Part shown: positions 1 to 64,000 of the stretch, one piece after another
How positions within the stretch are numbered: the stretch's first letter is position 1
How the letters are laid out: each line of letters starts with the position of its first letter
Source of the DNA: Promethearchaeati archaeon SRVP18_Atabeyarchaeia-1
Lineage (GTDB): Archaea; Asgardarchaeota; Atabeyarchaeia; Atabeyarchaeales; Atabeyarchaeaceae
Direction of reading: 5' to 3'
Length of the DNA stretch: 64,000 bases
Assembly: GCA_037308085.1 (NCBI GenBank)
Contig: CP147779.1
Location: 480,001-544,000 of the forward strand
Made by a program: the position numbers and the translations under genes
The notes under the pieces: model-generated
The model's input: only the letters and a program-made list of their open reading frames with translations
Told to the model about the DNA's origin: nothing
Databases searched by the model: none

Positions 1-565
1 TGAAGTTCATCCCTGTCACTGGGTCGCCTCCAATTCCCAAGCATGTCGACTGGCCTATGCCCGAATTCGTCAGGTTTGCCGCGATCTCGTACGTCAAAGT
101 CCCTGATCTACTTATGATCCCGACATTTCCTCTCTTGAATACATGTCCCGGCATTATTCCAAGCTTGCACTCACCAGGGGTTATGATTCCTGGCGTGTTG
201 GGACCGATCACTCTTACCCCTTTCTCAGAGGCCACCCGAGCTATGACGATTTCATCATGAACTGGGATGCCCTCGGTTATTATCACAACGGGGTTCAGAT
301 TTGCGTCGATGGCCTCTAAAGCTGCATCTTTTGCAAAAGGCGCAGGAACAAATATAATGGAAGAATTCGCGTCGTGGTTTTCAAGGGCTTCCTGGATTGA
401 ATCATATACAGGAATTCCTTCTATGCTCTGACCTGACCTACCGGGTGCTGATCCCGCAACGATGCTTGTACCGTACTCGAGCATCATTTTTGTGTGAAAG
501 AGCCCTTGCTTCCCCGTTATGCCTTGAACAATAACCTTCGTGTTCTTGTTGACAAGTATTGGCAT
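1..565 (-). CDS. sucD: Succinyl-CoA synthetase alpha subunit (runs off the window start)
   Basis: Manual translation [25 protein letters not shown]...IGPNTPGII...SRSGTLTYE...GIGGDP; absent from the ORF track because it is truncated. Confidence 0.95.
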
Positions 566-592
566 TTAATATGCACCTCACGGATCATGTCT

Positions 593-1726
593 CTAGCGGG
601 AAACTTGTACAGCTTTCATGGCTGCGTCCTCCATGGTATCTAGAACTTCTATCCCAGCCTTGTTGAGTATGCTCCTTCCCTCAGCTTCATTTGTGCCCAC
701 CATTCGCACTACTAACGGCTTGTCGATCCCAACCTTGTTTCTTGCCTCGATTATCCCTACTGCCATTTCGTCGCAACGTGTTATACCGCCGAGAATATTG
801 ATCAATATGACCTTCGAATTTGGATGCGAAGACACTATTTGAAGCGCTTTTAGCATTCTTTCTGACGCTGCGCCTCCACCGACATCAAGAAAGTTGGCTG
901 GCTTTCCTCCATACAGATCTACCATGTCAAGGGTCGCCATTACAAGACCTGCACCGTTTCCTATGATTGAAACGTTTCCCTCCAACTCGACGTAGGACAT
1001 GCCGGCCTCTCTTGCTTCGGCTTCCCTTTCGTTGAGTTCGTCACCTATAGCGACTCTTGACTCGAGGTCTTTGTGGCGAAAAAGGGAATTGTCGTCCACG
1101 TTCAACCGAGCATCAGCCGCAACTAGTCGGCCATCTTCTGTTCTGACAAATGGGTTTGATTCAACGAGCTCGGCATCATACTCACGCATTATTCTCCACA
1201 GTTTCAGCATGACCTTCGATGCGTCCCCTAGCTCGGCATCAGCGAACCCCGCTTTTCTGGCAATCATCCTTGCCTCGAATTCACACATTCCAAGCAGTGG
1301 ATCGATATATCTTCTGACTATCTTCTCCGGAGAGCTTTTGGCGACTTCTTCGATGTCCATCCCTCCCATCGAACTTGCCAAGGCGACGGGTTTCCTACTT
1401 GAACGATCAATTGTTATTCCAATGTAGAATTCGTGCTGTATTCTGAGCTTCTCCTCGACTAACACCCCACCGACGACCAGACCATGGATCTTTGTGCCAA
1501 GAACCATCCGCGCCAGCTCTTCTGCTTCGTCGGGGGTGTCGGCAAATTTGATTCCTCCTGCTTTTCCTCTTCCCCCCACCAAGACCTGCGCTTTCAAGAC
1601 AACAGGACATCCAATTTCATTAGCCAGCTTCTTGGCTGCCTCCGGCTCGGTTACGTATCCTCTCCTCGGAACTGGAATGCCAATTCCTTCGAAGACGGAC
1701 TTCGCCTCGTATTCAAAGAATCTCAT
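593..1726 (-). CDS. sucC: Succinyl-CoA synthetase beta subunit
   Basis: MRFFEYEAK start, KAQVLVGGRGKAGG, GNGAGLVMATLD, NFLDVGGGA; adjacent to sucD. Confidence 0.96.
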   Translation of the reverse strand: MRFFEYEAKSVFEGIGIPVPRRGYVTEPEAAKKLANEIGCPVVLKAQVLVGGRGKAGGIKFADTPDEAEELARMVLGTKIHGLVVGGVLVEEKLRIQHEFYIGITIDRSSRKPVALASSMGGMDIEEVAKSSPEKIVRRYIDPLLGMCEFEARMIARKAGFADAELGDASKVMLKLWRIMREYDAELVESNPFVRTEDGRLVAADARLNVDDNSLFRHKDLESRVAIGDELNEREAEAREAGMSYVELEGNVSIIGNGAGLVMATLDMVDLYGGKPANFLDVGGGAASERMLKALQIVSSHPNSKVILINILGGITRCDEMAVGIIEARNKVGIDKPLVVRMVGTNEAEGRSILNKAGIEVLDTMEDAAMKAVQVSR

Positions 1727-2001
1727 GATTCGGAACCCACCAGTCAAAGCGTTTCGCAATAGGCCTCTTTGCCCGCGTATCCTACAATCTTCTCTCCCTA
1801 AGGGTTATCCCATTGATCTGCCGTATTATTTATGTTCCGGAGTCTTTTAAGTTTAGGTTCATGGCAGTTCGCTAAGCTCCGCTAACTTTATTAGCGAGGC
1901 AATCATTAACAAAAATCACGGTGACTACAGCACAGTTGTGCTTCAGCTACAACGACAACTAGAGAAAAAAGGAAAAAGGAGCAAAAGGTGATAATCAGAA
2001 T

Positions 2002-2283
2002 ATGCCCGAAAGATCAGAAGAGAATACTGTATTCGTCGGAGTTAAACCCCCAATGAATTATGTCCTCGCAGTAATAACGCTTTTTCACGATAACGCCAAG
2101 TCAGTTAGTATAAAGGCGCGGGGACGAGCAATCAGTCGAGCAGTGGATGTCGCTGAAATAGTACGCAATAGATTCATGTCAGACGTAAAGGTCAAAGACA
2201 TCGCCATAGGCACAGAACAAATAACTGGGGAGCAAGGAAACAAGATCAGTGTCAGCACGATGGAGATAAATCTCTCCAAATAG
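2002..2283 (+). CDS. albA: DNA/RNA-binding protein Alba
   Basis: [25 protein letters not shown] motifs. Confidence 0.96.
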
Positions 2284-2491
2284 GAAGGAGGGGTTGTTGT
2301 CCCCAAGGCCCTTTACATCTCTCCTTTTTTGATAGCTTTCTGCCTCTCTTGTATCCTCTTTTCTTAGCGAGCTACCGCCCTAAAGGGTGTGGACTCTCTG
2401 GCTCGATTATGGCAAAGCTTTTATTGGCGGGCATTTATCCCGTATTTAGTTTGAAGGAAGAGCAGACGACACCTGAGATGCATGATCCAAA

Positions 2492-2998
2492 ATGAAGACT
2501 CCGATCTGTACGATTGACATCAAGGGCGGCTTTCTGTGCAGTCGATGTCAGGATAAATTGGATAAGGGTCTGATTACCCAACTTGACATAGATGTGGCGA
2601 AAGAACTCCTGTCCTTCGAAGACAAGACTCCTAGCCTAAAAGACGTTGATTTCAAGAGAGCAATCGATACAGGCTCCATGATAGTTGTGTTAGTAGGTCA
2701 CGGGAATCTGCCCGAGGCACTTGGACCAAGAGGGAAAATCCTTAAGGAACTTGAGAAAAGGTTTAACAGGAGTATAAGAGTCATAGAAGAGAATTCCAAC
2801 ATCAGGAGAACAATCGAAGACTTGGTGACTCCCGCAACAGTGCTAGGCATCAATACCTTGTGGCTTCCCGATGGAAGCCTCGAAAAAAAGGTGAGGCTGA
2901 ACCTCAGCGACCCAAAGAGACTGCCTACAGATATTCATGTCATCGAAGAGACCGTGAAGTCTCTTACTGGAGAAAGGGTAAGGATAGTATTTGAATAG
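2492..2998 (+). CDS. Archaeal NusA-like KH-domain protein with N-terminal Cys cluster
   Basis: MKTPIC...LCSRCQ N-terminus, degenerate KH GPRG motif, VLGINTLWLPDG. Confidence 0.75.
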   Translation: MKTPICTIDIKGGFLCSRCQDKLDKGLITQLDIDVAKELLSFEDKTPSLKDVDFKRAIDTGSMIVVLVGHGNLPEALGPRGKILKELEKRFNRSIRVIEENSNIRRTIEDLVTPATVLGINTLWLPDGSLEKKVRLNLSDPKRLPTDIHVIEETVKSLTGERVRIVFE

Positions 2999-3055
2999 TG
3001 GGTTCCTCTGCAAGTTGGCTACTGTTATCGCATCCAAGAATCGCGTCTACAACTT

Positions 3056-3190
3056 GGGCGGGTGATCTAGTTCGGTTATGATGCCACGCTCACACTAAGT
3101 CGCGATAGAAAGGAGTAAACCGTGGATGAATATACTATGAGTCGAGTTGTTCAACGAGTGTCGAGAGTTCAAATCTCTCCCCGCCCACCA
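3056..3190 (+). tRNA. tRNA-Val(CAC) with two introns (about 3094-3118 and 3127-3158)
   Basis: Acceptor GGGCGGG/CCCGCCC+ACCA; anticodon stem CCACG/CGTGG around CT-CAC-AC after splicing; T arm GAGAG-TTCAAAT-CTCTC; relaxed BHB motifs. Confidence 0.88.
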
Positions 3191-3236
3191 ACCCCACTTG
3201 ACTTCGACTAGATAATCTTGTTTGGAGGAAAATCGT

Positions 3237-3437
3237 ATGCCTAAAGAACTTCGCGAAGAAGAAATCAAGGATTTCGTCGAATTGTCAAAAGCGGCCGAGG
3301 AATGCCGGGTTAAGCGGATCGGTGATACAGTCAAGCTGAAGTTGAGGACTAGCCGATATCTGTACACACTGAAGCTGAAACCTGACAAGGCAGAAGAGAT
3401 TGTAAAGAACCTTGGTTGCCCAGTGATTGAAGGCTAG
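3237..3437 (+). CDS. rpl38e: Ribosomal protein eL38
   Basis: MPKEL...VKLKLRTSRYLYTLK motif. Confidence 0.9.
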   Translation: MPKELREEEIKDFVELSKAAEECRVKRIGDTVKLKLRTSRYLYTLKLKPDKAEEIVKNLGCPVIEG

Positions 3438-3486
3438 CTGTTTCCTGACAAATTCGCGTTTCGGCGTCTCTCCCATTTCTGCCTGT

Positions 3487-4386
3487 TTAGATAGAGAGTA
3501 TCATGAATACCACTATCGGAACCGCTCCTATCAAGCTAGTTATTGGGAGACCCGGCAAGAACTCCCTTTTTTTCAGGAGCTGCAGCGTCAAGATAGAACC
3601 TATGATAATACCTACTATTGAGAAAATGCAGGCAATCAAACCAAACTGCGTCTCAGCGAGGGAAATGAGCATAGAATAGATGCCAAGGTCTCCAAGACCG
3701 ATCTCCCAGTCGCTGGATACGTAGCTAAGACCAGGAATCACTTCCTGCCGATCCTTTGAGACTTTCACGATCTCCTTTATTGGACCACTCCTGACAGAGT
3801 ATATGTCGTAGATCGAGATCCCCATCACCATCAGAAGACCCGTCCAGAGTGGCAGAGTTGTACCAAGTAGAGTACCTATTCCGCCACCATACACCACTGC
3901 AGCCAGGTTTTTTGCTCCTTGGGAGACCCGCGTGCTTAGTATAATATAGACTAGTATTATGTTCAGAGCCAAACCCAGCGGAATCGCTATCATGAATGCG
4001 TTTTCACTCTGAAGATTGCCGACCGTGACCATCAGCGCACTTCCAATAATGATTGAGAATATTGTAGAACCCGCCAAGACGAAACCTGTTCCGATAAATG
4101 CCTTCAAAAGGAGTTGCCTTCGCTTCCTCAAAATAAAGAGAATAACGAATCCACCAATGAGAGGAAGCACCGAAAGGATTATCGCATTTATGCCGGCTGC
4201 AAAGATTCCGCCTTCCGATTCAGGCACAAACTCGATCGGAGCGAGAACAATGGCGCTTATGGTCAGGTAAGTAAAGATCGCTGAAAACACGACAGAAGCC
4301 ACAATAGGCTTCATAAACGGAACCGCTCTACCGGCTTTAGCATTCTGCCTATCGTCCTTCGACCGCGAATTACCCAAACCAATCAT
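3487..4386 (-). CDS. Presenilin-family intramembrane aspartyl protease
   Basis: Multi-TM; YD (SIYDIYSV), GLGD and LPGLP motifs. Confidence 0.88.
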   Translation of the reverse strand: MIGLGNSRSKDDRQNAKAGRAVPFMKPIVASVVFSAIFTYLTISAIVLAPIEFVPESEGGIFAAGINAIILSVLPLIGGFVILFILRKRRQLLLKAFIGTGFVLAGSTIFSIIIGSALMVTVGNLQSENAFMIAIPLGLALNIILVYIILSTRVSQGAKNLAAVVYGGGIGTLLGTTLPLWTGLLMVMGISIYDIYSVRSGPIKEIVKVSKDRQEVIPGLSYVSSDWEIGLGDLGIYSMLISLAETQFGLIACIFSIVGIIIGSILTLQLLKKREFLPGLPITSLIGAVPIVVFMILSI

Positions 4387-4474
4387 CTCATTGCCGATCG
4401 GTGATTACTGGCTTTACCTCTTGTTAATATAAGCCTGACCGGTATAATAATCATAGCAGGGGGTCTATTAGCGG

Positions 4475-4813
4475 GTGGTAAAGCATCTCGCAAGCAAGCT
4501 ACTGAGAGTACCTATTCTTGATGACGAGAGCCAGAGGATTGGCAGATTGAGTGACATCCTCGTCGAAACGCGCACAGGCAACTTGACGTATCTTGTCATC
4601 GATAAGGTTGACTCTCAGACCTTTCTTGAAATCGTGCAACAGCTGCCAACTGGGGAATCGGTCATACCCGTTTCCGTTGCGAAGCTTGGCGATGACTCAG
4701 TAATCGTAGACGCGAAGAAACTAAAGCTACTGTCTTTGAAGAAGAGCTTGAAGAAAAGGGCCTTTTTGGCGAAGAGTGCCGGCACCAGTCAAACTGGTGA
4801 AAGCCCGCACTAA
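4475..4813 (+). CDS. PRC-barrel domain protein
   Basis: IGRLSDILVETRTGNLTYLV pattern; IPVS..KLGDDSVIV. Confidence 0.75.
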   Translation: MVKHLASKLLRVPILDDESQRIGRLSDILVETRTGNLTYLVIDKVDSQTFLEIVQQLPTGESVIPVSVAKLGDDSVIVDAKKLKLLSLKKSLKKRAFLAKSAGTSQTGESPH

Positions 4814-4814
4814 G

Positions 4815-6074
4815 TCAGATATTAAAGGAATCTCCAATGCTTGGAGCAACTGCCTCGATTCCGAGTTCATCTTTTGCTCTTTCTGCGAGCGAGATGCAGG
4901 CCTCCTTTTCGCCATGTACGACGTACACTTTTGTCGATGAGTCCAATCTGCTCAAGATGCTCCAGAGTTCTGATTTTCCGCAATGGCTAGAGAAGTCGAA
5001 GAACTTGACTTTCGACTTTGCCACTCTCCTTTCACCGTTTTCGGCAGTATAGGTCCCACCATCCATAAGCGCTCTGCCGTTAGTTCCAGGTATCTGATAG
5101 CTAACCAAGAAGATCCCGTTTCTGGGGTCTTGGGAAAATGCGTTCAGATAACCGACTGCTGCCCCGCCATCAAGCATGCCTGCTGATGCGACTACGATCC
5201 CTGGATTTGAAAGCGCTCTCTGCTTGTCTTTCTTCCCACGAACCCAAACTGCCCTTTCTAGAGCTTTGTTGAGCAGAGCATGATCTTTGATGAAGCTCGG
5301 GTTATGCCGAATTATCTTGCTTGCAGCTCTCACCATGCCATCTATAGTTGTAGTATAGTTGATGCCATATCTCTCAAGTATGCAGAGAATCTCCTGTGAC
5401 CTAGCTACAGCAAACGCGGGGATCAGGACCTTTCCTCCCTCTCCCTCGACTATCTCCTTGACAGATTCGATGAACTGTTTCTCGGTGTCATTCCTGTTGG
5501 GATGATCCTGAAGTGCATACGTGCCCTCTATTATGATGGCATCAAGAGACGAGACATCAAAGTTTGCCCCGCCCAAGAGCCTAGTCTCAACGGTATTTAT
5601 GTCCCCAGTCACAAGGACTTTCTTGTCTTCAGCTTCAATAAGAGTTGATATGCTGCCAGGGATGTGACCTGCATCTAGAAAGGTCAGTAGGAAACTGTCG
5701 TTCAATCCGATCTCTTCGCCTATCCCCGTAGGGTGGCTCTTACCCATCATTCTGGAAAGCTCATGCTCCTCGAAGGGGAGCAGTTCTCCACTCAGGTTTA
5801 TCTCGTCAGTTAGCAGAAGCTCAGTGAGTTCGAGTGTCATCTGTGTTGAGTAAAGGTCAGCCTTGCCTGAGACATAAAGCAGTGGCAAACTGCCAGAATG
5901 GTCCAGATGGGAATGCGTAAGTATCACGGCCGACAAATCACGAGGAGAACATGGTAACGGGAAGTGAGGAGTGTCATCCATGTAGATCCCATAGTCAACT
6001 AGGGCAGAAACGTGATTTGACTTCAGAAGAACCGCGGATCCGCCTATTGTACGACATCCACCCAGGAAATGCAA
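4815..6074 (-). CDS. MBL-fold beta-CASP ribonuclease (aCPSF2-like)
   Basis: THSHLDHSG, AGHIPGS, TGD, EGTY, FSSH, VHGE motifs. Confidence 0.9.
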   Translation of the reverse strand: MHFLGGCRTIGGSAVLLKSNHVSALVDYGIYMDDTPHFPLPCSPRDLSAVILTHSHLDHSGSLPLLYVSGKADLYSTQMTLELTELLLTDEINLSGELLPFEEHELSRMMGKSHPTGIGEEIGLNDSFLLTFLDAGHIPGSISTLIEAEDKKVLVTGDINTVETRLLGGANFDVSSLDAIIIEGTYALQDHPNRNDTEKQFIESVKEIVEGEGGKVLIPAFAVARSQEILCILERYGINYTTTIDGMVRAASKIIRHNPSFIKDHALLNKALERAVWVRGKKDKQRALSNPGIVVASAGMLDGGAAVGYLNAFSQDPRNGIFLVSYQIPGTNGRALMDGGTYTAENGERRVAKSKVKFFDFSSHCGKSELWSILSRLDSSTKVYVVHGEKEACISLAERAKDELGIEAVAPSIGDSFNI

Positions 6075-6282
6075 TAACGTGATTCAGCAGACCCCCAAAG
6101 TTGAACAAGGTTGGATCATGCATCTAGTTTGAGTTCGATGCTACTTTGAAAAGCTTCCTAACCTAACTAACCGCAAACTTAAATAAACGTTTCCAAATGC
6201 TTCCTAGCGAGAAGAAAGCGAAATAAGCGATTCCAGAAGTATTTGGAGTGCAGGCATAGAAGTCGGCAACCTATTTGCTGCA

Positions 6283-7020
6283 TTGAGGTGTGTGGCGAGA
6301 GTGACAATCAGAATAGCTTTGTATGATGACAAAGAGGACGTGAAGAACTGCCACTTCTTAACCGGCTTCCACGGAGTAGGGCTGACCGGCTATATCACAG
6401 TCAACCATATTGTGAAGTCGCTACACGCACATCCTATTGGTTATGTAGAAACTCAACACCAGCCCGCTTTAGTTTCGCTGGCAGAAGAAAGGATATCTTT
6501 TCCGTTCGAGATTTTCAGACACGACGACATTGTGATACTCTTCCCCAGGGTGCAACCCAAGCGGTCTGAAGTCAGGGAATTCACACGCGAGATGGTCAAA
6601 TGGGTTACCGAGAATGAAATGAAGGATGCAGTATTAATCGGTGGGTTGGACAACAGATTCAAACAAGAGAATGCAACAATGAGATGTGTTCCCACAAGAC
6701 CTTCACTTGACAGAGCGAAGACTTTGAATATCCCATTGCTGGAGGAAGCTCTTTTCGTCACCGGACCGCTGGCGCTGATGCTAACGTATTTTGAGATGAA
6801 GACCTTCCCCGCTATTGCATTATTGCCATACTCAGAGAGAGGCCGACCGGATCCCAGAGCTGCGGCCTTGGCGGTCAAGGAGATTAACAGCCTATTCTCC
6901 CTGAACGTCGACGATCTCGAGTTAATCAACGATGCGAAGAGAATAGAGGATGAAGTGACCAAGATAATAAACGGGCAAAAAGAAAAGGCAGGCGACGATT
7001 CCCAGACAATGTACACTTAG
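6283..7020 (+). CDS. PAC2-family proteasome assembly chaperone
   Basis: TGFHGVGLTG, IGGLD, GPLALML, PDPRAAA; start uncertain. Confidence 0.85.
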   Translation: MRCVARVTIRIALYDDKEDVKNCHFLTGFHGVGLTGYITVNHIVKSLHAHPIGYVETQHQPALVSLAEERISFPFEIFRHDDIVILFPRVQPKRSEVREFTREMVKWVTENEMKDAVLIGGLDNRFKQENATMRCVPTRPSLDRAKTLNIPLLEEALFVTGPLALMLTYFEMKTFPAIALLPYSERGRPDPRAAALAVKEINSLFSLNVDDLELINDAKRIEDEVTKIINGQKEKAGDDSQTMYT

Positions 7021-7177
7021 AGTTCTGTCCCTGACCGATTCTGCTTTTATCGAGGCACTTTTCCGTCGTCTCAGATCATACAACCCCACAACTTCTGAAA
7101 CATCTGAAAACATTTATGAGACGAATGTTTCATTCAAACTGCTATCGTATTTTTCATCAAAAACGAGGTGATTAACA

Positions 7178-8468
7178 GTGGAAGAATACGCTGTCAAAGA
7201 CTTAAGCCTAGCACCTCAAGGACATAGCAAAATAGATTGGGCGGAATCTCACATGCCAGTTCTCATGATAATTCGTGAACGATTCGCAAAAGAGAAGCCA
7301 CTGGCTGGCAAGAGAGTATCAGCTTGTCTTCACGTAACCAAAGAGACGGCCGTGCTAGCAAGGACGCTCCGCGCGGGTGGAGCCAAGGTCGCGCTGTGCG
7401 CATCCAATCCTTTGTCGACGCAAGACGATGTTGCAGCCGCTTTGGCCAACGAGGGTTTCAACGTATATGCTTGGAGAGGCCAGAATACAGAGGAATACTA
7501 TGATTGCGTAAACAACGTGCTTAACTACGCCCCTAATATCACTCTGGACGACGGGGCTGACCTGATCACAAGCATTCACACGAAACGCCAAGAACTATTC
7601 AAAGGAGTGATAGGTGGATGCGAAGAAACTACTACTGGCGTAATCCGACTCAGGGCCATGGCAAAGCAGAAAGTCCTCAAATACCCAGTGATAGCTGTCA
7701 ATGATGCACAGACCAAATGGTTCTTTGACAACCGCTATGGAACTGGGCAAAGTAGCATCGACGGAATATTGCGGTCGACCTCGGTTCTACTTGCTGGAAC
7801 AAAAGCAGTTGTCGCCGGGTACGGTTGGTGCGGGAGAGGGATAGCGACTCGATTGAAAGGTATGGGATGCAGGGTGATTATCTCTGAGGTAAACCCCCTA
7901 AGAGCTCTTGAAGCAGTGATGGATGGGTTTGACGTAATGCCCATGTCTGATGCAGCAAGACAAGCAAGACTTTTCGTGACGTCCACTGGAGACAAGAAGG
8001 TGATAACAAGGGAGCATATAGACGCCATGCAGGATGGATCAATACTTGCTAATGCTGGGCACTTCAACGTCGAAATATGGGTTCCTGACCTTGAGAGTTT
8101 GTCTGTAAAGAAGAGAGAGATAAGGTCGAACGTCGAGGAATACACCCTAAAGGATGGACGACGAATATACCTATTGGCTGAAGGGAGACTCGTCAATCTG
8201 GCTGCGGCTGAGGGGCACCCCAGTGTTTGCTTCAGCAGTAACTAGCTGGGCAACTGGACAGGTCATGGATATGAGCTTCTCAGATCAAGCTCTCTCAGCT
8301 GAATACCTAGCTAAGGAAGGAAAAACACTGAAACCAGAGGTCTACCTTGTTCCGGCAAGAATAGACAATCTCGTCGCCGAATTGAAGTTGGAGTCGATGG
8401 GGATCAAGATAGACAAACTGACAGAGGAGCAGAAGGAGTACTCGCAAGGATGGACTGAGGGGACATAG
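7178..8468 (+). CDS. ahcY: S-adenosylhomocysteine hydrolase, two exons (7178-8225 and 8260-8468), 418 aa after splicing
   Basis: [47 protein letters not shown]|EVMDMSF; the frame break is explained exactly by a 34-nt BHB intron. Confidence 0.95.
8226..8259 (+). other. BHB-type mRNA intron in ahcY (34 nt)
   Basis: h ACC/GGT, central helix CCAG/CTGG, bulges TG^T and AC^A, inner stem TTGC/GCAA plus CAGC/GCTG; excision joins G+AG into a Glu codon. Confidence 0.9.
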
Positions 8469-8551
8469 TCTCCTCTCCCCCGTCTTTGTGGCACAGGATG
8501 GCGCTCAAGTAGATTTGCCCCGTTATCGCCAAAACACGGTGAGAAGTCAGT

Positions 8552-9199
8552 ATGGAAGAAAAAGACGGCCTCGGACGGGCACCCAACGCCAGCCCGACGA
8601 GAAGAGTCCATATAGCCGACATTTTTGCCACCGAGAATTCCGAACCGGCCCCTTCAAAGAATGAGCGGCTAGCCAACGTCAAGATCTATGGGATAGTAAT
8701 GGATAAGAGAGTTTTCCGCAGCGAAGGTAAGGTTGACTATGGAGTCATTTCAATCGATGACGGCAGCGGATTCTTGATCCAGATAAAAACCTGGAGTGGC
8801 GAGACATCAGCAGTTGAAAAGATGGCAGTGGGAGATATGATTGACGTTGTAGGAAAAGTAAAGAAAAAGAATGCGGATGTCTATGTTATTCCAAGTATAG
8901 TTCGCAAAATCGAAGACCCCAACTGGGAGACAGTAAGAGAACTGGAGATAATGAAGGATTCTCTGGTAGAGAGCAAGGCAAGACTAACAAGGAGTGCGCC
9001 GCCTACACCTCATTCCAAAAGCATCGAATCAGAAATACTTGAAATAATAGAGGGGGGTAGCAACAGCGTCGGCGTCGAATACAAAGAACTGATAAAGCGC
9101 ATCGAACACTCGAGTGAGGAAGAGATTAAAAAGACTCTGAAGGAACTACTTGATCAAGGAAAGATCTATGAGTCAAGGCCGAATAGGTATAGAAAATGA
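8552..9199 (+). CDS. OB-fold plus winged-helix protein, RPA32/RPA2-like ssDNA-binding subunit
   Basis: VKIYGIV...IDDGSG...GDMIDVVGKV OB fold; DPNWE; C-terminal LLDQGKIYE wHTH. Confidence 0.75.
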   Translation: MEEKDGLGRAPNASPTRRVHIADIFATENSEPAPSKNERLANVKIYGIVMDKRVFRSEGKVDYGVISIDDGSGFLIQIKTWSGETSAVEKMAVGDMIDVVGKVKKKNADVYVIPSIVRKIEDPNWETVRELEIMKDSLVESKARLTRSAPPTPHSKSIESEILEIIEGGSNSVGVEYKELIKRIEHSSEEEIKKTLKELLDQGKIYESRPNRYRK

Positions 9200-9227
9200 C
9201 GACTCGGAGCTGGAGGTAAGAAATCTT

Positions 9228-9641
9228 ATGGGCGAGTACGACTATGAGCATCTGCTTGACAGGGCAAGGTCTTCGGTCCCTGAAAAACTCTTTGCGAAGG
9301 ATAGGTTTGACGTTCCATTGGCGTCAATCTTTCCAGAAGGAAGCAGGACGTTCGTTCTGAACTTTAAGGAAATCTGCGATACATTAAATCGTGACCCAAA
9401 CCAGCTGATGAAGTTCCTTCTTAGGGAGCTGGCCACATCAGGACTCGTTGAGGGTAACAGAGCCGTTTTTCAAGGCAAATTCTCTGACTCGACTCTTAAT
9501 GATCTCATCAAGAGGTACACGAAGGACTATGTATTGTGCCCACTCTGTGGTCAGCCTGATACGACGCTGAAGAAGGAGGGGAGGGTAACCATTCTTGTGT
9601 GTGACGCGTGTGGGGCCAGAAACCCTGTGAGACCTACGTAG
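9228..9641 (+). CDS. eif2b: Translation initiation factor aIF-2 beta
   Basis: YEHLLDRA, LNRDP..KFLLRELAT, CPLC..PDT..CDACGA zinc ribbon. Confidence 0.95.
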   Translation: MGEYDYEHLLDRARSSVPEKLFAKDRFDVPLASIFPEGSRTFVLNFKEICDTLNRDPNQLMKFLLRELATSGLVEGNRAVFQGKFSDSTLNDLIKRYTKDYVLCPLCGQPDTTLKKEGRVTILVCDACGARNPVRPT

Positions 9642-9672
9642 TTGACCCCATAGGTACGAATGAGGGAAAACT

Positions 9673-9969
9673 ATGGAGATATACCTGAAGGAATTCCACT
9701 CAAAGGGAGATGTGGTCGTTGCGGCTTGCGACCCAGAACTCCTTGGAAAATGTTTCAAAGAAGGCAGACTAGTGTTAGACGTGAGAAAGGAGTTCTATGA
9801 AGGGTCCCTAGTAAGCGTTGAGGAGGCGCTAGCGGCAATAGAATCTTCAACGATAGCAAACATTGTCGGAGAGAAGATCGTATTCAACGCAATCAAAGCA
9901 GGTCTCATTTGCGAGGAGAGCGTGCTAACAATCTCAAAAGTTCCACACGCTCAGAGGATTGTACTCTGA
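9673..9969 (+). CDS. DUF424 family protein
   Basis: VAACDPELLGK, FYEG, NIVGE, VPHAQ; conserved neighbour of aIF-2 beta. Confidence 0.85.
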   Translation: MEIYLKEFHSKGDVVVAACDPELLGKCFKEGRLVLDVRKEFYEGSLVSVEEALAAIESSTIANIVGEKIVFNAIKAGLICEESVLTISKVPHAQRIVL

Positions 9970-10033
9970 TACGAGTATCCTTCAGTTGTGCCTCCACTTT
10001 TTCGTGTATGATGTCGCGACAGGTGAGCAAAGA

Positions 10034-10825
10034 ATGGCTAACCGAAAGCGGTTTTGCGTCGTCTGTGGTTCCGAAGAGACCCAGACCAATAGATTGTATA
10101 ATGGCCTCTGCGGGAGATGCTCAGCAATCGAGAAACCCAGCGAAATCATCAACACGACTCCAACAATCAGACTATGTAAGATATGCGGAAGTCTTGAAGA
10201 AAAGGGAAAGTGGATTGCTCCTAGCTCAGGGAAGCTGCAAGAAGATCTATCAACTCTATTGAGGAGAATGGCGACAAAGTTCGTCAGAGTTGAAAAAGAA
10301 GAGCGTGTCGAAGTATCAATTCCACAGATGCCGATTCCGATAGGCTCGAAAAGTGTACTCATACCTTTCTGCATTAGGACTAAGGGTGCCACCGGACAGC
10401 ACGAGCATCCGCAACGAGAGTCCATGGCAAAAGTGAGGCTAACGCCCTCGATATGCTCTAACTGTACCCTGATGAAGCAGAAGTACTACGAGGCAACGCT
10501 CCAAGTCAGAACGTCCGACAAAAAGATGCGCCCAGAGGAAAGGGAGAACCTGTTGGGCAGAATAGATGCGTGGGTAGAAGAAGGGAGAAGAAAGGATAAA
10601 CAAGCTTTTATATCAAAGTATGAAGATAAGCCTGAAGGATTCGACCTGTACTTGGGATCGCGTAGTCTAGCTTACTCGATTGCCTCGAAATTCAGAGCAA
10701 TGAAAGGAACAAGCATCAAGGAAACATTCAAGATAGGAAATGTAGATAAGTCCACGGGCAAACGGAAGAGTAAAGCAACAATCCTGATAAGACTCCCCCC
10801 GCAAATAGTCGATGGTCCAGCTTAA
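10034..10825 (+). CDS. nmd3: Nmd3 large-subunit export/biogenesis protein
   Basis: Four CxxC motifs; YYEATLQVR; GFDLYLGS. Confidence 0.88.
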   Translation: MANRKRFCVVCGSEETQTNRLYNGLCGRCSAIEKPSEIINTTPTIRLCKICGSLEEKGKWIAPSSGKLQEDLSTLLRRMATKFVRVEKEERVEVSIPQMPIPIGSKSVLIPFCIRTKGATGQHEHPQRESMAKVRLTPSICSNCTLMKQKYYEATLQVRTSDKKMRPEERENLLGRIDAWVEEGRRKDKQAFISKYEDKPEGFDLYLGSRSLAYSIASKFRAMKGTSIKETFKIGNVDKSTGKRKSKATILIRLPPQIVDGPA

Positions 10826-10930
10826 GAATGTGGGAAATCCACACATTATCAGAAGAATTAAAAACCTTGACCAACCATGTCTAGCCAGACAACCCTCACG
10901 CCAGACATGGCATGATCATGTTCAGGAGCG

Positions 10931-11257
10931 ATGGCATTGCCAAAGAAAACTAGAGGAGTTCAAGAACCCAGCTACGAAAGTGAAATCAAGCAAACCCGGA
11001 TTCCCGGCAAGGGCGAAGTTGTTGGCGTGATTGTTCAACAACTTGGGTTTGATAGAGTAATGGTCAAGTGCGCCGACGGGTTTTCCCGCCTCTGCCGAAT
11101 CCCAGGCAGGATGAAGAAACGGGTATGGCTTAGAGATGGAGACATCGTGTTGGTGGCTCCATGGGATTTCCAGTTTGAGAAACGGGCTGACGTTGTATGG
11201 CGATACACTAGGTCCCAAGCCGAATGGCTCAAGAATAGGGGCTACCTGAAGCTCTGA
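10931..11257 (+). CDS. eif1a: Translation initiation factor aIF-1A
   Basis: CADGFSRLCRIPGRMKKRVWLRDGDIVLVAPWDFQ. Confidence 0.96.
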   Translation: MALPKKTRGVQEPSYESEIKQTRIPGKGEVVGVIVQQLGFDRVMVKCADGFSRLCRIPGRMKKRVWLRDGDIVLVAPWDFQFEKRADVVWRYTRSQAEWLKNRGYLKL

Positions 11258-11460
11258 GTCTGCTCCTGCATTTTCCTACCTTCCCTCTTATCACACTATT
11301 GCTCCTCTTTTCAGCAACTTCTTTTCATCTCTTCGCCTTGCCAGACGCGTCTGCAGGCGGAGACGTAGAATATTTAAGCGTCCGACTGGATCGCTTTCGT
11401 TGCACGTCCTCCCACCCATGAGGAGAGTGGGCATTTCCGCAGCCCAGAGGCGAATTACCC

Positions 11461-12246
11461 ATGGTAGGCGACGCTCTTGAGAATCTTGAACGCAATAGAA
11501 TAGACGCTCGAAACTTCAGAGTGAAGCGTAGCGAGGATCTCAAGACCATCGAAGGCGTTATCGATCAGTCTACTATGCTGGCGCTGTATAGTCTGATGAA
11601 CAAGAACATCATTAAAGTAATTCATGGTGTTGTGGCAACAGGCAAAGAGTCAAACGTATATTGGGCTCAAGACGGTGCGGGAAAGAGCGCCGCTCTTAAG
11701 ATCTATCGAACCTCGACGGCTGATTTTAGGCGGATGCGGGAGTATGTGATGGGAGATCCCCGCTTTGAGAGGATTAAACGTGGAACGCGCTCTCTGATAT
11801 TCACCTGGGCCGAGAAGGAATTTAAGAACCTAATGATAGCCCAAGAGGCAGGTGTCCGCGTACCCAGACCAATCGCCGTGGAAAAAAATGTACTTGTAAT
11901 GGAGTTCATAGGTAAGGAAGGTACGCCCGCCCCCAGAATGAAGGATAAGCCGCCCAGCAATCCTTCTGCCACATTCAAGAAGATTCTTCGTTACGTGGAC
12001 CTGTTATACAAGAAAGGCAAGATAGTGCATGCCGACCTCAGTGAGTACAACGTCTTGATGTGGAAGGGACCTGTAATAATAGATGTTTCGCAGGCCGTGC
12101 ACACGTCTCATCCAGCTTCTAAGGAGTACCTACAGAGGGACCTGCGCAACACAATAAAGTATTTCACTTCCCTTGGGGTTTCCACCAAAAGCATCCCCCT
12201 CATCTATGAAGATATTACTGGTGAAAAAATGGAGAATTACGGTTAG
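11461..12246 (+). CDS. rio1: RIO1 serine/threonine kinase
   Basis: ATGKESNVY, KIYR, WAEKEFKNL, VHADLSEYN, IDVSQAV. Confidence 0.95.
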   Translation: MVGDALENLERNRIDARNFRVKRSEDLKTIEGVIDQSTMLALYSLMNKNIIKVIHGVVATGKESNVYWAQDGAGKSAALKIYRTSTADFRRMREYVMGDPRFERIKRGTRSLIFTWAEKEFKNLMIAQEAGVRVPRPIAVEKNVLVMEFIGKEGTPAPRMKDKPPSNPSATFKKILRYVDLLYKKGKIVHADLSEYNVLMWKGPVIIDVSQAVHTSHPASKEYLQRDLRNTIKYFTSLGVSTKSIPLIYEDITGEKMENYG

Positions 12247-12279
12247 TTCCCCCTACTTCGAAGGAATCGGTGTCTTAGT

Positions 12280-12858
12280 ATGCAAGCGAGAGAAGTAGTT
12301 AAGGTCCCACAGATAAGAGTGGGCGTAGTCATTGGAAAGAATGGCGAAATCAAGAGAAGGATCGAAGAGGAAACAAAGACAAAGGTCACTATAGACAGCA
12401 AAGAAGGCAACGTCACCATTGAGGCTTCTGAGACGACTGATGACCCACTTGCCGTTTGGAGAGCAAGAGATATTGTTGTCGCGATAGCAAGAGGATTCAG
12501 CCCCAAGAAGTCTTTCAGATTGTTCGACGAGGACGAAGCGATGGAAGTGATAGACCTGACTGACTTTGTGGGGAGATCGGAGAATGCCCTAAAGAGAATA
12601 AGAGGGAGGATAATCGGGGAAAACGGCAAGGCTAGACGCACAATAGAGGAGCTCACCGGCGTTAATATGTCAGTGTATGGGCGCACGGTCAGCCTTATTG
12701 GAGAATATGATCAGCTAACAGCGGCCAAGGAATCAATCATGCTTCTTATTCATGGAGCGCAGCATAGGACGGTCTATCGATTTCTCTATAGAAAGAGCAG
12801 GGAACTCAAGAAAGAGAGGCTTCAGTTATGGAAACCGGTGCAAGAAGCGAAAGGATAG
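12280..12858 (+). CDS. KH-domain pre-rRNA processing protein (Dim2/Pno1/Krr1 family)
   Basis: Two KH GxxG loops, AIARGFSP, RIRGRIIGENG, GAQHRTVY. Confidence 0.92.
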   Translation: MQAREVVKVPQIRVGVVIGKNGEIKRRIEEETKTKVTIDSKEGNVTIEASETTDDPLAVWRARDIVVAIARGFSPKKSFRLFDEDEAMEVIDLTDFVGRSENALKRIRGRIIGENGKARRTIEELTGVNMSVYGRTVSLIGEYDQLTAAKESIMLLIHGAQHRTVYRFLYRKSRELKKERLQLWKPVQEAKG

Positions 12859-12979
12859 CGACGTGCTACTCTTTATACTTGGCTGAAAATCCTTGACGAT
12901 GGCTTTCCGAAAACCTTAATATTGCTCGCCGTTTCTACATATTTTGCAAAATCCGCGTCTGGGATTTCCCAGTGCACGC

Positions 12980-13126
12980 GCCGGGGTAGCTCAGCCAGGT
13001 AGAGCAGCGGGCTGTTAACCCGTCGGTCACACATGTCTAGTCGACGTGGACCACAGGTTCGAATGCTTGGAGGACATTGTCTGTCAACCATATCGTCCAA
13101 AGCCGAATTTCCTGTCCCCGGCGCCA
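12980..13126 (+). tRNA. tRNA-Asn(GTT) with two T-arm introns (13031-13054, 13064-13109)
   Basis: GCCGGGG/CCCCGGC+GCCA; GCGGG-CTGTTAA-CCCGT; BHB helices GGTC/GACC and TTCG/CGAA. Confidence 0.93.
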
Positions 13127-13193
13127 AGACGCGCATAGCCTGCCGACAAGACGGGCCATAACCGACGGCAGAATGACACAAGACAGTACACGT

Positions 13194-13318
13194 GCTCCGG
13201 TAGTCTAGCCCGGTCATCCCTCTGGGTCCGAAAGGATAGAGGCCCTTCGAGCCTCCGACGCGGGAAGCCTTGCTCAAACAAGAAAGGCTCGCGAATCCGA
13301 ATCCCGCCCGGAGCACCA
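13194..13318 (+). tRNA. tRNA-Glu(TTC) with two introns (13217-13232, 13265-13295); atypical C33 and C55
   Basis: GCTCCGG/CCGGAGC+ACCA; GAGGC-CCTTCGA-GCCTC; BHB helix CGCG/CGCG at the T stem. Confidence 0.85.
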
Positions 13319-13497
13319 TTCATCGGCAAAGTGGTTCAGATGCCGTGGCTGACCTACACCTGCGAGAATAATCGCCACTATACGAAGTGACCCGATGGAA
13401 CTCCTTTCCCTAGAAGACTTCACAAACTTGGAACAGTAGTTTTAAATAGATAGGACTCGGGGGGAATACACAACGGACGGAGTGGCAGGAGGATTGC

Positions 13498-14238
13498 GTG
13501 TTGAAGAAAAGTCTTCTGATTACCTTTGCAGCACTAACGATTCTCCTAGTCGTCTCTGTGACCTCTTACACCTCGTCCGCGGCAGACGGCAATAAGCTGT
13601 ATGGAGCACCCTCCCCGGCATACACCAAAGTCGGCGTGAAAGTAGGCGACTGGGCAGACTACTCAGTGAGCTCAAACCCGAATTTCCCGGCTGACGGAAT
13701 TCACTTGTGGTTCACAGCCATAAGTGGAACCATGGTCACATTCAGCTGGAGGACCCATTTTATCAATGAAACCGTGAGCACTACAACGGGCACTGAAAAC
13801 ATTTCCCGACACGGTTCATTCGCCTATTTCTGGTTGGTCTGTCCGGACTTGGGAACAGGTGACCAGCTCGCCTTCAACAACCCGTATACGATAAACGGGA
13901 CTTCCAGCATGTCTACCGGAGGCGAAGTTAGGTCAGTCAGCCACTTCAACATCAGCCACTCAGACATCCTTTACTTCCCTGGCGTTGACTATCTCGACAT
14001 CTACTGGGACCAGGCGACTGGGCTTGGGGTCCTGAGTACCCACCACGAAGCCGCGGGCTGGTATAACTACACCTTAACTGGCACATCTTTGTGGGGTCAA
14101 GGGATCCCAGTAGCATTCTTCGTCTTAGGTGTGGGCGCTGCTGCAGTCTTGATAGCAATTTCTTTGATCGTATTGCCAAGACGCGCAGCAAAGAGGATGG
14201 CCACCAAGCCAAAAGATCTGCCATCTGCTGGAAAGTGA
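13498..14238 (+). CDS. Secreted, C-terminally membrane-anchored hypothetical protein
   Basis: Signal peptide, GVKVGDWADY and YWDQATG motifs, C-terminal TM helix with basic tail. Confidence 0.75.
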   Translation: MLKKSLLITFAALTILLVVSVTSYTSSAADGNKLYGAPSPAYTKVGVKVGDWADYSVSSNPNFPADGIHLWFTAISGTMVTFSWRTHFINETVSTTTGTENISRHGSFAYFWLVCPDLGTGDQLAFNNPYTINGTSSMSTGGEVRSVSHFNISHSDILYFPGVDYLDIYWDQATGLGVLSTHHEAAGWYNYTLTGTSLWGQGIPVAFFVLGVGAAAVLIAISLIVLPRRAAKRMATKPKDLPSAGK

Positions 14239-14546
14239 AGGCGGAGGAGGAGAAGCTGGGTAAAGAGGCAAGCGATGCGGTGGACAGGACAAAAGACAAA
14301 GTGCGCAGTGCACAGGGCAAGAGCGCCAAGAAAGTGGACGATAACGGTACGCCTACCGACTGAGCAGAAAACGAGGCAAGCAGCCGTCTCATTTTTCTGG
14401 GTATCCTCGCATCGCTTGATCACGACGTCCGCTGCGAGGAAGCCCACATCCATCTAGGGGTGGGCGGTTCATGGCGCTGGGAGTCACATATATGTGGCTT
14501 GTCCCCTGTTTTGGTAGAAGCGAGTCAGAGGGGGTGATAAGGGAAT

Positions 14547-14726
14547 TTGACGAAGAACCTTGCATCTTATCGTGGAGGGATGACGCTGGCAATAGCCGGT
14601 TTCATCTTTTCCCTGTTTGGTTTCTTGTCCGTTATGTTCAGCTCTGGATTGTCTTGGCTTCAAGGACTCCCGTTAATGGTTTTTGGTATTTCACTTGAGT
14701 TGCTGGGCATTGCCTATCGTCAATGA
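14547..14726 (+). CDS. Small two-TM hypothetical protein (59 aa)
   Basis: GGGGTGA RBS, TTG start, MTKNLASYRGGMTLAIAGFIFSLFGFL...; below the ORF-track cutoff. Confidence 0.5.
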   Translation: MTKNLASYRGGMTLAIAGFIFSLFGFLSVMFSSGLSWLQGLPLMVFGISLELLGIAYRQ

Positions 14727-14920
14727 CACGATGCCTAGCCATCGCCAAACGTATGCTGGATTAACTGGGAAGTCCAACTTTCTTTTTTTTACGTATTCTT
14801 CGGACTCCGTTTCAACTCGGTGTCTCAGTCTTGTGCCAATTCATTCTGCAGGGACGTTAAGACTATAAGCCAAAGAAGGTGTCATTATGCTTGTCTAGTA
14901 GACGGAGGAGACGATTCGAT

Positions 14921-15397
14921 ATGAATGACAAGTTCCACATGGTTGGCACTAGAATTCCAGAGTTCAGCCTCCCGAATTCCAGAGGAGAGAACGTCAACAT
15001 AAGGGATTTTGAAGGCAAGAAGAACGTCGTCATAATCCTGCTAAGGGGCATAAGCTGACCATACTGTAGAGGACACCTTGCCGGACTTGCAAGTGGCTAC
15101 GAAGGGTTTGAGCAACTGAACGCAACGCTGTATCCTATTACCGCGGACAAATTAGAGAATGCTGAGAAAATGGAGGAAAAATACGCCAAGGGAAGATATC
15201 CGGTGTTCTATGATCAGAGTAAGAAGGTTGCAGACATGTTGCACCAAGAGGTCATCATTCACAAGTTCGGGAGGATGCCGGCTCTACTGGTTGTAGACAA
15301 GAAGGGAATGGTTCGATACGCGCATTACGGCGAATCAATGAGGGACATTCCCAAGAACGAGGAGATATTCGGGGTGCTCAAGGAATTCGTGGATTAG
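14921..15397 (+). CDS. Peroxiredoxin-like (AhpC/TSA) probable selenoprotein with UxxC motif
   Basis: GGAGG RBS; MNDKFHMVGTRIPEFSLPNSRGENV...LLRGIS(TGA 15056-15058)PYCR... stays in frame to PALLVVDKKGMVRYAH. Confidence 0.85.
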
Positions 15398-15474
15398 AGA
15401 TTTGGTGGGGTAAGACAGAAAAGACAGATGAAGTCTATACCCTTAACTTGGCCAAAGTGACCAGATCTCGACCT

Positions 15475-15978
15475 TCACCTTTTTTGGGGGCGCACTTCTG
15501 CCGCCCACGAGTCCTTCCCGTCTTGCTGTTGTAGTATTCTGTCCACGCATCTCCTCACATATACTTCTATTTCCCTGATGGAACGTTCAAAAACCTCTAC
15601 TGGTTTTTCCCAAAGATCTTCCATATCCCTATCGTCGGAAAAGCCGGCGCAATTCTTGATCGTGAGGATCTTCGCCTTGGTCTTTGGAAACATGCCCTCT
15701 AGTTCTGCCACCTGCTTCTTATCAAAAACCAAGATCAGATCAGCCGCCTCAACCAAGCTAACATTCACCTGTCTGGGCTTGTGACGAGATAGATCAACGC
15801 CGTACTTTCGGGCCACCTCAACTATTTCCTGCGGTAATGGCTGACCTCTATACTCAAGTATTCCAGCCGATTCCACCTTTATGCTCGAGTTTCCAAGAAG
15901 TTTCTTAGTTATCCGTTCGGCGAACGGGCTTCTGAAGACATTTCCTGTACAAACGTATAGTATGCTCTTGATGGGCAT
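15475..15978 (-). CDS. Low-molecular-weight protein tyrosine phosphatase / ArsC-like
   Basis: ILYVCTGNVFRSPFAE (CX5R), SAG, ADLIL. Confidence 0.88.
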   Translation of the reverse strand: MPIKSILYVCTGNVFRSPFAERITKKLLGNSSIKVESAGILEYRGQPLPQEIVEVARKYGVDLSRHKPRQVNVSLVEAADLILVFDKKQVAELEGMFPKTKAKILTIKNCAGFSDDRDMEDLWEKPVEVFERSIREIEVYVRRCVDRILQQQDGKDSWAAEVRPQKR

Positions 15979-16099
15979 TTGAAACACCATCTTGGCGATT
16001 CTTACTTGTGGAAGGAACGATATAGCGTTTGATGGGTTGACACAGAGCTTTTTATTTAGTACATTGTATCTGGTTAATATCCACTGTGGAGGGCTTTGC

Positions 16100-17545
16100 A
16101 TGAGTGCGGTGAAGAATTACGATCTTATTGTCGTCGGAACCGGCTCCGCTATGGCGATAGTGGACGCCATGATCAATGAGAATACTCACCTAAAAGTCGC
16201 GGTCATAGACAAGGATGATCCCGGCGGTATCTGCTTGACACGAGGCTGTATCCCATCAAAGCTACTTGTTTACCCCGCAGAGATAGTGCGAACAATAGAG
16301 AGAGCAAATGAGTTTGGAATCGACGTGAACCTGAGGAAAGTGGATTTCGCCAAGGTTATGGAGAGAATGCGGTCCCACCTAGGTCCCGAGATTAAGATGA
16401 TCAGAGAGGGGCTCTCCAGCGCTGCAAACATGGACTACTATCCCATTGCAGCTGAGTTCATCGCCCCGTACAAGTTGAAAGCTGGAAAAGACGTCATAAC
16501 CTCGAAGATGATTATTCTCTGCACCGGGTCCAGACCCATGATACCCCCAATCAATGGGCTTGACAAGGTAGGCTATCTCACAAGCGACACACTGCTCGGA
16601 ATCACTCGCCTGCCCGATAGCGTGATGATAGTAGGTGGTGGATTCATAGCTGCGGAGTATGGACACTTCTTCTCATCTATGGGCTCGAAAGTCACAATAA
16701 TCGGTCGCGCACCACAATTCCTCCCGGAGGAAGAACCAGAGATCGGTGCTCTATCAAAAAGGGAGATGCAGAGACACATGACAATCATCACAAACCACGA
16801 GGTTGTAGACGCCAACAAGACAGCTTCAGGAAAGAAGAAGCTCATAGTAGTAGATCGCTCGACCAAGAATAGGACCGAAGTTATCGGCGACGAGATACTG
16901 GTGGCAGCCGGAAGAGCATCAAATTCGGATGTGCTTCATCCAGAGAAGGCTGGAATCGCCACAGATAAGAATGGATGGATCATCGTCAACGAGCACCTCG
17001 AAACCAACCAGCCAAACATATGGGCTCTGGGTGACGCAGACGGCAAGTATCCCTTCAAACACAAAGCGAACTATGAGTCCCTAGTCTTATACCACAACGC
17101 TGTTTTGAAGGACAACATGAAGGCAGATTACCATGCAATTCCACACGCAATTTTCTCGTTCCCCGAGATTGCGAGTGTGGGGCTGAAGGAGAGAGAAGCA
17201 ATAGAGAGACTTGGCGAAGATAAGATCCTCATTGGTATCCAGAGATACGAAGACACTGCAAAAGGAGAAGCCATGGGGGTTAAGGATTTCTTCGTCAAGG
17301 CAATCGTGGAAAAAGAAACCATGAAGATCCTGGGGGCGCACATCATCGGCCCAAGTGCATCCATTCTCATACAGGAGATAATAGACTTGATGTACACGCC
17401 ACAGCAAAGCGCACTACCAATAACTCAAGGAATGCATATCCACCCAGCGCTCACCGAAGTGGTAGAAAGAGCCTTCGCAAACCTCATGTCTCCAGATCAG
17501 TATCACCACACTATCGAGGATCATTTCAAGCTGCCAACCCAGTGA
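16100..17545 (+). CDS. Class I pyridine nucleotide-disulfide oxidoreductase (dihydrolipoamide dehydrogenase / mycothione reductase-like)
   Basis: GGICLTRGCIPSK redox motif, GGGFIAAE, HIHPALTE. Confidence 0.9.
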   Translation: MSAVKNYDLIVVGTGSAMAIVDAMINENTHLKVAVIDKDDPGGICLTRGCIPSKLLVYPAEIVRTIERANEFGIDVNLRKVDFAKVMERMRSHLGPEIKMIREGLSSAANMDYYPIAAEFIAPYKLKAGKDVITSKMIILCTGSRPMIPPINGLDKVGYLTSDTLLGITRLPDSVMIVGGGFIAAEYGHFFSSMGSKVTIIGRAPQFLPEEEPEIGALSKREMQRHMTIITNHEVVDANKTASGKKKLIVVDRSTKNRTEVIGDEILVAAGRASNSDVLHPEKAGIATDKNGWIIVNEHLETNQPNIWALGDADGKYPFKHKANYESLVLYHNAVLKDNMKADYHAIPHAIFSFPEIASVGLKEREAIERLGEDKILIGIQRYEDTAKGEAMGVKDFFVKAIVEKETMKILGAHIIGPSASILIQEIIDLMYTPQQSALPITQGMHIHPALTEVVERAFANLMSPDQYHHTIEDHFKLPTQ

Positions 17546-17837
17546 AACCCATCTCAACCATTGGAGCTACCTGCCGACTCAACTGCTTTAGAAACACAAG
17601 ATCACGTTCATCAACGCGTTCCGCGCAGAGACTAAAGAAGCAACCATCTGGCAGAAGTCCCCCTTCAGGTTCAGCTTCGAGGCGACCCTTTTTGCGAGCC
17701 TTTCAGAAAATAACCTCCGTGCGTTGACATCCAACTGAGTCGCCTGACCAATTCCATGCTTCTCCGTTGAAACCACCTTAAATCCTCTTGACGTGAGGTT
17801 TCTGTCTTGGCGACTGCGGTCGGAGGTGGCAAGAAAG

Positions 17838-18359
17838 CTAGGCGATCTTTGAGGCGTCGACATCGATTCGGCATGGAGTTGGCAGTTTCATTGCAGCTCT
17901 GCGCAAGGCTTCCTTGGCGACTGGAGCCGCGTCGGATCTAACGCGGACTGTGACCAGTGGTTGTCCAACTCTCACTCTTGCTGCGCTTCCAATTGCCTTG
18001 CCGAAGGCTCGCTTCATTCCATCCTGTAACCTGTCAGCACCCGCAAAGGCCATCATCTTGTTCTCTCTGAGAATATGGTGAGGGTAAACCCTGATGAAGA
18101 GCTGGAAGTCTTCCTTCCCGATCTTCTTCGCCAAGTACTTGTTGGCTGCCTGTCTGGCTGCCTCAAGAGCCATATGCCTTATCTGCGCAGCCTCCTTAGC
18201 GAATATGGACAGCCGTACAGGATAATCACCTTCCTGCGCCGCTTTGTTCCCCATGGTGAAAATCGTTATCTTAGGCGGTGGTCCACCATGAATGTATTCT
18301 TTCCTGGTGTACGCCTGCTGCGAGATTTCTCTGTAACAATGTCCGGGGCGTTGAGGCAC
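17838..18359 (-). CDS. rpl10e: Ribosomal protein uL16 (L10e)
   Basis: RPGHCYR, ALEAAR, YPHHILRENK, GADRLQDGM. Confidence 0.97.
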   Translation of the reverse strand: MPQRPGHCYREISQQAYTRKEYIHGGPPPKITIFTMGNKAAQEGDYPVRLSIFAKEAAQIRHMALEAARQAANKYLAKKIGKEDFQLFIRVYPHHILRENKMMAFAGADRLQDGMKRAFGKAIGSAARVRVGQPLVTVRVRSDAAPVAKEALRRAAMKLPTPCRIDVDASKIA

Positions 18360-18463
18360 TCTATGTCACCTATCCAAACCCAATTGATTCGATCTACAGA
18401 TTAGAACACGTACTCCTCCAAAGCGCCTAGGAAGTATTGGGGTAGCTAGCTTCTGTGCCATAT

Positions 18464-19075
18464 TTAAGAGTTTTGTCCTTCCAGTGGTTCTCGCCTGCAC
18501 CGAAGTTCCTCGTCTCTATAAATCTTGCTTGGTTCGGGACCAACTTGGTGCTGGTATTTCGATCCTCTATCTGGGTGTCCGTATGGCCTTTCCGAAGGCG
18601 AGGACAACATCTCAAAAACTATTTGGCACACTCTCTGGCCCGGGTACAAGGCAACTGGCAACTTTCCCACATTCGACATCTCAAGCGTCAAATGCCCGTC
18701 GAAGCAGCTGTCGACGAACCCCGCTGTCGCATGGATCACGACAGCAATTCTACCCAAGCTTGAACGACCTTCAAGCCTTCCTACAAGGTTGTTCGGAAGC
18801 TTCACCCGTTCCACCGTCGTCGCCAAAACAAACTCATAAGGATGAAGAATGAAGGGTTTCCCGTCCTCGACCTTTATTACCTCAGTATACTTTTCAAGAT
18901 CCTTGTCGTTCAACGGATCTATGTAGGCCTTCTCCGAGGGCTTGAACACTCTAAACAGATTGCCGAGCCGTAGATCCACAGAGGAAGGTTGTATCTGCGT
19001 AGCCGGATCAAGAGGCTCTATGAGCAGCTCATTGGTTTTGAGGAGCTTCTTGATATCCCTATCAGAAAGGATCAA
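18464..19075 (-). CDS. dcd: dCTP deaminase
   Basis: MILSDRDI, QPSSVDLRLG, EGRSSLGR, HATAGFVD, TLE. Confidence 0.95.
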   Translation of the reverse strand: MILSDRDIKKLLKTNELLIEPLDPATQIQPSSVDLRLGNLFRVFKPSEKAYIDPLNDKDLEKYTEVIKVEDGKPFILHPYEFVLATTVERVKLPNNLVGRLEGRSSLGRIAVVIHATAGFVDSCFDGHLTLEMSNVGKLPVALYPGQRVCQIVFEMLSSPSERPYGHPDRGSKYQHQVGPEPSKIYRDEELRCRREPLEGQNS

Positions 19076-19208
19076 CCCTCAAGGCGCCCTCCAACTTTGC
19101 TTGTCATTGATCGTTCTGCCTCTCATCCTTAGATCATCGGTCTCGACCTGCTTTTAAGATGTTTGTATGATAACTTACAGAAGCGATTTCCTCTTCATCC
19201 GCATGGCG

Positions 19209-20390
19209 CTATGTGAGATAGAGTTGCACAACATCCTTGTCCCGTAGAACGTGACCCGCCCCCACAAATTCCATGTCAAACTTGGCCGAGGGACCCATGA
19301 CCTTTGCGTACTTGAATTGTTCTTGGAACACCTTGGGAAGTCTTCTCGCCAGATCAGCGACTGTCGCTTCCTTTTTCAGCACGATGGGCTTCTCCGATGG
19401 TTTTTTCCTCGGCTCCTTAGTGTAGACCCTTATGACATCTAGAACCTTGAATACCTCACTCTTCAGCTCTTCTTTTCCTCGGTCCTTCTCAGCCGAGACA
19501 GCAACCAGAGGAAATCTGTGGTGGTACTTCTCCTCTAATGCTCTGTAATTCTCGGAGGATCCCGCAGAATCACCCTTTGTGCCTATCACAATTGTCTTCC
19601 TATAGGTCATTCTTGCGTCAATTGCCTCAAGGATTTCATTCTTTGTAGTCGGCTGATATAGCTGCACCTTGACGTTGTGCGAATACTTGGACAATATTTC
19701 CTTCAGCTCATCAACATCATCCTTATAAAGTGGGACCCCAAAGATCTGGACGCCGCCACTACCAGTTTTCTCCAAACCAATTCTTGGAGGCTGCTCATTC
19801 AGACGTAACGATGCATTACCAAGTTCTTTCAGTACAGAATCCATCTGCAGAACCGCGTCTCGGGAGAGATCTATGACCACGGCTACGGCATCAGAGTTTC
19901 TGATAGCTCCGATTATCTGTGGACCTAAGCCCTTGCCAGATGCCATATCATCGTATATCGCCGGCAACTCGACTAACTGAATAAGTATATCCTCATAGTC
20001 CATCATCCCCGGCACAGGAATTCTAGTGTTGAAAGAGTGGGGAGACACCTCCGGCTTGGCATGCGTAAGCCAGCGCAAAACCGATGAGCGACCAGTGGTT
20101 GTCAAGCCTACAAGCACAATCTGTCCCGCACCCTCTTTCTTTATGTGAAATGGGCTTGCCGCCGCCGACCCCTTCCTCATCGAGCGGCGCTTCTCAGCCT
20201 CACCCTCAAGCTTTGAGAGCTTTGACCTCAGCTGTCTTAGCAGCCTCTCCGTTCCCTTGTGCCTGGGGACCAAGGAGATGTACTCCTTGAGAGAAGATAT
20301 CTTCTCGCCAGGCGTCTGCGCTTCCATATATCTTCTTCTGGCAGCTAAGCACTGAGGCGACAGATTCGTTGGAATAGGCTTATACCCCAC
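19209..20390 (-). CDS. DRG/OBG-family GTP-binding protein with TGS domain (degenerate G motifs; real start possibly ATT at 20375)
   Basis: PTNL N-terminus, PRHKGTE, KKEGAGQ, PVPGM, IRVYTK, C-terminal TGS. Confidence 0.88.
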   Translation of the reverse strand: MGYKPIPTNLSPQCLAARRRYMEAQTPGEKISSLKEYISLVPRHKGTERLLRQLRSKLSKLEGEAEKRRSMRKGSAAASPFHIKKEGAGQIVLVGLTTTGRSSVLRWLTHAKPEVSPHSFNTRIPVPGMMDYEDILIQLVELPAIYDDMASGKGLGPQIIGAIRNSDAVAVVIDLSRDAVLQMDSVLKELGNASLRLNEQPPRIGLEKTGSGGVQIFGVPLYKDDVDELKEILSKYSHNVKVQLYQPTTKNEILEAIDARMTYRKTIVIGTKGDSAGSSENYRALEEKYHHRFPLVAVSAEKDRGKEELKSEVFKVLDVIRVYTKEPRKKPSEKPIVLKKEATVADLARRLPKVFQEQFKYAKVMGPSAKFDMEFVGAGHVLRDKDVVQLYLT

Positions 20391-20625
20391 GGCCCTTAGT
20401 ACTTGCAGCCTCCCTCCGAATACTGAGAAAGACTTTCACTGGGCGCCCGAGAGCCCGAATTGAGCCCTGTTCTCTCTGCGGCTTCGGCGAGTCTGCAATC
20501 CCAAGACTAAGAGAGCGAGATACACATTAAAAAACCATACTGCCCACCCAGATTAAGACTGCGAAGAAATGGGTGGAGGCATGTCGCAGACAAGGCCAGT
20601 TCTTCTCGACTCGAGTGCCAGCCTT

Positions 20626-21039
20626 TCACCCGCTCAAATGGGCAAAAACGACTGCAATCCACGTGGAGTTCTCCCACGCAATATGTACTCTATAAAAGCC
20701 TGCAGCGTAATTGAAACACACATCCACGTTTACAGGATACTCTCTATAGATCGTGCTTGTTATAGAACTTGAGCTGAAGTAATATGAGACTACATTCATC
20801 GAAGATTTTACGGTCACGGTGCTCGGAACGTAGATGTCTTTCTGAAATGCGTTCTGCCCGCTGTCATTCACCACCTTGTTTACACCATTGTCAATTGAAT
20901 CTATCAAATCCTTAAACTGGGAATAGGCGTACTGGTCATGGACTTGAGTTATCCCTCCTTCGATCAGTGGCATACAAATCATCGAGGCAAGTAAAAGACC
21001 CACAAAAGTCAACATTACCTTCTCCAGACTGAGTTCCAA
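20626..21039 (-). CDS. Hypothetical protein with N-terminal TM helix (pilin-like architecture)
   Basis: SLE followed by a hydrophobic helix and a beta-rich C-terminus. Confidence 0.55.
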   Translation of the reverse strand: MELSLEKVMLTFVGLLLASMICMPLIEGGITQVHDQYAYSQFKDLIDSIDNGVNKVVNDSGQNAFQKDIYVPSTVTVKSSMNVVSYYFSSSSITSTIYREYPVNVDVCFNYAAGFYRVHIAWENSTWIAVVFAHLSG

Positions 21040-21270
21040 AGTGCCTTAACTCCTAGGTCGCTAGATTCTGAAGTCTCTACACTCGAATCCCAAACGAGGA
21101 TATTTAAACGGCCGCGAAAGATTTCGCGTAGCTCAGGCGAGAACCCGTAGAAGATGACAGGAACTCCAAGTCGCGCCACCGTCGACGCGCGGAGCGGAGC
21201 CTGCAATTCTGCAAAAGGCTTAAAAGTGTGTAGATTCATTTTTCATCTCCACAGCGGAGGAAGAAATCGT

Positions 21271-21465
21271 TTGCCAGAGAAAGACCTGATACCGAATCCG
21301 CGTTCTCGATTCCTTAGAGTGAAGTGCCTGGACTGTGGAAATGAGCAGATAGTATTCGGCTCATGTTCAACTCCCGCCAAGTGCGAGGTATGCAACAGAC
21401 CGATAGTACAGCTGACGGGCGGAAAATCGAAGATTCTGGCGAAAATAATAGAGGTCCTGACCTAA
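21271..21465 (+). CDS. rps27e: Ribosomal protein eS27
   Basis: [20 protein letters not shown]...C..C....TGGK; GGAGG RBS before TTG. Confidence 0.95.
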
Positions 21466-21519
21466 GTGCTGGGATCCTCACAAGCGCGGAGCGTTCAGAC
21501 CGATGGAGAGTCTTAGACT

Positions 21520-21798
21520 ATGAAGGCCCCAAGCGTTATGCGAGTCAACTGCCCACGGTGTAAGACACACACAGAGCATTCAGTGACCCTCTACAAAAAG
21601 GGGCGCGAAAGGGTCCTGTCCCAAGGGAGAAGAAGATACAACAGGAAACTGAGGGGATACGGTTCACAGCCTAAGCCTGAGCAGAAGAAATTCGCCAAAA
21701 CAACCAAGAAAATGACAATGGTACTTAAATGCAAGAAATGCGGGTATACCCTCATGCGCAAGGGTATCAGGCTCAAGAAACTGGAAATAGGAACTTAG
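21520..21798 (+). CDS. rpl44e: Ribosomal protein eL42 (L44e)
   Basis: CPRCKTHTEH, GRRRY.RK..GYGSQPKP, AKTTKK, CKKCG. Confidence 0.96.
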   Translation: MKAPSVMRVNCPRCKTHTEHSVTLYKKGRERVLSQGRRRYNRKLRGYGSQPKPEQKKFAKTTKKMTMVLKCKKCGYTLMRKGIRLKKLEIGT

Positions 21799-21855
21799 GG
21801 CGGCCTCAGAGGTCTGACAGGCGGTCGACCAGTCGACTTGGCTTCGGTTGGTTAC

Positions 21856-22446
21856 TCATCTTTCCGTTGTCTTCTGCGAGGACTTCTCGAGAGTCCACCT
21901 TATCGTCGTCGAAATCTGTTTCTGCCTATTGTCTTCTCTGTAATTCGAAATGGTGATTTGCCTGAGTGTCCCATCACTGTTTTTGGCAATCTGATACGAC
22001 ATTTTCTCTTTGGCGCTTATTTTCCCACTCTTGATTAGTTCGTCGTCTTTCTCAATCATGTTGTTCAATATCTTCTTTATGAAGAAGGAGCTAAACGTTC
22101 CAGAATCCGCTGGGATCTTAACGTTCTCTGCGGGGACTATCGTGATTAAGGAACCACTGGTGGTCATCTCACCGAGTTTCATCCCGTCAGCACGTGACGT
22201 CAGTTCGATTCTTCCTCCTTCGGTCACTTCCTTCGCCGCCTTGATTTCTGGTCCTTGCTCTTCAGCCTTAGCCTTACTCTCCTTCAGCAAGTCAGCGGCT
22301 ACCTTGAAGCTTGTTCGTGTCAACACGCTGTCGATTGCTTGTATGTAACCCCTGTAAAGAGCCACCTTCTCCTCGAGATCCTTCAGTCGCCTTTCCAAGT
22401 AGCTCTTCAAGCCTGCCAAGTGTTCAACATCAATTTCCTTGTTCAA
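21856..22446 (-). CDS. Conserved archaeal hypothetical protein with N-terminal coiled coil
   Basis: GGAGG RBS; IDSVL..TSFKVAA, FSSFFIKKIL, TIRWTLEK. Confidence 0.7.
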   Translation of the reverse strand: MNKEIDVEHLAGLKSYLERRLKDLEEKVALYRGYIQAIDSVLTRTSFKVAADLLKESKAKAEEQGPEIKAAKEVTEGGRIELTSRADGMKLGEMTTSGSLITIVPAENVKIPADSGTFSSFFIKKILNNMIEKDDELIKSGKISAKEKMSYQIAKNSDGTLRQITISNYREDNRQKQISTTIRWTLEKSSQKTTER

Positions 22447-22597
22447 GGGCTCAAGCCTCCAACGAGTAAGCAGTATCAGGATTTAACTTATAAGTATCCC
22501 GAAGCATTTAAGCAGAGTCCGATCTATCTACGATATTGCCCGAATGGTTTTGCGATTCGGTTTTTGAATTCACAGCGTGTATTTCAGATGATGAAAG

Positions 22598-23389
22598 ATG
22601 GTAAGAAAAAGAGAGGAATGGCCGGAGATTGGTGAATGCGTGATTGCCACGGTCCGGGAAATAGCACCCCATGGTGTATATGCGCTACTCGACGAATACG
22701 GTGACAAAGAAGGCTACATACACATAGGCGAGCTCTCGACTACATGGGTCAAGAACATTAGAGACTTCGCAAGAGAGAATCAGAAGATAGTCGCGAGGGT
22801 TCAGAGAGTTGATCAATCAAAGGGACACATTGACCTCTCACTGAAAAGGGCAACCGAGCAGGCACGACGCCAGAAGATCTACGAATGGAAGAGGGGGCAG
22901 AAGGCTCAGAACCTGCTGCAGATGGCGGCCGAGAAGCTTGGGAAAACGATGGACCAGGCTTACGAGGAGGCAGGCTGGAAGATGGAGGATGCGTTCAATG
23001 AGATCTACCTAGGATTCGAGCAGGCGGTTGAGAGAGGCGAAGATGTACTGACAAAGGCGGGGGTGCCAGAGGATTGGGCCAAGGCCATAAAGCAGTGCGC
23101 AGATGCTTACATACAATTGCACAAAGTCAAGGTGGAACGCCTCTTAGAATTGAGGTGCTACAAATCGGATGGAATAGAGGCTATAAGGCAGTCCTTGTTG
23201 AAGGCAATTAAGGAAACCAGCTCGAGTGATTTCGAAGTCAATGTTGCTCTCATAGGAACTCCGCGGTACAGAATAACAGTGACAGCTAAGGACTACAAGA
23301 TTGCTGAGAAGGAGATTGACAAGACCGTCGCAGTGGCACTTGACGAGCTAAGAGCCAACGGTGGAGAAGGAGCAGTCGTGAAAAGCTAG
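22598..23389 (+). CDS. eif2a: Translation initiation factor aIF-2 alpha
   Basis: S1 domain WPEIGE...KGHIDLSLKR, GTPRYRI. Confidence 0.96.
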   Translation: MVRKREEWPEIGECVIATVREIAPHGVYALLDEYGDKEGYIHIGELSTTWVKNIRDFARENQKIVARVQRVDQSKGHIDLSLKRATEQARRQKIYEWKRGQKAQNLLQMAAEKLGKTMDQAYEEAGWKMEDAFNEIYLGFEQAVERGEDVLTKAGVPEDWAKAIKQCADAYIQLHKVKVERLLELRCYKSDGIEAIRQSLLKAIKETSSSDFEVNVALIGTPRYRITVTAKDYKIAEKEIDKTVAVALDELRANGGEGAVVKS

Positions 23390-23415
23390 GCCCCCGTGTG
23401 GAGATGCGGCTTCGC

Positions 23416-23628
23416 ATGCCAAAACTACTAAGAAAGTGTGCCCAATGTGGGAGATACACTCTTAAGAAAGATGCCTGCCCCTATTGCGGCGGCAAGCTGA
23501 CAATGCCCTATCCACCCAAATTCTCGCCTGTGGACAAGTACGGAGAATACCGCAGAAAATACAAAATGGAAGAAGCAACAGAGTCATCTAAGAAAGAACA
23601 CGCTGAATCGCTAGAGCAACAAACTTGA
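23416..23628 (+). CDS. nop10: H/ACA RNP protein Nop10
   Basis: RKC..CGRYTLK..CP.CGG, PPKFSPVDKYGEYRR. Confidence 0.94.
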   Translation: MPKLLRKCAQCGRYTLKKDACPYCGGKLTMPYPPKFSPVDKYGEYRRKYKMEEATESSKKEHAESLEQQT

Positions 23629-23710
23629 GTATTGACAGTGATGTAGATCATTCTGGTCGCACAAAATAAATAAAGGATCAAGCAAAGCTAGAGGCCGAAC
23701 CCGATCAGCC

Positions 23711-24127
23711 CTACTTCTTTTCGCTTGACTCCTTGACAAGCTTTGCGTAGGCCTTAGAGTTGAGTAGTTTGGCTTTGTCTGCACCTACATCGGAGGACTT
23801 GATCTTTATGATCCACCCTTCTCCATAGGGATCCTCGTTGACCTTTTCTGGGGAATTCTCTAGCTCGCTGTTGATCTCTTCCACCACTCCAGACATTGGC
23901 GCGTAGAGTTCAGATACCGCCTTGACCGATTCTATAGAACCAAACTCTGATCCCTGAGTCACTTGAGTTCCTTGCTTCGGTAGTTCAACGTACACTATGT
24001 CCCTCAAAGACTTCTGCGCGTAGTCTGTGATCCCCACTGTTACGAGATCCTCTTCGATCTTGGCATATTCATGATCCTTGGTATACATCAACTCATCCGG
24101 AATATTGTAATCGCCAACCTTGACCAA
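23711..24127 (-). CDS. gcvH: Glycine cleavage system H protein
   Basis: VGITDYAQ, IESVKAVSEL lipoyl site, NEDPYGEGW. Confidence 0.96.
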   Translation of the reverse strand: MVKVGDYNIPDELMYTKDHEYAKIEEDLVTVGITDYAQKSLRDIVYVELPKQGTQVTQGSEFGSIESVKAVSELYAPMSGVVEEINSELENSPEKVNEDPYGEGWIIKIKSSDVGADKAKLLNSKAYAKLVKESSEKK

Positions 24128-24319
24128 GAGAAATACACTCCATAATTTCTAGATCGGAAAATATTGTGCTGAAATTTCACGTGTGCCAATAAACGCGGAG
24201 TGGGTATATAAGTCTAGCCATTTCATGCATCTAAGCCGAGAGTAGTTGACTCACGTTCAGTAGCCAGCTCTTCTCGAACGGATTCCCATGCTCGGGATTT
24301 CAGTCCTTCTAGGCTCATT

Positions 24320-25657
24320 TCATGAGAACCCGCCAGAATCCGCCGTGCAACCTTCTCGAAGCTTGCTCTTAATGAGCCCCGCTATCTCCTCTATCTTCAT
24401 CTCCCACTCCTCTCTCTTCTCCATTGATCTCAGCTTGAGGACGCCCCTGCCTAATTCAGCTGGACCCACTATGACTACATATGGTATTCCAAGGGAGTCA
24501 GCATATTTCAACTGCCTCGCGATCTTCCTCTCCCCAATAAGGTCTGTCCTTACATGCAATCCTGACCTTCTGAGCTCCTGGGCTATTTTCAGAGCCTGTA
24601 GACTGGTCTTGTCGTCTACTGCGGAGACAAGGACCATTGTCTTGGTTCTTGGAAGTGAAACCATCTTGAGTTCTTTCATCACATCGATGATTCTCTCAAG
24701 CCCGAAAGATATCCCCGTAGCCTCGACACTGACCCCGCCCAGGCTTCCAATCAGATCGTCGTATCTTCCTCCCCCCGATAAACTACCGATCTTGGGCTCC
24801 GTCACGACTATTTCGTAGATCGGGCCGGTATAGTAGTCCAATCCCCTCGACAGACCAAGATCAACGGCGTAGGTCTTCTCGTCAACGCCCAGGTCAGCCA
24901 AGATGCCTATGAGTTCCCTTAGTTCCTCTACCCCCTCTGCTCCTGATGCATAGCCTCTCACGTTCTCTGCCACAGAGTCTAACACCTGAGATGGGTTGCC
25001 CTCGATCCTTACTAGTTCAAGGATTTTCTGGATCGAGTCGCTCGGGAATCCGCTTTCCTTCATGTTCCGCGCGAAACCTTCCACGCCTATTTTGTCAGCT
25101 TTGTCCAAATTCCGCAAGACTTCGATTCTTCTGTTTTCATTGATACCCGCGAAGTCGCACATGGCGTCGAGTATCTTCCTGTTGTTTATCCTGATCCTAA
25201 AGTCTTTGAACCCTAATGTGCTGAAGACATCGACTGCCAGCATGATGAGCTCGGCATCAGCCAACATGCTCTTTGAGCCAACGATATCGACGTCACATTG
25301 CCAAAACTCCCTATACCTTCCCTTCTGAGGGTTGTCATACCTCCAGACCCTTGAGATCTGGTACCTCTTGAAGGGTTTAGGCAGATGGGGATTCGATGCC
25401 ATAACCCTGGAAAGAGGTACAGTCAAATCATATCTTAACGCCAGATCCCTTCCACCCCGGTCCTTGAATTCATAGATCAGCCTCTCCTCTTCGCCATATT
25501 TGCCCTTTAGCACCTCACCAAACTCAATCACGGGGGTCTCCATCGGGTCATACCCATATTCCTCAAAAACCCTTCTTATTGCCCCTATCACGTACTCCCT
25601 CACAATCATTTCTTCTGGCAAGAAGTCCCTCGTCCCTATAGGAGTCCTCAGCGCCAT
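24320..25657 (-). CDS. hisS: Histidine-tRNA ligase
   Basis: GTRDF, LRYDLTVP, GRYREFWQCD, RGLDYYTG, GGGRYD. Confidence 0.97.
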   Translation of the reverse strand: MALRTPIGTRDFLPEEMIVREYVIGAIRRVFEEYGYDPMETPVIEFGEVLKGKYGEEERLIYEFKDRGGRDLALRYDLTVPLSRVMASNPHLPKPFKRYQISRVWRYDNPQKGRYREFWQCDVDIVGSKSMLADAELIMLAVDVFSTLGFKDFRIRINNRKILDAMCDFAGINENRRIEVLRNLDKADKIGVEGFARNMKESGFPSDSIQKILELVRIEGNPSQVLDSVAENVRGYASGAEGVEELRELIGILADLGVDEKTYAVDLGLSRGLDYYTGPIYEIVVTEPKIGSLSGGGRYDDLIGSLGGVSVEATGISFGLERIIDVMKELKMVSLPRTKTMVLVSAVDDKTSLQALKIAQELRRSGLHVRTDLIGERKIARQLKYADSLGIPYVVIVGPAELGRGVLKLRSMEKREEWEMKIEEIAGLIKSKLREGCTADSGGFS

Positions 25658-25916
25658 TTTCTTCTTCCTTTCTCCAGCATTGTTGTCTTTCAAGGAAAAA
25701 ACCCCACTTATCGCCACTTCGATCACGCGGCGAAGTGTCAGGAAAACCAGGGATCTGAGAAGCAGAGGCTCTCATTAATTTGAAACGAACGGTTTCTAAC
25801 ACAACTAAGATAAGTGTTTCCTCCCTTCTAAAACCTATGGGGAAAGTTGCTTCAAAGCCCTATCTGACTGTCCACCGACAGTCGCTAAGGCTAATGCCCC
25901 GTGAGGTAAAACACCA

Positions 25917-27614
25917 ATGACGAAGAAATTTGTTGTGGACACGTCTGCCGTTATTAGCGGAATGCTCTCAAGCATGATCAGCAGCGGAGGATTGGACAAG
26001 GATTCTAATGAACCACCTGAAATCCTTGTCCCGAAAACCGTCCTCGCAGATATTGAGCATCAATCAAACATGGGAAGAGCCTCTGGCCCAGTGGGTCTCG
26101 GTGAATTAAAGAAGCTACGAGAACTATCAGACCAAGGGCGGATTAGCCTGCAATTAGTGGGAGAAAGACCAACCCTTGAACAAATCAGGGCGAGCGGAGG
26201 TGGAGAGTTGGATGAAGCCGTTCGAAACCAAGCTCGACTCAGCAATGCAACGCTTATTACAAGTGACACAGTTCAAGCCTCGATGGCTCAAGTGGAAGGG
26301 ATGCCAACCCGCTACATGGAGCCTACATGTGCCGCAAGGCTCGCAATCGAGAATTACTTTTCCTCCGACACCATGTCAGTCCACCTAAAGGAGAACGCTG
26401 CACCTCTCGCAAAAAGGGGGAGACCAGGCAACTGGAAACTGGTCAAGGTCTCTGAAGAGGTGATGACGAAAGACAAGCTCGAAGCAATAGCCCTCGAGAC
26501 CATCGACAGAGCCAGGTCAGCCCCTAACTGCTTCGTGGAAATAGATGAACCCGGCGCAACGGTAATCCAGGCAGGTGAATACCGGATTGCCATAGCGAGA
26601 CCGCCATTCTCAGATGGGCTTGAGATCACCGCTGTCCACCCTCTGCTCAAAGTCAGCTTCGACGATTATGCACTCCCAGAGCAGCTCAAACAAAGGCTGG
26701 AAAAGCGGGCTGAGGGTGTTTTGGTGGCAGGACCACCAGGCGCCGGAAAAACCACCTTCGCAAGCGCGCTCGCAGAGTTCTACTGGAAAAAGGGGAAGAT
26801 AGTCAAGACGATCGAGAAACCAAGAGATCTGCAAGTACCAGACGAGGTTACGCAGTACACCGCACTAGACGGCAAAATAGAGAAGACCGCAAACCTCCTC
26901 CTTCTAGTCAGACCCGACTACTGCATCTATGACGAGCTGAGAAACGAAGAGGACTTCAAGATCTATGTGGATCTAAGACTCGCAGGAGTAGGAATGGTTG
27001 GCGTCGTCCACTCATCCAGTGCTATAGACGCGATACAAAGGATCCTCAATAGAGTAAGCCTGGGTCAGCTCTGCCAAGTAGTCGACACGGCCATATTCAT
27101 AAAAGACGGCGGAATCAACAAAGTCTACAGCACACAAATCAAGGTACGCGTCCCTTCAGGCATGAGGGAGGCCGACCTAGCAAGGCCAGTAGTTGAAATA
27201 AAGGATTTCCTTACAAATTCAATAGAGTACGAGATCTACACCTTCAGCGACCAAGTAATAGTCGTACCAATCAAGCCAAAGGAGCCAAATAGACCCCCCG
27301 AAAGGAGACCCGTACAGAAAGCCTTCGACCGCAGAAGAGTCGCTGACCACAGATTCGGCCGAGACGAAATGATAGCAGGCGTAGCAGAAGGTTACAGGAT
27401 CCCCACCCAAGTCCGGTTCTCCAACAACCGGATCACTATTACTGTTGAGCCAGTCTTCTCCAACAAGAACCTGAAGATCTATGCAGACGACAGGCTCCTC
27501 TTCTCAAGTGAGACCGATAGTCAAGGATCCATAAGCATCAGAAAAGACGTACCTACTGGCGAGAAGCTTCTAAAAGCGCTAAGGGAGAACGCCAACATAT
27601 ACGCCATGCTTTGA
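25917..27614 (+). CDS. PIN-domain ATPase (PINA)
   Basis: VVDTS PIN domain, GPPGAGKTT Walker A, YDELR, VPSGM.EADLARP. Confidence 0.92.
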   Translation: MTKKFVVDTSAVISGMLSSMISSGGLDKDSNEPPEILVPKTVLADIEHQSNMGRASGPVGLGELKKLRELSDQGRISLQLVGERPTLEQIRASGGGELDEAVRNQARLSNATLITSDTVQASMAQVEGMPTRYMEPTCAARLAIENYFSSDTMSVHLKENAAPLAKRGRPGNWKLVKVSEEVMTKDKLEAIALETIDRARSAPNCFVEIDEPGATVIQAGEYRIAIARPPFSDGLEITAVHPLLKVSFDDYALPEQLKQRLEKRAEGVLVAGPPGAGKTTFASALAEFYWKKGKIVKTIEKPRDLQVPDEVTQYTALDGKIEKTANLLLLVRPDYCIYDELRNEEDFKIYVDLRLAGVGMVGVVHSSSAIDAIQRILNRVSLGQLCQVVDTAIFIKDGGINKVYSTQIKVRVPSGMREADLARPVVEIKDFLTNSIEYEIYTFSDQVIVVPIKPKEPNRPPERRPVQKAFDRRRVADHRFGRDEMIAGVAEGYRIPTQVRFSNNRITITVEPVFSNKNLKIYADDRLLFSSETDSQGSISIRKDVPTGEKLLKALRENANIYAML

Positions 27615-27699
27615 AAAAGGAACCTCAGCCATGGACGATAAAGTTAAAATCCATTGACCGACCCTTCTGGCATCAGCAACTGCACACACCAGCACCGCA

Positions 27700-27804
27700 G
27701 GGCCCGTGGCCTAGTCAGGATAGGGCGCCAGCCTCCTAACTCATTTCTCCCCGCAAACCGGAGAGAGCTGGTGGTCGAGGGTTCAATTCCCTCCGGGCCC
27801 GCCA
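27700..27804 (+). tRNA. tRNA-Arg(CCT) with canonical 37/38 intron (27739-27765)
   Basis: GGGCCCG/CGGGCCC+GCCA; CCAGC/GCTGG stem; BHB helix CTCC/GGAG. Confidence 0.93.
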
Positions 27805-27846
27805 CAACCACATATCAAGCCCTCACATGCGCTTTTCTTATGTAAC

Positions 27847-28371
27847 ATGTCTCCTTCTCACTCCGCCACCCCGAATATCTCACACCGCAAAGGATTCTAC
27901 AAGATCCACATGGACAAACGCCAGAAAGAAATCTACGGCAGAAAACTAAAAGGAACAAACTACATGTTGCACTTGGGTCCAGAGCTGTTCAACAAAATGA
28001 TGAGGAACCACACGAATAGCATGCAAAGGAAACGATGGGTCCCTTGTGAAAGAGAAGAGAGGATACGGAGAGCGAAAGAAGCTTGCACACTCGAGGAAGC
28101 TCGAAAAAGGACCAGATTACAGTACGAATGGAGGACGCTGACAAAGGAAGGGTTAGAAGAAGAGGTTCGGCAAATGCCGCTAAAGGAGATCGCAGGCAAA
28201 TACAACGTGTCACAAACCCCCACCGTGGCGAGGAAATGCAGGAAACTCGGAATTCCGATACCAGAACGCGGTTACTGGACGAAGGTCTACTGGTCAAGAG
28301 TCAAATCGTTGGAAAGGAATAAGATAGAAAAAGGCGTCCAGCGAGAAAGTGAAACGAACTATCGTAATTGA
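27847..28371 (+). CDS. HTH-like hypothetical protein (IPxPxRGYW motif), start uncertain
   Basis: PLKEIAGKYNVS..TVARKCRKLGIPIPERGYWTK; lies between two convergent tRNAs. Confidence 0.55.
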   Translation: MSPSHSATPNISHRKGFYKIHMDKRQKEIYGRKLKGTNYMLHLGPELFNKMMRNHTNSMQRKRWVPCEREERIRRAKEACTLEEARKRTRLQYEWRTLTKEGLEEEVRQMPLKEIAGKYNVSQTPTVARKCRKLGIPIPERGYWTKVYWSRVKSLERNKIEKGVQRESETNYRN

Positions 28372-28404
28372 TAACGAGCGATGAAATAGATTACAGAAAA
28401 GGAG

Positions 28405-28574
28405 CGCCCTGGGCGGGACTACCGGGGATCATCGCGTGTTGTTCTTGGTTTTTGGGTGATTCCACTCGAACCCGCGTCCTAGGTTTTGTCCCTCTGCGTT
28501 GGGTGTGACAGACCTAGATGTTAACCGCCTCGTGGCCGTCTCACGGTGTGTGAGGAGGCTTGCACCACCAGGGC
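28405..28574 (-). tRNA. tRNA-Asp(GTC) with three introns (D arm, 38/39, T loop)
   Basis: GCCCTGG/CCAGGGC; TAGGT-CTGTCAC-ACCTA after splicing (BHB helix TGTC/GACA); GCGGG-TTCGAGT-CCCGC. Confidence 0.88.
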
Positions 28575-28898
28575 ACCCTGCTTGCTGCTAGTACTACGTT
28601 TGTATGTCTTTTATTCTTTTTGAGGGTTGTTGCTCCTTGTCGGGGTGACATGCTTACCGGAACGAGTATTCTTGGAACGGAGGTCATCAAGCAGTCAGCG
28701 AACTTCGAGTCCAGGCTTCAGACTGGCTCAGGCAAGATCATGCATCTTCAAGAGTCGGTAGGAAAAGGGTTTGGCAAACAGGAACGGCTCTTTCTGGAAA
28801 AGCGTGACGGTCACGTATCGACAAATGGAAGACATAGAACACGCCAAAATATATTTCTTGGATGCGCTCCTATTGTCTATGAGTTGGAGCGGACGCAG

Positions 28899-30113
28899 AT
28901 GGATGTTAACGATGTTGAAACTATAACTGTACTCGGCGCAGGTCACATGGGCCTGGCAATTGCGCAGGTCATCGCAATGTCAGGGTACCAAGTCAATCTA
29001 AGAGACTTGAACAAGGAAATACTTGACAGAAACATAGGTAGGATAAGATATATCCTTACAAGGTACGCCGAGAAAGGGGAGTACCCAAAGAACAACATCG
29101 AACCCACTATGAAGAGAATAAAGCCCTTCACAGATTTGAAAGAGTCGACCAGAAACTCCCAGTACGTTATTGAGACCGTTCCAGAGCAACTCGAACTCAA
29201 ACAGAAAGTCTTCAAAGATGTAGAGAAACTCGTCCCAGAGGACGTGATAATCTCAACCAACACGAGCGCCCTTCCCATAACAGAGATTCAGAGAGGAGCA
29301 AAGAAACCAAACAGAATCGTGGGAACACACTTTTTCAACCCACCTCAAAGAATCAAGCTAATTGAGATAGTATACGGCGCAAAGACAAGCGACGAAACTG
29401 TGAACTTCACACTGAAGCTCATGAAGAAAATAGATAGGGATCCAGTCGTGTGCAGGAAGGACATTCCAGGGTTCTTAGCTAACAGAACAGTAACTACAAT
29501 GCTGAATTTCTCGTCGTGGCTCGTAGATGCAGGCGAGTTCACATGCTCAGAGATAGACTCCGCCTTCCACTACAGGCTCGGACAGCCAATGGGCACATTC
29601 GGCCTAAACGACTTCTTAGGATTAAGGACGACCTACTCAGTGCAGAAATTCATAGAGCAGAGAGAGCCGGAGTGCAAAGTTCCACCAATGTGGGAGGAAT
29701 TGGTGAAATCCGGGCACAACGGCGTCGACACTGGAAAAGGGTTCTACGAGTACCCCGACAAAGTCTGGAGAAAGCCCGAATCGTGGAGCGAGAAGATAGC
29801 AGACAGATACAACCCCAATTGGTCAATGCTCGTCGGAATAAACAGAATGGCACAAATCATAAACGACGGAGCGGCAACAACGGAAGAAGTTGACAAGGCA
29901 GTGAAAATCGGCTACCTAATGCCAGTCGGCTTACTGGAACTCGCTGATCAAATGGGCATAGACAACGTAGTAAAAGAGCTCGAAGCCTTGAAGAAGAGAT
30001 TCGGAAGAATCGAAAGCATGAACTACATGCTAGAGCCGAATCCCCTCCTCAGAGAAAAAGTGAGGAAAGGAGAGTTAGGGTACAAAACAAAGAAGGGATT
30101 CTACAAACACTAA
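28899..30113 (+). CDS. 3-hydroxyacyl-CoA dehydrogenase with tandem C-terminal domains
   Basis: VLGAGHMG, ETVPE, STNTS, GTHFFNP, PGFLANR, GKGFY. Confidence 0.93.
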   Translation: MDVNDVETITVLGAGHMGLAIAQVIAMSGYQVNLRDLNKEILDRNIGRIRYILTRYAEKGEYPKNNIEPTMKRIKPFTDLKESTRNSQYVIETVPEQLELKQKVFKDVEKLVPEDVIISTNTSALPITEIQRGAKKPNRIVGTHFFNPPQRIKLIEIVYGAKTSDETVNFTLKLMKKIDRDPVVCRKDIPGFLANRTVTTMLNFSSWLVDAGEFTCSEIDSAFHYRLGQPMGTFGLNDFLGLRTTYSVQKFIEQREPECKVPPMWEELVKSGHNGVDTGKGFYEYPDKVWRKPESWSEKIADRYNPNWSMLVGINRMAQIINDGAATTEEVDKAVKIGYLMPVGLLELADQMGIDNVVKELEALKKRFGRIESMNYMLEPNPLLREKVRKGELGYKTKKGFYKH

Positions 30114-30771
30114 CCAAATGATAATCGTCGTTGCCTTTCTCTTAAGATATTGGCTTGCCCCCCGTGATTTCGCGTGGACACATTTCAGATGCTTTGCTTG
30201 GACTACCACAACTTCTTCACAGATGATCTGTGGGCCACTCAGCCATCCACCACAAATTCACGACCGCCAATTAAGTGTAGACCGACGACCATCCCGAGAA
30301 TCAAGAAGAATGTCCAATTCATTATTCGTCTAATCCATCTTCAAACGGATTCGGGAATGACCTAGTCCGAAGCCTTAGGGGTTTCGAGCTCGAGCCTAAA
30401 GCACTTAGAAAGTGCGGGGAACTCAGAGTTCATAAGGAAGATCGCTTTGTCAGTTGCAGAAGTGCTCAAGAACGAGAGGCCCATAAACCGACAATTTCGG
30501 GGATACGGAAAAGACTAGAACCCCAAATATGCCGGTCTACAGACCTGCAGCCTTCTTATCTTCGGGGCCGGAAATCGCTTCTCTCAACAAGCCATTGTAC
30601 CTCGATTCCAGTGGTCTTTGTAGAAGAATAGGATCATGTCGTTCCAGTAGTTGCCAATGGCTGCAACTTAAGGACGCGGGCTACGAAAAGAAAAAAAAGG
30701 AGAGCAATCAAGCAGATAATCTGATCTATTATCCTTATCCTGCTAGTCGACTACCGTAGGTGTTCCTTGAC

Positions 30772-30927
30772 TTAGCTCACTGCTTCGCCTGCTTTGTGCG
30801 CTGCGTGGCCCACTGCCTTGCCAGTCTTCTTCCCCGCTTTCTTCACTGCTTTGCCTGTCTTCTTCGTCGTCGACTTGGTCTTTCTAGATACCTTCTTAGC
30901 CTTCTTCCCAAATCCAAATGGGCTCGT
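30772..30927 (-). CDS. Small Lys-rich repetitive peptide (51 aa), apparent ACG start
   Basis: AGGTGAT RBS 5 nt upstream of ACG; SPFGFGKKAKKVSRKTKSTTKKTGKAVKKAGKKTGKAVGHAAHKAGEAVS. Confidence 0.5.
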   Translation of the reverse strand, partial: TSPFGFGKKAKKVSRKTKSTTKKTGKAVKKAGKKTGKAVGHAAHKAGEAVS

Positions 30928-31606
30928 TCTTGATCACCTAACATGAGTATATCTGCCCTCAAGCAGATAAGGCTATGGAGTCAGCTATCCACCGATGAAG
31001 CTTGTGGACCTGCAACTCAGGATATTATTTTATTGCCTATCCAGAATACCGTGCGCCTAAGTCAATCTCGTGTTGCCCTTCTCAGCTTCAGACAGATGAA
31101 AATCTCACATATATTGCCTGCGACCGTAGTTTCGTGAAGTTGAACTAGGGAAAAGACTAGAACCACAAGAATCTGTCCTTTTAGACCCACATACTTCTTT
31201 TTTGGCGACTAATCCCCGGGCAGAGTCGGTGATACAGCCTTCTCTCAAAAATCGGACAGCATTCAAAGGCAGTTTTTTATAAGTGGTTCAAGTCTCACGG
31301 GCTGGTCGCAGGCATTCTTCCGTTTGTGATATCTGGCGCCAGATAATTCGTTGCGTGCGAACACGTTAAAATGTTCACGTGGCAAACCAGTGTCCTGATC
31401 GGACGAGTGGTGTAAGGTCGAAATGGGCGCAAAAAACGAGAAAGGAAGCGAAAACGTTGCCCCTCCCGCGCCTGCCATCAAGAAGGGGAGCGAAACGGTG
31501 AGAAAGAAGAAGCAAATAAAGCGGACTCTGGAAAAGATAAAGGAACCCTACCCTAGACACGAGAAAAAAATGAAGTATTCTAGTAATTGCTTCATTTACC
31601 GGGCGC

Positions 31607-31885
31607 CTATTTCTTCATTTCCTTTTGCTTCAGCTTCTTATCCCGGTTCGCGACGTATGCGTCTGCCGCCTTCTTATTAAGCTTACGAAGCTCCGTGGCT
31701 ATAAGGTCAGACAGTTTTGCCGTAGTGACGTCTACCATGTTAGCTACTTTCTTGGCGATATCTTTGGCTACCTGTGCTGCCTGTTTGGCCGTCGCGCCGG
31801 CTTTCTCAACTGCAGCCACAATCTTGGATTCTGAGAATTCCTCTATTCTTCCATCTCTCTTCTTCACTTTCACCATGTCAACCAT
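31607..31885 (-). CDS. Stand-alone ATP-cone domain protein
   Basis: VKKRDGRIEEFSESKI...VTTAKLSDLIATEL. Confidence 0.85.
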   Translation of the reverse strand: MVDMVKVKKRDGRIEEFSESKIVAAVEKAGATAKQAAQVAKDIAKKVANMVDVTTAKLSDLIATELRKLNKKAADAYVANRDKKLKQKEMKK

Positions 31886-32110
31886 ATCCTTGCTTGACTG
31901 CTCTTGTAAGAGAAAGGGTTGCATTAAATACCTTGTGCCAACAGAGAACCTCTCACTAAAGAACTGAAGAGGTCGCCATTACTACAGGCATGTCTGCCCC
32001 CGCATGGAACAGAATCGAACCCACTACGCCGTCGATCTTCCGCATGACCCTCCCCCAAAACGCTAGGCCAAGCAAGAAGAATATCGGCAAGAGGACACTT
32101 CCAGCCAAGA

Positions 32111-32389
32111 ATGAATGAAGAGTTTGGGCGCCCGTACACTCTGCTTGGAGTCAAGTTTGGCCCAGGACTAATCATCGCCTCCTTACCATTCGCATTCGCA
32201 CACGTTTTGAATCCTTTCAATCCATTTGCCGGTCGCTTCGATCTAGCCCCGTGGTGGGGTCTATTCACCTTCTTTGTCGGACTATTCTTCGGACTCATCA
32301 GGGAAAAAACAGGTAGCATACTGGCATCAGGAATAGCGCACCGGCTCTCAGATGCAGTGGGACAAGGATCTATGCTCGCCTTCTCCTAG
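32111..32389 (+). pseudogene. C-terminal fragment of a CPBP (CAAX/Abi) intramembrane protease
   Basis: FAFAH, FGLIREKTGS..A..IAH; N-terminal EE motif missing. Confidence 0.7.
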
Positions 32390-32543
32390 CAACACAAAGT
32401 TCCTTATTGCTCCATAGGGCCACATTCTTCAATTTGACCACCGGTACGTAGTCTTAGCGCTCATACTGGTGATCGCATGTATTTCAATGCTAAGGGATAA
32501 CAGAGGTGCCCAAGACCGAGGTAGGTTGCAGCTGAGTTCCTGT

Positions 32544-33491
32544 TCAGGTCATGACGCCTATAGCGAAGAATGTGAAAATGAAGGCGTCTTGGACGAAGTG
32601 GATTGTCCATGCCCAGAAGAACCCCTTGGTCTCCAGCAGGCTCTTGCCTAGGAACCATCCCAGAAAGGTCGAAAGAATGACACCTATTATGCTATTTGGT
32701 ACACCATAGAAGTGACCGAGCCCAAAGTAAATGGCGGTGATTAAGAGTGCCTGGTGCTTGCCAAGGACTTTCCAGAGTTCCGAGAGGGGCGCAGCCCTTA
32801 ATGTGAATTCCTCGTTAAATGCGTTAATCGCAGCGATCAGCACGGCAACCGGAATCAAAGGTAGTCCATTTACGAAGTCATTCAACGTAGGCCTTGTTGC
32901 CATAAACAGGTAAGCGAGCGTAACTACGCTAAAGACTACCGCAAAAATAGATCCTATCTTGACCCACGTATCTGTTTCCTTGCTGTTAATTAGCTTGGAC
33001 GGCTCAACAGGCGCATTGATTTTGCCCTTGATGAGGAAGAAGTCTGGGCGTCGGCGTCCCAACAGCACCAGAAACACAATTATGATCAATGCGGGCGTGA
33101 GTCTTAGAAGATGAATTCCGACTGACAAGGGCGTCTGATTCTGCAACACTGGGCCCAGGGAACTATCGCGAACGACAAGGAGCAAACCCCAATTCCAGCC
33201 ACCTCCGTACCCGCACAAGAATATTATCAGTAGGATCACGAGAAATGGTCTAAGCGGCCGCAACGATGAGGAAGCAAAGGCAAGAGCAAGCAGTACTATC
33301 AGCCCGACAGTTGGCACCCACGGCCACCAATCCATAACCCCGGGCGCAACTGAGTTCCAGAAAACTACTGCAAGAGTACTCACAAGCAATGTCGCTACCC
33401 AAGCGACAACAAGTGAGCCCCGATTTGGAGTTATATCTGCTTTCTCGACTTGCTTCTTCATCATATTCTCCACTATGAAGGGGTCCTCCAT
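32544..33491 (-). CDS. CPBP family intramembrane metalloprotease
   Basis: NEEFTLR, FGLGH, WTIHFVQD; multi-TM. Confidence 0.88.
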   Translation of the reverse strand: MEDPFIVENMMKKQVEKADITPNRGSLVVAWVATLLVSTLAVVFWNSVAPGVMDWWPWVPTVGLIVLLALAFASSSLRPLRPFLVILLIIFLCGYGGGWNWGLLLVVRDSSLGPVLQNQTPLSVGIHLLRLTPALIIIVFLVLLGRRRPDFFLIKGKINAPVEPSKLINSKETDTWVKIGSIFAVVFSVVTLAYLFMATRPTLNDFVNGLPLIPVAVLIAAINAFNEEFTLRAAPLSELWKVLGKHQALLITAIYFGLGHFYGVPNSIIGVILSTFLGWFLGKSLLETKGFFWAWTIHFVQDAFIFTFFAIGVMT

Positions 33492-34072
33492 GGATCTTGC
33501 TTGGGTGTCTTTATCTAGAGACTATTTAAAACTTGTCACAAGAATCAAGGCATCTAATGGCTTACTGGGTCTAGGCGTCCATCAGTCTCAATTGAGTCGG
33601 TTGTAGTGGCTTCTTCGGCGCGGGATCAAAAAGGGATCAGGTGTTTACCCGAAGTAACTAGCGAACTAATCATTCTTGGTGAGCTAGTCGCAGAACCAAG
33701 TCTGAGGGTCTTGAGATCGATCCTAAAGCAATGGTGCTGTGCGGGTACATAAGAGTTCGTGAGGACATTGGCTCTATCGGTAAGAGGGTGTTAGAGAAAG
33801 AGAGGTCTGGTAGGACACGAGTTCGGGGACACAGAAAAGACTAGAAGCACAAGAATCTATCCTTACAGACTTACATTCTTCTTTTTTTGGTTTGATATCG
33901 TCTCCCTAGCAGATCGTGCAGTGAGCATGTGTGAAGAATGGAGTAGGAGCATAGTGTAACGGTAACTGCGGCGACCCACACTCAACAGCGTCCATTAATG
34001 CTAAATAGCGCCTTGTACTCAGTGCTTGCACTGCAACTATCCAGAAGAACGAAGGAGGAGAAGGGAAGAGGC

Positions 34073-34390
34073 ATGTGCGCTAATCTGATAGTGATAGCTT
34101 GGGTACCGCAAAACAAGGCAAGCAAGATAGCTGAAGTGTTCGCTAAGAATCCAACTATCAAGGGAGTCAAGAGAGTGGGCAAATGTCCCTATGCAACTCC
34201 AACCGATCGCGGCGTAAGGATCATAGACATATTCGAAGTTGAAGACACAAAAGTTGCCGAGGCGATCAGAGAGATAACCAAATGGGAACAGCCATACGCG
34301 AATGCGGTTCCGGAGATGTCCTACTCGCTTGAGCCTCTATTGACGCCAGAAGAGGCTTTCGTGGCAATAGGGATGCAGCCTCCAAAGTAG
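34073..34390 (+). CDS. Hypothetical protein (about 105 aa)
   Basis: Clean ORF with upstream TATA-like and purine-rich RBS; ferredoxin-like pattern. Confidence 0.6.
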   Translation: MCANLIVIAWVPQNKASKIAEVFAKNPTIKGVKRVGKCPYATPTDRGVRIIDIFEVEDTKVAEAIREITKWEQPYANAVPEMSYSLEPLLTPEEAFVAIGMQPPK

Positions 34391-34767
34391 ACTTCGATCC
34401 CTGTAAACAGAGAACCACCCAATGAAAGACTATCTAGAACCACCCTTCTTTTTCTACTCTCTATTCTCGTTAGCCCTTATTGCACGGGCGTGTGAGACAC
34501 ATAGGATTTCGGAGTTCATGAAGAAGCTCGCTTTGCAGGTTGCGAACGCGTCGGAGAATGAGATGCCTAAACAGGAGAAAAGACTAGAACCACGAATATG
34601 AGTGGTTAGAGACCTACAACCTTTTTTTTGACGGGCGAAGAGACACTGGCGGGTTATATCATAATATAGGATAGAACACTATGTCACTTGACTCATCGTT
34701 TGAAGCCATTATTGTGATCTCCCAATATTCTTGGCAGTGCAGGCTGATGGAAAAGGGGATTGTCCGC

Positions 34768-35064
34768 ATGAAGGCGAAGCTTAAGGACATAATATCCATT
34801 GTCAAGGCGCTTGAAGGACAAATAAGGAAAGAGTACAAGGCAGAGGTCATTGGAATTTTCGGTTCCTATGCACGGGGGGAACAGCAGGCGAGTAGTGATG
34901 TGGACATGCTCGTGAAGTTTCTGGAAGGAGCAACTCTGTTTGACTTTGTTGGTCTTGGAGATTTTCTTGAGGATAAACTCAACGTGAAGGTAGACGTTGT
35001 CTCGGAGAGAGCAATAAGGGTGGAGTTGCGGGACCAGATACTGAAAGAGGTCGTGACAGTTTGA
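34768..35064 (+). CDS. Minimal nucleotidyltransferase antitoxin (MNT)
   Basis: FGSYARG..SDVD, KVDVV. Confidence 0.92.
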   Translation: MKAKLKDIISIVKALEGQIRKEYKAEVIGIFGSYARGEQQASSDVDMLVKFLEGATLFDFVGLGDFLEDKLNVKVDVVSERAIRVELRDQILKEVVTV

Positions 35065-35399
35065 AGAGGGACATAAAGCTCTTTGTCAAAGACATAATCT
35101 CTGCTATGGACTCAATTGAGAAATTTGTCAGCGGTATGACTATTGACGAGATTCAAAAGGATGACAAGACCTCTAGTGCTGTGATTAGGAAGTTTGAAAT
35201 CATCGGAGAGGCGACAAAACATATTCCAGACGCGTTGAGAATTAAACACTCCGAGATTCCCTGGAGCAGAATGTCAGGAATGAGAGACAGACTGGTTCAT
35301 GCTTATCTTGGGATAGACTATAGGCTTGTGTGGGATGCCATTAAGATCGATATACCGAATCTCAAGCCCAAATTCGAAAGGATCTTGGTCGATCTTTAG
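35061..35399 (+). CDS. HEPN (DUF86) ribonuclease toxin
   Basis: EIIGEA, IPW..M.GMRDRLVHAY (RX4H); overlaps the MNT stop. Confidence 0.92.
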   Translation: MKRDIKLFVKDIISAMDSIEKFVSGMTIDEIQKDDKTSSAVIRKFEIIGEATKHIPDALRIKHSEIPWSRMSGMRDRLVHAYLGIDYRLVWDAIKIDIPNLKPKFERILVDL

Positions 35400-35689
35400 G
35401 ATGGACAAGGGTTAGGATTAGACCCTTAGCACCAAGAATTTGCTTCGAGCCCAAGCTTTCTGAAGAAGCCCACATTGTAGGTTGCAAACGCATTGAGGAA
35501 TGAAATGCCTAAACAGGAGAAAAGACTAGAACCACAAACATGTGTGGTTAGAGACCTACACATCCTTTTTCTGCGACTACGAATAATCTTCTATTTCGAA
35601 ACCCGCCCTGTAATTGAGACGGGCGATCATATACAAGTATTCTGGCCAGGAAGTATTATATGCCAAGGCGCACGCCTACACAACAGTTC

Positions 35690-36197
35690 CAGTCTATATA
35701 GGTTTACATAGGTGTAGGTCATACAAATTTAGGTATAACTGAAAGACTCTACGGTCTCAGGAGCCACAGGTACAAGGAGGTTGTCGAAAGCGCTAAGAAC
35801 CTATTCACTCAGCCATAACCAGGGCGAAGCACTTAGCGGTTTAATGGCAGCCTACAACACCACCCTCAATCCCATACTGCAGTGCGTCTGGCAGACGACA
35901 GAGTGGAAGCGGCACCAGATCAAAGGCGAGAAGCAGTACAGGCTCTACCCCATCTTCAGAAAGGATAACGCGTTCAGGCGGGAGCTGAGGAATAGGCACC
36001 TAGCGAGATGGAGCTACGCTGCTCACTGGGTTGACTCCGCCATGAAGACAGCCTTCAGCATCATGGCATCGTGGAAAAGGAATTACGACAAAGGTGAGAG
36101 AAGGAGAACATGTCCACGTGCGGGGAGGCTCTTTTTGCGGGTCAAGCAGACACTCCTCAAACTTGAGGGGGACACGCTCAGGATCACCGTGAAGTGA
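35690..36197 (+). mobile_element. Internally deleted IS607-like remnant: tnpA C-terminal tail plus truncated tnpB
   Basis: 35744-35818 encodes RLYGLRSHRYK (IS607 serine recombinase tail); overlapping ORF 35781-36197 has HWVDSA.KTA.SI..SW..NY and lacks RuvC. Confidence 0.75.
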
Positions 36198-36254
36198 AAA
36201 AGAAGCCCTAGCGCTTGTAACCTAGTAGAACGTGACAAGGGAGACAGTTGAGAA

Positions 36255-36926
36255 TTGGCGAAATCAAGTTCTAATATTGGATTGCTTAGAAAAGCGTCAT
36301 TATGGATCTGCGTAGCTGGCATCTGGCAACTTCTTCCAGTCATCGGGTTCATGATCCTAGTGTTCGGAATGCTCTACACGATATCAACTATGATACCGAT
36401 CCCTATAGAGGCACTCCACTCGATCTCTAACTCGTACTTGCTAGCATCCGCTATACTGTGGATCACGATACCGATTACCATCATTCTTGGCTACTACTCG
36501 TACAAAGTTGGCGTCCTTTATGGTTTCGGCTCACTCAAATTGACAGGGATCTGTAACATTATCATGACACTAGCCTACCCTGTTCTCTTCATTGGGTTGA
36601 GCCAATTCGTTCAAATGTTATCCTCGATCTTACCGTCGCCACCAGTTGACTATCCTCAGTTAATGCAAGGCTGGATAGGCTTACTTCTGATCGGAGGAGT
36701 GTTCGTTTGCTTCTTTGGCCTCATTTCGCTCATAGCGTTCATATTTGGTTCTTCCGCTATGAAGAAGAATTCTGGCATTGGAAAGTTCGGGAAGGCAATG
36801 TGGTTATCAATCGTGGGGCTGCTAATATGGTTCCTGATCCCCATTGCAGTAGCCGAATTTGGGTCCGGACTTAGAAAGCTATCGAGACCTAATACAGCAA
36901 GACCAACTGGTGCGGCGAAACAGTAA
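36255..36926 (+). CDS. Multi-pass membrane protein
   Basis: About 5 hydrophobic segments. Confidence 0.65.
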   Translation: MAKSSSNIGLLRKASLWICVAGIWQLLPVIGFMILVFGMLYTISTMIPIPIEALHSISNSYLLASAILWITIPITIILGYYSYKVGVLYGFGSLKLTGICNIIMTLAYPVLFIGLSQFVQMLSSILPSPPVDYPQLMQGWIGLLLIGGVFVCFFGLISLIAFIFGSSAMKKNSGIGKFGKAMWLSIVGLLIWFLIPIAVAEFGSGLRKLSRPNTARPTGAAKQ

Positions 36927-37333
36927 ACTCCCAGATCCGCAACAAAACGACTGATTTGTCCTCCCAAGCTCAGAGTCGAGCCCTTGACGACTAGAATCTC
37001 TCTCTAGCCTAGGTTTTCAGAAACACCCGCTTTCTGGATTGAGATGCGCGGACAGGAGAAAAGACTAGAACCACAAACATGTGTAGTCCTCTGAAATCTA
37101 AGTAAAACCCTTTTTTTCTGGCTGCACACGCGTCTCGTCGTTTGGTAGCTAGCTGACAAAGTGAAGCTAGTTCCTACGGAGAAGATCAGGAGACTTGGCG
37201 CGCGTTGTGACCGAAGATCACCCGCTGCTAGGAAGTATCATATATCGTAGCGCACGCGATATCAATGGTTATATATTTGGCTCATATGCAAGTACCGTAA
37301 TCATCCCGGTTTTGAAGGAAGAGGAGATTCAGG

Positions 37334-37900
37334 ATGTCAAGAACTGAGTCCGAAAATGGTTCAGAAGCCTGGAAGAAATTCCTGGGAAAACACTGGAGCA
37401 TAGTTGCCATGTTTGTAGTGGCAGGTCTTCTTGCATTTGTAGGCGCAGTTTGCGTCTTCTTATGGTTCGTTGGGAATGCTCAATCGACAGGCATCGTACC
37501 TGCGGCTTTGGGTCTTTGGACAATGGGAAGCGTAGTGACTTTCATTTTGTATTTGGTCTTCTGGGAGCTTCTTCTTATTGGGATCCCTGTGGCCTTAGTC
37601 GCAGTGGCTGGTTGGCAATGGTGGAAAAGGCTACCTGATAAGGAGAAGAGGGAATATCACCCCTTTGGCAAACGCTCACGTGCAAGACGCGGTGGAAGTG
37701 GAATACCCCTATTGTTCTTCGTTGCGTTCTGCATCAAGGTCTTTATCGATGGAAACTGGAACGTTGCCATTGCTACTTGGACCTTGAACTATGTTGTAAA
37801 TTCGATTATCGCAATACTGATCTGGACGGCAATTATTTTCGGAATTCCTATCGCTATAGGGCTCGTCTGGTGGATACACCATCAAGTTAAGAAGCCCTAA
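37334..37900 (+). CDS. Membrane protein
   Basis: About 4 TM segments, GAGGAG RBS. Confidence 0.7.
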   Translation: MSRTESENGSEAWKKFLGKHWSIVAMFVVAGLLAFVGAVCVFLWFVGNAQSTGIVPAALGLWTMGSVVTFILYLVFWELLLIGIPVALVAVAGWQWWKRLPDKEKREYHPFGKRSRARRGGSGIPLLFFVAFCIKVFIDGNWNVAIATWTLNYVVNSIIAILIWTAIIFGIPIAIGLVWWIHHQVKKP

Positions 37901-38149
37901 CTTCTTTCTTGCTTGCATTGGTCAGATTTTCAGAATCGTTGAAATTCAGAAGGCGGAACTACTGATGAGTGAACGCACTATACTGAGAAAGTTGGGAGCC
38001 GACACCCACATAAATGAGACATCGACATGCAGAGATCAAGGAAAATCCCGGATTCAGCAAGACAGAGTGGGCTCTGTAGCGTATAAGAAATCTGAAACAT
38101 GAGGGTTTCCTAGCGCTGGGATTCAATACACTAGAGTTGTGGTTGAGCT

Positions 38150-39082
38150 ATGAAAAGAATAAGGTTTGGGGTTCAAGCCTTGCAAGGCATGCCTGACTAC
38201 GCTAGCCTCAAGAAGGTCGTGCTAGAGTGTGAGCGCCTCAAATTTGATTCAGTGTGGGTATATGATCATCTTCACTTTAGCTATGGGCCTACACTTGAAT
38301 GCTGGACGGTTCTAGGGGCGCTGGCAGAAGCGACCAAGAGCATAAGAATTGGCCCACTGGTGACGTGCAACGCATACCGCTATCCCTCTATTCTGGCTAA
38401 GGTGGCGGCGACAGTGGATATGATCTCTAATGGGCGCCTGAACTTTGGAATAGGCGCAGGTTGGCTTAAGGAAGAAGCGATAGCATACGGCATACCATTT
38501 CCGAGAGGCCGCGAACGCGTTGAAATGCTGGACGAAGCACTGACAATAATAAGACAGCTATGGACCAAAGATAAAGCTGAATTCAAAGGCAAATACTACT
38601 CACTTAGTAGTGCAGTCTGCCTTCCCAAACCAACTCAGACACCTCATCCACCCATCCTTGTTGGCGGAGGCACAGGTACAAAAATGCTCAGAGTCATCGC
38701 TAAGCACGCTGACGCTTGGGACATGGGATTCGAAACCTCAGAAGAGATCAAAGGGGACCTTGCCAAGTTAAAGGAGGCTTGCAGTGAGGTAGGTAGAGAT
38801 CCGAATACAATTGAGAACACATACCAAAGCAGAGTTATAATAGCCGATGAGGATGAAGATGCATTTGCACGGGCGGAGAAGTGGCGAGAAGAGCGACATG
38901 GAAAAAAGGACGATCCGGACTGGAAAACCGCCATAGTTGGTTCCCCGAAGAAATGCATCGACCAGTTGAAATCCTTGGTAGATGTTGGCATAACCAGTTT
39001 CAATCTGCTCTTTCCAGACGTTTTGAAGCTTGAACCTCTACGCCTCTTCTCCGGCGAAGTGATTCCCGATTTCCAAGAATAG
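38150..39082 (+). CDS. LLM-class F420-dependent oxidoreductase
   Basis: WVYDH, LAKVAATVDMISNGRL.FGIGAGW, PPILVGGG. Confidence 0.92.
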   Translation: MKRIRFGVQALQGMPDYASLKKVVLECERLKFDSVWVYDHLHFSYGPTLECWTVLGALAEATKSIRIGPLVTCNAYRYPSILAKVAATVDMISNGRLNFGIGAGWLKEEAIAYGIPFPRGRERVEMLDEALTIIRQLWTKDKAEFKGKYYSLSSAVCLPKPTQTPHPPILVGGGTGTKMLRVIAKHADAWDMGFETSEEIKGDLAKLKEACSEVGRDPNTIENTYQSRVIIADEDEDAFARAEKWREERHGKKDDPDWKTAIVGSPKKCIDQLKSLVDVGITSFNLLFPDVLKLEPLRLFSGEVIPDFQE

Positions 39083-39372
39083 TCATTTGCTCTCTCTGCA
39101 GGCTATTTCTCGGATATGCTTACTAGGTTCTGGCTGGCGTACAGAGTAGATCAGTGCGCAATTCGGTTTCTGGTGGCTTTGGATTGGGCTCCAATAGCAG
39201 CTACGCGACGCAAAGAAAACATCATCCAAGGAGCGCTGAACATTAGTCGTACATTCTTTATCGCTGCCGACCTCTAGACGCGAATCGTCCAGGAATGAGA
39301 CGCCCAAAGAGTAGAAAAGAATATAAGGAATTCACTTTATCCGTAAGCTAATGCGGGTGGAAAGACCTGCTT

Positions 39373-39589
39373 GGGCCCGTAGCTCAGTCAGGTAGAAGGA
39401 AGAAATGAGTACCTACCTATAGCGCCGGACTCTTAGAGGAACTGTTTCCCCTTAGAGGGTGAGGCTTTTAGACGCCAGCTGATTGCCTAGAGATTAAGCC
39501 ATCGAAGAGCAGCGTAAGGAAACCCGGTGGCCGGGGGTTCGATAGCGAGTTGTTTGATGGACAAGCCGAGATTCCCCTCGGGCCCGCCA
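39373..39589 (+). tRNA. tRNA-Lys(TTT) with four introns (39396-39420, 39429-39463, 39471-39521, 39544-39572)
   Basis: Four BHB motifs (AGGT/ACCT, CGCC/GGTG, CTTT/AAGG, TTCG/CGAG); mature arm CCGGG-CTTTTAA-CCCGG; GGGCCCG/CGGGCCC+GCCA. Confidence 0.9.
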
Positions 39590-39649
39590 CATTTGCATGA
39601 GCTGAACCGCCGTTGTGCTATGTCCGAATCGAGACGGAGGCGTGACCGC

Positions 39650-39895
39650 GTGTCTGTAGACGAGACGAAGAAGATTCTTGATCACGAAATGGTTCCCAGG
39701 CACCAAATTCTGACGGAAGAGGAGAAAGAGGCGCTACTCAAGAAGTACAATATCAAGGCTGAATGGCTTCCTCTGATTAAGTCCTCTGACGCTGCTGTGC
39801 GTGCTATAGGTGGCAAGGCGGGGAACATAATTAAGATAATGAGGAGAAGCGCTACAGCAGGCGAGCATGCCATTTTCTATAGATATGTCGTATAG
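39650..39895 (+). CDS. rpoH: RNA polymerase subunit H (Rpo5)
   Basis: HEMVPRH, LPLIKSSD, RRSATAG, YRYV. Confidence 0.95.
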   Translation: MSVDETKKILDHEMVPRHQILTEEEKEALLKKYNIKAEWLPLIKSSDAAVRAIGGKAGNIIKIMRRSATAGEHAIFYRYVV

Positions 39896-39931
39896 GGTTA
39901 GCGCCAGCAATGCGAGGAGGTTTCGCGTCTA

Positions 39932-42900
39932 TTGAGCAAGGAGTTTCTCGATCCATGGGTTGTCATGCAGGCTTTTATCGACGAAGGTATTCTTGCGAGC
40001 CAACACCTGGACTCGTATAACGACTTCGTTGAGAACAGGCTTCAGCAGATCGTTGATGAAGTCGGGAAGATAGAGCCAGATATTGAGGGGTACTACATAA
40101 AGCTCGGCAAGATCGAGATTGGAATGCCGACGGTCAAGGAAGCTGACGGCTCCACGAAGGAAATACATCCCATGGAGGCGCGAATACGAAACCTAACCTA
40201 TTCGGCTCCGATCTACCTTGAGATGACTCTAGTCCATAAGGATGAGAGGACAGGTATTGAGGTTGAGGACAAGCCTTCCAAGGAGTACATCGGTAGGCTC
40301 CCGATAATGTTGAAGTCCGTGAAGTGCCCCCTGTCCAAGATGTATGCTGAGGAACTGATTAAGATCGGGGAAGACCCAAATGACCCTGGAGGCTATTTCA
40401 TCGTCAACGGCTCAGAAAGAGTTATTGTGATCCAGGAGGATCTAGCCTCAAACAGGATTCTAATTGAAGAGGGCTCTGCTGGAGCGTACTCCCATATCGC
40501 GAAGGTCTTCTCGACCTCCCGAGGATTCAGAGCCCCCGTTACTCTTGAGAGAAGGCGCGAAGGATCCCTTCGCCTTTCTTTCCCTTCCGTTCCAGGTAAA
40601 ATCCCTCTGGCCATATTGATGCGGGCGTTGGGGTTGGTGACTGACAAGCAGATCAGTGAAGCCGTTTCGGACGATCCCGACGTTGTCCGTGAGCTCATTC
40701 CGACGCTTCACGAAGCCGATGTCGTTGTCGACCAAAGCGCAGCCTTGGACTACATTGGGCGCAGAGTCGCAGTAGGGCAGACCATCGAGTATCGGCAGAA
40801 GCGAGCTGAACAGGTTCTTGACAAGTATCTTCTCCCTCACATAGGAACGAGCTCAAATGACCGGCTAAAGAAGACCTACTACCTAGGGCAGATGGCTGAG
40901 AGGTTAATTGAGCTTTCACTCCACAAACGTGAGGCCGACGACAAGGACCATTATGCCAACAAGAGGCTGAAACTGGCTGGGGATCTCCTCGTCAGCCTAT
41001 TCAGAGTCGCTTTCCTCAACTTGTGCAGAGACATTAAGTACCAAATTGAGAGAAATGCGATTCGCGGTCGTGTTCCAAGCATCCACACGGCTGTAAGGGC
41101 AGATGTCATAACTGAGAGGCTTCGGCACGCCCTCGCCACAGGAAACTGGGTCGGCGGGAAGGCCGGAGTGAGCCAACTCCTTGACCGCAACAACTACCTT
41201 TCATCATTAAGTCACCTTAGAAGAATAATATCTCCCTTAAGTCGAAGCCAACCCCACTTCGAGGCAAGGGACCTCCACCCCACACACTGGGGCAGAGTGT
41301 GCCCCAGCGAAACCCCAGAGGGCCCGAACTGTGTGGCGCCGGAGACGCTGGTTACGCTTTCAGGAGGTGCCGTCTGCCGCATCGACAACCTGGAGAAGGA
41401 TGAGGTTTGGCGTAGCACTAGTCTGATGTCTTCGACTTGGGATGTGACGGATCGGCCAAGTGTGAACGCTATCCACCCACTGGTGGCGCGGTTCATAAAG
41501 AATAGGACCAGTGAAGCGACATCGAGGTTGTATCGTATTACAACTGACACAGGACGTTCTATACTTGCGACACCAGAACATCCATTCTATACTGATCAAG
41601 GTCGCATTGACGCAAAGCTTCTTGGGCCCGGGATGAGAGTTGCAGTCCTTCCAGCGGCAACCGAGCGTCCTGATTGGAGTGCACAAGTCACAGACGGTGA
41701 GGCTCTCCTCGACGAAAAAGCAATATTGGCATCGTGCCCACCCTACTCGCATAAAGAGACCCATGTCAACTTCCTGAAGCAATTAGGTCTGATACCGCTG
41801 CGGAGGACGAATCCGCACTACCGCATCTTGCTTCGCCTACTGGGATTCTTGTTCGGTGATGGTCACATGTCGATGAGGATCCGCGCTGGATCGTCTGGAA
41901 AGCCAAAATCTGACGTCTCCGTTCATTTCATAGGTAGACCTGAAGACCTCAATGATATCCGCAATGACCTTGCTATCATCGGATTCAGGACTTCTGAGAT
42001 AACAACATCAGAATGCACATCAGTGCTACCTGATCGGATTATACATGGCTTTACTCATCAAACCATTTGCTACCAGATGCCATTTTGGATCCTCATGAGA
42101 GCCTTGGGCGCGCCAGCCGGTGACAAGGTGACACAAGCATTCTCCGTTCCCACGTGGATCCACAACTCATCAAATGCTGAGGTTCGTGAATTCTTGGCGG
42201 CCTTGTTTGGATGCGAGATGCTCAAACCTCTCGTAGACAAAAGGACAGGAAAGACTTTTGTCGCCCCGATGTTCAAGATGGCGAAGGAACTCTCGCTATT
42301 GGATTCATTGAATCGCTTCTTCGAAGACATTCGGCGACTATCTGAGAGATTCGGGATCAAGTTCCCTGAGAAAGCCGTCGTTCCGAAGGAGATTTTCACA
42401 CGAAAAGATGGCATGATTACAAAGAAGTTGCAACTGAATTTCAGCGGCACTGATCAAAGTCTAGCTCTGCTATGGGGTAAGATCGGCTACACTTATAGCA
42501 AGAGGAAAGAATGCCTTGCACAACGAGGATTCGGCTATATTCGAAGCAGATCTATTGATGCGGCTGCCCGGCGGAAGATAGCGGAGCATGTAATGAAAAG
42601 ACAAGAGTATTTGCGAGGGACTCCCACCGAAAAAGCAAAGTCAATACTCAACGAACTGGAGCTAAAAGGAGCAAATGATGGGATTCGGTTGCACGACATC
42701 GTCAACTGGCTCAAGAAGCGCGCTGACCCCACTAGAGTTCGCGCCTCTGCGCTTGACACCCCGACATTCGACCAATGGATCTCAAGAGCCTGCAGAGGAC
42801 TGGACGGTAATGCAGGTCTGGTTTGGGAGAGAATAGAGGCGACACATGAAGAACAAGCCAGATCCGTCCCCGCAGTGGAAGATGTGACGATGGCTGATGA

Positions 42901-44884
42901 AAACCATAATTTCTTTGCAAACGGATTCCTAACTGGGAACTGCGGCTTGGTCAAAAACCTTGCTTTAATGGCTTACATCTCTGTCGGTATTGATGATAGT
43001 CAGGTCGCGGCTAAGTTATTCGATCTTGGGGTCGCATCGATCGAGGCTACTAGGAAGGAGGGCGCGAAGAAAGGCGCTAAGATCTTTCTTAATGGCCGTC
43101 TGGTCGGCTATCACAAGGATCCAGTCAGGTTCAGGACGCAGCTGGTTGCCCTCCGGCGCAGAGGCGAGATCAGCAACGAGGTGAATGCTGCATACTACGC
43201 TGATGCGGAAGAGGTTCAGATCAACTGTGACGCGGGCAGGGTTCGACGTCCCCTCTTCATTGTGGAGAATGGCCGGCCGAAGCTCACTCTTGAACACATA
43301 GAGAAACTGCGTAACCGCGAGTGGAGATTCGGCGATCTCGTGAGAAGTGCGATCATCGAGTATCTCGATGCCGAGGAGGAGGAGAATGCTTACGTCGCGA
43401 TTGGACCGGAGTCGTTGACATCTGAGCATAACTACATGGAGCTTGCCGCTTCATCTGTCCTAGGTATTTGCGCCTCAGTTATCCCGTATCCTCAACATAA
43501 TCAGTCACCTAGGAATACTTACGAGGCGGGAATGGCTAAGCAGGCGCTGGGGCTTTTCAGTGCAAACTACAGGCTTAGGGTTGATACTCGCTCTCATGTA
43601 CTCCACTACCTCCAGATGTCTTTGGTCAAGACGAAGGCTATGGACGCGATCAAGTACATAAAGCGCCCAGCTGGGCAGAACTTCGTCGTGGCTATACTAT
43701 CCTTGTCCGGGTACAACATGGAAGATGCCCTGATAATGAATAAATCCTCTGTAGAGAGAGGGCTATCCCGTTCAACCTTCTTCCGTTGCTATGAAGCTGA
43801 GGAAAGAAAATACCCTGGCGGCCAGGAAGATAGGTTTGAGATTCCAGACAAAACCGTGAGAGGATATCGCGCAGCAGAGGTTTACCGGCATCTGGGCGAA
43901 GATGGCATAATTGAGCCAGAGACCGATGTCACAGGTGGAGACGTCCTTATCGGAAGAACAAGTCCTCCCCGCTTCCTAGAGGAATACACCGAGTTTGAGG
44001 TGCCAAGTCCTACTAGGAGAGAGACCTCCACTAATCTCAGGTATGGTGAAGCCGGCACTGTTGACACGGTCATCCTTGGTGAGACGGTCGAAGGAAATCG
44101 CCTGGTTAAAGTGAAAGTCCGCGACTCAAGAGTGCCTGAGCTTGGAGACAAATTCGCTTCACGCCACGGTCAGAAAGGCATTCTAGGTCTGCTTGTCCCC
44201 CACGAAGACATGCCCTTCACCGAGGACGGAATCGTACCTGACCTTGTTATCAACCCTCACGCGATACCATCAAGAATGACCATAGGCCAACTGATAGAAT
44301 CAATCGCTGGGAAGGTTGGTTCACTGTCCGGGCGGTATGTTGATGGGACAGCGTTCTCAGGCGAGAAGGTTCCAGCCCTTTACCAAGAGCTACACAAATT
44401 GGGCTTTAAGTACAATGGCAAAGAAGTAATGTATAATGGCATAACTGGCGAGAAGTACGACGTTGACATATTCATAGGTGTAGTGTACTATCAGAAACTC
44501 CATCATATGGTTGCTGACAAACTGCACGCCCGGGCGAGGGGCCCTGTTCAAATACTGACCAGGCAGCCGACAGAAGGGCGCGCCAGAGAAGGAGGCCTCA
44601 GGTTTGGGGAGATGGAGAGAGACTGCCTGATAGGACACGGGGCAACACTTCTCTTGAAGGAGCGGTTGCTTGAGGAATCTGATAAGTGCGTCGTCCTGAT
44701 ATGCGAGAATTGCGGTATGCTTGCAGCGTACGATCGAAGCCGGGACAGATACTACTGCAGAGTATGCGGAGATAAGGGCAGGATCTCGAGGGTTGAAATG
44801 TCCTACGCATTCAAGCTACTGCTTCAGGAACTTGTAAGTCTGGGCATAGCTCCGAGGTTGCTCCTCAAAGAGCGTGCATCATAG
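39932..44884 (+). CDS. rpoB: RNA polymerase subunit B (unsplit Rpo2) with intein
   Basis: [15 protein letters not shown]|[29 protein letters not shown]. Confidence 0.97.
41330..42940 (+). mobile_element. Intein (537 aa) with LAGLIDADG-type endonuclease in rpoB
   Basis: Starts CVAPET, block [26 protein letters not shown], ends [12 protein letters not shown]|C. Confidence 0.95.
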
Positions 44885-44904
44885 AGCGGAGGTGTATCTA
44901 CGCC

Positions 44905-47900
44905 TTGTCATCGCGCGTTCCAAAGATCATTGAGAAGATCAGATTTGGATTCTTGTCACCAGACGAGATCAGAAAACTCTCAGTAACTAGGATAATTACG
45001 GCCGACACATATGATGAGGATGGGTTGCCAATAGACTCAGGCCTAATGGACTCCAGACTCGGCACGGTTGAGCCTGGGAGAAGATGCAAGACTTGCGGTA
45101 ACCGCGTGGGAGACTGCCCAGGGCACTTCGGTCACATCGAGCTAGCGAGGCCAGTAATACATGTTGGATTCAACAAGTTGATCTACAAAGCATTGAGGGT
45201 GACCTGTAGGAAGTGCAGCAGGGTTCTGCTCAAAGACGAGGAGCTGGAGAAGTTCAAGAAGGAAATGGAGTCATGGGAGAAAACCTGGAACACGCTAAGC
45301 GAAGATATTACCGATGAGGTTGTGAAGCGCGCTATCCGTGTGGCTGAGTGTCCCCATTGTCAAGAGGCCCAACGCAAGATAGGCTTCGAGAAGCCCACCT
45401 CCTATACTGAGGAGACTGAAGCGGGACCAGTGAGGCTCACCCCGAGCGACATTAGAGACAGGCTGGAGCGAATTCCAGATGAAGACGAAAAGCTGTTGGG
45501 CATCAATCCGAAGCATGCCAGACTTGAATGGACGGTTCTGACTGTCCTCCCAGTCCCTCCGATAACTGTCCGTCCATCAATCACGCTGGAGTCCGGCGTG
45601 AGGTCCGAAGATGATTTGACGCACAAGCTGGTGGATGTTGCAAGAATAAACCAGAGGCTTAAGGAGAACATTGATGCCGGTGCCCCGCAACTCATCGTTG
45701 AAGATTTGTGGGAGCTACTGCAGTATCACGTGATAACCTATTTTGATAATGAAGTATCGGGTATACCGCCCGCGCGGCACAGGTCCGGACGGGCGCTGAG
45801 AACCTTGGCTCAGCGCCTCAAAGGCAAAGAAGGTCGATTTAGGAGCAACCTCTCGGGGAAGCGCGTTGACTTCTCAGCCAGAACAGTCATCTCTCCAGAT
45901 CCAAACATCAGCATCAATGAAGTAGGCGTGCCTTACGATGTGGCCAAGATCCTCACCATCCCAGAAAGGATAACTAATTGGAACATCGAAGAGGAGAAGC
46001 GCCTAGTCAGAAACGGTCCAGACAAGCACCCAGGCGCGAACTACGTGATCCGCCTAGACGGCAGAAGAGTGGATCTGAGGTTTGTAAAGGATCTCGACTC
46101 AATTGCAGATACCATCGAACCAGGATTCATAGTGGAACGCCACCTCAAAGAAGGCGACACCGTTCTATTCAACAGGCAACCATCACTTCACAGAATGTCC
46201 ATCATGGCCCATGAAGTTCGAGTCATGCCGTTCAAGACTTTTAGGCTGAACCTCTGCGTCTGCCTATCTGGAGACACCGAACTGTACACCGATCTCGGCA
46301 GAGTTCCTATTGCTGGGCTTGCCAGAGACAACCTTGACTGCGCGCCGCTTTCCTGCGACTGGCAGAAGAACAAGGAAGCGTACTTCTCTGGAATAGCCAG
46401 TCTTCACGTCGTTGATCCCAAGAGGCTAGGCCTGAAGTCGTACCAGATCACAACCGAGAACGGGCGAGTCATAAGAGCCACAGCGGAACATCCATTCTAC
46501 ACTATGCGCGGAATTGTCAAGGCGGGAGAATTGAAATGCGAAGACTCGGTAGTAGTCTATCCAATTGAAATCCCGCTTGCAGGTGGATGCCCTGACATTC
46601 TCACTCAAGAACAAATCATAAATGCCTTACCCGACCACACTTACACGCGCTATACAGTGACTCAACTCAATGCCATGGGTCTCACCGATGTATCAGCCGA
46701 CTCAGGCAAACAAATCCGGCTTGCCAGCCTTGTTGGGCATCTGTTTGGAGATGGCACTCTCCTTATTGGAGAAGAAGGTGGCCGCGTTGTTTTCCGCGCC
46801 GCAGATATGAAGGACATTCGCAGTCTCTGGGAGACTGCCCAAAGCCTCAATCTTAGCCCGACGGCCATCGAAGAATCCAAGCCAGGGGAGTTCAATATTA
46901 CTCGTGCTGATGGCAAGATACTAAAACCGCGAGGCAAGACGTACATCTTCGAAGTTAGGCGGAAACCCGTTGCGGTAGCTTTCAAGGCATTGGGCGTGCC
47001 TGAGGGCGATAAGGTAGCTCAGGAGTACAGGGTTCCGAAATGGCTGAACGATGCTCCAAAAATGGCTAGACGCGCTTTCCTTAGGGCATATTTCGGGTGC
47101 GAACTCTCTACACCCCGCCTTCACACTAGCTCAGGTTCCAAGTTTAACCAGCCTGTTTTCAAGATTACTAAGGTCGAGGGTTTGTCTGTTGAGCTCTTCT
47201 TGCAGGATATTCAAGCATTACTAGACGATTTTGGCGTTCATTTATCTTCAATTACATCGGAAGACGGCAACCTAAGGAAAGAGGGTAGGAAATCCATTAC
47301 CTATGTCTGTAACTTCGCCGACAACGATGACAACCTCTTAGCTCTTTTCAAAAGAATTGGCTATGAGTTTGATCACAAGAAAGAGGAACTTGCTCGGCTT
47401 GCAAGTGAATACATAACAGCCAAGAATAGAGCCAAAGCTAAGGCATCTGCGCACCTCGAAACGGCGCTTGCCCTCAGAAAGCAAGGACTTACCTATGAAG
47501 CCATTGCCAAAGCGATTGGTCATTATTCATGGGCCACTGTTGCCTCTTGGCTGTGGAACGACCGTACAGCTGCAGGATTGCCAGCCAATTTCCCTGATTT
47601 CTACACTTGGAGAAAGTCTGCGGCAAAAGGGCTGAAACAGGGTTTCGCGTGGGACAGGATAACCAACATTGAGGAAATCGAACTACAACGCGCGTATGAT
47701 ATCACGACTACCGATAGTAACCACAACTTTGTTGCCGCAGAGTTCCTCACGAAAAATTGCCCGCCGTATAACGCTGATTTTGATGGGGACGAGATGAATT
47801 TGCATGTTCCTCAGAGTGAGGAGGCGCGTGCTGAGGCGAAGATTCTGATGCGTGTGCAGGAGCAGATTCTCTCACCTAGGTATGGTGGACCAATTATCGG

Positions 47901-49059
47901 TGGGATACAGGACTACATATCGGCTGCGTATTTGCTTACCAAGAGAGGGACCTATCTGACGCGGAAAGAGGTCAGCTCTCTCGCTCTGGCGGGAGGAATA
48001 AAGGAAGAACTCCCTGATCCTGAGACGAAGGACCCGGCTAGGTGGAGCGGCAAACAGATAATTAGCACGCTCCTTCCTAAGGACATGAACTACACGTGGA
48101 AGGCTAAGATATGCCACAAGTGCGATGAATGCAAGAAGGAAGATTGTGATTATGACGCGTACTGCGTCGTCAAGGATGGGAAGTTGGTGTCCGGCGTATT
48201 CGACAAGAACGCGTTCGGTGCAGGGGTTCCTGAAAGTATCTTTCACTCAATAGTGAAAAACTATGGTAGCGACGCAGCCAGGGTTTTTCTCGACTCCATC
48301 ACGAGGCTCCTTCTTTCTTTCATAACACTCAAGGGCTTCACAATGGGCATAGACGATGTCGAACTTAAAGAGGAAGCTGTGAACAGGATTAGAGAGATCT
48401 TGGACGAGGGGCAACGCAAAGTCGATCAGCTGATCGGGATCTACAAGAGAAGCGAGATGGAAACCCTCCCAGGTCGCACTCTTGAAGAAACCCTCGAGAT
48501 GAGAATAATGCAGGAACTCTCAGAAGCGAGAGACGGAGCAGGCGACATAGCCGACCAGTACCTTGGTATGAAAAATCACGCCGTAATCATGGCCAGAAGT
48601 GGAGCCAGAGGAGATAGGCTCAACCTAGCCCAGATGGCAGCCTGCGTCGGGCAACAATCAGTTCGAGGAGCGCGCATAATGAGGGGGTACCAGGACCGAA
48701 GCCTTTCGCACTTCAAATCAGGCGATCTCGGCTCCGAAGCTAGGGGGTTTGTCTCAAACTCCTATCGCTCCGGACTTACACCTATTGAGTTCTTTTTCCA
48801 TGCGATGGGAGGAAGGGAAGGACTCGTCGATACGGCAGTTCGCACTTCAACGAGTGGCTACATGCAGCGTCGTCTGATCAACGCTCTACAGGACATCAAG
48901 GTGGAGTACGACGGCACAGTTAGAACTTCGGTGGGCCGGATAGTCCAGTTTCAGTATGGCGAGGATGGAGTTGACCCGTCCAAGAGTTATCATGGACACG
49001 CGGTGGACATAGACGCGATACTGAAAAGAAATCTTGGCGAGAAATTCAAGAAGCGGTGA
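44905..49059 (+). CDS. rpoA1: RNA polymerase subunit A' (Rpo1N) with intein
   Basis: CPGHFGH, NLSGKRVD, NRQPSLH, PYNADFDGDEMN. Confidence 0.97.
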   Translation: MSSRVPKIIEKIRFGFLSPDEIRKLSVTRIITADTYDEDGLPIDSGLMDSRLGTVEPGRRCKTCGNRVGDCPGHFGHIELARPVIHVGFNKLIYKALRVTCRKCSRVLLKDEELEKFKKEMESWEKTWNTLSEDITDEVVKRAIRVAECPHCQEAQRKIGFEKPTSYTEETEAGPVRLTPSDIRDRLERIPDEDEKLLGINPKHARLEWTVLTVLPVPPITVRPSITLESGVRSEDDLTHKLVDVARINQRLKENIDAGAPQLIVEDLWELLQYHVITYFDNEVSGIPPARHRSGRALRTLAQRLKGKEGRFRSNLSGKRVDFSARTVISPDPNISINEVGVPYDVAKILTIPERITNWNIEEEKRLVRNGPDKHPGANYVIRLDGRRVDLRFVKDLDSIADTIEPGFIVERHLKEGDTVLFNRQPSLHRMSIMAHEVRVMPFKTFRLNLCVCLSGDTELYTDLGRVPIAGLARDNLDCAPLSCDWQKNKEAYFSGIASLHVVDPKRLGLKSYQITTENGRVIRATAEHPFYTMRGIVKAGELKCEDSVVVYPIEIPLAGGCPDILTQEQIINALPDHTYTRYTVTQLNAMGLTDVSADSGKQIRLASLVGHLFGDGTLLIGEEGGRVVFRAADMKDIRSLWETAQSLNLSPTAIEESKPGEFNITRADGKILKPRGKTYIFEVRRKPVAVAFKALGVPEGDKVAQEYRVPKWLNDAPKMARRAFLRAYFGCELSTPRLHTSSGSKFNQPVFKITKVEGLSVELFLQDIQALLDDFGVHLSSITSEDGNLRKEGRKSITYVCNFADNDDNLLALFKRIGYEFDHKKEELARLASEYITAKNRAKAKASAHLETALALRKQGLTYEAIAKAIGHYSWATVASWLWNDRTAAGLPANFPDFYTWRKSAAKGLKQGFAWDRITNIEEIELQRAYDITTTDSNHNFVAAEFLTKNCPPYNADFDGDEMNLHVPQSEEARAEAKILMRVQEQILSPRYGGPIIGGIQDYISAAYLLTKRGTYLTRKEVSSLALAGGIKEELPDPETKDPARWSGKQIISTLLPKDMNYTWKAKICHKCDECKKEDCDYDAYCVVKDGKLVSGVFDKNAFGAGVPESIFHSIVKNYGSDAARVFLDSITRLLLSFITLKGFTMGIDDVELKEEAVNRIREILDEGQRKVDQLIGIYKRSEMETLPGRTLEETLEMRIMQELSEARDGAGDIADQYLGMKNHAVIMARSGARGDRLNLAQMAACVGQQSVRGARIMRGYQDRSLSHFKSGDLGSEARGFVSNSYRSGLTPIEFFFHAMGGREGLVDTAVRTSTSGYMQRRLINALQDIKVEYDGTVRTSVGRIVQFQYGEDGVDPSKSYHGHAVDIDAILKRNLGEKFKKR
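46261..47757 (+). mobile_element. Intein (499 aa) with LAGLIDADG-type endonuclease in rpoA1
   Basis: Starts CLSGDT, ATAEHPF, LVGHLFGDG, FLRAYFGCE, ends HNFVAAEFLTKN|C just before the catalytic NADFDGD. Confidence 0.95.
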
Positions 49060-50256
<1,197 letters not shown>

Positions 50257-50319
50257 CTGACCCATCCCAGCGCCGATCTCAACAGATAATTCATCCTATG
50301 AGAATGGAAGTGTGATGAA

Positions 50320-50679
50320 ATGCCGCGAAGTAGTAGAGAAGAGAGTACTGAGAGCCTAGATAAACAGGACATATCGAAATCCATACGGATTGCAGTCAAG
50401 ACGGGGGTAGTCGTTATCGGATTTGAGAGCACACTCAAGGCGATCAAGAAAGGAAAAGCCAGGCTTGTCATAGTGGCGAGGAATCCCGACGAAGATCTCA
50501 GAAAGCAGATCGAGTACTACAGTGGGCTGTCTCAGATACCAGTGTACGAATTCAAATCTTCATCATGGGATCTTGGGTCGACTTGTGGCAAGCCCTTCAT
50601 GATTTCGGCTATGGCCATCCAGGAACCCGGGGATTCCAACATTATTCAAATAGCAGCTGGAGGACGCAGGAATGAATAG
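50320..50679 (+). CDS. rpl30e: Ribosomal protein eL30
   Basis: AVKTG, IEYYS.LS.IP, LGSTCGKPF. Confidence 0.95.
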   Translation: MPRSSREESTESLDKQDISKSIRIAVKTGVVVIGFESTLKAIKKGKARLVIVARNPDEDLRKQIEYYSGLSQIPVYEFKSSSWDLGSTCGKPFMISAMAIQEPGDSNIIQIAAGGRRNE

Positions 50680-51109
50680 TGGAGTTAAACTAACGACAGA
50701 CGAGATTCAGTACATAAGGCTGTTCGAGGGAGTCACAGGAGCGGTCGCCAAGGATGTTGTAGTCGATGAGAAGAGCAACAGAGTGATATTTGTAATAAAG
50801 GCTGGCGACATCGGGTTGGCCATAGGAAGGAAAGGCTCTAATGTGAAGCGGGTCGAAGATCAATTGCGCAAGGAAGTTGAGATCGTCGAATATTCAGAAT
50901 CAGCAGAGGATTTTGTGAAGAACACTCTCGCTCCGGCGCACATAAAATCAGTAAAGGTAACCGAGAGGAAGGAAGGGCATAGAGCTGCGATAGTCACGGT
51001 GGAACCGAAGGATCGTGGATTAGCAATAGGGAAGAATGGTAAGAATGTCGCACGAGCGAGGCTTCTCGTTAACAGGCACTTTGGCATAAACGATGTTGTA
51101 ATAACCTAA
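50672..51109 (+). CDS. nusA: Archaeal NusA
   Basis: Two KH motifs AIGRKG and AIGKNG; operon position. Confidence 0.95.
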   Translation: MNSGVKLTTDEIQYIRLFEGVTGAVAKDVVVDEKSNRVIFVIKAGDIGLAIGRKGSNVKRVEDQLRKEVEIVEYSESAEDFVKNTLAPAHIKSVKVTERKEGHRAAIVTVEPKDRGLAIGKNGKNVARARLLVNRHFGINDVVIT

Positions 51110-51190
51110 GCAATCCGGATTTAGGCTGAAGAAAGATAAATAAAGGATTCGCGGTTAATGAATGCAACGGATATTCCTAGCTTTTGTGTG

Positions 51191-51766
51191 GTGACTGATT
51201 TGTCCGAAATAAAGCTCTTTGGTCGCTGGAGCTACAAAGACATAAAAGTCAATGATGTTGGTCTCAAGAGATACATCTCGCTTCGCCCAGTATACGCGCC
51301 ACATACTGAAGGTCGTCACGAACACAGGAAATTCCACAAATCAGACGTTCCTATAGTTGAACGCCTGGTGAACCGTCTCATGAAGACAGGCAAGAATACC
51401 GGGAAGAAGCATCTGGCAACCAATATTGTTAAGGCGGCATTTGAGATCATCGAGCTCAAAACTCACGAGAACCCAATCAAGATTCTGGTTCAGGCAATAG
51501 AGAATGCGTCACCGAGAGAGGAAACAACAAGGATCAGCTACGGCGGCATTGTGTATCACCAGTCCGTTGATGTTGCGCCACAGCGCCGAATTGACATAGC
51601 AATAAGATTGATCATGGAAGGGACATGGTCTGCCTCCTTCAAGAATCCGAAGACGATAGAGGAATGCTTAGCTGACGAGATCATAGGGGCTGCCACGAAA
51701 GCTCCGAAGTCTTATGCTATGTCGAAGAAGGACGAAAAAGAGCGTATAGCCTTCTCGGCTAGATAG
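51191..51766 (+). CDS. rps7: Ribosomal protein uS7
   Basis: KLFGRW, IVERLVN, PREETTRI..GG, ERIAFSAR. Confidence 0.96.
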   Translation: MTDLSEIKLFGRWSYKDIKVNDVGLKRYISLRPVYAPHTEGRHEHRKFHKSDVPIVERLVNRLMKTGKNTGKKHLATNIVKAAFEIIELKTHENPIKILVQAIENASPREETTRISYGGIVYHQSVDVAPQRRIDIAIRLIMEGTWSASFKNPKTIEECLADEIIGAATKAPKSYAMSKKDEKERIAFSAR

Positions 51767-51803
51767 GGACTCGACTGGCTCCTCCCCCAACTTTGCTGTT
51801 TCT

Positions 51804-52466
51804 CTACCCTTTCTCCTTCTCTTTCTTGGATTTCCCTGACGGCGCACTGGTCTCGAGTTCACTTCTCAACTGGTCGAGTTCTTTTTCAACTTCCTTCCGC
51901 TCAACACTCTTGTCCGAAGAGGGAACCTTAGGGAGCTGACCACCTTCTTCCAGAGCAACCTCAGCTTCCAACTTCTCAAGCTCGCCATCGACGCTAGGTT
52001 CGCCTTCGTCCACTGCAAGCCCAGAACTCAGAATCTCAGATGTCTGCTCAACCTCGCGCATCAGTGACTCAGTCTTGGCGATCTGCTCAACTGACCTCTC
52101 GACATCGACCAGCTTCTGGGCGCGAGAAAGCTCACCAGCTGCAAGGTTAAGGGCTTGATACATTTCGACATCGTCATGAGAACCTTCAATAGCCGTTATT
52201 GAGTCTTCTAGACTAGCTCTCATGCGGTCATACCTATTCATAAGAGTTTGACATCTCTGCCATCTGCCAAGGTAGAACTTACCCGCCGTCTTGTTCCTGT
52301 GTCTGATACTCTCCTTGGCTTTTTCATAGTACTCCATCGCCTGCCTCTCGAAACCACGGCTCCTAAAGGTCAGCTTGTTTACTGTTGATCTTATCTGTGC
52401 GACGCTCTCATCCTTGCTCTTCTTCTTACCGAAGATCCTCCCGATAATGTCGCTCAAATCAACCAC
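51804..52466 (-). CDS. Snf7/ESCRT-III protein (Vps20/32/60-like)
   Basis: IFGKKK N-terminus, basic helical hairpin, acidic C-half, LPKVP, terminal ELDQLR helix. Confidence 0.8.
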   Translation of the reverse strand: MVDLSDIIGRIFGKKKSKDESVAQIRSTVNKLTFRSRGFERQAMEYYEKAKESIRHRNKTAGKFYLGRWQRCQTLMNRYDRMRASLEDSITAIEGSHDDVEMYQALNLAAGELSRAQKLVDVERSVEQIAKTESLMREVEQTSEILSSGLAVDEGEPSVDGELEKLEAEVALEEGGQLPKVPSSDKSVERKEVEKELDQLRSELETSAPSGKSKKEKEKG

Positions 52467-52505
52467 TCAACTATCTAACTGGACAGACTAGACGGAATAC
52501 TGCCT

Positions 52506-53114
52506 CTAGACTTTCGATTCCTTGAGTTTCTTAATCTGCTTCTCAAGCTCTGACTCTTTTCCACTGGGTACGGGAAGAGAGGTTGTTGCTTCAACTTCAG
52601 CATCTATTTGTCCCATGGCCTGATTCACGTCTTCCGGGGTCACGACAGTTGAACCAACGGCTCTGTCGACGCTACTCTCAGTGACTTCCTGTGCGAGCTC
52701 GACATGTTGAAATTCCTTGTCAATATCATCAACCATGGTCGCAATATCGGGGATATTCACGGACACCCTCAAGTCCTTGAGGGTCGTTCTCATGCTTCCA
52801 AGAATATCGGCTATGTCATGAGCCATCTGACTCTGGCGAAGCCTGAACAACATACCTTCTATCCTAAGGCGGTACATATCGATTCCTAAAGCCCATTTCT
52901 GGTAACGAACGTACTGCTCGGCATACATTCTAGCGGCAGAATCATTGCCTTCCTTCCTGTACTGCAGGGCTTTTTCTCTATTGCGCCTGTATTCAGCTTC
53001 GAGTTGCCGACGCTGGAAATCCATTTTCTTGCAGAACACGTCTATATTGACTATTAGGCGACGATAGTCTGATCCCTTGATCCACTGGGTAAAACGCTTA
53101 AGCACAGATGGCAA
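52506..53114 (-). CDS. Snf7/ESCRT-III protein (Vps2/24/46-like)
   Basis: GNDSAARMYAEQYVR helix, LPVP, ELEKQIKKLK MIM1-like C-terminus. Confidence 0.8.
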   Translation of the reverse strand: MPSVLKRFTQWIKGSDYRRLIVNIDVFCKKMDFQRRQLEAEYRRNREKALQYRKEGNDSAARMYAEQYVRYQKWALGIDMYRLRIEGMLFRLRQSQMAHDIADILGSMRTTLKDLRVSVNIPDIATMVDDIDKEFQHVELAQEVTESSVDRAVGSTVVTPEDVNQAMGQIDAEVEATTSLPVPSGKESELEKQIKKLKESKV

Positions 53115-53346
53115 AGAATCCCACCACCCATATCAGACGGAATCCTCGAAAATAAACCTTTTTCCGACGGTAATGTTCGTCCATCAAAGAACTAATTGAG
53201 CAATTTGCAATATAAGGTCTTGCGAACAAACAAACTTCATTAGAGACCCAATCACTCTTAGTCGCAATGACGCGAAAAAGACTTCAGAACAGAAGCTGGT
53301 ACAACATCTCGGGCGGAAATGAAACAGGCAGAGTGAGTAAGCCGAA

Positions 53347-53973
53347 ATGAAAAGAGCTGCAGCAATACTGGCAGGAGGGGAATCAAGTCGCCTTCCGAAC
53401 AAGCCACTGGTTCTCCTCGCGAGGAAGCCCATGATCCTGTACACAATAGATAGGTGTAAGAAGATGGCTGATGAGTTGCTGGTTGTTGCGAACTCTGAGG
53501 AACAGTCTGACGCGATTCGGACCGCTATAGGCGAAGTGAAAAACCTGAGGATTGTGATCGACCGGAAGGAAGGCTTCTTCAGCCCGCTACTGGGGGCTCG
53601 CACCGCATTCGAGAATTCGAAAAGCGAGCTGACCCTCCTGCTCCCCTGTGACGCACCACTTGTAAGGGAATCAGTACTCGAGTTGCTTTTCACCGTAATT
53701 GATGACCGAGATGCCGTAATCCCCAGGCACCCCAATGGTCAAATAGAGCCACTTCACGCGGTCTATAGAACACGTGTCTCGCTCAAAGCCGTCTCCGATG
53801 CCCTCTCGTCCGGCAAGAGATCCATGAGAGATCTTATAATGAAGCTCAGTATAGTCTACATGTCAACTAAGGTGGTTAGACAGCTGGACCCGGACTTAGA
53901 TAGTTTTGCCAACGTGAACACCCAAGATGAACTGAAGAGCGTAGAGCAGAAACTCACTCGCAGTGTGTTGTAG
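53347..53973 (+). CDS. mobA: Molybdenum cofactor guanylyltransferase
   Basis: ILAGGESSR, PCDAP, EPLHAVY, NVNT. Confidence 0.92.
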   Translation: MKRAAAILAGGESSRLPNKPLVLLARKPMILYTIDRCKKMADELLVVANSEEQSDAIRTAIGEVKNLRIVIDRKEGFFSPLLGARTAFENSKSELTLLLPCDAPLVRESVLELLFTVIDDRDAVIPRHPNGQIEPLHAVYRTRVSLKAVSDALSSGKRSMRDLIMKLSIVYMSTKVVRQLDPDLDSFANVNTQDELKSVEQKLTRSVL

Positions 53974-53981
53974 GTGTTTCC

Positions 53982-54755
53982 ATGAGAACCGGCAACGCTG
54001 AACTAAGGGTCGAAATAATGGGCATTGAGGGGATACCAGAGATAAAGAGTGGGGACGACCTATCAAGGATCGTATCTCAGGCTGCTGAAAAGCAGGGGAC
54101 GCCACTCAAGGAACGCGACATAATTGTAGTGACGAGCAAGATTGTTTCACTAGCAGAAGGAAAGACCGTTGATTTACGGTCAGTAGAACCTTCACACCTC
54201 GCCAAGCGGATAGCAACCGAGTCGGAAAAAGACCCAAGGCAAGTAGAGGTGATCCTGAGAGAAGCCAAGTCTATAGTACGTATGTCAAGAAACCACTTGA
54301 TAGTCGAAACCAAGCACGGGTTTGTGTGCGCAAATGCCGGGGTAGACAAGTCGAACGTAAAGGGAGAGAACATGGTCGCGACGCTGCCTGACGACCCAGA
54401 CCGCTCGTGCAAGAGAATCAGAGACGGCATAAGAAAGCTATCCGGAATCGACGTGGCTGTCGTCTTGGCCGACACTTTCGGAAGATCTCTAAGGAGAGGA
54501 GTTGCCAACGTTGCGATTGGGGTTGCAGGTCTAGCCCCCATCTTGGACTTGCGCGGAACCTCTGACATGTACGGCTACAAACTCCGCGTGACCCAAATAG
54601 CGGTCGCAGATGAGCTCGCGTCTTCTGCGGAGCTTGTTATGGGTAAGACGAATTGGATACCAGCTGTAATAATCCGCGGCTACAAGTACGAGAAAAATGA
54701 GGACGCGACGGCAAAGATCCTTGCACTTCCAGAAGAAGAAGACATTTTCAGGTAA
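53982..54755 (+). CDS. cofE: Coenzyme F420-0:L-glutamate ligase
   Basis: TSKIVS.AEG, CANAGVDKSN, LP.DPD.S, DTFGR, ADELAS. Confidence 0.95.
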   Translation: MRTGNAELRVEIMGIEGIPEIKSGDDLSRIVSQAAEKQGTPLKERDIIVVTSKIVSLAEGKTVDLRSVEPSHLAKRIATESEKDPRQVEVILREAKSIVRMSRNHLIVETKHGFVCANAGVDKSNVKGENMVATLPDDPDRSCKRIRDGIRKLSGIDVAVVLADTFGRSLRRGVANVAIGVAGLAPILDLRGTSDMYGYKLRVTQIAVADELASSAELVMGKTNWIPAVIIRGYKYEKNEDATAKILALPEEEDIFR

Positions 54756-54764
54756 CCTCTTCCC

Positions 54765-54984
54765 AAAGCTTGAAGCTCCCGTGCTTTCCGTTTCGTTCGC
54801 CCTGTCTCCGCCCCTCGCCGGGTCGGTGGTTCTGGAAAGCCAGTTACGGAAGTTGCGACTCTTGGGCTTTCTTGCGTCGCATGTCTTCAGCCCGCTCACC
54901 TCGTCAGACGCGGTGGGTTACACCTCGCGCCTCGGCACTCCGAGGCAACCATCCAAAGCCCCGCCCCTTAGGACGGGGGAGTTC
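54765..54984 (-). ncRNA. IS200/IS605-derived structured element, HEARO/omegaRNA-like, with no ORF
   Basis: Begins with the hairpin CCCCGTCC-TAAG-GGGCGGGG-CTT; further stems GCCTCGG/CCGAGGC and TGCGAC/GTCGCA; GGCGAGGGG near the 3' end. Confidence 0.55.
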
Positions 54985-54985
54985 T

Positions 54986-55906
54986 CTACCTTTGCAGCAG
55001 CATGGAGCAGTAACCGACTATCGCATCTCTTGATCCTTGAGTATCATAGGATGTGGCGTACTTGACCAGTTCGGCCTTGGAGACGCCCAGTTGCTTGGCA
55101 GCAGTTATCGCTACCGCGACCGGCGCATATCCACACATTGTCAAATGTTTTTCGCTGACAAGTCGAAGAAGCTTTTTCTCATCCAAGTTCTTGATAGCCT
55201 CTATCACTTCCGCGTCGGTGTCTTTCACCCAGCTCACAACTTTTTCGATTGGAGTCATTCCCACGGGCGCGTAGCCATAGTGGATTCCGTAGTGAGTTAA
55301 ATCGGTACTTGCTATGACAGCTACGTCTCTATTCATTTCGACGACCGTGCTGGCAATCGCTTCACCTATTTCAGCACAGGTTTCCAAGTCTCCCAAGGAT
55401 GTTGCTATAGGGACGATCTGAAGCCGCTCACCATACAGGGACTGGAGGAATGGCAACTGAACTTCTAAAGAATGCTCGTCCTCATGAACTGACGCATCGT
55501 CGGCGATTATGGCGCCGTGCTTCAGTAGAGTATCGGAGAATTCTTCATCAATCTCAACGTCACCTAGAGGGGTGCGCCACAGTCCACGCTTCATGATTGC
55601 GACGCCAGCACCTAGCCCATGTACTGGACCCACCAATACGAATGTTCGAGGCACCCCGTCGACCGCCATCCGATAGTATAACGATGCCGCAACAGGCCCA
55701 GAATAAATGTATCCAGCGTGGGGAACGACCCCCGCAATGATCCTCCTAGCACCTTCTTGATTTACCTTGGGATGCATCTTTGGGCCGTAAGGACTCATGT
55801 AGCAGTTCTCAATAGCTCGAAGTAGAGAATCCTTGTCACCCGGATAGAAGCCAATCGCACACGGCATCCTCACTTGCTTTGAAGCTTTTCCTCCCAATTT
55901 GGCCAA
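54986..55906 (-). CDS. MEMO1/AmmeMemoRadiSam protein B
   Basis: PHAGYIYSG, EHSLEVQLPFLQ, ASTDLTHYG, MCG, VGY. Confidence 0.94.
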   Translation of the reverse strand: MAKLGGKASKQVRMPCAIGFYPGDKDSLLRAIENCYMSPYGPKMHPKVNQEGARRIIAGVVPHAGYIYSGPVAASLYYRMAVDGVPRTFVLVGPVHGLGAGVAIMKRGLWRTPLGDVEIDEEFSDTLLKHGAIIADDASVHEDEHSLEVQLPFLQSLYGERLQIVPIATSLGDLETCAEIGEAIASTVVEMNRDVAVIASTDLTHYGIHYGYAPVGMTPIEKVVSWVKDTDAEVIEAIKNLDEKKLLRLVSEKHLTMCGYAPVAVAITAAKQLGVSKAELVKYATSYDTQGSRDAIVGYCSMLLQR

Positions 55907-56122
55907 GTTTTACGACCTCCTATTCGAATCTTGCACGACCAAATGTAGCCTTTAGAATATGCCCAGAATACTAGGATCCAATCTAAAATAAATCCTTATT
56001 TAACTCCATGGAGACGCAACGCCCTCTTGTAGTTGATGCCCTGTTTCCTCGCCCAATCGGATTGTCATATTTAACCACTCGCCATATACGGACCTACTTA
56101 GTGTCAAATCTCTCTATTGTTG

Positions 56123-56635
56123 CTACTCTCTGCGGGACTTCGCGACCCTTCTCTTCAGCTTCGTGCCACATATTGGGCAAACGTCCGACTCGGACGAGGC
56201 CGGATATTCCCTGAAGCACGCCGGGCAGGCGAGTCTCCAAACATAGCGATTGCGAATGCCCCTCTCAACGTACGGGAGGTATCCTATATTCAACATCCTA
56301 GCGAGATTCTGCAAAGCGTAGTCGTCGGAGACTAGAATGGGTTGATGGCCACCATCTCTTAGCTGCAGTGAAAGCGCGAGCAGAGACTTGTCGGTTGTTG
56401 AGACAGAGACGTCTCCGGTCTTCAAAACCGTCTCGTCGACTCTTTGAACGTATGATTCTTCTGGGGCGACGACCTCGATCGATGTCTCGCTAAGAAGCGG
56501 CAGCTGAGTTGCCGAGTCGACCATGCCCCCTGGCAGTTCGCCAATGACGTTTGGAGTGGTGAATTGCCTAGCATTCGATAGATGGCTTGAGAAACCGCTC
56601 AAGATCGCGCATGTATCGAGTACAATAATAGGCAC
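56123..56635 (-). CDS. nob1: Nob1 rRNA endonuclease (PIN plus zinc ribbon)
   Basis: VLDT, S.TD, SDDYALQN, CPAC...CPICG. Confidence 0.92.
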   Translation of the reverse strand: MPIIVLDTCAILSGFSSHLSNARQFTTPNVIGELPGGMVDSATQLPLLSETSIEVVAPEESYVQRVDETVLKTGDVSVSTTDKSLLALSLQLRDGGHQPILVSDDYALQNLARMLNIGYLPYVERGIRNRYVWRLACPACFREYPASSESDVCPICGTKLKRRVAKSRRE

Positions 56636-56736
56636 GCCTTTCTCTCCATGTTTGGATTTCAAGTTTCAAAGTACCGTCCGTTTCCTGTTTTCAGGGTAAA
56701 GTGATCGGATAGAATGCAGTCCGATTTGGCAGACTT

Positions 56737-57558
56737 CTATTTCGTGGAGCTAATGTTTAGCCTGCGTTTTAGGCGCTCGTAGAAATTAAGCCCTGTCCTC
56801 AGAATTGAGACTTTGCTCCTTGACTTCGATATCCTAATCTCTCTTACACCTGACAGGCGGGATTGGTATTCCCCGTCAACCAAAGTCATCAAATCGCCTT
56901 CGGTTATCACTTTGATCATGATAATCGAATCAGACGGAACTATGTAGGGCTTGAAATTTGTCGAAAGGGCGCAGATAGGAACTATCATTATTGCCTCGAG
57001 ACGTGGATCGATTATGTTTGCGCCGGCACTCAGCGCATAAGCCGATGCTCCCGTATTCGTCGATATGATTACGCCATCAAGCTTGTCTCTGGCTATCAAG
57101 ACATCATCTACGTAGACTTCCACCTCAATTGGATGAGATGGAAGAGGACAGCCCACTCTGAATTCATTCATGGCAAAAGGCGTGTCGAGGTTACTCTCTA
57201 GGCTGAAGCACTCGTCCTTCGAGAATCTGCCGGCAAGGAGCTTATCCAAGGCTTTTAGAGCCTGGTTCCAGTCCTCATCACAAAGAAATCCCACCGTTCC
57301 CATCCTGATGGGGAAAATCGGAACCTTTCCGCCCGTCATATGAAAGGCACGTAATACGGTGCCGTCCCCTCCAATAGTCACAATAAGATCAACCTTGAAA
57401 TCAACTGTAGCCTTGTCCTTTGACCTTAAGATGTTGGCAAGTTCTTTTTCGTACCTGACCGATAATCCCTTGCCCTCCAGGTAAGAGCCTATTTCCCTAG
57501 CTAGTCTTGTCGCTTCTTCTTTGTCTAGCCTTGAGATCAGCGCGACGCTACTGAACAA
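56737..57558 (-). CDS. nadK: NAD kinase
   Basis: GGDGT, GTVGFL, NE, DG.IIST.TGAS.YALSAG. Confidence 0.92.
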   Translation of the reverse strand: MFSSVALISRLDKEEATRLAREIGSYLEGKGLSVRYEKELANILRSKDKATVDFKVDLIVTIGGDGTVLRAFHMTGGKVPIFPIRMGTVGFLCDEDWNQALKALDKLLAGRFSKDECFSLESNLDTPFAMNEFRVGCPLPSHPIEVEVYVDDVLIARDKLDGVIISTNTGASAYALSAGANIIDPRLEAIMIVPICALSTNFKPYIVPSDSIIMIKVITEGDLMTLVDGEYQSRLSGVREIRISKSRSKVSILRTGLNFYERLKRRLNISSTK

Positions 57559-58066
57559 GATTTGAGACCACCTTGAACGAATCGGAGAATTGGGAGAATT
57601 TGACTCCTGCAATCCAAAGAAAAAAGCGAGCTTGTCTATGACCCATACGTCCACTTAATGACTTGATCGAATGCTTATATTACTTGCCTAAACGGTTCTG
57701 TCAAGTCTATCGTTGACTTATATGTCGGAAACGGCTGTAAGTGTCTAAGCACTTCCTCATTCCCACGGCATGTGGCTTACCTAGCTGAATGCGGGAGAGG
57801 AACAAAGGCAGGATACAGACGCAGGGCTGCGGTTCAGCCTGCTGGGAGTGGTAGGTGAAGCGATGGTAACGGCACCCCCGTTCCGAAGGAAGGGTAATCC
57901 GTTTAGTCGATGCCACCCAGTTGAGTCTTCAACCGAAGACTTGGCAGAACCCTAAACGAAACTGAACATGTCTTAAGGCGAAACTCTTAAGAAGGTTGAC
58001 TTCCAATGCCTTTGGCAGTGCAGTATGGATCAAGGTTTGAGTTCTCAGCGAGTTCTGGAAGTGACC

Positions 58067-58465
58067 ATGTTGAGCAAGAAGCCCGTTGAAGCTGGAAGTC
58101 TGAAAGAGGGCAACTACGTGATAATAGATGAAGAGCCAAGCAAAATAGTCAGTATAGAAAAAGGAAAAACTGGAAAGCATGGCCACGCAAAAGCTCACAT
58201 TGTTGCAGTAGGCATTTTCAACAACCAGAAACGGAGCCTTGTTCTTCCAGTAGATTCCACGGTCTATGTTCCAATAATTGACAAGCGGACTGCGCAGGTC
58301 ATTTCAGTTTCGCAGAATGCATTAATGTTAATGGATATGGAGACATATCAGAACTTTGACGTAGACAAATCAGACGTTGAAATAAGTGAGAATCTTGAGG
58401 TAGGGAACCAAGTCGAATACTGGGATGTCCTGGGAAAGAAGAGGGTAATGCGATCAAAAGGCTAA
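58067..58465 (+). CDS. eif5a: Translation factor aIF-5A
   Basis: KTGKHGHAK hypusine motif. Confidence 0.97.
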   Translation: MLSKKPVEAGSLKEGNYVIIDEEPSKIVSIEKGKTGKHGHAKAHIVAVGIFNNQKRSLVLPVDSTVYVPIIDKRTAQVISVSQNALMLMDMETYQNFDVDKSDVEISENLEVGNQVEYWDVLGKKRVMRSKG

Positions 58466-58494
58466 GACGTTAGTGGGTGGAAACCGGCACAACC

Positions 58495-58896
58495 TTACTT
58501 CTCCAGAACCTCCTCGATCTTGTTAGCGTATTCTTTGAGGATCCGAATCACCAATCCTAGGTTTTCCTCTTCAGATCCCGCACCTATGAGCAACAATCTC
58601 GGCCCCGCGCTTGTTAGAATAGTATAACCGCCAGCACCCCTTACAATTACCTGCCGCAACGGTGCCTGCTCCATCCTCTCCGCACTCATCTCGCCCATGC
58701 TAAGCATCGCTGCAGATAGAGCAGCCAGCAGATCAGGATCAACATCCTTTCGCGCAAAGAAGGCGACTCTTCGTCCTTCCCTGGTGATCAAAGCGATAGC
58801 CTCGAGATCGATGTCGTTAGAGATCTTCTCAAGCAATTTCCCTATGCTTTTTTCCATCTCCTTGTCAAATAAAGAGTTACTGGAGTTGCTCATCAA
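58495..58896 (-). CDS. Roadblock/LC7 domain protein
   Basis: ALITREG, LAALSAAML..GE, QVIVRG..GY. Confidence 0.9.
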   Translation of the reverse strand: MMSNSSNSLFDKEMEKSIGKLLEKISNDIDLEAIALITREGRRVAFFARKDVDPDLLAALSAAMLSMGEMSAERMEQAPLRQVIVRGAGGYTILTSAGPRLLLIGAGSEEENLGLVIRILKEYANKIEEVLEK

Positions 58897-59120
58897 GATT
58901 CACCCACGTAAATATTATATGTTCTATCTTATATTTAGAAGGGTATACTCACTTCGACTAAGTGTGGCCACTCTGGGTCCGTATCGGGTTAATCCTAGAT
59001 GCCAGACTTATGGTGGTGAAGATTCATCTTTCTTTGGCTTCCGGGTCAAGGAAACTAATGAAGAGATTTGACCGTACTTGTTCAGAACATGAGAAACTCT
59101 GGAGTTTAGAGGGAATATCT

Positions 59121-60488
59121 TTGTCAGTCTTCCAGAAACTTGGCGAATCGCTTCATGCTGCGCTTAGGAAACTCAGCGGGTCAGGCCTAGTCGATGAAAA
59201 AGCCATAAAGGAACTCACCAGGGACCTCCAGCGTGCCCTTCTCCAGTCTGATGTGAATGTTCAATTAGTCCTCGAATTATCCAAAAGAATTGAGGACAGG
59301 GCTCTCTCGGAGAAATTGCCTCCCGGGATTACCAGAAGAGAGCATATAACAAAAGTCGTTTATGACGAGCTAACGTGGATACTAGGCGAGAAGAATGTAC
59401 CCTTAGAACTAAGCCCTTCAAAGCCAAACGTGGTAGTCCTAGTTGGCATTCAGGGATCAGGAAAAACGACAACCATCGGCAAAATGGCGAAACTGTTAAA
59501 GAAAGATTACAGGACAGCAATTGTAGCTGGGGACACTTTCCGAGTCGGAGCCTATGAACAGCTTAGGCAGATTGCCGAGCAGATTGGAGTTCCAATCTAC
59601 GGGAACCCGAACGAAAAGAATTCACTCAAATTGATAAAAGCTGGCGTGGAGGACTTTAGGAAGCAGGAATTCCAGCTAATCCTTGTGGATACTGCTGGCA
59701 GACACAAGGAAGAAAGCTCTTTGATGAAGGAAATGAGAGAGATTGTTACAGCGATCAAACCTGATGAAGTGATCTTGGTACTCGACGGAACGGTCGGGCA
59801 ACAGGCAGCATCACAAGCTCAAGTCTTCAAAGAGAACACGAATATAGGCTCAATCTTGGTGACCAAGCTCGACGGATCAGCCAAAGGAGGAGGCGCACTC
59901 TCTGCAGTAGCAGCAACGGGTGTACCAATCAAGTTCGTTGGTACTGGGGAAAAGATGGACGACCTTGAGAAGTTCAATCCTCCGAGTTTCGTCGGAAGGC
60001 TCCTAGGCATTCCCGATATCGAAGGTCTAGTGGAGAAAGTCAGAGAAGCGGAAGTGGCCCCGACAAAGGGACAAGTGCAGACCTTCCTTAAAGGGAAATT
60101 CACTCTTCTGGATTTTCTCGAACAGATAAAGAACGTCAGCAAAATAGGGACGCTAGATAAGATCGCTGGGTATATGGGTCTAGGACCAAAAATGCCCAAA
60201 GAGGCTCAGGAAATCGCAGAGGCTAGGATAGCGAAGTGGAAAGCTGCGATGCAATCAATGACAAGAGAGGAACTTAACGATCCGAAAATGATAAGTGGTT
60301 CGAGAACAACCCGCATCGCAAGGGGATCTGGGACTACACCAAGAGACGTGAAGGAACTTCTCAAGCAGTTCTATGCCTCTCAGAAGATGATGAAATCTTT
60401 TGGGCGTAAGAGAGGTGTGCCTAAGATACCCGGGGTTCCTCCGGATTTGATGAAGGGTCAACGTTTCATGAAGGATGAACGAAGTTGA
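59121..60488 (+). CDS. srp54: Signal recognition particle protein SRP54
   Basis: GIQGSGKTT, DTAGRH, TKLDGSAKGGGALS, M domain SMT..E, RIARGSG. Confidence 0.97.
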   Translation: MSVFQKLGESLHAALRKLSGSGLVDEKAIKELTRDLQRALLQSDVNVQLVLELSKRIEDRALSEKLPPGITRREHITKVVYDELTWILGEKNVPLELSPSKPNVVVLVGIQGSGKTTTIGKMAKLLKKDYRTAIVAGDTFRVGAYEQLRQIAEQIGVPIYGNPNEKNSLKLIKAGVEDFRKQEFQLILVDTAGRHKEESSLMKEMREIVTAIKPDEVILVLDGTVGQQAASQAQVFKENTNIGSILVTKLDGSAKGGGALSAVAATGVPIKFVGTGEKMDDLEKFNPPSFVGRLLGIPDIEGLVEKVREAEVAPTKGQVQTFLKGKFTLLDFLEQIKNVSKIGTLDKIAGYMGLGPKMPKEAQEIAEARIAKWKAAMQSMTREELNDPKMISGSRTTRIARGSGTTPRDVKELLKQFYASQKMMKSFGRKRGVPKIPGVPPDLMKGQRFMKDERS

Positions 60489-61081
60489 GGTCTTTCATTC
60501 TAATTATGGAGGAATTTCCTGAGATTAATAGGCGGGAAATAGATAGAGGCGTGATGAGTCAAGACGCAGTCACCCTCGCTGACTGTGTTCGTTCCTCTCT
60601 GTTTACTTCTCGCGGTGTCAGGAAAGATACCAAGGTAATAGTTTATCCACTGGGATCCAAGAGTAGACTAATACGAATTGAAGGCGACAAGCTCAGGTAC
60701 ATGGGACCAGACGAGAGATCGGTCTCGATACTGCTTTCAATGTCAGCTACAAGACTGGCTACTGAGGGAACTGGAAACGAGATCTCCTCCCCAGGAATTA
60801 CAGTAGTCAGGAAAAGCGAATCGCTTGCCGGACTCAAAGGAGACAGTCTTGTCGTTTTCCGAAGTTCAGAGGGATCTGATCAGAGGGCAGTAAGGCTCGG
60901 CGAGAATGTTGCGTGTCTTTGTGCACTAGACTGTGAACGGGGTTTTGGTGATATCGGTGACTTCTTGGAGGTTAACGGTAAATCTCCAATAGCGGTGAAG
61001 ACCCATGCTCAGATAGACAAAGCCATTCTCATCATGAACAATGAACTTGACAGGCAATATGCTAATGAAAGAAGCAAGTGA
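60485..61081 (+). CDS. TrmY-like SPOUT tRNA pseudouridine-54 methyltransferase (divergent)
   Basis: SLFTSRGVRKD, PDERS, PGI, NELD; adjacent to pus10. Confidence 0.7.
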   Translation: MRSFILIMEEFPEINRREIDRGVMSQDAVTLADCVRSSLFTSRGVRKDTKVIVYPLGSKSRLIRIEGDKLRYMGPDERSVSILLSMSATRLATEGTGNEISSPGITVVRKSESLAGLKGDSLVVFRSSEGSDQRAVRLGENVACLCALDCERGFGDIGDFLEVNGKSPIAVKTHAQIDKAILIMNNELDRQYANERSK

Positions 61082-61119
61082 TGTAGGAAATCAACGGCGT
61101 AAACGAGGTGTGTCGGGCG

Positions 61120-62460
61120 ATGGAAATCATCGACAAGACGCTGAAGCTCCTGGAGAACTATCCTCTCTGTGACAACTGCCTTGGAAGGCAATTCGCCTTG
61201 TTGGGAGTCGGTCTTGACAATAAGTCAAGAGGTAAGACCTTGAAGAATGTCCTTCTAATGCGGGCCCATCTTCTAATGGAGAATGAGGGTAGTAGAGATG
61301 AAGCGACGAGGGTTCTCAGAATCCTGGCGAGCAAAGGCAACTATGAGCCGGCAGTAAGGACTCTGGAGAAACTTGTTATAGCTCAAGAGGGAAAGAGTGA
61401 GAAATGCTTCATATGTTCGAACATCCTGGACGGCTTGGACGAACTTGCGGGAATAGCTAGGGACTCTTTGACCGGTTTGGACTTCAAGACTTTTCTCGTT
61501 GGCTCAACGATCCCGCCTGACGTAATGGAACGAGAGGATCAAATAAGAAGCACTGCAAGTTCTAACTGGTGCGAATCTCTCAAGCGGGAAGTGAACAGAG
61601 AAATCGGCAAGAGACTAAAGCTACTTGTGGATAAGGAGCCGAACTTCGACTCCCCAGATCTGACGATTTCGGTCAGCCCTTTCAATAAAAATGTCTTAGT
61701 CAGGTCTAACCCACTTTTCATTGGCGGACGATACAGGAAGCTCGTAAGAGGTATTCCACAAGCCACCTGGCTCTGCAGGAAGTGCAGAGGATCTGGTTGC
61801 CCCGACTGTAACTGGTCTGGCAGGATGTACGAAAACTCAGTCCAAGATTTCGTTTCCAAGCCGTTCCTGGAGGCGACAAACGGAGCAGAATGCAAGTTCC
61901 ATGGTGCAGGGCGGGAAGACATCGACGCTAGGATGCTTGGAAGCGGTCGGCCGTTCATCTTGGAGGTTAAGGAACCCAAAACGAGATCTGTTGACTTCCA
62001 AGCAGTTGCTGAGAGAATCCGCAACGATTCACAGGATCGCGTGGAGGTACTCGATCTCAGACCCTCATCCCGCGACGAACTTAGGAAAATAAAGACGATG
62101 GCCACGAAAGCTGAAAAGACGTATCGAGCCATTGTAGCTGTTGAAAGAGACGTCTCCGAAGAGGACGTCAAAAGGCTAACCGCCGATTTATCTGGCGCAC
62201 TAATCAAGCAGAGAACCCCCCTAAGAGTCTTGCATAGGAGGGCGGACAAAGTCAGAATAAAGAAAGTCTACAACCTCCAAATCAATTTGATTTCTCCACG
62301 CAAGATGGAGGTCACCGTAACGACGCAAGGAGGACTTTACGTCAAGGAACTAGTGAGCGGGGACGAAAATAGAACTGCACCAAGTTTCTCACAAATACTC
62401 GCGATGAGAGCAGATTGCCAAGAGCTTGACGTCGTCGACGTAGCTGATCAGTTTATATAG
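61120..62460 (+). CDS. pus10: tRNA pseudouridine(54/55) synthase
   Basis: CDNCLGRQF, GRYRKLVRGIPQ, GREDIDARM, QRTP.RV.HRR, GLYVKEL. Confidence 0.96.
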   Translation: MEIIDKTLKLLENYPLCDNCLGRQFALLGVGLDNKSRGKTLKNVLLMRAHLLMENEGSRDEATRVLRILASKGNYEPAVRTLEKLVIAQEGKSEKCFICSNILDGLDELAGIARDSLTGLDFKTFLVGSTIPPDVMEREDQIRSTASSNWCESLKREVNREIGKRLKLLVDKEPNFDSPDLTISVSPFNKNVLVRSNPLFIGGRYRKLVRGIPQATWLCRKCRGSGCPDCNWSGRMYENSVQDFVSKPFLEATNGAECKFHGAGREDIDARMLGSGRPFILEVKEPKTRSVDFQAVAERIRNDSQDRVEVLDLRPSSRDELRKIKTMATKAEKTYRAIVAVERDVSEEDVKRLTADLSGALIKQRTPLRVLHRRADKVRIKKVYNLQINLISPRKMEVTVTTQGGLYVKELVSGDENRTAPSFSQILAMRADCQELDVVDVADQFI

Positions 62461-62587
62461 CCTTAGAAACTTATTTATGGAGCAAAATACCGGAGCGCCG
62501 AAACATCTATCATAATCGCCGGATGATCATCGTCCGTCAAGCTGCGGAACGACACTGACTTCACCTTGGAACCGAGGTAGGTAATTT

Positions 62588-62878
62588 ATGAAAGGCACAA
62601 GAGGGTACAAGAACGGAACAAGAAAACTTCTGCGAAAGCACATCCGAAGCAAGGGTATGATCCCATTGGGAAGGATGCTTCGCGAATACTCGCCTGGTGA
62701 GAAGGTTAACATAATAATAGACTCAAGCATTGCAAAGGGACAACCACACAAGAGATTCCACGGAAAAGTGGGGGAAATAACGGAGAAGAGAGGAAGAGCA
62801 TACGTAGTGCTGGTCAAAGACGGTAATCTTGAGAAGCAGGTGATAGCGAGACCAGAACATCTGGTTCCCCACAAGTAG
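62588..62878 (+). CDS. rpl21e: Ribosomal protein eL21
   Basis: KGQPHKRFHGKVG, RPEHL. Confidence 0.96.
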   Translation: MKGTRGYKNGTRKLLRKHIRSKGMIPLGRMLREYSPGEKVNIIIDSSIAKGQPHKRFHGKVGEITEKRGRAYVVLVKDGNLEKQVIARPEHLVPHK

Positions 62879-62880
62879 AG

Positions 62881-63231
62881 GTGACTTATTTGCCCAAGGA
62901 AGTGCTTGACGAAAGATCTGTAACCCTCGAAGAAGTCCAAGAGCTGCTGAAGGAGAACGAAAAGAGGGGAGAATTGAGTTACATTCAGAGAGTAACACTG
63001 GACTATGCGATCAAGTTCTCTCAGCTTACTTTGGAGAATGCCAAGAAGCTAGTTGATGAACTTCGCGCGGAGTTTAATTTCGATCTTGACACAGCGATAC
63101 AGATCGCCAATTGCCTGCCTGCCTCTCTCAGTGAACTCAGGACCTTTATGGTCGGAACAAAGGAGAACGCGTTAGGTCAAGAGGAACTTGTGAAAATACT
63201 CGAGAAGATTAACAAAACAGCCTCCCGTTAA
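62881..63231 (+). CDS. rpoF: RNA polymerase subunit F (Rpo4)
   Basis: ELSYIQ..LDY..KFS, AIQIAN.LP; conserved L21e-rpoF-DUF655-ksgA order. Confidence 0.92.
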   Translation: MTYLPKEVLDERSVTLEEVQELLKENEKRGELSYIQRVTLDYAIKFSQLTLENAKKLVDELRAEFNFDLDTAIQIANCLPASLSELRTFMVGTKENALGQEELVKILEKINKTASR

Positions 63232-63267
63232 GATATCCGTCACAGCTTGAGGGATGAGGGGGATATC

Positions 63268-63849
63268 ATGTACTCGACTGCCAGGAAATTCGAGGAAGTC
63301 GCTTATGTTCTCGATTTTCTGTTGCAGGGTCATCCAAGTGAGAGGATGCCCTCCTACCAAAGGGAGCAACTTGTCCAAGCCATTGGAGAGCAATATTTCA
63401 CACTTCTTGAACTTACCCCAAGGAGAGACGCGCAATTCACCGCGAGAGAGCGCCTTCTCATAGGAAAGGACGGCAATCAGAAGATTGACCACGTTAGAGG
63501 CCGTATCCAGTACGATGACTTGACCGCTGGGGCCAAGAATGAGCTACCAGAAGTCGTCGAGAACATAATAGGCGCTGGGGAAGAGCGATTCACAAGATTC
63601 TTCAATACTGCTGGTCCAATAACCACAAGATTACACCAGCTTCAACTCCTCCCAGGCGTTGGCAAGAAAACCATGTGGGATATTCTTGACGAAAGAAAGA
63701 AGAAGCCGTTTTCCGGCTTTCAGGATCTAGTTGGTCGTGTGCGCATTCAAGACCCGAAGAAGACAATCGCCAAGAGAGTACTGATGGAACTCCAGAGTGA
63801 GGACAAGTATCAGATTTTCACTTGGAAATACAAAGCGCCTCAGCAGTAG
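63268..63849 (+). CDS. DUF655 family protein
   Basis: AYVLD, FTLLE, FFN.A.PIT.RLH.L.LLPGVGKK. Confidence 0.92.
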   Translation: MYSTARKFEEVAYVLDFLLQGHPSERMPSYQREQLVQAIGEQYFTLLELTPRRDAQFTARERLLIGKDGNQKIDHVRGRIQYDDLTAGAKNELPEVVENIIGAGEERFTRFFNTAGPITTRLHQLQLLPGVGKKTMWDILDERKKKPFSGFQDLVGRVRIQDPKKTIAKRVLMELQSEDKYQIFTWKYKAPQQ

Positions 63850-63883
63850 CCCGAAGAAGAGAAGAATTCCCGATGAGAGAACA

Positions 63884-64000
63884 ATGCAACCTAACCCACT
63901 CTCGGTCCGCAGAATTTTGACTGATAATAGGATAAGACCAACTAAGAGGAAGGGGCAACACTTCATATTAGATCAGGGCCTCGTTGAGAAAGAAGTCGGT
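63884..64000 (+). CDS. rsmA: 16S rRNA dimethyltransferase KsgA/Dim1 (5' part, runs off the window)
   Basis: RPTKRKGQHFILD motif and gene context. Confidence 0.85.
   Translation, partial: MQPNPLSVRRILTDNRIRPTKRKGQHFILDQGLVEKEVG

Follow-up and report, generated by a model that had tools for sequence, protein, structure and literature searches.

Six tRNA genes lying between positions 3056 and 39589 of the analysed window, a 64,000-nt stretch of DNA corresponding to genome positions 480001-544000, are very probably functional, colinear genes interrupted by 14 short (16-51 nt) introns of the endonuclease type. A preliminary description made from the sequence alone had proposed these genes, and its gene number, span and intron total all hold, as does its count per gene: two introns each in Val(CAC), Asn(GTT) and Glu(TTC), one in Arg(CCT), three in Asp(GTC) and four in Lys(TTT). 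The source is the complete 2.81-Mb genome of an Asgard archaeon, Ca. Atabeyarchaeum deiterrae "Atabeyarchaeia-1", which lies outside the Thermoproteales. Multi-intron tRNA genes are already in print for this genome (Valentin-Alvarado 2024, PMC11291895; bioRxiv 10.64898/2026.10.13.758758), and introns are reported in 92-95% of Atabeyarchaeia/Freyarchaeia tRNA genes, mostly at non-canonical positions and with up to 4-5 per gene (PMC11291895; bioRxiv 10.64898/2026.10.13.758758). In Supplementary Data 4 of PMC11291895 the Val, Asn, Glu, Arg and Lys genes occupy rows 11-15 with identical coordinates; this published table covers five of the six window genes and 11 of the 14 introns, and gives no coordinates for a second intron in either Val or Glu. 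New relative to it are the tRNA-Asp(GTC) gene with its three introns, a second intron mapped in each of Val and Glu, and the correction of the fourth Lys intron to 39544-39572. The Asp gene (genome 508405-508574, minus strand) is unlisted in the published tRNA tables of both Atabeyarchaeia genomes. The features, in window coordinates, are as follows.

3056..3190, + strand: tRNA-Val(CAC) gene, CCA encoded, 2 introns; published as #11, "possible pseudo"; exons 93-96% conserved
3094..3118, + strand: Val intron 1, 25 nt, 36/37 (product same as for 37/38), central helix 4/4, outer helix out of register; published as 3095-3119
3127..3158, + strand: Val intron 2, 32 nt, variable loop 44/45, central helix 3/4, h 2, h' 5
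12980..13126, + strand: tRNA-Asn(GTT) gene, CCA encoded, 2 introns
13031..13054, + strand: Asn intron 1, 24 nt, T-stem 50/51, canonical hBHBh'; coordinates as published
13064..13109, + strand: Asn intron 2, 46 nt, T-loop 59/60, canonical hBHBh'; coordinates as published
13194..13318, + strand: tRNA-Glu(TTC) gene, CCA encoded, 2 introns, unusual C33 and C55
13217..13232, + strand: Glu intron 1, 16 nt, D-loop, central helix 3/4, h 2, h' 3; boundary ±3 nt
13265..13295, + strand: Glu intron 2, 31 nt, 53/54, HBh' (4/4, h' 6); coordinates as published
27700..27804, + strand: tRNA-Arg(CCT) gene, CCA encoded, 1 intron
27739..27765, + strand: Arg intron, 27 nt, canonical 37/38, central helix 4/4, h 7; coordinates as published
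28405..28574, - strand: tRNA-Asp(GTC) gene, CCA not encoded, 3 introns
28531..28561, - strand: Asp intron 1, 31 nt, D-stem/D-loop (13/14 to 16/17), central helix 4/4, flanking helices absent
28485..28504, - strand: Asp intron 2, 20 nt, 38/39, central helix 4/4, h' 2
28419..28464, - strand: Asp intron 3, 46 nt, T-loop 59/60, central helix 3/4, h 5, h' 2
39373..39589, + strand: tRNA-Lys(TTT) gene, CCA encoded, 4 introns
39396..39420, + strand: Lys intron 1, 25 nt, D-stem 22/23, canonical BHB; coordinates as published
39429..39463, + strand: Lys intron 2, 35 nt, anticodon stem 30/31, canonical BHB; coordinates as published
39471..39521, + strand: Lys intron 3, 51 nt, canonical 37/38; coordinates as published
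39544..39572, + strand: Lys intron 4, 29 nt, T-loop 59/60, canonical hBHBh'; supersedes published 39543-39564

These genes are nearly invisible in their unspliced form: ARAGORN at default settings made no tRNA calls in the window, and Rfam returned Arg(CCT) as its sole match above threshold, with Asn slightly below. Five of them (Val, Asn, Glu, Arg and Lys), all on the plus strand with an encoded CCA, were located by an acceptor-stem scan, while the Asp gene lies on the minus strand and does not encode CCA. A search of the window covering class-I genes with uninterrupted acceptor stems turned up no seventh tRNA. Splicing turns all six into cloverleaves with 20-21 of 21 stem pairs, in which ARAGORN recognises the expected anticodons. 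For Val, Arg and Lys an exhaustive cloverleaf solver arrived at identical intron sets; in the Asp gene it ranked the combination (15,46) first and the chosen (14,44) second, for Glu its D-loop alternatives lay no more than 3 nt apart, and it is unable to place two T-arm introns, as in Asn. The boundaries of Glu intron 1 and Asp intron 1 are uncertain by up to 3 nt. Our scoring rule recovers eight of the nine tRNAscan-published boundaries for the window genes, the exception being Lys intron 4, where the published 22-nt intron (39543-39564) leaves an 81-nt product and the 29-nt intron fits instead. The preliminary description had pointed to intronless functional copies elsewhere as the finding that would speak against it; a search across the Atabeyarchaeia-1 genome found no intronless copies of the six tRNAs.

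In archaeal BHB motifs a 4-bp central helix separates two 3-nt bulges, and the cuts fall in the bulges. By this rule ten of the 14 junctions are canonical and four relaxed: Val intron 2, Glu intron 1 and Asp intron 3 combine one central mismatch with flanking helices, and Asp intron 1 has the central helix only. The mismatched central helices noticed earlier are present in three introns, and the introns do sit mostly at non-canonical positions, with only two or three of the 14 at 37/38. Same-length windows moved within the genes gave canonical motifs in 0.6% of cases and random window positions in 0.4%, a comparison that is not fully independent because some boundaries were picked among equivalents by the BHB rule itself. 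Minimum free energy folding of whole precursors formed the central BHB helix for only four of the 14 introns. Self-splicing group I/II introns were rejected, as the inserts are 16-51 nt long and have no Rfam intron-family match.

Conservation in relatives contrasts exons with introns. Orthologues from the same genus and from another genus are 97% and 96% identical in exons, but 67% and 58% in introns. Matching positions are occupied by 13 of the 14 introns in Atabeyarchaeia-2 (CP147780.1), a different genus whose HisRS is 68% identical to that of Atabeyarchaeia-1. For 12 of these 13 shared introns, three or four of the four central-helix pairs are kept at exactly homologous boundaries in the relatives; the sole exception is Asp intron 3, with 2/4 in Atabeyarchaeia-2. 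Intron lengths vary, and the changes seen in the relatives' BHB motifs preserve pairing. The h' helix of Glu intron 1 covaries (CCC/GGG to CTC/GAG), and the G.A mismatch in the central helix of Val intron 2 is itself conserved in three species.

Two rival readings would deny intron status or function to part of this set. Some non-canonical inserts, with Val intron 2, Glu intron 1 and Asp intron 1 as candidates, could stay in the mature tRNA as expansion segments. These three have relaxed motifs only (3/4 central pairs, or no flanking helix), their central helices do not appear in the minimum free energy folds, the published tRNAscan-SE calls lack them, and small covarying hairpins lie inside Val intron 2 and Glu intron 1. 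We nonetheless consider retention very improbable: their BHB register is constant at homologous boundaries in three species despite drift of the insert, and removal leaves D-loops that fit the format of the genome's Glu(CTC) D-loop and a variable loop of 5 nt. Contacts of G18/G19 with the T-loop are an established part of tRNA architecture, and 31 extra nucleotides in the D-loop region would break them. D-arm inserts are also about 6-fold enriched for canonical BHB motifs in a 2026 census (bioRxiv 10.64898/2026.10.13.758758). That at least one gene is a pseudogene is hardly credible, even though Val(CAC) carries a low tRNAscan score (58.4) and a "possible pseudo" flag (PMC11291895) and Asp(GTC) escaped ARAGORN, Rfam and the published annotation. 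The low Val score arises because the second intron was left in. Against their orthologues the exons are 93-96% (Val) and 86-99% (Asp) identical, compared with 30-85% for their introns; each spliced product has 20 of 21 stem pairs, and each gene is the only one found for its anticodon.

The genome also encodes the enzymes that intron removal would call for. PF01974 matches twice in Atabeyarchaeia-1, giving two EndA paralogues. The alpha protein (209 aa) keeps the Y-H-K triad and aligns to the Aeropyrum pernix alpha subunit (3P1Z_B, E 5e-46); its loop RKPKTFDF is aligned to the Crenarchaea-specific loop of A. pernix, and the segment SVRKPKTFDFTCP to A. pernix DVEKPRGADFEGP, so that it may hold the counterpart of K44, the conserved Lys of the N-terminal loop insert that confers broad specificity. 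The second paralogue (241 aa) has Thr at the catalytic His position, and an RtcB gene lies at genome 1025457-1026764. Classified as the preliminary description had suggested, these catalytic and structural subunits make up a predicted (alpha-beta)2 enzyme, and the alpha loop together with the His-less paralogue points to the broad-specificity type that it had called for. An Asgard (alpha-beta)2 EndA with an L1 loop has been described (PMC5829648).

From motif geometry and gene content we infer the following course of cleavage, ligation and splicing order. Each precursor would be transcribed as one piece, and its exon-intron junction pairs would fold into a BHB or relaxed BHB motif, in which the exon directly upstream of the 5' cut would pair with the 3' end of the intron in a 4-bp helix flanked by two 3-nt bulges. 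The (alpha-beta)2-type endonuclease, with its crenarchaeal-type loop on alpha, would cut both bulges, and RtcB would then ligate the exons. Removal is probably stepwise, with the precursor refolding after each cut, since several BHB helices share strands with the stems of the cloverleaf or with the motif of an adjacent intron.

The preliminary description went further, proposing active intron spread in this lineage as the source of the ahcY mRNA intron. A protein-coding gene, ahcY, is itself interrupted at 8226-8259 by a canonical BHB intron, for which the same EndA would presumably do the cutting and RtcB the joining. Of the introns considered here, only this one and the 20-nt Asp 38/39 intron differ between the genera of Atabeyarchaeia-1 and Atabeyarchaeia-2, both being present in Atabeyarchaeia-1 and its congener and precisely absent from Atabeyarchaeia-2. 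This pattern favours recent movement, as do the many terminal-branch gains reconstructed by a preprint (bioRxiv 10.64898/2026.10.13.758758) and the start of the Asp intron, which repeats the adjacent exon ACCYA (ACCTA...ACCTA in the congener, ACCCA...ACCTA in Atabeyarchaeia-1) and hints at local duplication. Active copying or transposition with ahcY as an offshoot is nevertheless improbable. The other genus shares 13 of the 14 introns, no second genomic copy of any intron was found, and comparison of tRNA and mRNA introns with one another, in line with a check proposed earlier, yielded no related pair: the best intron-intron similarity among 91 pairs has z = 3.8, and the ahcY intron reaches at most z = 2.0 against the 14 tRNA introns and has no match elsewhere in the genome. 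Cross-gene families make up 1.5% of Asgard introns, against 28% in Thermoproteales (bioRxiv 10.64898/2026.10.13.758758). A 31-nt BHB intron occupies the same ahcY site in another Asgard family, so the ahcY intron is old or recurrent, not a local spin-off. To the narrower idea suggested by the exon repeat, that local duplication-insertion recently gave rise to the genus-specific Asp 38/39 intron, we give a small chance. If true, BHB introns of this lineage would arise in situ from flanking sequence and not by transposition, the same process, served by the same EndA/RtcB machinery, could seed mRNA introns such as that of ahcY, and there would be a concrete handle on how archaeal BHB introns arrive.

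Set beside known systems, short introns with BHB or relaxed BHB motifs in D-arm, anticodon-stem, variable and T-arm positions resemble those of Thermoproteales, whose multi-intron tRNA genes are attributed to Sugahara 2008 and Fujishima 2010 as cited in PMC11291895 and bioRxiv 10.64898/2026.10.13.758758. A predicted (alpha-beta)2 EndA with a candidate specificity loop would be a further likeness, as judged from the genes. The phylum differs, the window introns form no cross-gene sequence families, and the density, 2.3 introns per gene in the window, is higher than in Thermoproteales. The earlier remark that such density is known mainly from Thermoproteales is out of date, having been overtaken by the publication on Atabeyarchaeia-1 (PMC11291895) and then by the 2026 preprint. 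The ahcY intron has a counterpart in a different gene and phylum, since both are BHB introns in a protein-coding gene: one in the cbf5 pre-mRNA of Crenarchaeota, said to have been reported by Watanabe in 2002 and Yokobori in 2009. Split and permuted tRNA genes occur in Nanoarchaeum, Caldivirga and Thermofilum and are likewise disrupted genes that depend on BHB recognition. The six window genes need neither trans-splicing nor permutation, and both arrangements were rejected for them, as the exons of all six are contiguous and colinear within 102-214 nt.

The findings have value for annotation: the only Asp tRNA gene found is absent from the published list, which also lacks several other tRNAs, one of the intron boundaries in print is wrong, and Val(CAC), despite its flag as a possible pseudogene, looks functional. 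On Atabeyarchaeia-1 the standard tRNA finders fail almost entirely, and inferences on codon usage, completeness and translation for such Asgard genomes need intron-tolerant searches. Asgard archaea are the closest prokaryotic relatives of eukaryotes, and heavy interruption of their tRNA genes matters for the questions of how tRNA splicing originated and how introns persist, a point already argued in print for the Atabeyarchaeia-1 genome.

The genome is a single contig of 2,808,651 bp, of which the window comprises bases 480001-544000. With default settings, ARAGORN found 0 tRNAs in the 64-kb window, and with the -i option it returned 19 across the whole genome, several of them miscalled. Rfam at gathering and E-value thresholds recovered only Arg(CCT) in the window (27700-27801, with a 29-nt insert) and left Asn at 12980 below threshold; 13 tRNAs passed genome-wide. 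A window scan for a 7-bp acceptor stem followed by NCCA located the five plus-strand genes listed first below. tRNA-Asp(GTC), which lies on the minus strand without an encoded CCA, was not detected by NCCA-anchored scans; a T-arm plus acceptor scan did not detect Asn, Glu, Asp or Lys, and a scan for an uninterrupted Asp anticodon arm had no hits. The 3' CCA is encoded by five of the six genes.

tRNA genes of the window
3056-3190, plus strand, tRNA-Val
12980-13126, plus strand, tRNA-Asn
13194-13318, plus strand, tRNA-Glu
27700-27804, plus strand, tRNA-Arg
39373-39589, plus strand, tRNA-Lys
28405-28574, minus strand, tRNA-Asp(GTC), no encoded CCA

In the bulge-helix-bulge (BHB) motif, intron bases n-5 to n-2 pair with exon bases x-5 to x-2, and each 3-nt bulge is cut after its second base. 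This rule recovers 8/9 of the boundaries published from tRNAscan for these genes and underlies the map of 14 introns below (4/4 or 3/4 refers to paired bases of the central helix).

Introns of the six tRNA genes
3094-3118, plus strand, Val, 25 nt, position 36/37 (product same as 37/38), canonical
3127-3158, plus strand, Val, 32 nt, 44/45, central 3/4 with flanking helices
13031-13054, plus strand, Asn, 24 nt, 50/51, canonical
13064-13109, plus strand, Asn, 46 nt, 59/60, canonical
13217-13232, plus strand, Glu, 16 nt, D-loop, central 3/4 with flanking helices
13265-13295, plus strand, Glu, 31 nt, 53/54, canonical
27739-27765, plus strand, Arg, 27 nt, 37/38, canonical
28531-28561, minus strand, Asp, 31 nt, 13/14 to 16/17, central 4/4 without flanking helices
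28485-28504, minus strand, Asp, 20 nt, 38/39, canonical
28419-28464, minus strand, Asp, 46 nt, 59/60, central 3/4 with flanking helices
39396-39420, plus strand, Lys, 25 nt, 22/23, canonical
39429-39463, plus strand, Lys, 35 nt, 30/31, canonical
39471-39521, plus strand, Lys, 51 nt, 37/38, canonical
39544-39572, plus strand, Lys, 29 nt, 59/60, canonical

The six spliced products are 73-75 nt long with 20-21 of 21 stem pairs, and ARAGORN reads them as Val(cac), Asn(gtt), Glu(ttc), Arg(cct), Asp(gtc) and Lys(ttt). Equal-length windows shifted inside the same genes gave canonical BHB motifs in 0.6% of cases. An exhaustive solver, which enumerates every cloverleaf-compatible intron placement and ranks by BHB score, reproduced the chosen sets for Val, Arg and Lys and placed the chosen Asp set at rank 2. 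Local optimisation by cloverleaf score alone was rejected, as its boundaries were wrong or ambiguous, and minimum-free-energy folds of whole precursors contained the central helix for only 4/14 introns. The scans and spliced products bear out the gene span and six tRNA identities of the preliminary description, and its intron positions and mismatched central helices agree with our map.

Among 3237 solutions, a seventh candidate (35186-35463) was the sole passer of a relaxed filter and was rejected for its weak acceptor stem and central helices of 3/4 in all four cases; the remaining window scan candidates gave no solution with BHB support from a solver that covers class-I tRNAs with introns outside the acceptor stem and at most one intron per T or D arm. 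A genome-wide T-arm-seeded scan for additional genes returned five tRNA-like candidates, each having a GC-rich acceptor stem and multiple BHB introns, all missing from the published list of 40.

Unlisted tRNA candidates (genome coordinates, T-arm-seeded scan)
36840-37083, plus strand, tRNA-like
447829-448039, plus strand, solves as Ile(GAT)
464249-464421, minus strand, His(GTG)-like, discriminator C, adjoins Ala(TGC)
637152-637349, minus strand, tRNA-like
1599741-1599895, minus strand, tRNA-like

The window tRNA coordinates match, to the base, the 'SRVP_Atabeyarchaeota_1_curated.FINAL' rows of Supplementary Data 4 (Valentin-Alvarado et al., 2024; PMC11291895), where introns are reported in 92-95% of tRNA genes, often at non-canonical positions, with several introns in over half. 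A motif-free census in a 2026 preprint counts 2.2 inserts per gene, with a maximum of five in one, and finds that tRNAscan-SE misses 30% of inserts, mostly in the D arm (10.64898/2026.10.13.758758). The matching coordinates, together with a HisRS 68% identical to that of Atabeyarchaeia-2, identify the host as an Asgard archaeon, Atabeyarchaeia-1, rather than one of the Thermoproteales. The multi-intron genes are real and were correctly described; the finding is already known, the Asp gene and refined boundaries being minor additions. tRNA-Asp(GTC), at genome 508405-508574 on the minus strand, is absent from the published table for both Atabeyarchaeia genomes, the sole Asp GTC row being from Freyarchaeia. 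The published 22-nt Lys intron 4 leaves an 81-nt product, whereas with the 29-nt intron placed at 39544-39572 the T-loop has 7 nt and the motif is canonical. Val(CAC), flagged as 'possible pseudo', has conserved exons, and removing its second intron leaves a perfect cloverleaf.

All six genes have orthologues in a congener and in Atabeyarchaeia-2, which belongs to a different genus ('Candidatus Atabeyarchaeum deiterrae isolate SRVP18_Atabeyarchaeia-2', CP147780.1). In three-way alignments exon identity is 97% and 96%, respectively, and insert identity 67% and 58%; intron lengths also vary. Central helices of 3-4/4 are found at exactly homologous boundaries in both relatives for 12/13 shared introns, with changes that preserve pairing (GAGT to GAGC, GACC to GGCT, ACCT to GCCT), and that of Asp intron 3 falls to 2/4 in Atabeyarchaeia-2. 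The 20 nt of the Asp 38/39 intron are present here and in the congener and precisely missing from Atabeyarchaeia-2. The first five bases of this intron, ACCCA here and ACCTA in the congener, directly repeat ACCTA at exon positions 39-43, which may be a trace of its origin. No intronless copies of the six genes were found elsewhere in the genome, so the test that the preliminary description had based on such copies does not refute it. tRNA-Glu(TTC) (13194-13318) carries C33 in all three species (loop CCTTCGA) and C55 here and in Atabeyarchaeia-2 (TCCGAAT); the genome's Glu(CTC) keeps the usual U33 and U55.

The genome encodes RtcB and two EndA paralogues. The 209-aa EndA, encoded near genome position 202.6 kb, has its match in the catalytic alpha subunit from Aeropyrum pernix (3P1Z_B, E 5e-46); it retains Tyr, His and Lys, and one of its loops aligns to the Crenarchaea-specific loop. 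The 241-aa EndA, at about 624 kb, has lost the His. The pair is consistent with the (alpha-beta)2 type carrying the L1 loop, as reported for Asgard archaea (PMC5829648). We infer that the precursors would be cleaved, ligated and spliced in a stepwise order.

Other features of the window include rpoB (39932-44884, plus strand), unsplit at 1650 aa with an intein inside, and an in-frame TGA (15056-15058) at the first Cys of a CxxC (GIS-U-PYC) in a redoxin/AhpC-like ORF. This ORF is a selenoprotein candidate, which agrees with the reported use of selenocysteine in this genome. An element of 55-100 nt, with GAAAAGACTAGAACC as its core, occurs six times on the plus strand (30508, 31150, 33834, 34577, 35519, 37058); a variable stretch follows every copy, and a T-rich stretch follows most. 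The element had no match in Rfam and is possibly a small-RNA or transposon-guide family.

Active intron spread, proposed earlier together with an origin of the ahcY mRNA intron from it, fared less well. Thirteen of the 14 tRNA introns are common to another genus, and a genome-wide comparison found no likeness among them or to any other genome site; these results give no support to a recent spread by copying, and the preprint concludes likewise for Asgard archaea generally (10.64898/2026.10.13.758758). ahcY (7178-8468, plus strand) holds a 34-nt canonical BHB intron at 8226-8259 (central helix 4/4, flanking helices h 3 and h' 6), removal of which restores the reading frame and the GHPS|EVMDMSF motif. 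This intron is present in the congener, precisely absent from Atabeyarchaeia-2, and without sequence similarity to the window tRNA introns. Elsewhere among Asgard archaea, ahcY genes are split at several sites. The same ahcY site carries a 31-nt BHB intron in another Asgard family (locus L116, 87-117), and the ahcY intron is therefore old or recurrent rather than a by-product of the six tRNA genes.

Follow-up and report, generated by a model that had tools for sequence, protein, structure and literature searches.

A very probable tRNA-type (BHB) intron in the coding sequence of the adenosylhomocysteinase gene of Atabeyarchaeia-1, with candidate introns in further Asgard protein genes

A 34-nt stretch at positions 8226-8259 very probably constitutes an archaeal BHB intron within the coding sequence of the sole adenosylhomocysteinase gene (ahcY) of Atabeyarchaeia-1, an interpretation supported by each of the sequence-level tests described below. 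Coordinates refer to the window, that is, the whole stretch of DNA analysed here (64,000 nt), which corresponds to positions 480,001-544,000 of a genome assembled as one contig (2,808,651 bp). The gene is preceded by a K06869 gene and followed by that of eIF-2 beta (_511); this order is the same in the window and in the published Atabeyarchaeia-1 KO table, which bears out the Asgard lineage that the original prediction had proposed from the letters alone. Gene callers split ahcY into two ORFs, and the published table assigns adenosylhomocysteinase to gene _508, i.e., only to the first of them. No second ahcY was found in the closed Atabeyarchaeia-1 genome. The first frame (7178-8245) runs through AAAEGHPS into VCFSSN and a TAG stop at 8243-8245, while the second, open from 8154 to 8468, carries VMDMSF and terminates at 8466-8468. 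Retention of the intron thus imposes a +1 frame shift, places an in-frame TAG 18 nt into the intron and splits the GHPSEVMD motif, whereas deletion of 8226-8259 leaves 1257 coding bases that specify 418 aa and a stop. The gene would accordingly be organized as follows:

7178-8225, forward strand: predicted ahcY exon 1, comprising 349 codons and the G that opens the junction codon GAG; matches Pfam AdoHcyase and AdoHcyase_NAD
8226-8259, forward strand: predicted BHB intron of 34 nt, absent between the G and the AG of the Glu codon in intron-less relatives
8260-8468, forward strand: predicted ahcY exon 2, in which the AG that completes the junction codon is followed by 68 codons and the TAG stop at 8466-8468

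Profile comparisons delimit the two exons to the codon. Exon 1 matches NCBIfam NF004005 over profile positions 3-350 and exon 2 over 352-417, and the respective matches to TIGR00936 extend over 1-347 and 349-416; in both cases, the single position left is that of the junction codon. Splicing is predicted to join G and AG into GAG (Glu), generating the junction CCCAGUG^AGGUCAUG, or ...GGGCACCCCAGUG^AGGUCAUGGAUAUG... with longer flanks, and this Glu is lost if the 34-nt deletion is moved by one base in either direction. Four relatives with 78-82% protein identity, namely Atabeyarchaeia-2 and three metagenome contigs, lack the insert, and their uninterrupted sequences read CCAGYG^AGGT (L002, L003 and L064) or CCAAGTG^AAGT (L071, Atabeyarchaeia-2) at this point. 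The cut after the second bulge base that had been proposed originally, along with the resulting 34-nt intron and 418-aa protein, is therefore in exact agreement with profile and relative colinearity.

The sequence around the insert can be drawn as a complete hBHBh' substrate, and all coordinates and letters first given for it (8217-8263) proved right base for base. Its predicted elements are the following:

8217-8219, forward strand: 5' strand of the outer helix h (ACC, exonic), pairing with 8261-8263; invariant in 11 sequences, and AUC/GGU in the genome G027 described below
8220-8223, forward strand: 5' strand of the 4-bp central helix H (CCAG, exonic, Pro-Ser codons), pairing with 8254-8257
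8224-8226, forward strand: 5' bulge UGU, with the predicted cut at 8225/8226
8227-8230, forward strand: 5' strand of the inner helix h' (UUGC), pairing with GCAA at 8250-8253
8232-8249, forward strand: distal stem-loop, in which U8232-G8249 and CAGC 8233-8236/GCUG 8245-8248 form a 5-bp distal stem and 8237-8244 the loop
8250-8253, forward strand: 3' strand of h' (GCAA), from fold and alignment
8254-8257, forward strand: 3' strand of H (CUGG, intronic), from fold and alignment
8258-8260, forward strand: 3' bulge ACA, with the predicted cut at 8259/8260
8261-8263, forward strand: 3' strand of h (GGU, exonic), from fold and alignment

This arrangement has the canonical hBHBh' form, with two 3-nt bulges on opposite strands around a 4-bp helix and flanking helices h (exon-exon, 3 bp) and h' (intron, 4 bp) for which at least 2 bp are required. 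The minimum-energy fold of the 47 nt (8217-8263) is indeed hBHBh' save for a one-base register slip, due to the ability of both U8 and U11 to pair with A37, and hBHBh' remains the minimum-energy fold within 71 nt of context. Folding energy itself did not exceed chance, either for the 47 nt (z = -1.33; 20 of 200 shuffles folded equally well) or in the 71-nt context (z = +0.67). A strict version of the motif, defined by a 4-bp H, a pair of 3-nt bulges and a minimum of 3 bp in each of h and h', with G-U pairs admitted, occurs 89,701 times over two strands × 2.81 Mb × 290 lengths, that is, ~5.5e-5 per given site and length. It is hence the geometry of the predicted motif, not its energy, that exceeds chance, as it falls on a site and a length set independently by the intron-less relatives: the BHB rule of cutting after the second base of each bulge selects exactly the 34 nt that these relatives lack. 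As a control for this rule, we used tRNA-Arg(CCG) of the same genome, in which the intron called by ARAGORN (position 40, 13 nt) coincides with that derived from the BHB rule.

An insert at the same ahcY site was evident in 10 further distinct sequences, represented by 14 independently assembled contigs from JGI, ENA and Logan samples and the LC30 MAG, all with a 354-355-aa ORF followed by a 65-68-aa AdoHcyase ORF. The protein clusters mirror this layout; the nine nearest AhcY clusters (84-100% identity) have lengths of 354-355 aa, an additional one has 330 aa, and the next ones (81-82% identity) reach 418-421 aa. The insert measures 34 nt in these relatives and 31 nt in one of them, with the same frame offset; the loop is shorter by 3 nt in L150. 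Alignment of the 11 sequences placed 97.2% of cells in pairs, as compared to 7-42% when the partner strand was slid. Substitutions cluster in the bulges, the loop and the internal loop. At the 5' bulge, the first base is U or C and the third U or A, and the 3' bulge conforms to NNA, with free first and second bases (AC, AG, CC, UC, AU) and a fixed exonic A. Within h', alignment pairs 16-42 and 18-40 are invariant, and 17-41 and 19-39 are mostly retained. The central and outer helices are invariant within the Atabeyarchaeia clade, which is uninformative because half of each helix is fixed by the protein code. On the other hand, two pairs of the distal stem are altered on both sides (U-A/C-G/U-G, and C-G to A-U) in L150, L151 and L153, although they may represent a single event, since the three sequences are related. 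Together with a pair of H in G027 (see below), these changes provide the covariation that had been suggested as a check in related ahcY genes. Presence of the intron is patchy even within genera: for the codon-350 intron in the Atabeyarchaeia-like ahcY clade, the maximum-likelihood tree needs two state changes, and its well-supported branches allow one.

We then consider what else could account for an interrupted frame of this kind. One alternative is that the mRNA stays unspliced and is decoded by programmed ribosomal recoding, either through a +1 shift within the insert or through a hop such as that in phage T4 gene 60. In the window sequence, the exon-2 frame has been open since 8154 and continues through the intron, which is compatible there with a +1 product carrying 11 extra residues, and in L150, L151 and L153, as in the window, this frame is open upstream of the exon-1-frame stop, making a +1 shift formally possible. 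The cbf5 introns were also formerly taken for frameshifts (PMC2738675), which is a likeness in raw sequence only and not evidence of frameshifting. However, in seven of the 11 distinct variants the exon-2-frame stop lies downstream of the exon-1-frame stop, leaving no overlap window for a single shift, and these variants are under the same purifying selection. A hop from the Ser codon AGU to the in-frame AGC at 8244-8246 would meet a UGA in L070 and others. Recoding would besides place 5-11 unconserved residues inside the GHPSEVMD motif, and it leaves unexplained both the coincidence with the BHB cut sites and the inserts of 20-191 nt that interrupt this codon in other families. We consequently regard recoding as very unlikely.

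Still less probable is that a 34-bp insertion inactivated ahcY and that the two halves are pseudogene remnants, as the two ORFs reported by gene callers and a KO table naming only gene _508 might suggest. Across the 11 distinct sequences, pN/pS is 0.109 in exon 1 and 0.108 in exon 2 read in the spliced frame, with pS of ~0.74; both ahcY exons are under equal purifying selection. The pseudogene reading is refuted by this test, in which both halves keep a pN/pS of ~0.11 at such a synonymous divergence. Moreover, none of the 11 variants shows further frame damage, and the insert and its structure have been kept over the whole divergence in what is the sole ahcY copy of a closed genome.

A DNA-level artefact or mobile element (assembly error, MITE/IS footprint, group I/II intron or intein) can be virtually dismissed, for even if the genome does harbor a MITE-like insert with 15-bp inverted ends (at ~1526450-1526712 of the Atabeyarchaeia-1 assembly, G000) and the window a true intein, the ahcY insert recurs in many independent assemblies and in a published genome checked with long reads (PMC11291895), has neither inverted ends nor target duplication, has no second copy in Atabeyarchaeia-1 or Atabeyarchaeia-2, is far too small at 34 nt for a ribozyme intron and without an Rfam match, and is out of frame, unlike an intein. 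Of what had been named in advance as fatal to an intron, neither an assembly artefact nor a second intact ahcY (the latter in combination with deep transcript coverage lacking spliced reads) has appeared, given the many assemblies with the 34 nt and the single gene.

For the BHB intron, we propose the following course of events. One half of the substrate would stem from the exons of the pre-mRNA, with ACC, CCAG and UG lying 5' and A and GGU lying 3' of the intron; the other half, i.e., the CUGG strand of the central helix and the stem-loop, would come from the intron itself. EndA would cleave each 3-nt bulge between its second and third base, and RtcB would join the exons, with G and AG forming the Glu codon GAG, and probably circularize the intron. 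The product would be an mRNA for a 418-aa enzyme with an intact GHPSEVMD motif. That cutting and joining by these two enzymes take place is inferred from analogy and from their presence; no public RNA run was found to cover the stretch, and four runs from the same studies yielded just two short contig pieces, unrelated to it and away from the junction. The enzymes presupposed by the original prediction are all encoded in the Atabeyarchaeia-1 genome, where two PF01974 genes (EndA) scored over the cut-off and one PF01139 gene (RtcB) was found:

G000, 202.6 kb and 624.3 kb: EndA paralogs
G000, 1025.5 kb: RtcB

EndA paralog 1 (209 aa) has its nearest counterparts in the chains 3P1Z_B, 2CV8 and 2ZYZ_B of Aeropyrum, Sulfolobus and Pyrobaculum EndA, which we take to be catalytic subunits (3P1Z_B from Aeropyrum pernix). 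Paralog 2 (241 aa) is divergent, lacks the catalytic His by eye and has a beta-like look; PDB relatives were found in these comparisons. The EndA of Atabeyarchaeia-1 is apparently of the alpha/beta two-subunit kind, and its two paralogs fit the (alpha beta)2 type with an L1 loop and broad specificity reported for Asgard (and TACK) archaea (PMC5829648). We favour the view that the intron is a tolerated passenger rather than a regulatory element.

To delimit the distribution of such interruptions, ahcY was searched with profiles in 61 genomes of the phylum. Five further genomes, from families f6, f18 and f20, have the gene in pieces, as has G020 of family f9, in which it is split near residue 300. 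At the same codon 350 (residue 350 of a 418-aa relative), predicted canonical introns of 20-191 nt occur in three other Asgard families:

G027: codon-350 intron of 31 nt, AUC-CUAG-UGA-GAAGC..GCUUC-CUAG-AAA-GGU
G037 (closed Freyarchaeia genome, 3,576,204 bp): codon-350 intron of 191 nt, ACC-CCAG-UGA-CCACAUGU..GCAUGUGG-CUGG-UAA-GGU
G043, G052 and G060: codon-350 mini-introns of 20-22 nt, ACC-CCAG-CGU-CCCA..UGGG-CUGG-AAA-GGU

Removal of the codon-350 intron restores ...EGHPSEVMD... in all five genomes. G027 has CCU, not CCC, as its Pro codon, and CUAG replaces CUGG on the side of the intron, so that a C-G pair of H becomes U-A, a change that is compensatory across the predicted exon/intron divide. 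With the same putative motif at lengths from 20 to 191 nt, it is structure and not sequence that is conserved across families. Some of these genes appear to be split repeatedly. The Freyarchaeia ahcY carries three predicted introns, the other two being also canonical, one of 56 nt at about residue 155 and one of 29 nt at about residue 183, with an h' of 9 bp each; the gene of G028 has one near residue 183, and in the genus of G043 and G060 further ones map near residues 185, 296 and 345, adding up to about four in all.

Other protein genes of Atabeyarchaeia-1 were surveyed by a profile search, which exposed the split of cbf5, by a motif-free gene census, in which the ORFs of the whole Atabeyarchaeia-1 and Atabeyarchaeia-2 genomes were compared both ways, and by a genome-wide strict BHB scan with ORF joining. 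The latter delivered 5,776 candidates, the bulk of which represent gene boundaries or frames without coding content. In a loose comparison of the junctions with Atabeyarchaeia-2, 120 hits passed, several weaker wide alignments included, and of these hits only ahcY aligned by eye with high identity over nearly the whole junction peptide (residues 3-81 of 81, 87%). Filtering for a BHB conserved in both genomes yielded 376 pairs, mostly trivial conservation, and 16 after coding filters; gatE alone looked intron-like by eye among these, and it was the only one tested with a profile, which confirmed it. The following introns are predicted in Atabeyarchaeia-1:

G000, 383798-383838: cbf5 intron, 41 nt, canonical, in the catalytic Asp codon
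G000, 2219068-2219108: gatE intron, 41 nt, with a 9-bp h'; the gene matches NF003107 at positions 3-86 and 88-628
G000, 2712459-2712486: intron of a RuBisCO-like gene, 28 nt, also in Atabeyarchaeia-2

The cbf5 exons match TIGR00425 at positions 6-69 and 71-320, with the split at profile position 70, and predicted splicing gives GHGGTL[D]PRVTG. This intron is also found in Atabeyarchaeia-2, where H is CUCU/AGAG as opposed to CUCU/GGGG. A split of cbf5 near profile position 70 was evident in five of 20 sampled Asgard families, the BHB motif having been checked only in the two Atabeyarchaeia genomes. The gatE intron has identical site and length in Atabeyarchaeia-1 and Atabeyarchaeia-2. That of the RuBisCO-like gene shows an H of GCGG/CCGU or GCGG/CCGC, an h' of 7 bp and an h of only 1 bp, and its removal restores GGGIHAHP(D/N)G (GGGIHAHPDG in Atabeyarchaeia-1) together with ~50 C-terminal residues. 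Conversely, a radical-SAM gene of Atabeyarchaeia-2 contains a 53-nt perfect hBHBh' intron in the Trp codon of CNLTCPWC, whereas its Atabeyarchaeia-1 ortholog is intact. The anticipation that more introns might hide in genes annotated as frameshifted has thus materialized in cbf5, gatE and the RuBisCO-like gene of this genome, in the radical-SAM gene of Atabeyarchaeia-2 and in the ahcY genes of other families, with up to about four introns.

Among the other interruptions examined in these surveys, several turned out to be of a different nature. Profiles resolved the SocA/ParE pair at L320 into two genes, and window positions 4271-4810 into a PRC-barrel gene and its upstream ORF. At L319, the upstream piece of an IS607 transposase had no match and the downstream piece begins at profile position 42. 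By eye, the hosts of the inserts at ~457 kb, 259.6 kb and 242.9 kb of G000 resemble rRNA or other RNA genes, an HdrA-like gene consists of two ORFs with an own ribosome-binding site and an in-frame TGA, and a 2-nt poly-A frameshift from the census was likewise discarded as an mRNA intron. We also rejected the MITE-like insert mentioned above and the split PAC2 gene in L160, which is explained by a single in-frame TGA. Two further inserts, of 22 nt in the RuBisCO-like gene and of 31 nt in a class-I aminoacyl-tRNA synthetase, gave no canonical BHB fit, and canonical cuts in the latter lead to the wrong frame.

The cbf5 pre-mRNA intron of Crenarchaeota, reportedly described by Watanabe and co-workers in 2002, is the closest counterpart of the proposed ahcY intron. 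According to PMC7714728 (2020), BHB introns beyond tRNA and rRNA comprise that of the crenarchaeal cbf5 mRNA and one in a Haloferax 5' UTR, and in PMC2738675 no gene besides cbf5 had confirmed splicing; both sources agree with the original designation of cbf5 as the classic archaeal mRNA intron. Lengths of 33, 36 and 39 bp are quoted for it (Yokobori et al. 2009, PMC2738675). The ahcY insert resembles the cbf5 introns in being a small BHB intron in the coding frame, within a highly conserved and catalytically important motif, in a host with an apparent two-subunit EndA, and in its mis-annotation as two ORFs or a frameshift. The two cases differ in that ahcY encodes a central methyl-cycle enzyme and not one of RNA modification, in that the host is an Asgard archaeon and not a member of the Thermoproteota, and in that the cbf5 intron has RT-PCR proof while the ahcY intron is predicted from sequence. 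In Haloferax volcanii HVO_1309, the tRNA splicing endonuclease likewise acts on an mRNA, beyond its tRNA and rRNA substrates (PMC7714728), as predicted here for ahcY; its intron, demonstrated both in vivo and in vitro, is located in the untranslated leader and leaves the frame uninterrupted, as opposed to the predicted one of ahcY.

The tRNA introns of Atabeyarchaeia and Freyarchaeia (PMC11291895; bioRxiv 10.64898/2026.10.13.758758) share their genomes and their motif with the proposed ahcY intron, and presumably also the enzymes. Between 92 and 95% of the tRNA genes in this lineage bear introns (PMC11291895), and those called by ARAGORN in Atabeyarchaeia-1 are of similar length to that of ahcY (11-33 nt and longer). 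Both kinds are patchily distributed between close relatives, a pattern suggestive of recurrent gain and loss. These two studies concern tRNA genes only, whereas the proposed ahcY substrate is a messenger RNA; a text search of the preprint (bioRxiv 10.64898/2026.10.13.758758) retrieved neither 'mRNA' nor 'cbf5', and a search of the Nature Communications paper (PMC11291895) did not retrieve 'adenosylhomocystein'. An incomplete literature search found no report of mRNA BHB introns, that of cbf5 included, in Asgard archaea. In eukaryotes, the HAC1/XBP1 mRNA is cut by IRE1 and joined by tRNA ligase/RtcB. The proposed ahcY splicing shares with it a short coding-region intron, independence from the spliceosome, joining by a tRNA ligase and a change of frame; the eukaryotic case is mentioned in PMC13149111. 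HAC1/XBP1 splicing nonetheless involves IRE1 instead of EndA/TSEN and twin stem-loops instead of a BHB, and is regulated; ahcY shows no sign of regulation or of common descent.

The ahcY intron adds to a known class, the archaeal BHB mRNA introns, and its extent probably points to something larger. For more than 20 years, cbf5 has been the sole coding sequence with a BHB intron, and a count from 2020 comprised one mRNA-internal and one 5'-UTR case (PMC7714728). The mRNA splicing known for this one archaeal coding gene looks much more widespread, with a core metabolic gene such as ahcY and at least cbf5, gatE and a RuBisCO-like gene affected in complete, well-curated Asgard genomes. For these lineages, gene calls, pathway reconstructions and 'pseudogene' counts are wrong wherever such introns occur. 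The extreme tRNA-intron load of these archaea appears to spill into their mRNAs, where intron gain, loss and site preference can be tested via reading frames. Archaeal tRNA-type splicing and mRNA maturation would thereby be connected, in a concrete form open to testing, within the lineage closest to eukaryotes. We tentatively put forward, as a serious possibility that is slightly less likely than not, that endonuclease/ligase mRNA splicing is regular in intron-rich Asgard classes (Atabeyarchaeia, Freyarchaeia/Jordiarchaeia and others), with many genes affected per genome, some of them split repeatedly, and with sites shared across families, for instance codon 350 of ahcY and the catalytic Asp codon of cbf5. 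If so, these shared sites would be either ancient or repeatedly re-invaded, because half of the BHB comes from the exons themselves; split genes of this kind would be miscalled systematically by standard annotation; and the closest prokaryotic relatives of eukaryotes would already have 'genes in pieces', joined by a protein enzyme pair.

The cbf5, gatE and radical-SAM genes carry BHB (tRNA-type) introns at the following sites, where G000 and G002 denote the Atabeyarchaeia-1 and Atabeyarchaeia-2 genomes, C1 a contig, and L-numbers fetched stretches with their own coordinates:

G000:C1:383798-383838 (+), L313:1461-1501: canonical 41-nt BHB intron in cbf5, at the catalytic Asp codon
G002:C1:395677-395717 (+): BHB intron in Atabeyarchaeia-2 cbf5, at the catalytic Asp codon
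G000:C1:2219068-2219108 (+), L318:369-409: 41-nt BHB intron in gatE (Glu-tRNA(Gln) amidotransferase subunit E)
G002:C1:919007-919059 (-), L217:19007-19059: perfect 53-nt hBHBh' intron in a radical-SAM gene

The Atabeyarchaeia-1 cbf5 intron displays the motif UGGGA-CUCU-AGA-GCC..GGU-GGGG-UAA-UCCUA. Profile searches further revealed cbf5 split near profile position ~70 in 5 of the 20 sampled Asgard families (f1, f7, f15, f17 and f18), the BHB motif having been checked at this split in the two Atabeyarchaeia genomes only. The gatE intron folds with a 9-bp inner helix, its exons align to positions 3-86 and 88-628 of the NCBIfam profile NF003107, and Atabeyarchaeia-2 gatE harbors an intron of identical site and length. 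The radical-SAM intron splits the codon for Trp within CxxxCxxC, and the Atabeyarchaeia-1 ortholog (G000 958408-959523, -) is uninterrupted.

A RuBisCO-like gene and a class-I aminoacyl-tRNA synthetase gene are interrupted in both genomes:

G000:C1:2712459-2712486 (-), L310:660-687: 28-nt BHB intron in the RuBisCO-like gene
G002:C1:2663481-2663508 (-): BHB intron in the Atabeyarchaeia-2 RuBisCO-like gene
G000:C1:2712761-2712782 (-), L310:962-983: second RuBisCO-like insert, 22 nt, Atabeyarchaeia-1 only
G000:C1:443948-443978 (+), L311:949-979: 31-nt synthetase insert
G002:C1:457150-457180 (+): synthetase insert, Atabeyarchaeia-2

With an outer helix of just 1 bp, the 28-nt intron represents a relaxed form, whose predicted splicing yields GGGIHAHP(D/N)G and regains the C-terminal 50 residues. 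Excision of the 22-nt insert gives DIAGAISYSPITG; no canonical BHB was found there, and the sole BHB-like fold leads to an in-frame UGA. In both genomes the synthetase frame stops past GIDRNG (UAA plus 31 nt) and resumes at (I/L)PIEVQ. Cutting at the canonical BHB positions here would leave the frame wrong. A CGGA direct repeat brackets the insert, which contains a stem whose strands differ in a compensatory way from one genome to the other (ACCCU/AGGGU versus GUC/GAC); it could be an intron of non-canonical type or a site of +1 frameshifting.

Other interrupted frames received different readings:

G000:C1 ~456650-457680, 259570-259760 and 242790-243060 (ORFs on the - strand): short inserts of 23-49 nt, as compared with Atabeyarchaeia-2
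G000:C1 ~1526450-1526712 (+): 266-nt insert in a YdeI-like gene
G000:C1 ~857030-857220 (-): HdrA-like protein in two ORFs

DNA-level conservation is very high around the short inserts; these stretches appear to be genes for rRNA or another RNA, and the inserts are probably introns of non-coding RNAs. The 266-nt insert, with imperfect 15-bp inverted ends (GGTTCTGTCGAGTCT...), resembles a MITE rather than an intron. HdrA-like paralogs form one fused protein of 827 aa, as opposed to the two ORFs here, the second of which has its own ATG, a GAGGTG ribosome-binding site and an in-frame TGA (CWK*GYGAAD) that probably encodes selenocysteine. In L160:900-1080, from one metagenome contig, a lone in-frame TGA replaces Gly (ILIG*LDNRF) in the PAC2 gene upstream of ahcY; rather than an intron, this is either a nonsense mutation or an error.

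Two further features map within the window:

27700-27804 (+): tRNA-Arg(CCU), Rfam match over 102 nt
46264-47757 (+): in-frame insert of 498 aa within Rpb1 domain 2 of the gene for RNA polymerase subunit A'

ARAGORN assigned a 27-nt intron to the tRNA in a whole-genome run and returned zero tRNAs on the window alone; a strict BHB scan of this tRNA found no canonical motif. The polymerase insert is an intein, given its match to Pfam Intein_splicing and its absence in Atabeyarchaeia-2.

Finally, ahcY is interrupted in other Asgard lineages, including Freyarchaeia:

G037:C1:1875800-1877800 (-), L326: Freyarchaeia ahcY, three canonical BHB introns (56, 29 and 191 nt)

In genus g27, ahcY (L322, L323, L325) has about four such introns, of 32, 27, 30 and 20-22 nt, and that of another Asgard genome, G028 (L329), contains an intron of 27 nt that is in frame and includes a stop.

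What the first reader, a model, noticed from the sequence alone, without database searches (positions are those of the whole stretch)
30170..37110. Cassette-like array: six co-oriented repeats separate unrelated cargo genes
Seen: the core GAAAAGACTAGAA recurs at 30508, 31150, 33834, 34577, 35519 and 37058, always intergenic and on the same strand, and usually followed by an AGACCTACA-like motif and a T tract (copy 5 forms the hairpin TGTGT-GGTT/GACC-T-ACACA). Between copies lie a Lys-rich peptide; an ATP-cone gene plus CPBP proteases; a hypothetical; an MNT-HEPN toxin-antitoxin pair; and an IS607 relic plus a membrane protein. The repeats share a 3' end and differ in 5' extent. They do not match attC (GTTRRRY/RYYYAAC) or CRISPR spacing. 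Inference: an integron-like or serial site-specific integration system with an undescribed att site.
Basis: partly seen in the sequence, partly recalled or inferred. Interest (0 to 1): 0.75.

Follow-up and report, generated by a model that had tools for sequence, protein, structure and literature searches.

The report
Gene-cassette array with unknown recombination site
In a wetland Asgard archaeon (Atabeyarchaeia), one chromosomal spot is split into small, unrelated gene packets by copies of a DNA site found nowhere else in the genome; relatives have the same site at the same spot with entirely different genes, so it looks like a gene-capture hot spot whose enzyme is unknown.

Summary
GAAAAGACTAGAA occurs six times, co-oriented, and only here in the 2.8-Mb genome. 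A seventh, degenerate copy lies at 34422-34454.

The genome is an Atabeyarchaeia (Asgard) chromosome. I found 17 copies of the same site in six assemblies or contigs. In the three cases where both flanks are assembled, the array sits in the same interval between a tRNA/LAGLIDADG gene cluster and rpoH. The cargo is different every time.

Each copy is a mosaic: a 5' arm (about 140, 110 or 25 nt, or none), an almost invariant 13-nt core, and a 3' arm of one of three types ending in a T tract. The 5' and 3' arm types are reassorted between copies, which places past crossovers inside the core. Cargo also moves between arrays. The 188-aa gene just after copy 6 is 87% identical to a gene that sits between atpB-tail repeats in the sister genome.

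No integrase, attC structure, dif-like arms or parent gene was found. My best reading (0.55) is serial site-specific insertion of integrase-less cassettes by an enzyme acting in trans.

This scan had already flagged this stretch, and similar arrays in these genomes.

The parts
27700..27801 (+). Intron-containing tRNA gene; conserved left flank of the locus
   Evidence: Rfam tRNA, 55.5 bits. The same tRNA is present in G001 and G002.
27847..28371 (+). N-terminally truncated LAGLIDADG-family homing-endonuclease gene (174 aa; 306-336 aa in relatives)
   Evidence: Aligns to the C-terminal half of the 322-aa G002 protein, which hits PF14528. The family has 5 copies in this genome, 3 of them next to tRNA genes.
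28395..28590 (-). Probable multi-intron tRNA gene; the array starts on its 5' side
   Evidence: Strongly conserved in 6 lineages. It has the acceptor pair GCCCTGG/CCAGGGC and a T arm GCGGGTTCGAG...TCCCGC. ARAGORN calls a tRNA in the L170 orthologue, which lacks one intron.
28899..30113 (+). 3-hydroxyacyl-CoA dehydrogenase; first cargo unit, absent from this position in relatives
   Evidence: Pfam 3HCDH_N and 3HCDH. The ORF alone is 80-82% nt identical to genomes of another family, and it is not in the G002 or L168 arrays.
30379..30565 (+). Site copy 1: 140-nt arm (L17 type) + core at 30508 + H1-type 3' arm
30763..31021 (.). Cargo 2: Lys-rich minus-strand frame, plus a 45-nt relic of a dispersed IS-type end (30978-31021)
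31131..31213 (+). Site copy 2: short arm (S type, ...GAACTAGG) + core at 31150 + H2-type 3' arm
31607..33491 (-). Cargo 3: ATP-cone protein, CPBP/Rce1-like fragments and a 315-aa CPBP protease
   Evidence: Pfam
33706..33890 (+). Site copy 3: L17 arm (decayed) + core at 33834 + H2-type 3' arm
33998..34390 (+). Cargo 4: 130-aa hypothetical protein
   Evidence: No Pfam family. A homologue in G001 contig C94 lies without this site.
34422..34454 (+). Seventh, degenerate copy: core-like GAAAGACTATCTAGAACCAC joined directly to a T tract
34470..34632 (+). Site copy 4: 110-nt arm (Ls type) + core at 34577 + H3-type 3' arm
34681..35399 (+). Cargo 5: MNT-HepT toxin-antitoxin pair
   Evidence: Pfam. Homology to G001 C160 spans 34652-35401, which lies exactly between the two site copies.
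35409..35576 (+). Site copy 5: Ls arm + core at 35519 + H3-type 3' arm
35682..36926 (+). Cargo 6: IS607-family relic (tnpA lost, tnpB truncated) and a 223-aa membrane protein
36966..37121 (+). Site copy 6: partial Ls arm + core at 37058. The 3' arm diverges after ATGTGT and may be the original right flank.
37250..37953 (+). 188-aa gene with its upstream region; a unit that also occurs in the atpB-tail array of the sister genome
   Evidence: 87% nt identity to G002 593.5 kb, where atpB-tail repeats flank it.

Best explanation
This is a chromosomal gene-capture hot spot of Atabeyarchaeia. It is a row of small gene packets separated by direct copies of a locus-specific recombination (att-like) site.

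Proposed mechanism: small circular DNAs each carry one copy of the site, built as 5' arm - core GAAAAGACTAGAAsC - 3' arm. They are inserted one after another by a site-specific recombinase encoded elsewhere. That enzyme could come from a visiting mobile element or from a host gene. The crossover falls inside the invariant core. Each junction therefore joins the right-end arm of one packet to the left-end arm of the next. The T tract and dyad of the 3' arm probably also terminate transcription between packets.

Shown:
- the site and its uniqueness to this locus;
- its conservation at one chromosomal position across lineages;
- complete cargo turnover;
- mosaic arms;
- cargo found in other contexts.

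Inferred: that recombination is site-specific, that circles exist, and which enzyme acts.
For: (1) The core occurs only at this locus, in G000 and in G001 and G002. It is absent from IMG/VR.

(2) I found 17 copies in six assemblies or contigs: G000 has 6, G002 has 4, L168 has 3, L039 has 2, G001 has 1 and L038 has 1. In G000, G002 and L168 they lie in the same interval between HisRS-PilT-tRNA-LAGLIDADG and rpoH.

(3) The cargo differs everywhere.
- G000: dehydrogenase, ATP-cone/CPBP, MNT-HepT and others.
- G002: amidohydrolase, methyltransferase, GNAT.
- L168: MFS transporter, DUF4185, SDH protease.
- L039: DUF4382.
- G001: ICMT and an alpha/beta hydrolase.

(4) The arms are mosaic.
- c1's nearest 5' arm is G2c (66% identity), but its nearest 3' arms are J3 and G2d (78% and 75%), whose 5' arms are unrelated to c1's (22-28%).
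- c2 versus c3: 26% in the 5' arm, 81% in the 3' arm.
- G2c versus c4: 28% in the 5' arm, 83% in the 3' arm.
- The switch lies within or left of AACCxCA, which is inside the invariant stretch.

(5) The 13-mer is identical in 12 of 17 copies, while the arms are only about 20-85% alike.

(6) Cargo boundaries coincide with site boundaries. The 188-aa unit sits behind copy 6 here, but between atpB-tail repeats in G002.

(7) Archaeal elements are known to insert at 3'-distal parts of genes, and elements with tyrosine recombinases are known to form arrays by reusing one site (Krupovic et al. 2019, PMC6563490).
Against: - No recombinase gene lies in or next to any of the arrays. PF00589 and PF00239 hits are all far away, and the only tyrosine recombinase shared by the three genomes is XerA.
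- The site is unlike this genome's dif-like sites.
- No copy of the site was found on any plasmid, virus or resident mobile element, so no attP donor is known.
- No dyad symmetry surrounds the invariant core itself. The 11-6-11 dyad lies to its right and is weak in the H1 and H2 types.
Logan contigs merely break at the repeats.
- Cargo lies on both strands.
Confidence: 0.55

Rival explanations
1. Homology-driven accretion. Incoming DNA carries a stretch similar to the repeat and enters by ordinary homologous recombination (a single crossover, or exchange between two repeats). The repeats are portable homology anchors, and no dedicated recombinase exists.
For: - No recombinase lies at any array.
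- The same genomes hold several arrays built on quite different repeats, such as the atpB tail. One general mechanism would explain that more simply than many dedicated enzymes.
- The arms are long, up to 140 nt on the 5' side and at least 110 nt on the 3' side.
Against: - A sharply invariant 13-nt core sits inside arms that are only 20-85% alike. That is not expected from homology alone.
- Arm types switch at one place, the core, rather than at scattered points.
- Several copies (c2, G2a, G2d, J3, M38) have almost no 5' homology to offer.
Confidence: 0.2
2. A non-mobile functional module. The repeat is a bidirectional transcription terminator or insulator (A-rich tract, dyad, T tract) that spread by local duplication. 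Cargo turnover came from unrelated events.
For: The consensus scan calls terminator-like hairpins on the minus strand at copies 4, 5 and 6, and on the plus strand at copy 5. Every copy ends in a T tract, which is the archaeal termination signal (established knowledge).
Against: - A generic terminator would be spread over the genome, but this one occurs at a single locus per genome.
- The stem is not conserved, and RNAalifold finds no consensus structure.
- The unpaired 13-mer and the 110-140-nt arms are conserved across genera.
- Mosaic arms need recombination between copies.
Confidence: 0.1
3. Relics of transposable-element ends. For example, right ends or guide-RNA regions of IS200/IS605/IS607-TnpB elements, or MITEs, that piled up in one place.
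For: - An IS607-family relic lies between copies 5 and 6, an intact TnpB lies 1.6 kb upstream of the G001 copy, and an IS-end relic lies between copies 1 and 2.
- The long arms have fixed left boundaries, like a discrete element.
Against: - No copy exists outside the locus in any genome, and none of the intact IS copies carries the site.
- The arm translations hit neither the TnpB zinc-ribbon family nor any other family.
- The site keeps the same chromosomal position across lineages.
Confidence: 0.05
4. A true integron cassette cluster without an integrase (CALIN). Such clusters are reported to be enriched in Asgard archaea (Ghaly et al. 2022, PMC9668308).
For: The layout is a row of ORFs with a repeated site between them. 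CALINs without IntI are common, and integrons were detected in about 8% of Asgard genomes.
Against: - The dyad is a single 28-nt 11-6-11 unit, not an attC of 55 nt or more with R''/L''/L'/R' boxes.
- CTAGAAC fits RYYYAAC at only 4 of 7 positions.
- GTTAGAG misses the final Y of GTTRRRY, and it is absent from the H1 and H2 copies.
- attC sites vary in sequence and keep their structure. Here the sequence is invariant and the structure is not kept.
- No IntI is present.
Confidence: 0.03

Closest known systems
Tandem accretion of integrative elements and integrase-less satellites at one att site. Examples are CIMEs beside ICESt1-type elements, tycheposon islands with cargo-only units between partial tRNA repeats (bioRxiv 10.1101/2020.12.28.424599), and archaeal arrays formed by reuse of an integration site (PMC6563490).
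   Same: Direct repeats of an att-like site bound small cargo units. The array sits at a fixed chromosomal spot, its content varies between lineages, and many units have no integrase.
   Different: The repeat is not the 3' end of any tRNA or of any identifiable gene. No unit in any of the six arrays carries an integrase. The units are mostly one or two genes (0.6-2.7 kb). The host is an Asgard archaeon.
Integrons and CALINs, including the archaeal ones of Ghaly et al. 2022 (PMC9668308)
   Same: A row of gene-sized cassettes each followed by a recombination-type site. The integrase may act in trans.
   Different: The site is not an attC. There is no IntI or attI. Cargo lies on both strands. The site sequence is conserved, rather than its fold.
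dif/pdif modules and Xer-exploiting elements (IMEX)
   Same: Short sites with an 11-6-11 layout bound gene modules. The recombinase is a host enzyme encoded far away.
   Different: The arms are unrelated to this genome's dif-like sites. The sites are all co-oriented rather than alternating. The invariant part lies outside the dyad.
Gene capture by partitioning SSV-type integrases in archaeal chromosomes (She et al. 2001, recalled from memory; Badel et al. 2020, PMC7253208)
   Same: Foreign genes are trapped in an archaeal chromosome between direct repeats. The repeats read partly like coding sequence.
   Different: No int(N) or int(C) halves were detected. The arm peptides resemble no integrase. 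No tRNA sequence occurs in the repeat.
Other gene-tail arrays flagged by this scan in the same genomes (atpB tail, RuBisCO-like gene tail)
   Same: Same organisms, same layout, no integrase. At least one cargo unit is shared between the two kinds of array.
   Different: Those arrays start at an intact gene whose tail is the repeat. Here no parent gene exists in any lineage examined.

Membership tests
Integron / CALIN | IntI (a tyrosine recombinase with the IntI-specific domain) next to the array | tested here: not met
   PF00589 matches in G000, G001 and G002 are all far from the locus. The nearest in G000 is about 1 Mb away.
Integron / CALIN | attC sites: R''(RYYYAAC)-L''...L'-R'(GTTRRRY), 55-141 nt, conserved fold but variable sequence | tested here: not met
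   Only a 28-nt 11-6-11 dyad is present. CTAGAAC and GTTAGAG fit poorly, and GTT is absent from the H1 and H2 copies. There is no consensus fold. IntegronFinder/HattCI was not available.
Integron / CALIN | Cassette ORFs mostly co-oriented with the site at their 3' end | tested here: inconclusive
   Roughly two thirds of cargo genes are co-oriented. The ATP-cone/CPBP genes, the G002 methyltransferase and the L168 DUF4185 gene are reversed.
Tandem array of integrated elements at an att site | Direct repeats of one att core bounding each unit | tested here: met
Tandem array of integrated elements at an att site | The repeat is the displaced 3' end of a target gene (tRNA or protein) that stays intact at one end of the array | tested here: not met
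   The arms read weakly like coding sequence: 10 synonymous versus 16 non-synonymous codon changes, with the stop codon kept (TAG to TAA). No parent gene was found in 300 genomes of the phylum, 5.8 billion protein clusters or 1.84 billion representatives. No intact gene abuts any first copy.
Tandem array of integrated elements at an att site | At least some units, or a matching free element, encode the integrase | tested here: not met
   None in six arrays. The site is absent from IMG/VR contigs.
Tandem array of integrated elements at an att site | Excision, circular forms or presence/absence among strains | not testable with these tools
Logan contigs break at the repeats.
dif / pdif modules (Xer-dependent) | Sites resemble the host dif site (Xer-binding arms around a 6-nt spacer) | tested here: not met
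   This genome's dif-like sites read ACTGCATATAA-CTCGGC-TTATGTGAAGC. The site here reads CTAGAACCACA-AACATG-TGTGGTTAGAG.
IS200/IS605/IS607-TnpB element ends | The same end sequence on intact copies of the element elsewhere | tested here: not met
   No copy outside the locus. The arm peptides give no TnpB hit.

The most novel reading that the evidence does not exclude
Atabeyarchaeia, and perhaps other Asgard archaea, run a general integron-like gene-capture system without a linked integrase. Several chromosomal loci each keep their own conserved att site, and one- or two-gene cassettes are inserted, shuffled between arrays and exchanged between coexisting lineages. The enzyme acts in trans and is not yet recognised. 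It could be a host recombinase, a helper element's integrase, or the neighbouring LAGLIDADG endonuclease cutting the 13-20-nt core and driving repair-mediated insertion.
Probability: 0.3. Interest if true: 0.8.

Novelty: new variant of a known kind. Interest (0 to 1): 0.62.

Why it matters
Asgard archaea are the closest known relatives of eukaryotes, and how they acquire genes is debated. This locus shows gene-sized units, including a toxin-antitoxin pair and metabolic genes, entering one conserved site. One of these, a dehydrogenase, is 80-82% identical to a gene in another Asgard family.

The site is conserved across lineages, the cargo turns over completely, and no linked integrase is present. 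The published survey of mobile elements in these same genomes (PMC11529989) does not describe such arrays in its main text. If an enzyme can be tied to the 13-nt core, it would define a new archaeal gene-capture route, and possibly a new site-specific recombination tool.

Tried and rejected
- **Parent gene of the coding-like 5' arm: not found.** I used a six-frame search of 300 genomes of the phylum (the one extra hit, in G013, is a roadblock-type protein). I also used the word-indexed protein search with 'longer' lengths and a profile search of 1.84 billion representatives (the two hits are tandem-repeat artefacts). Pfam gave nothing.
- **Arm as the C-terminus of a recombinase: rejected.** There is no similarity to the four resident tyrosine recombinases.
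- **Arm as the tail of the LAGLIDADG gene: rejected**.
- **LAGLIDADG gene as the array's own enzyme: not supported, not excluded.**
  - The family has five copies in G000, three of them beside tRNA genes and without such arrays.
  - The copy here is truncated.
  - Still, in contig L039 the gene again neighbours the array, in inverted relative orientation and without a tRNA.
- **Known RNA family: none**.
- **Conserved hairpin: none by RNAalifold**.
- **Site on viruses: none.** The 117 IMG/VR pattern hits were all chance matches.
- **Metagenome pattern scan:** 11 stretches, of which only L038 and L039 are real.
- **Strain variants from Logan contigs: uninformative.** The contigs end at the shared 30-mer. 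One look-up found nothing.
- **Supplementary table of the 2024 paper, with element coordinates:** not held.
- **A decayed atpB-tail fragment left of the 188-aa gene (37187-37236):** only a weak local alignment, not significant.

Full report
**1. The observation**

The 13-mer GAAAAGACTAGAA occurs six times in the window, at 30508, 31150, 33834, 34577, 35519 and 37058, always on the + strand. Shuffles give 0.18 expected copies. In the whole 2,808,651-bp genome these are the only exact copies. A nucleotide profile built from them finds nothing else above noise.

A seventh, degenerate copy lies at 34422-34454. There a core-like GAAAGACTATCTAGAACCAC runs straight into a T tract.

- 3-hydroxyacyl-CoA dehydrogenase, ATP-cone, CPBP/Rce1-like, MNT and HepT genes.
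- A Lys-rich minus-strand frame.
- An IS607-family relic at 35682-36194. Full-length genomic copies of it carry a serine recombinase that the relic has lost.

**2. Organism and setting**

The tRNA at 27700-27801 contains an intron, and rpoH and an intein-bearing rpoB follow the region. The sister genome G002 is CP147780.1, Candidatus Atabeyarchaeum deiterrae Atabeyarchaeia-2. The window therefore comes from an Atabeyarchaeia (Asgard) chromosome, most likely the 'Atabeya-1' genome of Valentin-Alvarado et al. 2024 (PMC11529989).

That paper reports 14 integrated elements in this genome, but its main text describes no cassette array. Its supplement was not available.

The gene order is: HisRS, a PilT-like ATPase, the tRNA, a truncated LAGLIDADG gene, a probable multi-intron tRNA on the minus strand, then the array, a luciferase-like monooxygenase, and rpoH/rpoB.

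**3. The same site in relatives, with other cargo**

A profile search finds four co-oriented copies in the syntenic tRNA-to-rpoH interval of G002, and one in G001. A scan of metagenome contigs adds L038 (1 copy) and L039 (2 copies). Following LAGLIDADG orthologues led to the JGI contig L168, which is fully syntenic from HisRS to rpoB and holds three copies. That makes 17 copies in six assemblies or contigs.

The cargo is different in every case:
- G002: amidohydrolase, SAM methyltransferase, a 287-aa hypothetical, then GNAT.
- L168: MFS transporter, DUF4185, SDH protease.
- L039: DUF4382.
- G001: ICMT methyltransferase upstream; an alpha/beta hydrolase and GNAT downstream.

No copy lies elsewhere in G001 or G002. 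None is in IMG/VR.

**4. Anatomy of the site**

The consensus across the 17 copies is aGAAAAgACTAGAA.C.CAAa.aTGtgTg.TTA.aGACctaCa..ct..TTtttt. The 13-mer is identical in 12 of the 17 copies.

The 5' arm comes in discrete classes with fixed left boundaries:
- About 140 nt (L17): c1, c3, G2b, G2c.
- About 110 nt (Ls, lacking a 17-nt block): c4, c5, c6, G1, J1, M39b.
- About 25 nt ending in GARCTAGG (S): c2, G2d, J3.
- No arm: G2a, M38, M39a.

The 3' arm falls into three types, H1, H2 and H3. In some copies it stays conserved for at least 110 nt.

To the right of the core lies an imperfect 11-6-11 dyad, CTAGAAsCACA-N6-TGTGGTTAGAG. Summed complementarity is 74-81 of 126 for that axis, against 35 +/- 14 for other geometries. 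The dyad is weak in H1 and H2 copies, and RNAalifold finds no consensus fold.

With the A-rich core on one side and the T tract on the other, the site also reads as a bidirectional terminator.

**5. Mosaic arms**

The nearest relative of a copy's 5' arm is usually not the nearest relative of its 3' arm:
- c1 pairs with G2c on the 5' side (66%), but with J3 and G2d on the 3' side (78% and 75%). Their 5' arms are unrelated to c1's (22-28%).
- c2 versus c3: 26% in the 5' arm, 81% in the 3' arm.
- G2c versus c4: 28% in the 5' arm, 83% in the 3' arm.

The switch lies at or left of AACCxCA, which is inside the invariant stretch. This is what recombination between sites at a common core would leave behind.

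Within G000 the arm types parse simply:
- L17-core-H2 sites flank the ATP-cone/CPBP packet.
- Ls-core-H3 sites flank the MNT-HepT packet and the IS-relic/membrane-protein packet.
- The small c1-to-c2 packet has the arms (S...H1) of the terminal site seen in G002 and L168.

This parse is inference.

**6. Is the 5' arm a gene tail?**

In one frame, c1 and G2c read ...SEFIRKIALSVAEVLKNERPINRQFRGYGKD* and ...SEFMRKIAFTVAEVLKNRRSVNQHFRAHRKN*. The codon changes are 10 synonymous against 16 non-synonymous, compared with 6:18 and 2:21 in the other frames. The stop codon is kept, as TAG in c1 and TAA in G2c.

No parent protein was found:
- 300 genomes of the phylum.
- 5.8 billion protein clusters.
- 1.84 billion representatives.
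- Pfam.
- The resident integrases.
- The LAGLIDADG protein.

The arm may be a relic of an extinct or unsampled gene, or simply part of the site. I leave this open.

**7. Cargo moves**

The MNT-HepT pair has a 74%-identical homologue in G001 contig C160. The homology spans 34652-35401, exactly the stretch between two site copies, and C160 has no such site.

The dehydrogenase ORF alone is 80-82% identical to genomes of another Asgard family, and it is absent from the other arrays.

The 188-aa gene behind copy 6 (37250-37953) is 87% identical to a G002 segment 25 kb from the G002 array. There it lies between two repeats that match the atpB-tail repeats of G000 at 594-605 kb. So units pass between arrays built on different repeats.

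**8. What enzyme?**

None is visible.
- Tyrosine recombinase matches are all distant, and only the XerA-type gene is shared by the three genomes.
- The site does not resemble this genome's dif-like sites.
- Serine recombinases are IS607-type and lie elsewhere.
- The LAGLIDADG gene borders the array in G000, G002, L168 and L039. In L039 it is in inverted relative orientation and has no tRNA nearby. However, the family has five copies in G000, mostly beside tRNA genes and without arrays, and the local copy is truncated. I treat this adjacency as probably synteny, but not excluded as mechanism.

**9. Verdict**

The best-supported reading (0.55) is serial site-specific insertion of small integrase-less units at a locus-specific att-like site, with the enzyme acting in trans.

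Rivals:
- Homology-driven accretion (0.2).
- A purely regulatory terminator module (0.1).
- Transposon-end relics (0.05).
- A true integron cluster (0.03).

It works like tandem accretion of integrative elements and their satellites, and it looks like an integron. It fails the membership tests of integrons, dif modules and IS ends. It also lacks both the intact target gene and the integrase that define classical accretion arrays.

**10. Earlier scan notes**

This stretch had been flagged before (e1-4831452, e1-5499263, e1-5499260). Similar integrase-less arrays were noted at the atpB tail, at a RuBisCO-like gene tail and at dif-like sites in these genomes.

I re-derived the atpB repeats and the dif-like sites myself. 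I used the other notes only as leads.

Noticed in passing
window 28395-28590, minus strand: The 'GC-rich structured spacer' after the LAGLIDADG gene is strongly conserved in six lineages. It has a perfect tRNA acceptor pair (GCCCTGG/CCAGGGC) and a T arm split by an insert. ARAGORN calls a tRNA in the L170 orthologue, which lacks that insert. It is probably a multi-intron tRNA gene that Rfam and ARAGORN miss in this genome. The anticodon was not settled.
   Followed up: partly
window 30978-31021; genome copies at 1137507, 1663406, 1785581, 1936787, 1949540, 1958700, 2605478, 2771386: A dispersed repeat of about 45 nt with a sharp left boundary (GTCAGTTACCCACCGCTGAAGCTTGTGGGCTTGCAACTCGG...). In several genomic copies it continues into a longer shared sequence. 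It looks like the end of an insertion sequence or a TnpB-associated element, and only the first 45 nt survive here.
   Followed up: partly
genome G000:C1:451029-451142 and 452007-452120 (outside the window): The 3' end of the 16S rRNA gene (…GGATCACCTCCT) and about 80 nt after it are duplicated about 1 kb downstream at 74% identity. This may be another displaced gene-end copy bounding an insertion.
   Followed up: no
genome G000:C1:446665, 464851, 507898, 783237, 825131: There are five paralogues of one free-standing LAGLIDADG endonuclease family. Three lie within about 0.7 kb of tRNA genes. The family has over 2,500 relatives, mostly in Asgard archaea.
   Followed up: partly
window 28899-30113: The 3-hydroxyacyl-CoA dehydrogenase ORF is 80-82% nt identical to genes in two genomes of a different Asgard family (G028, G037). 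Flanking core genes of the sister genus are only 73-81% identical. This suggests recent transfer between coexisting Asgard lineages. The listed 517-aa ORF has a 113-codon extension with no family signal, so the true start is probably the ATG at 28899.
   Followed up: partly
L039:6757-10861 (metagenome contig Ga0315309_1000310): Beside the array in this relative lie a second LAGLIDADG+HTH protein (419 aa) and a 355-aa TIR-domain protein. This suggests a defence-type neighbourhood.
   Followed up: no
window 32111-32389 (+) and 31924-32319 (-): A 92-aa Rce1-like fragment on the + strand overlaps a 131-aa minus-strand ORF with no family. It is probably a broken second CPBP gene inside the ATP-cone/CPBP packet.
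   Followed up: no
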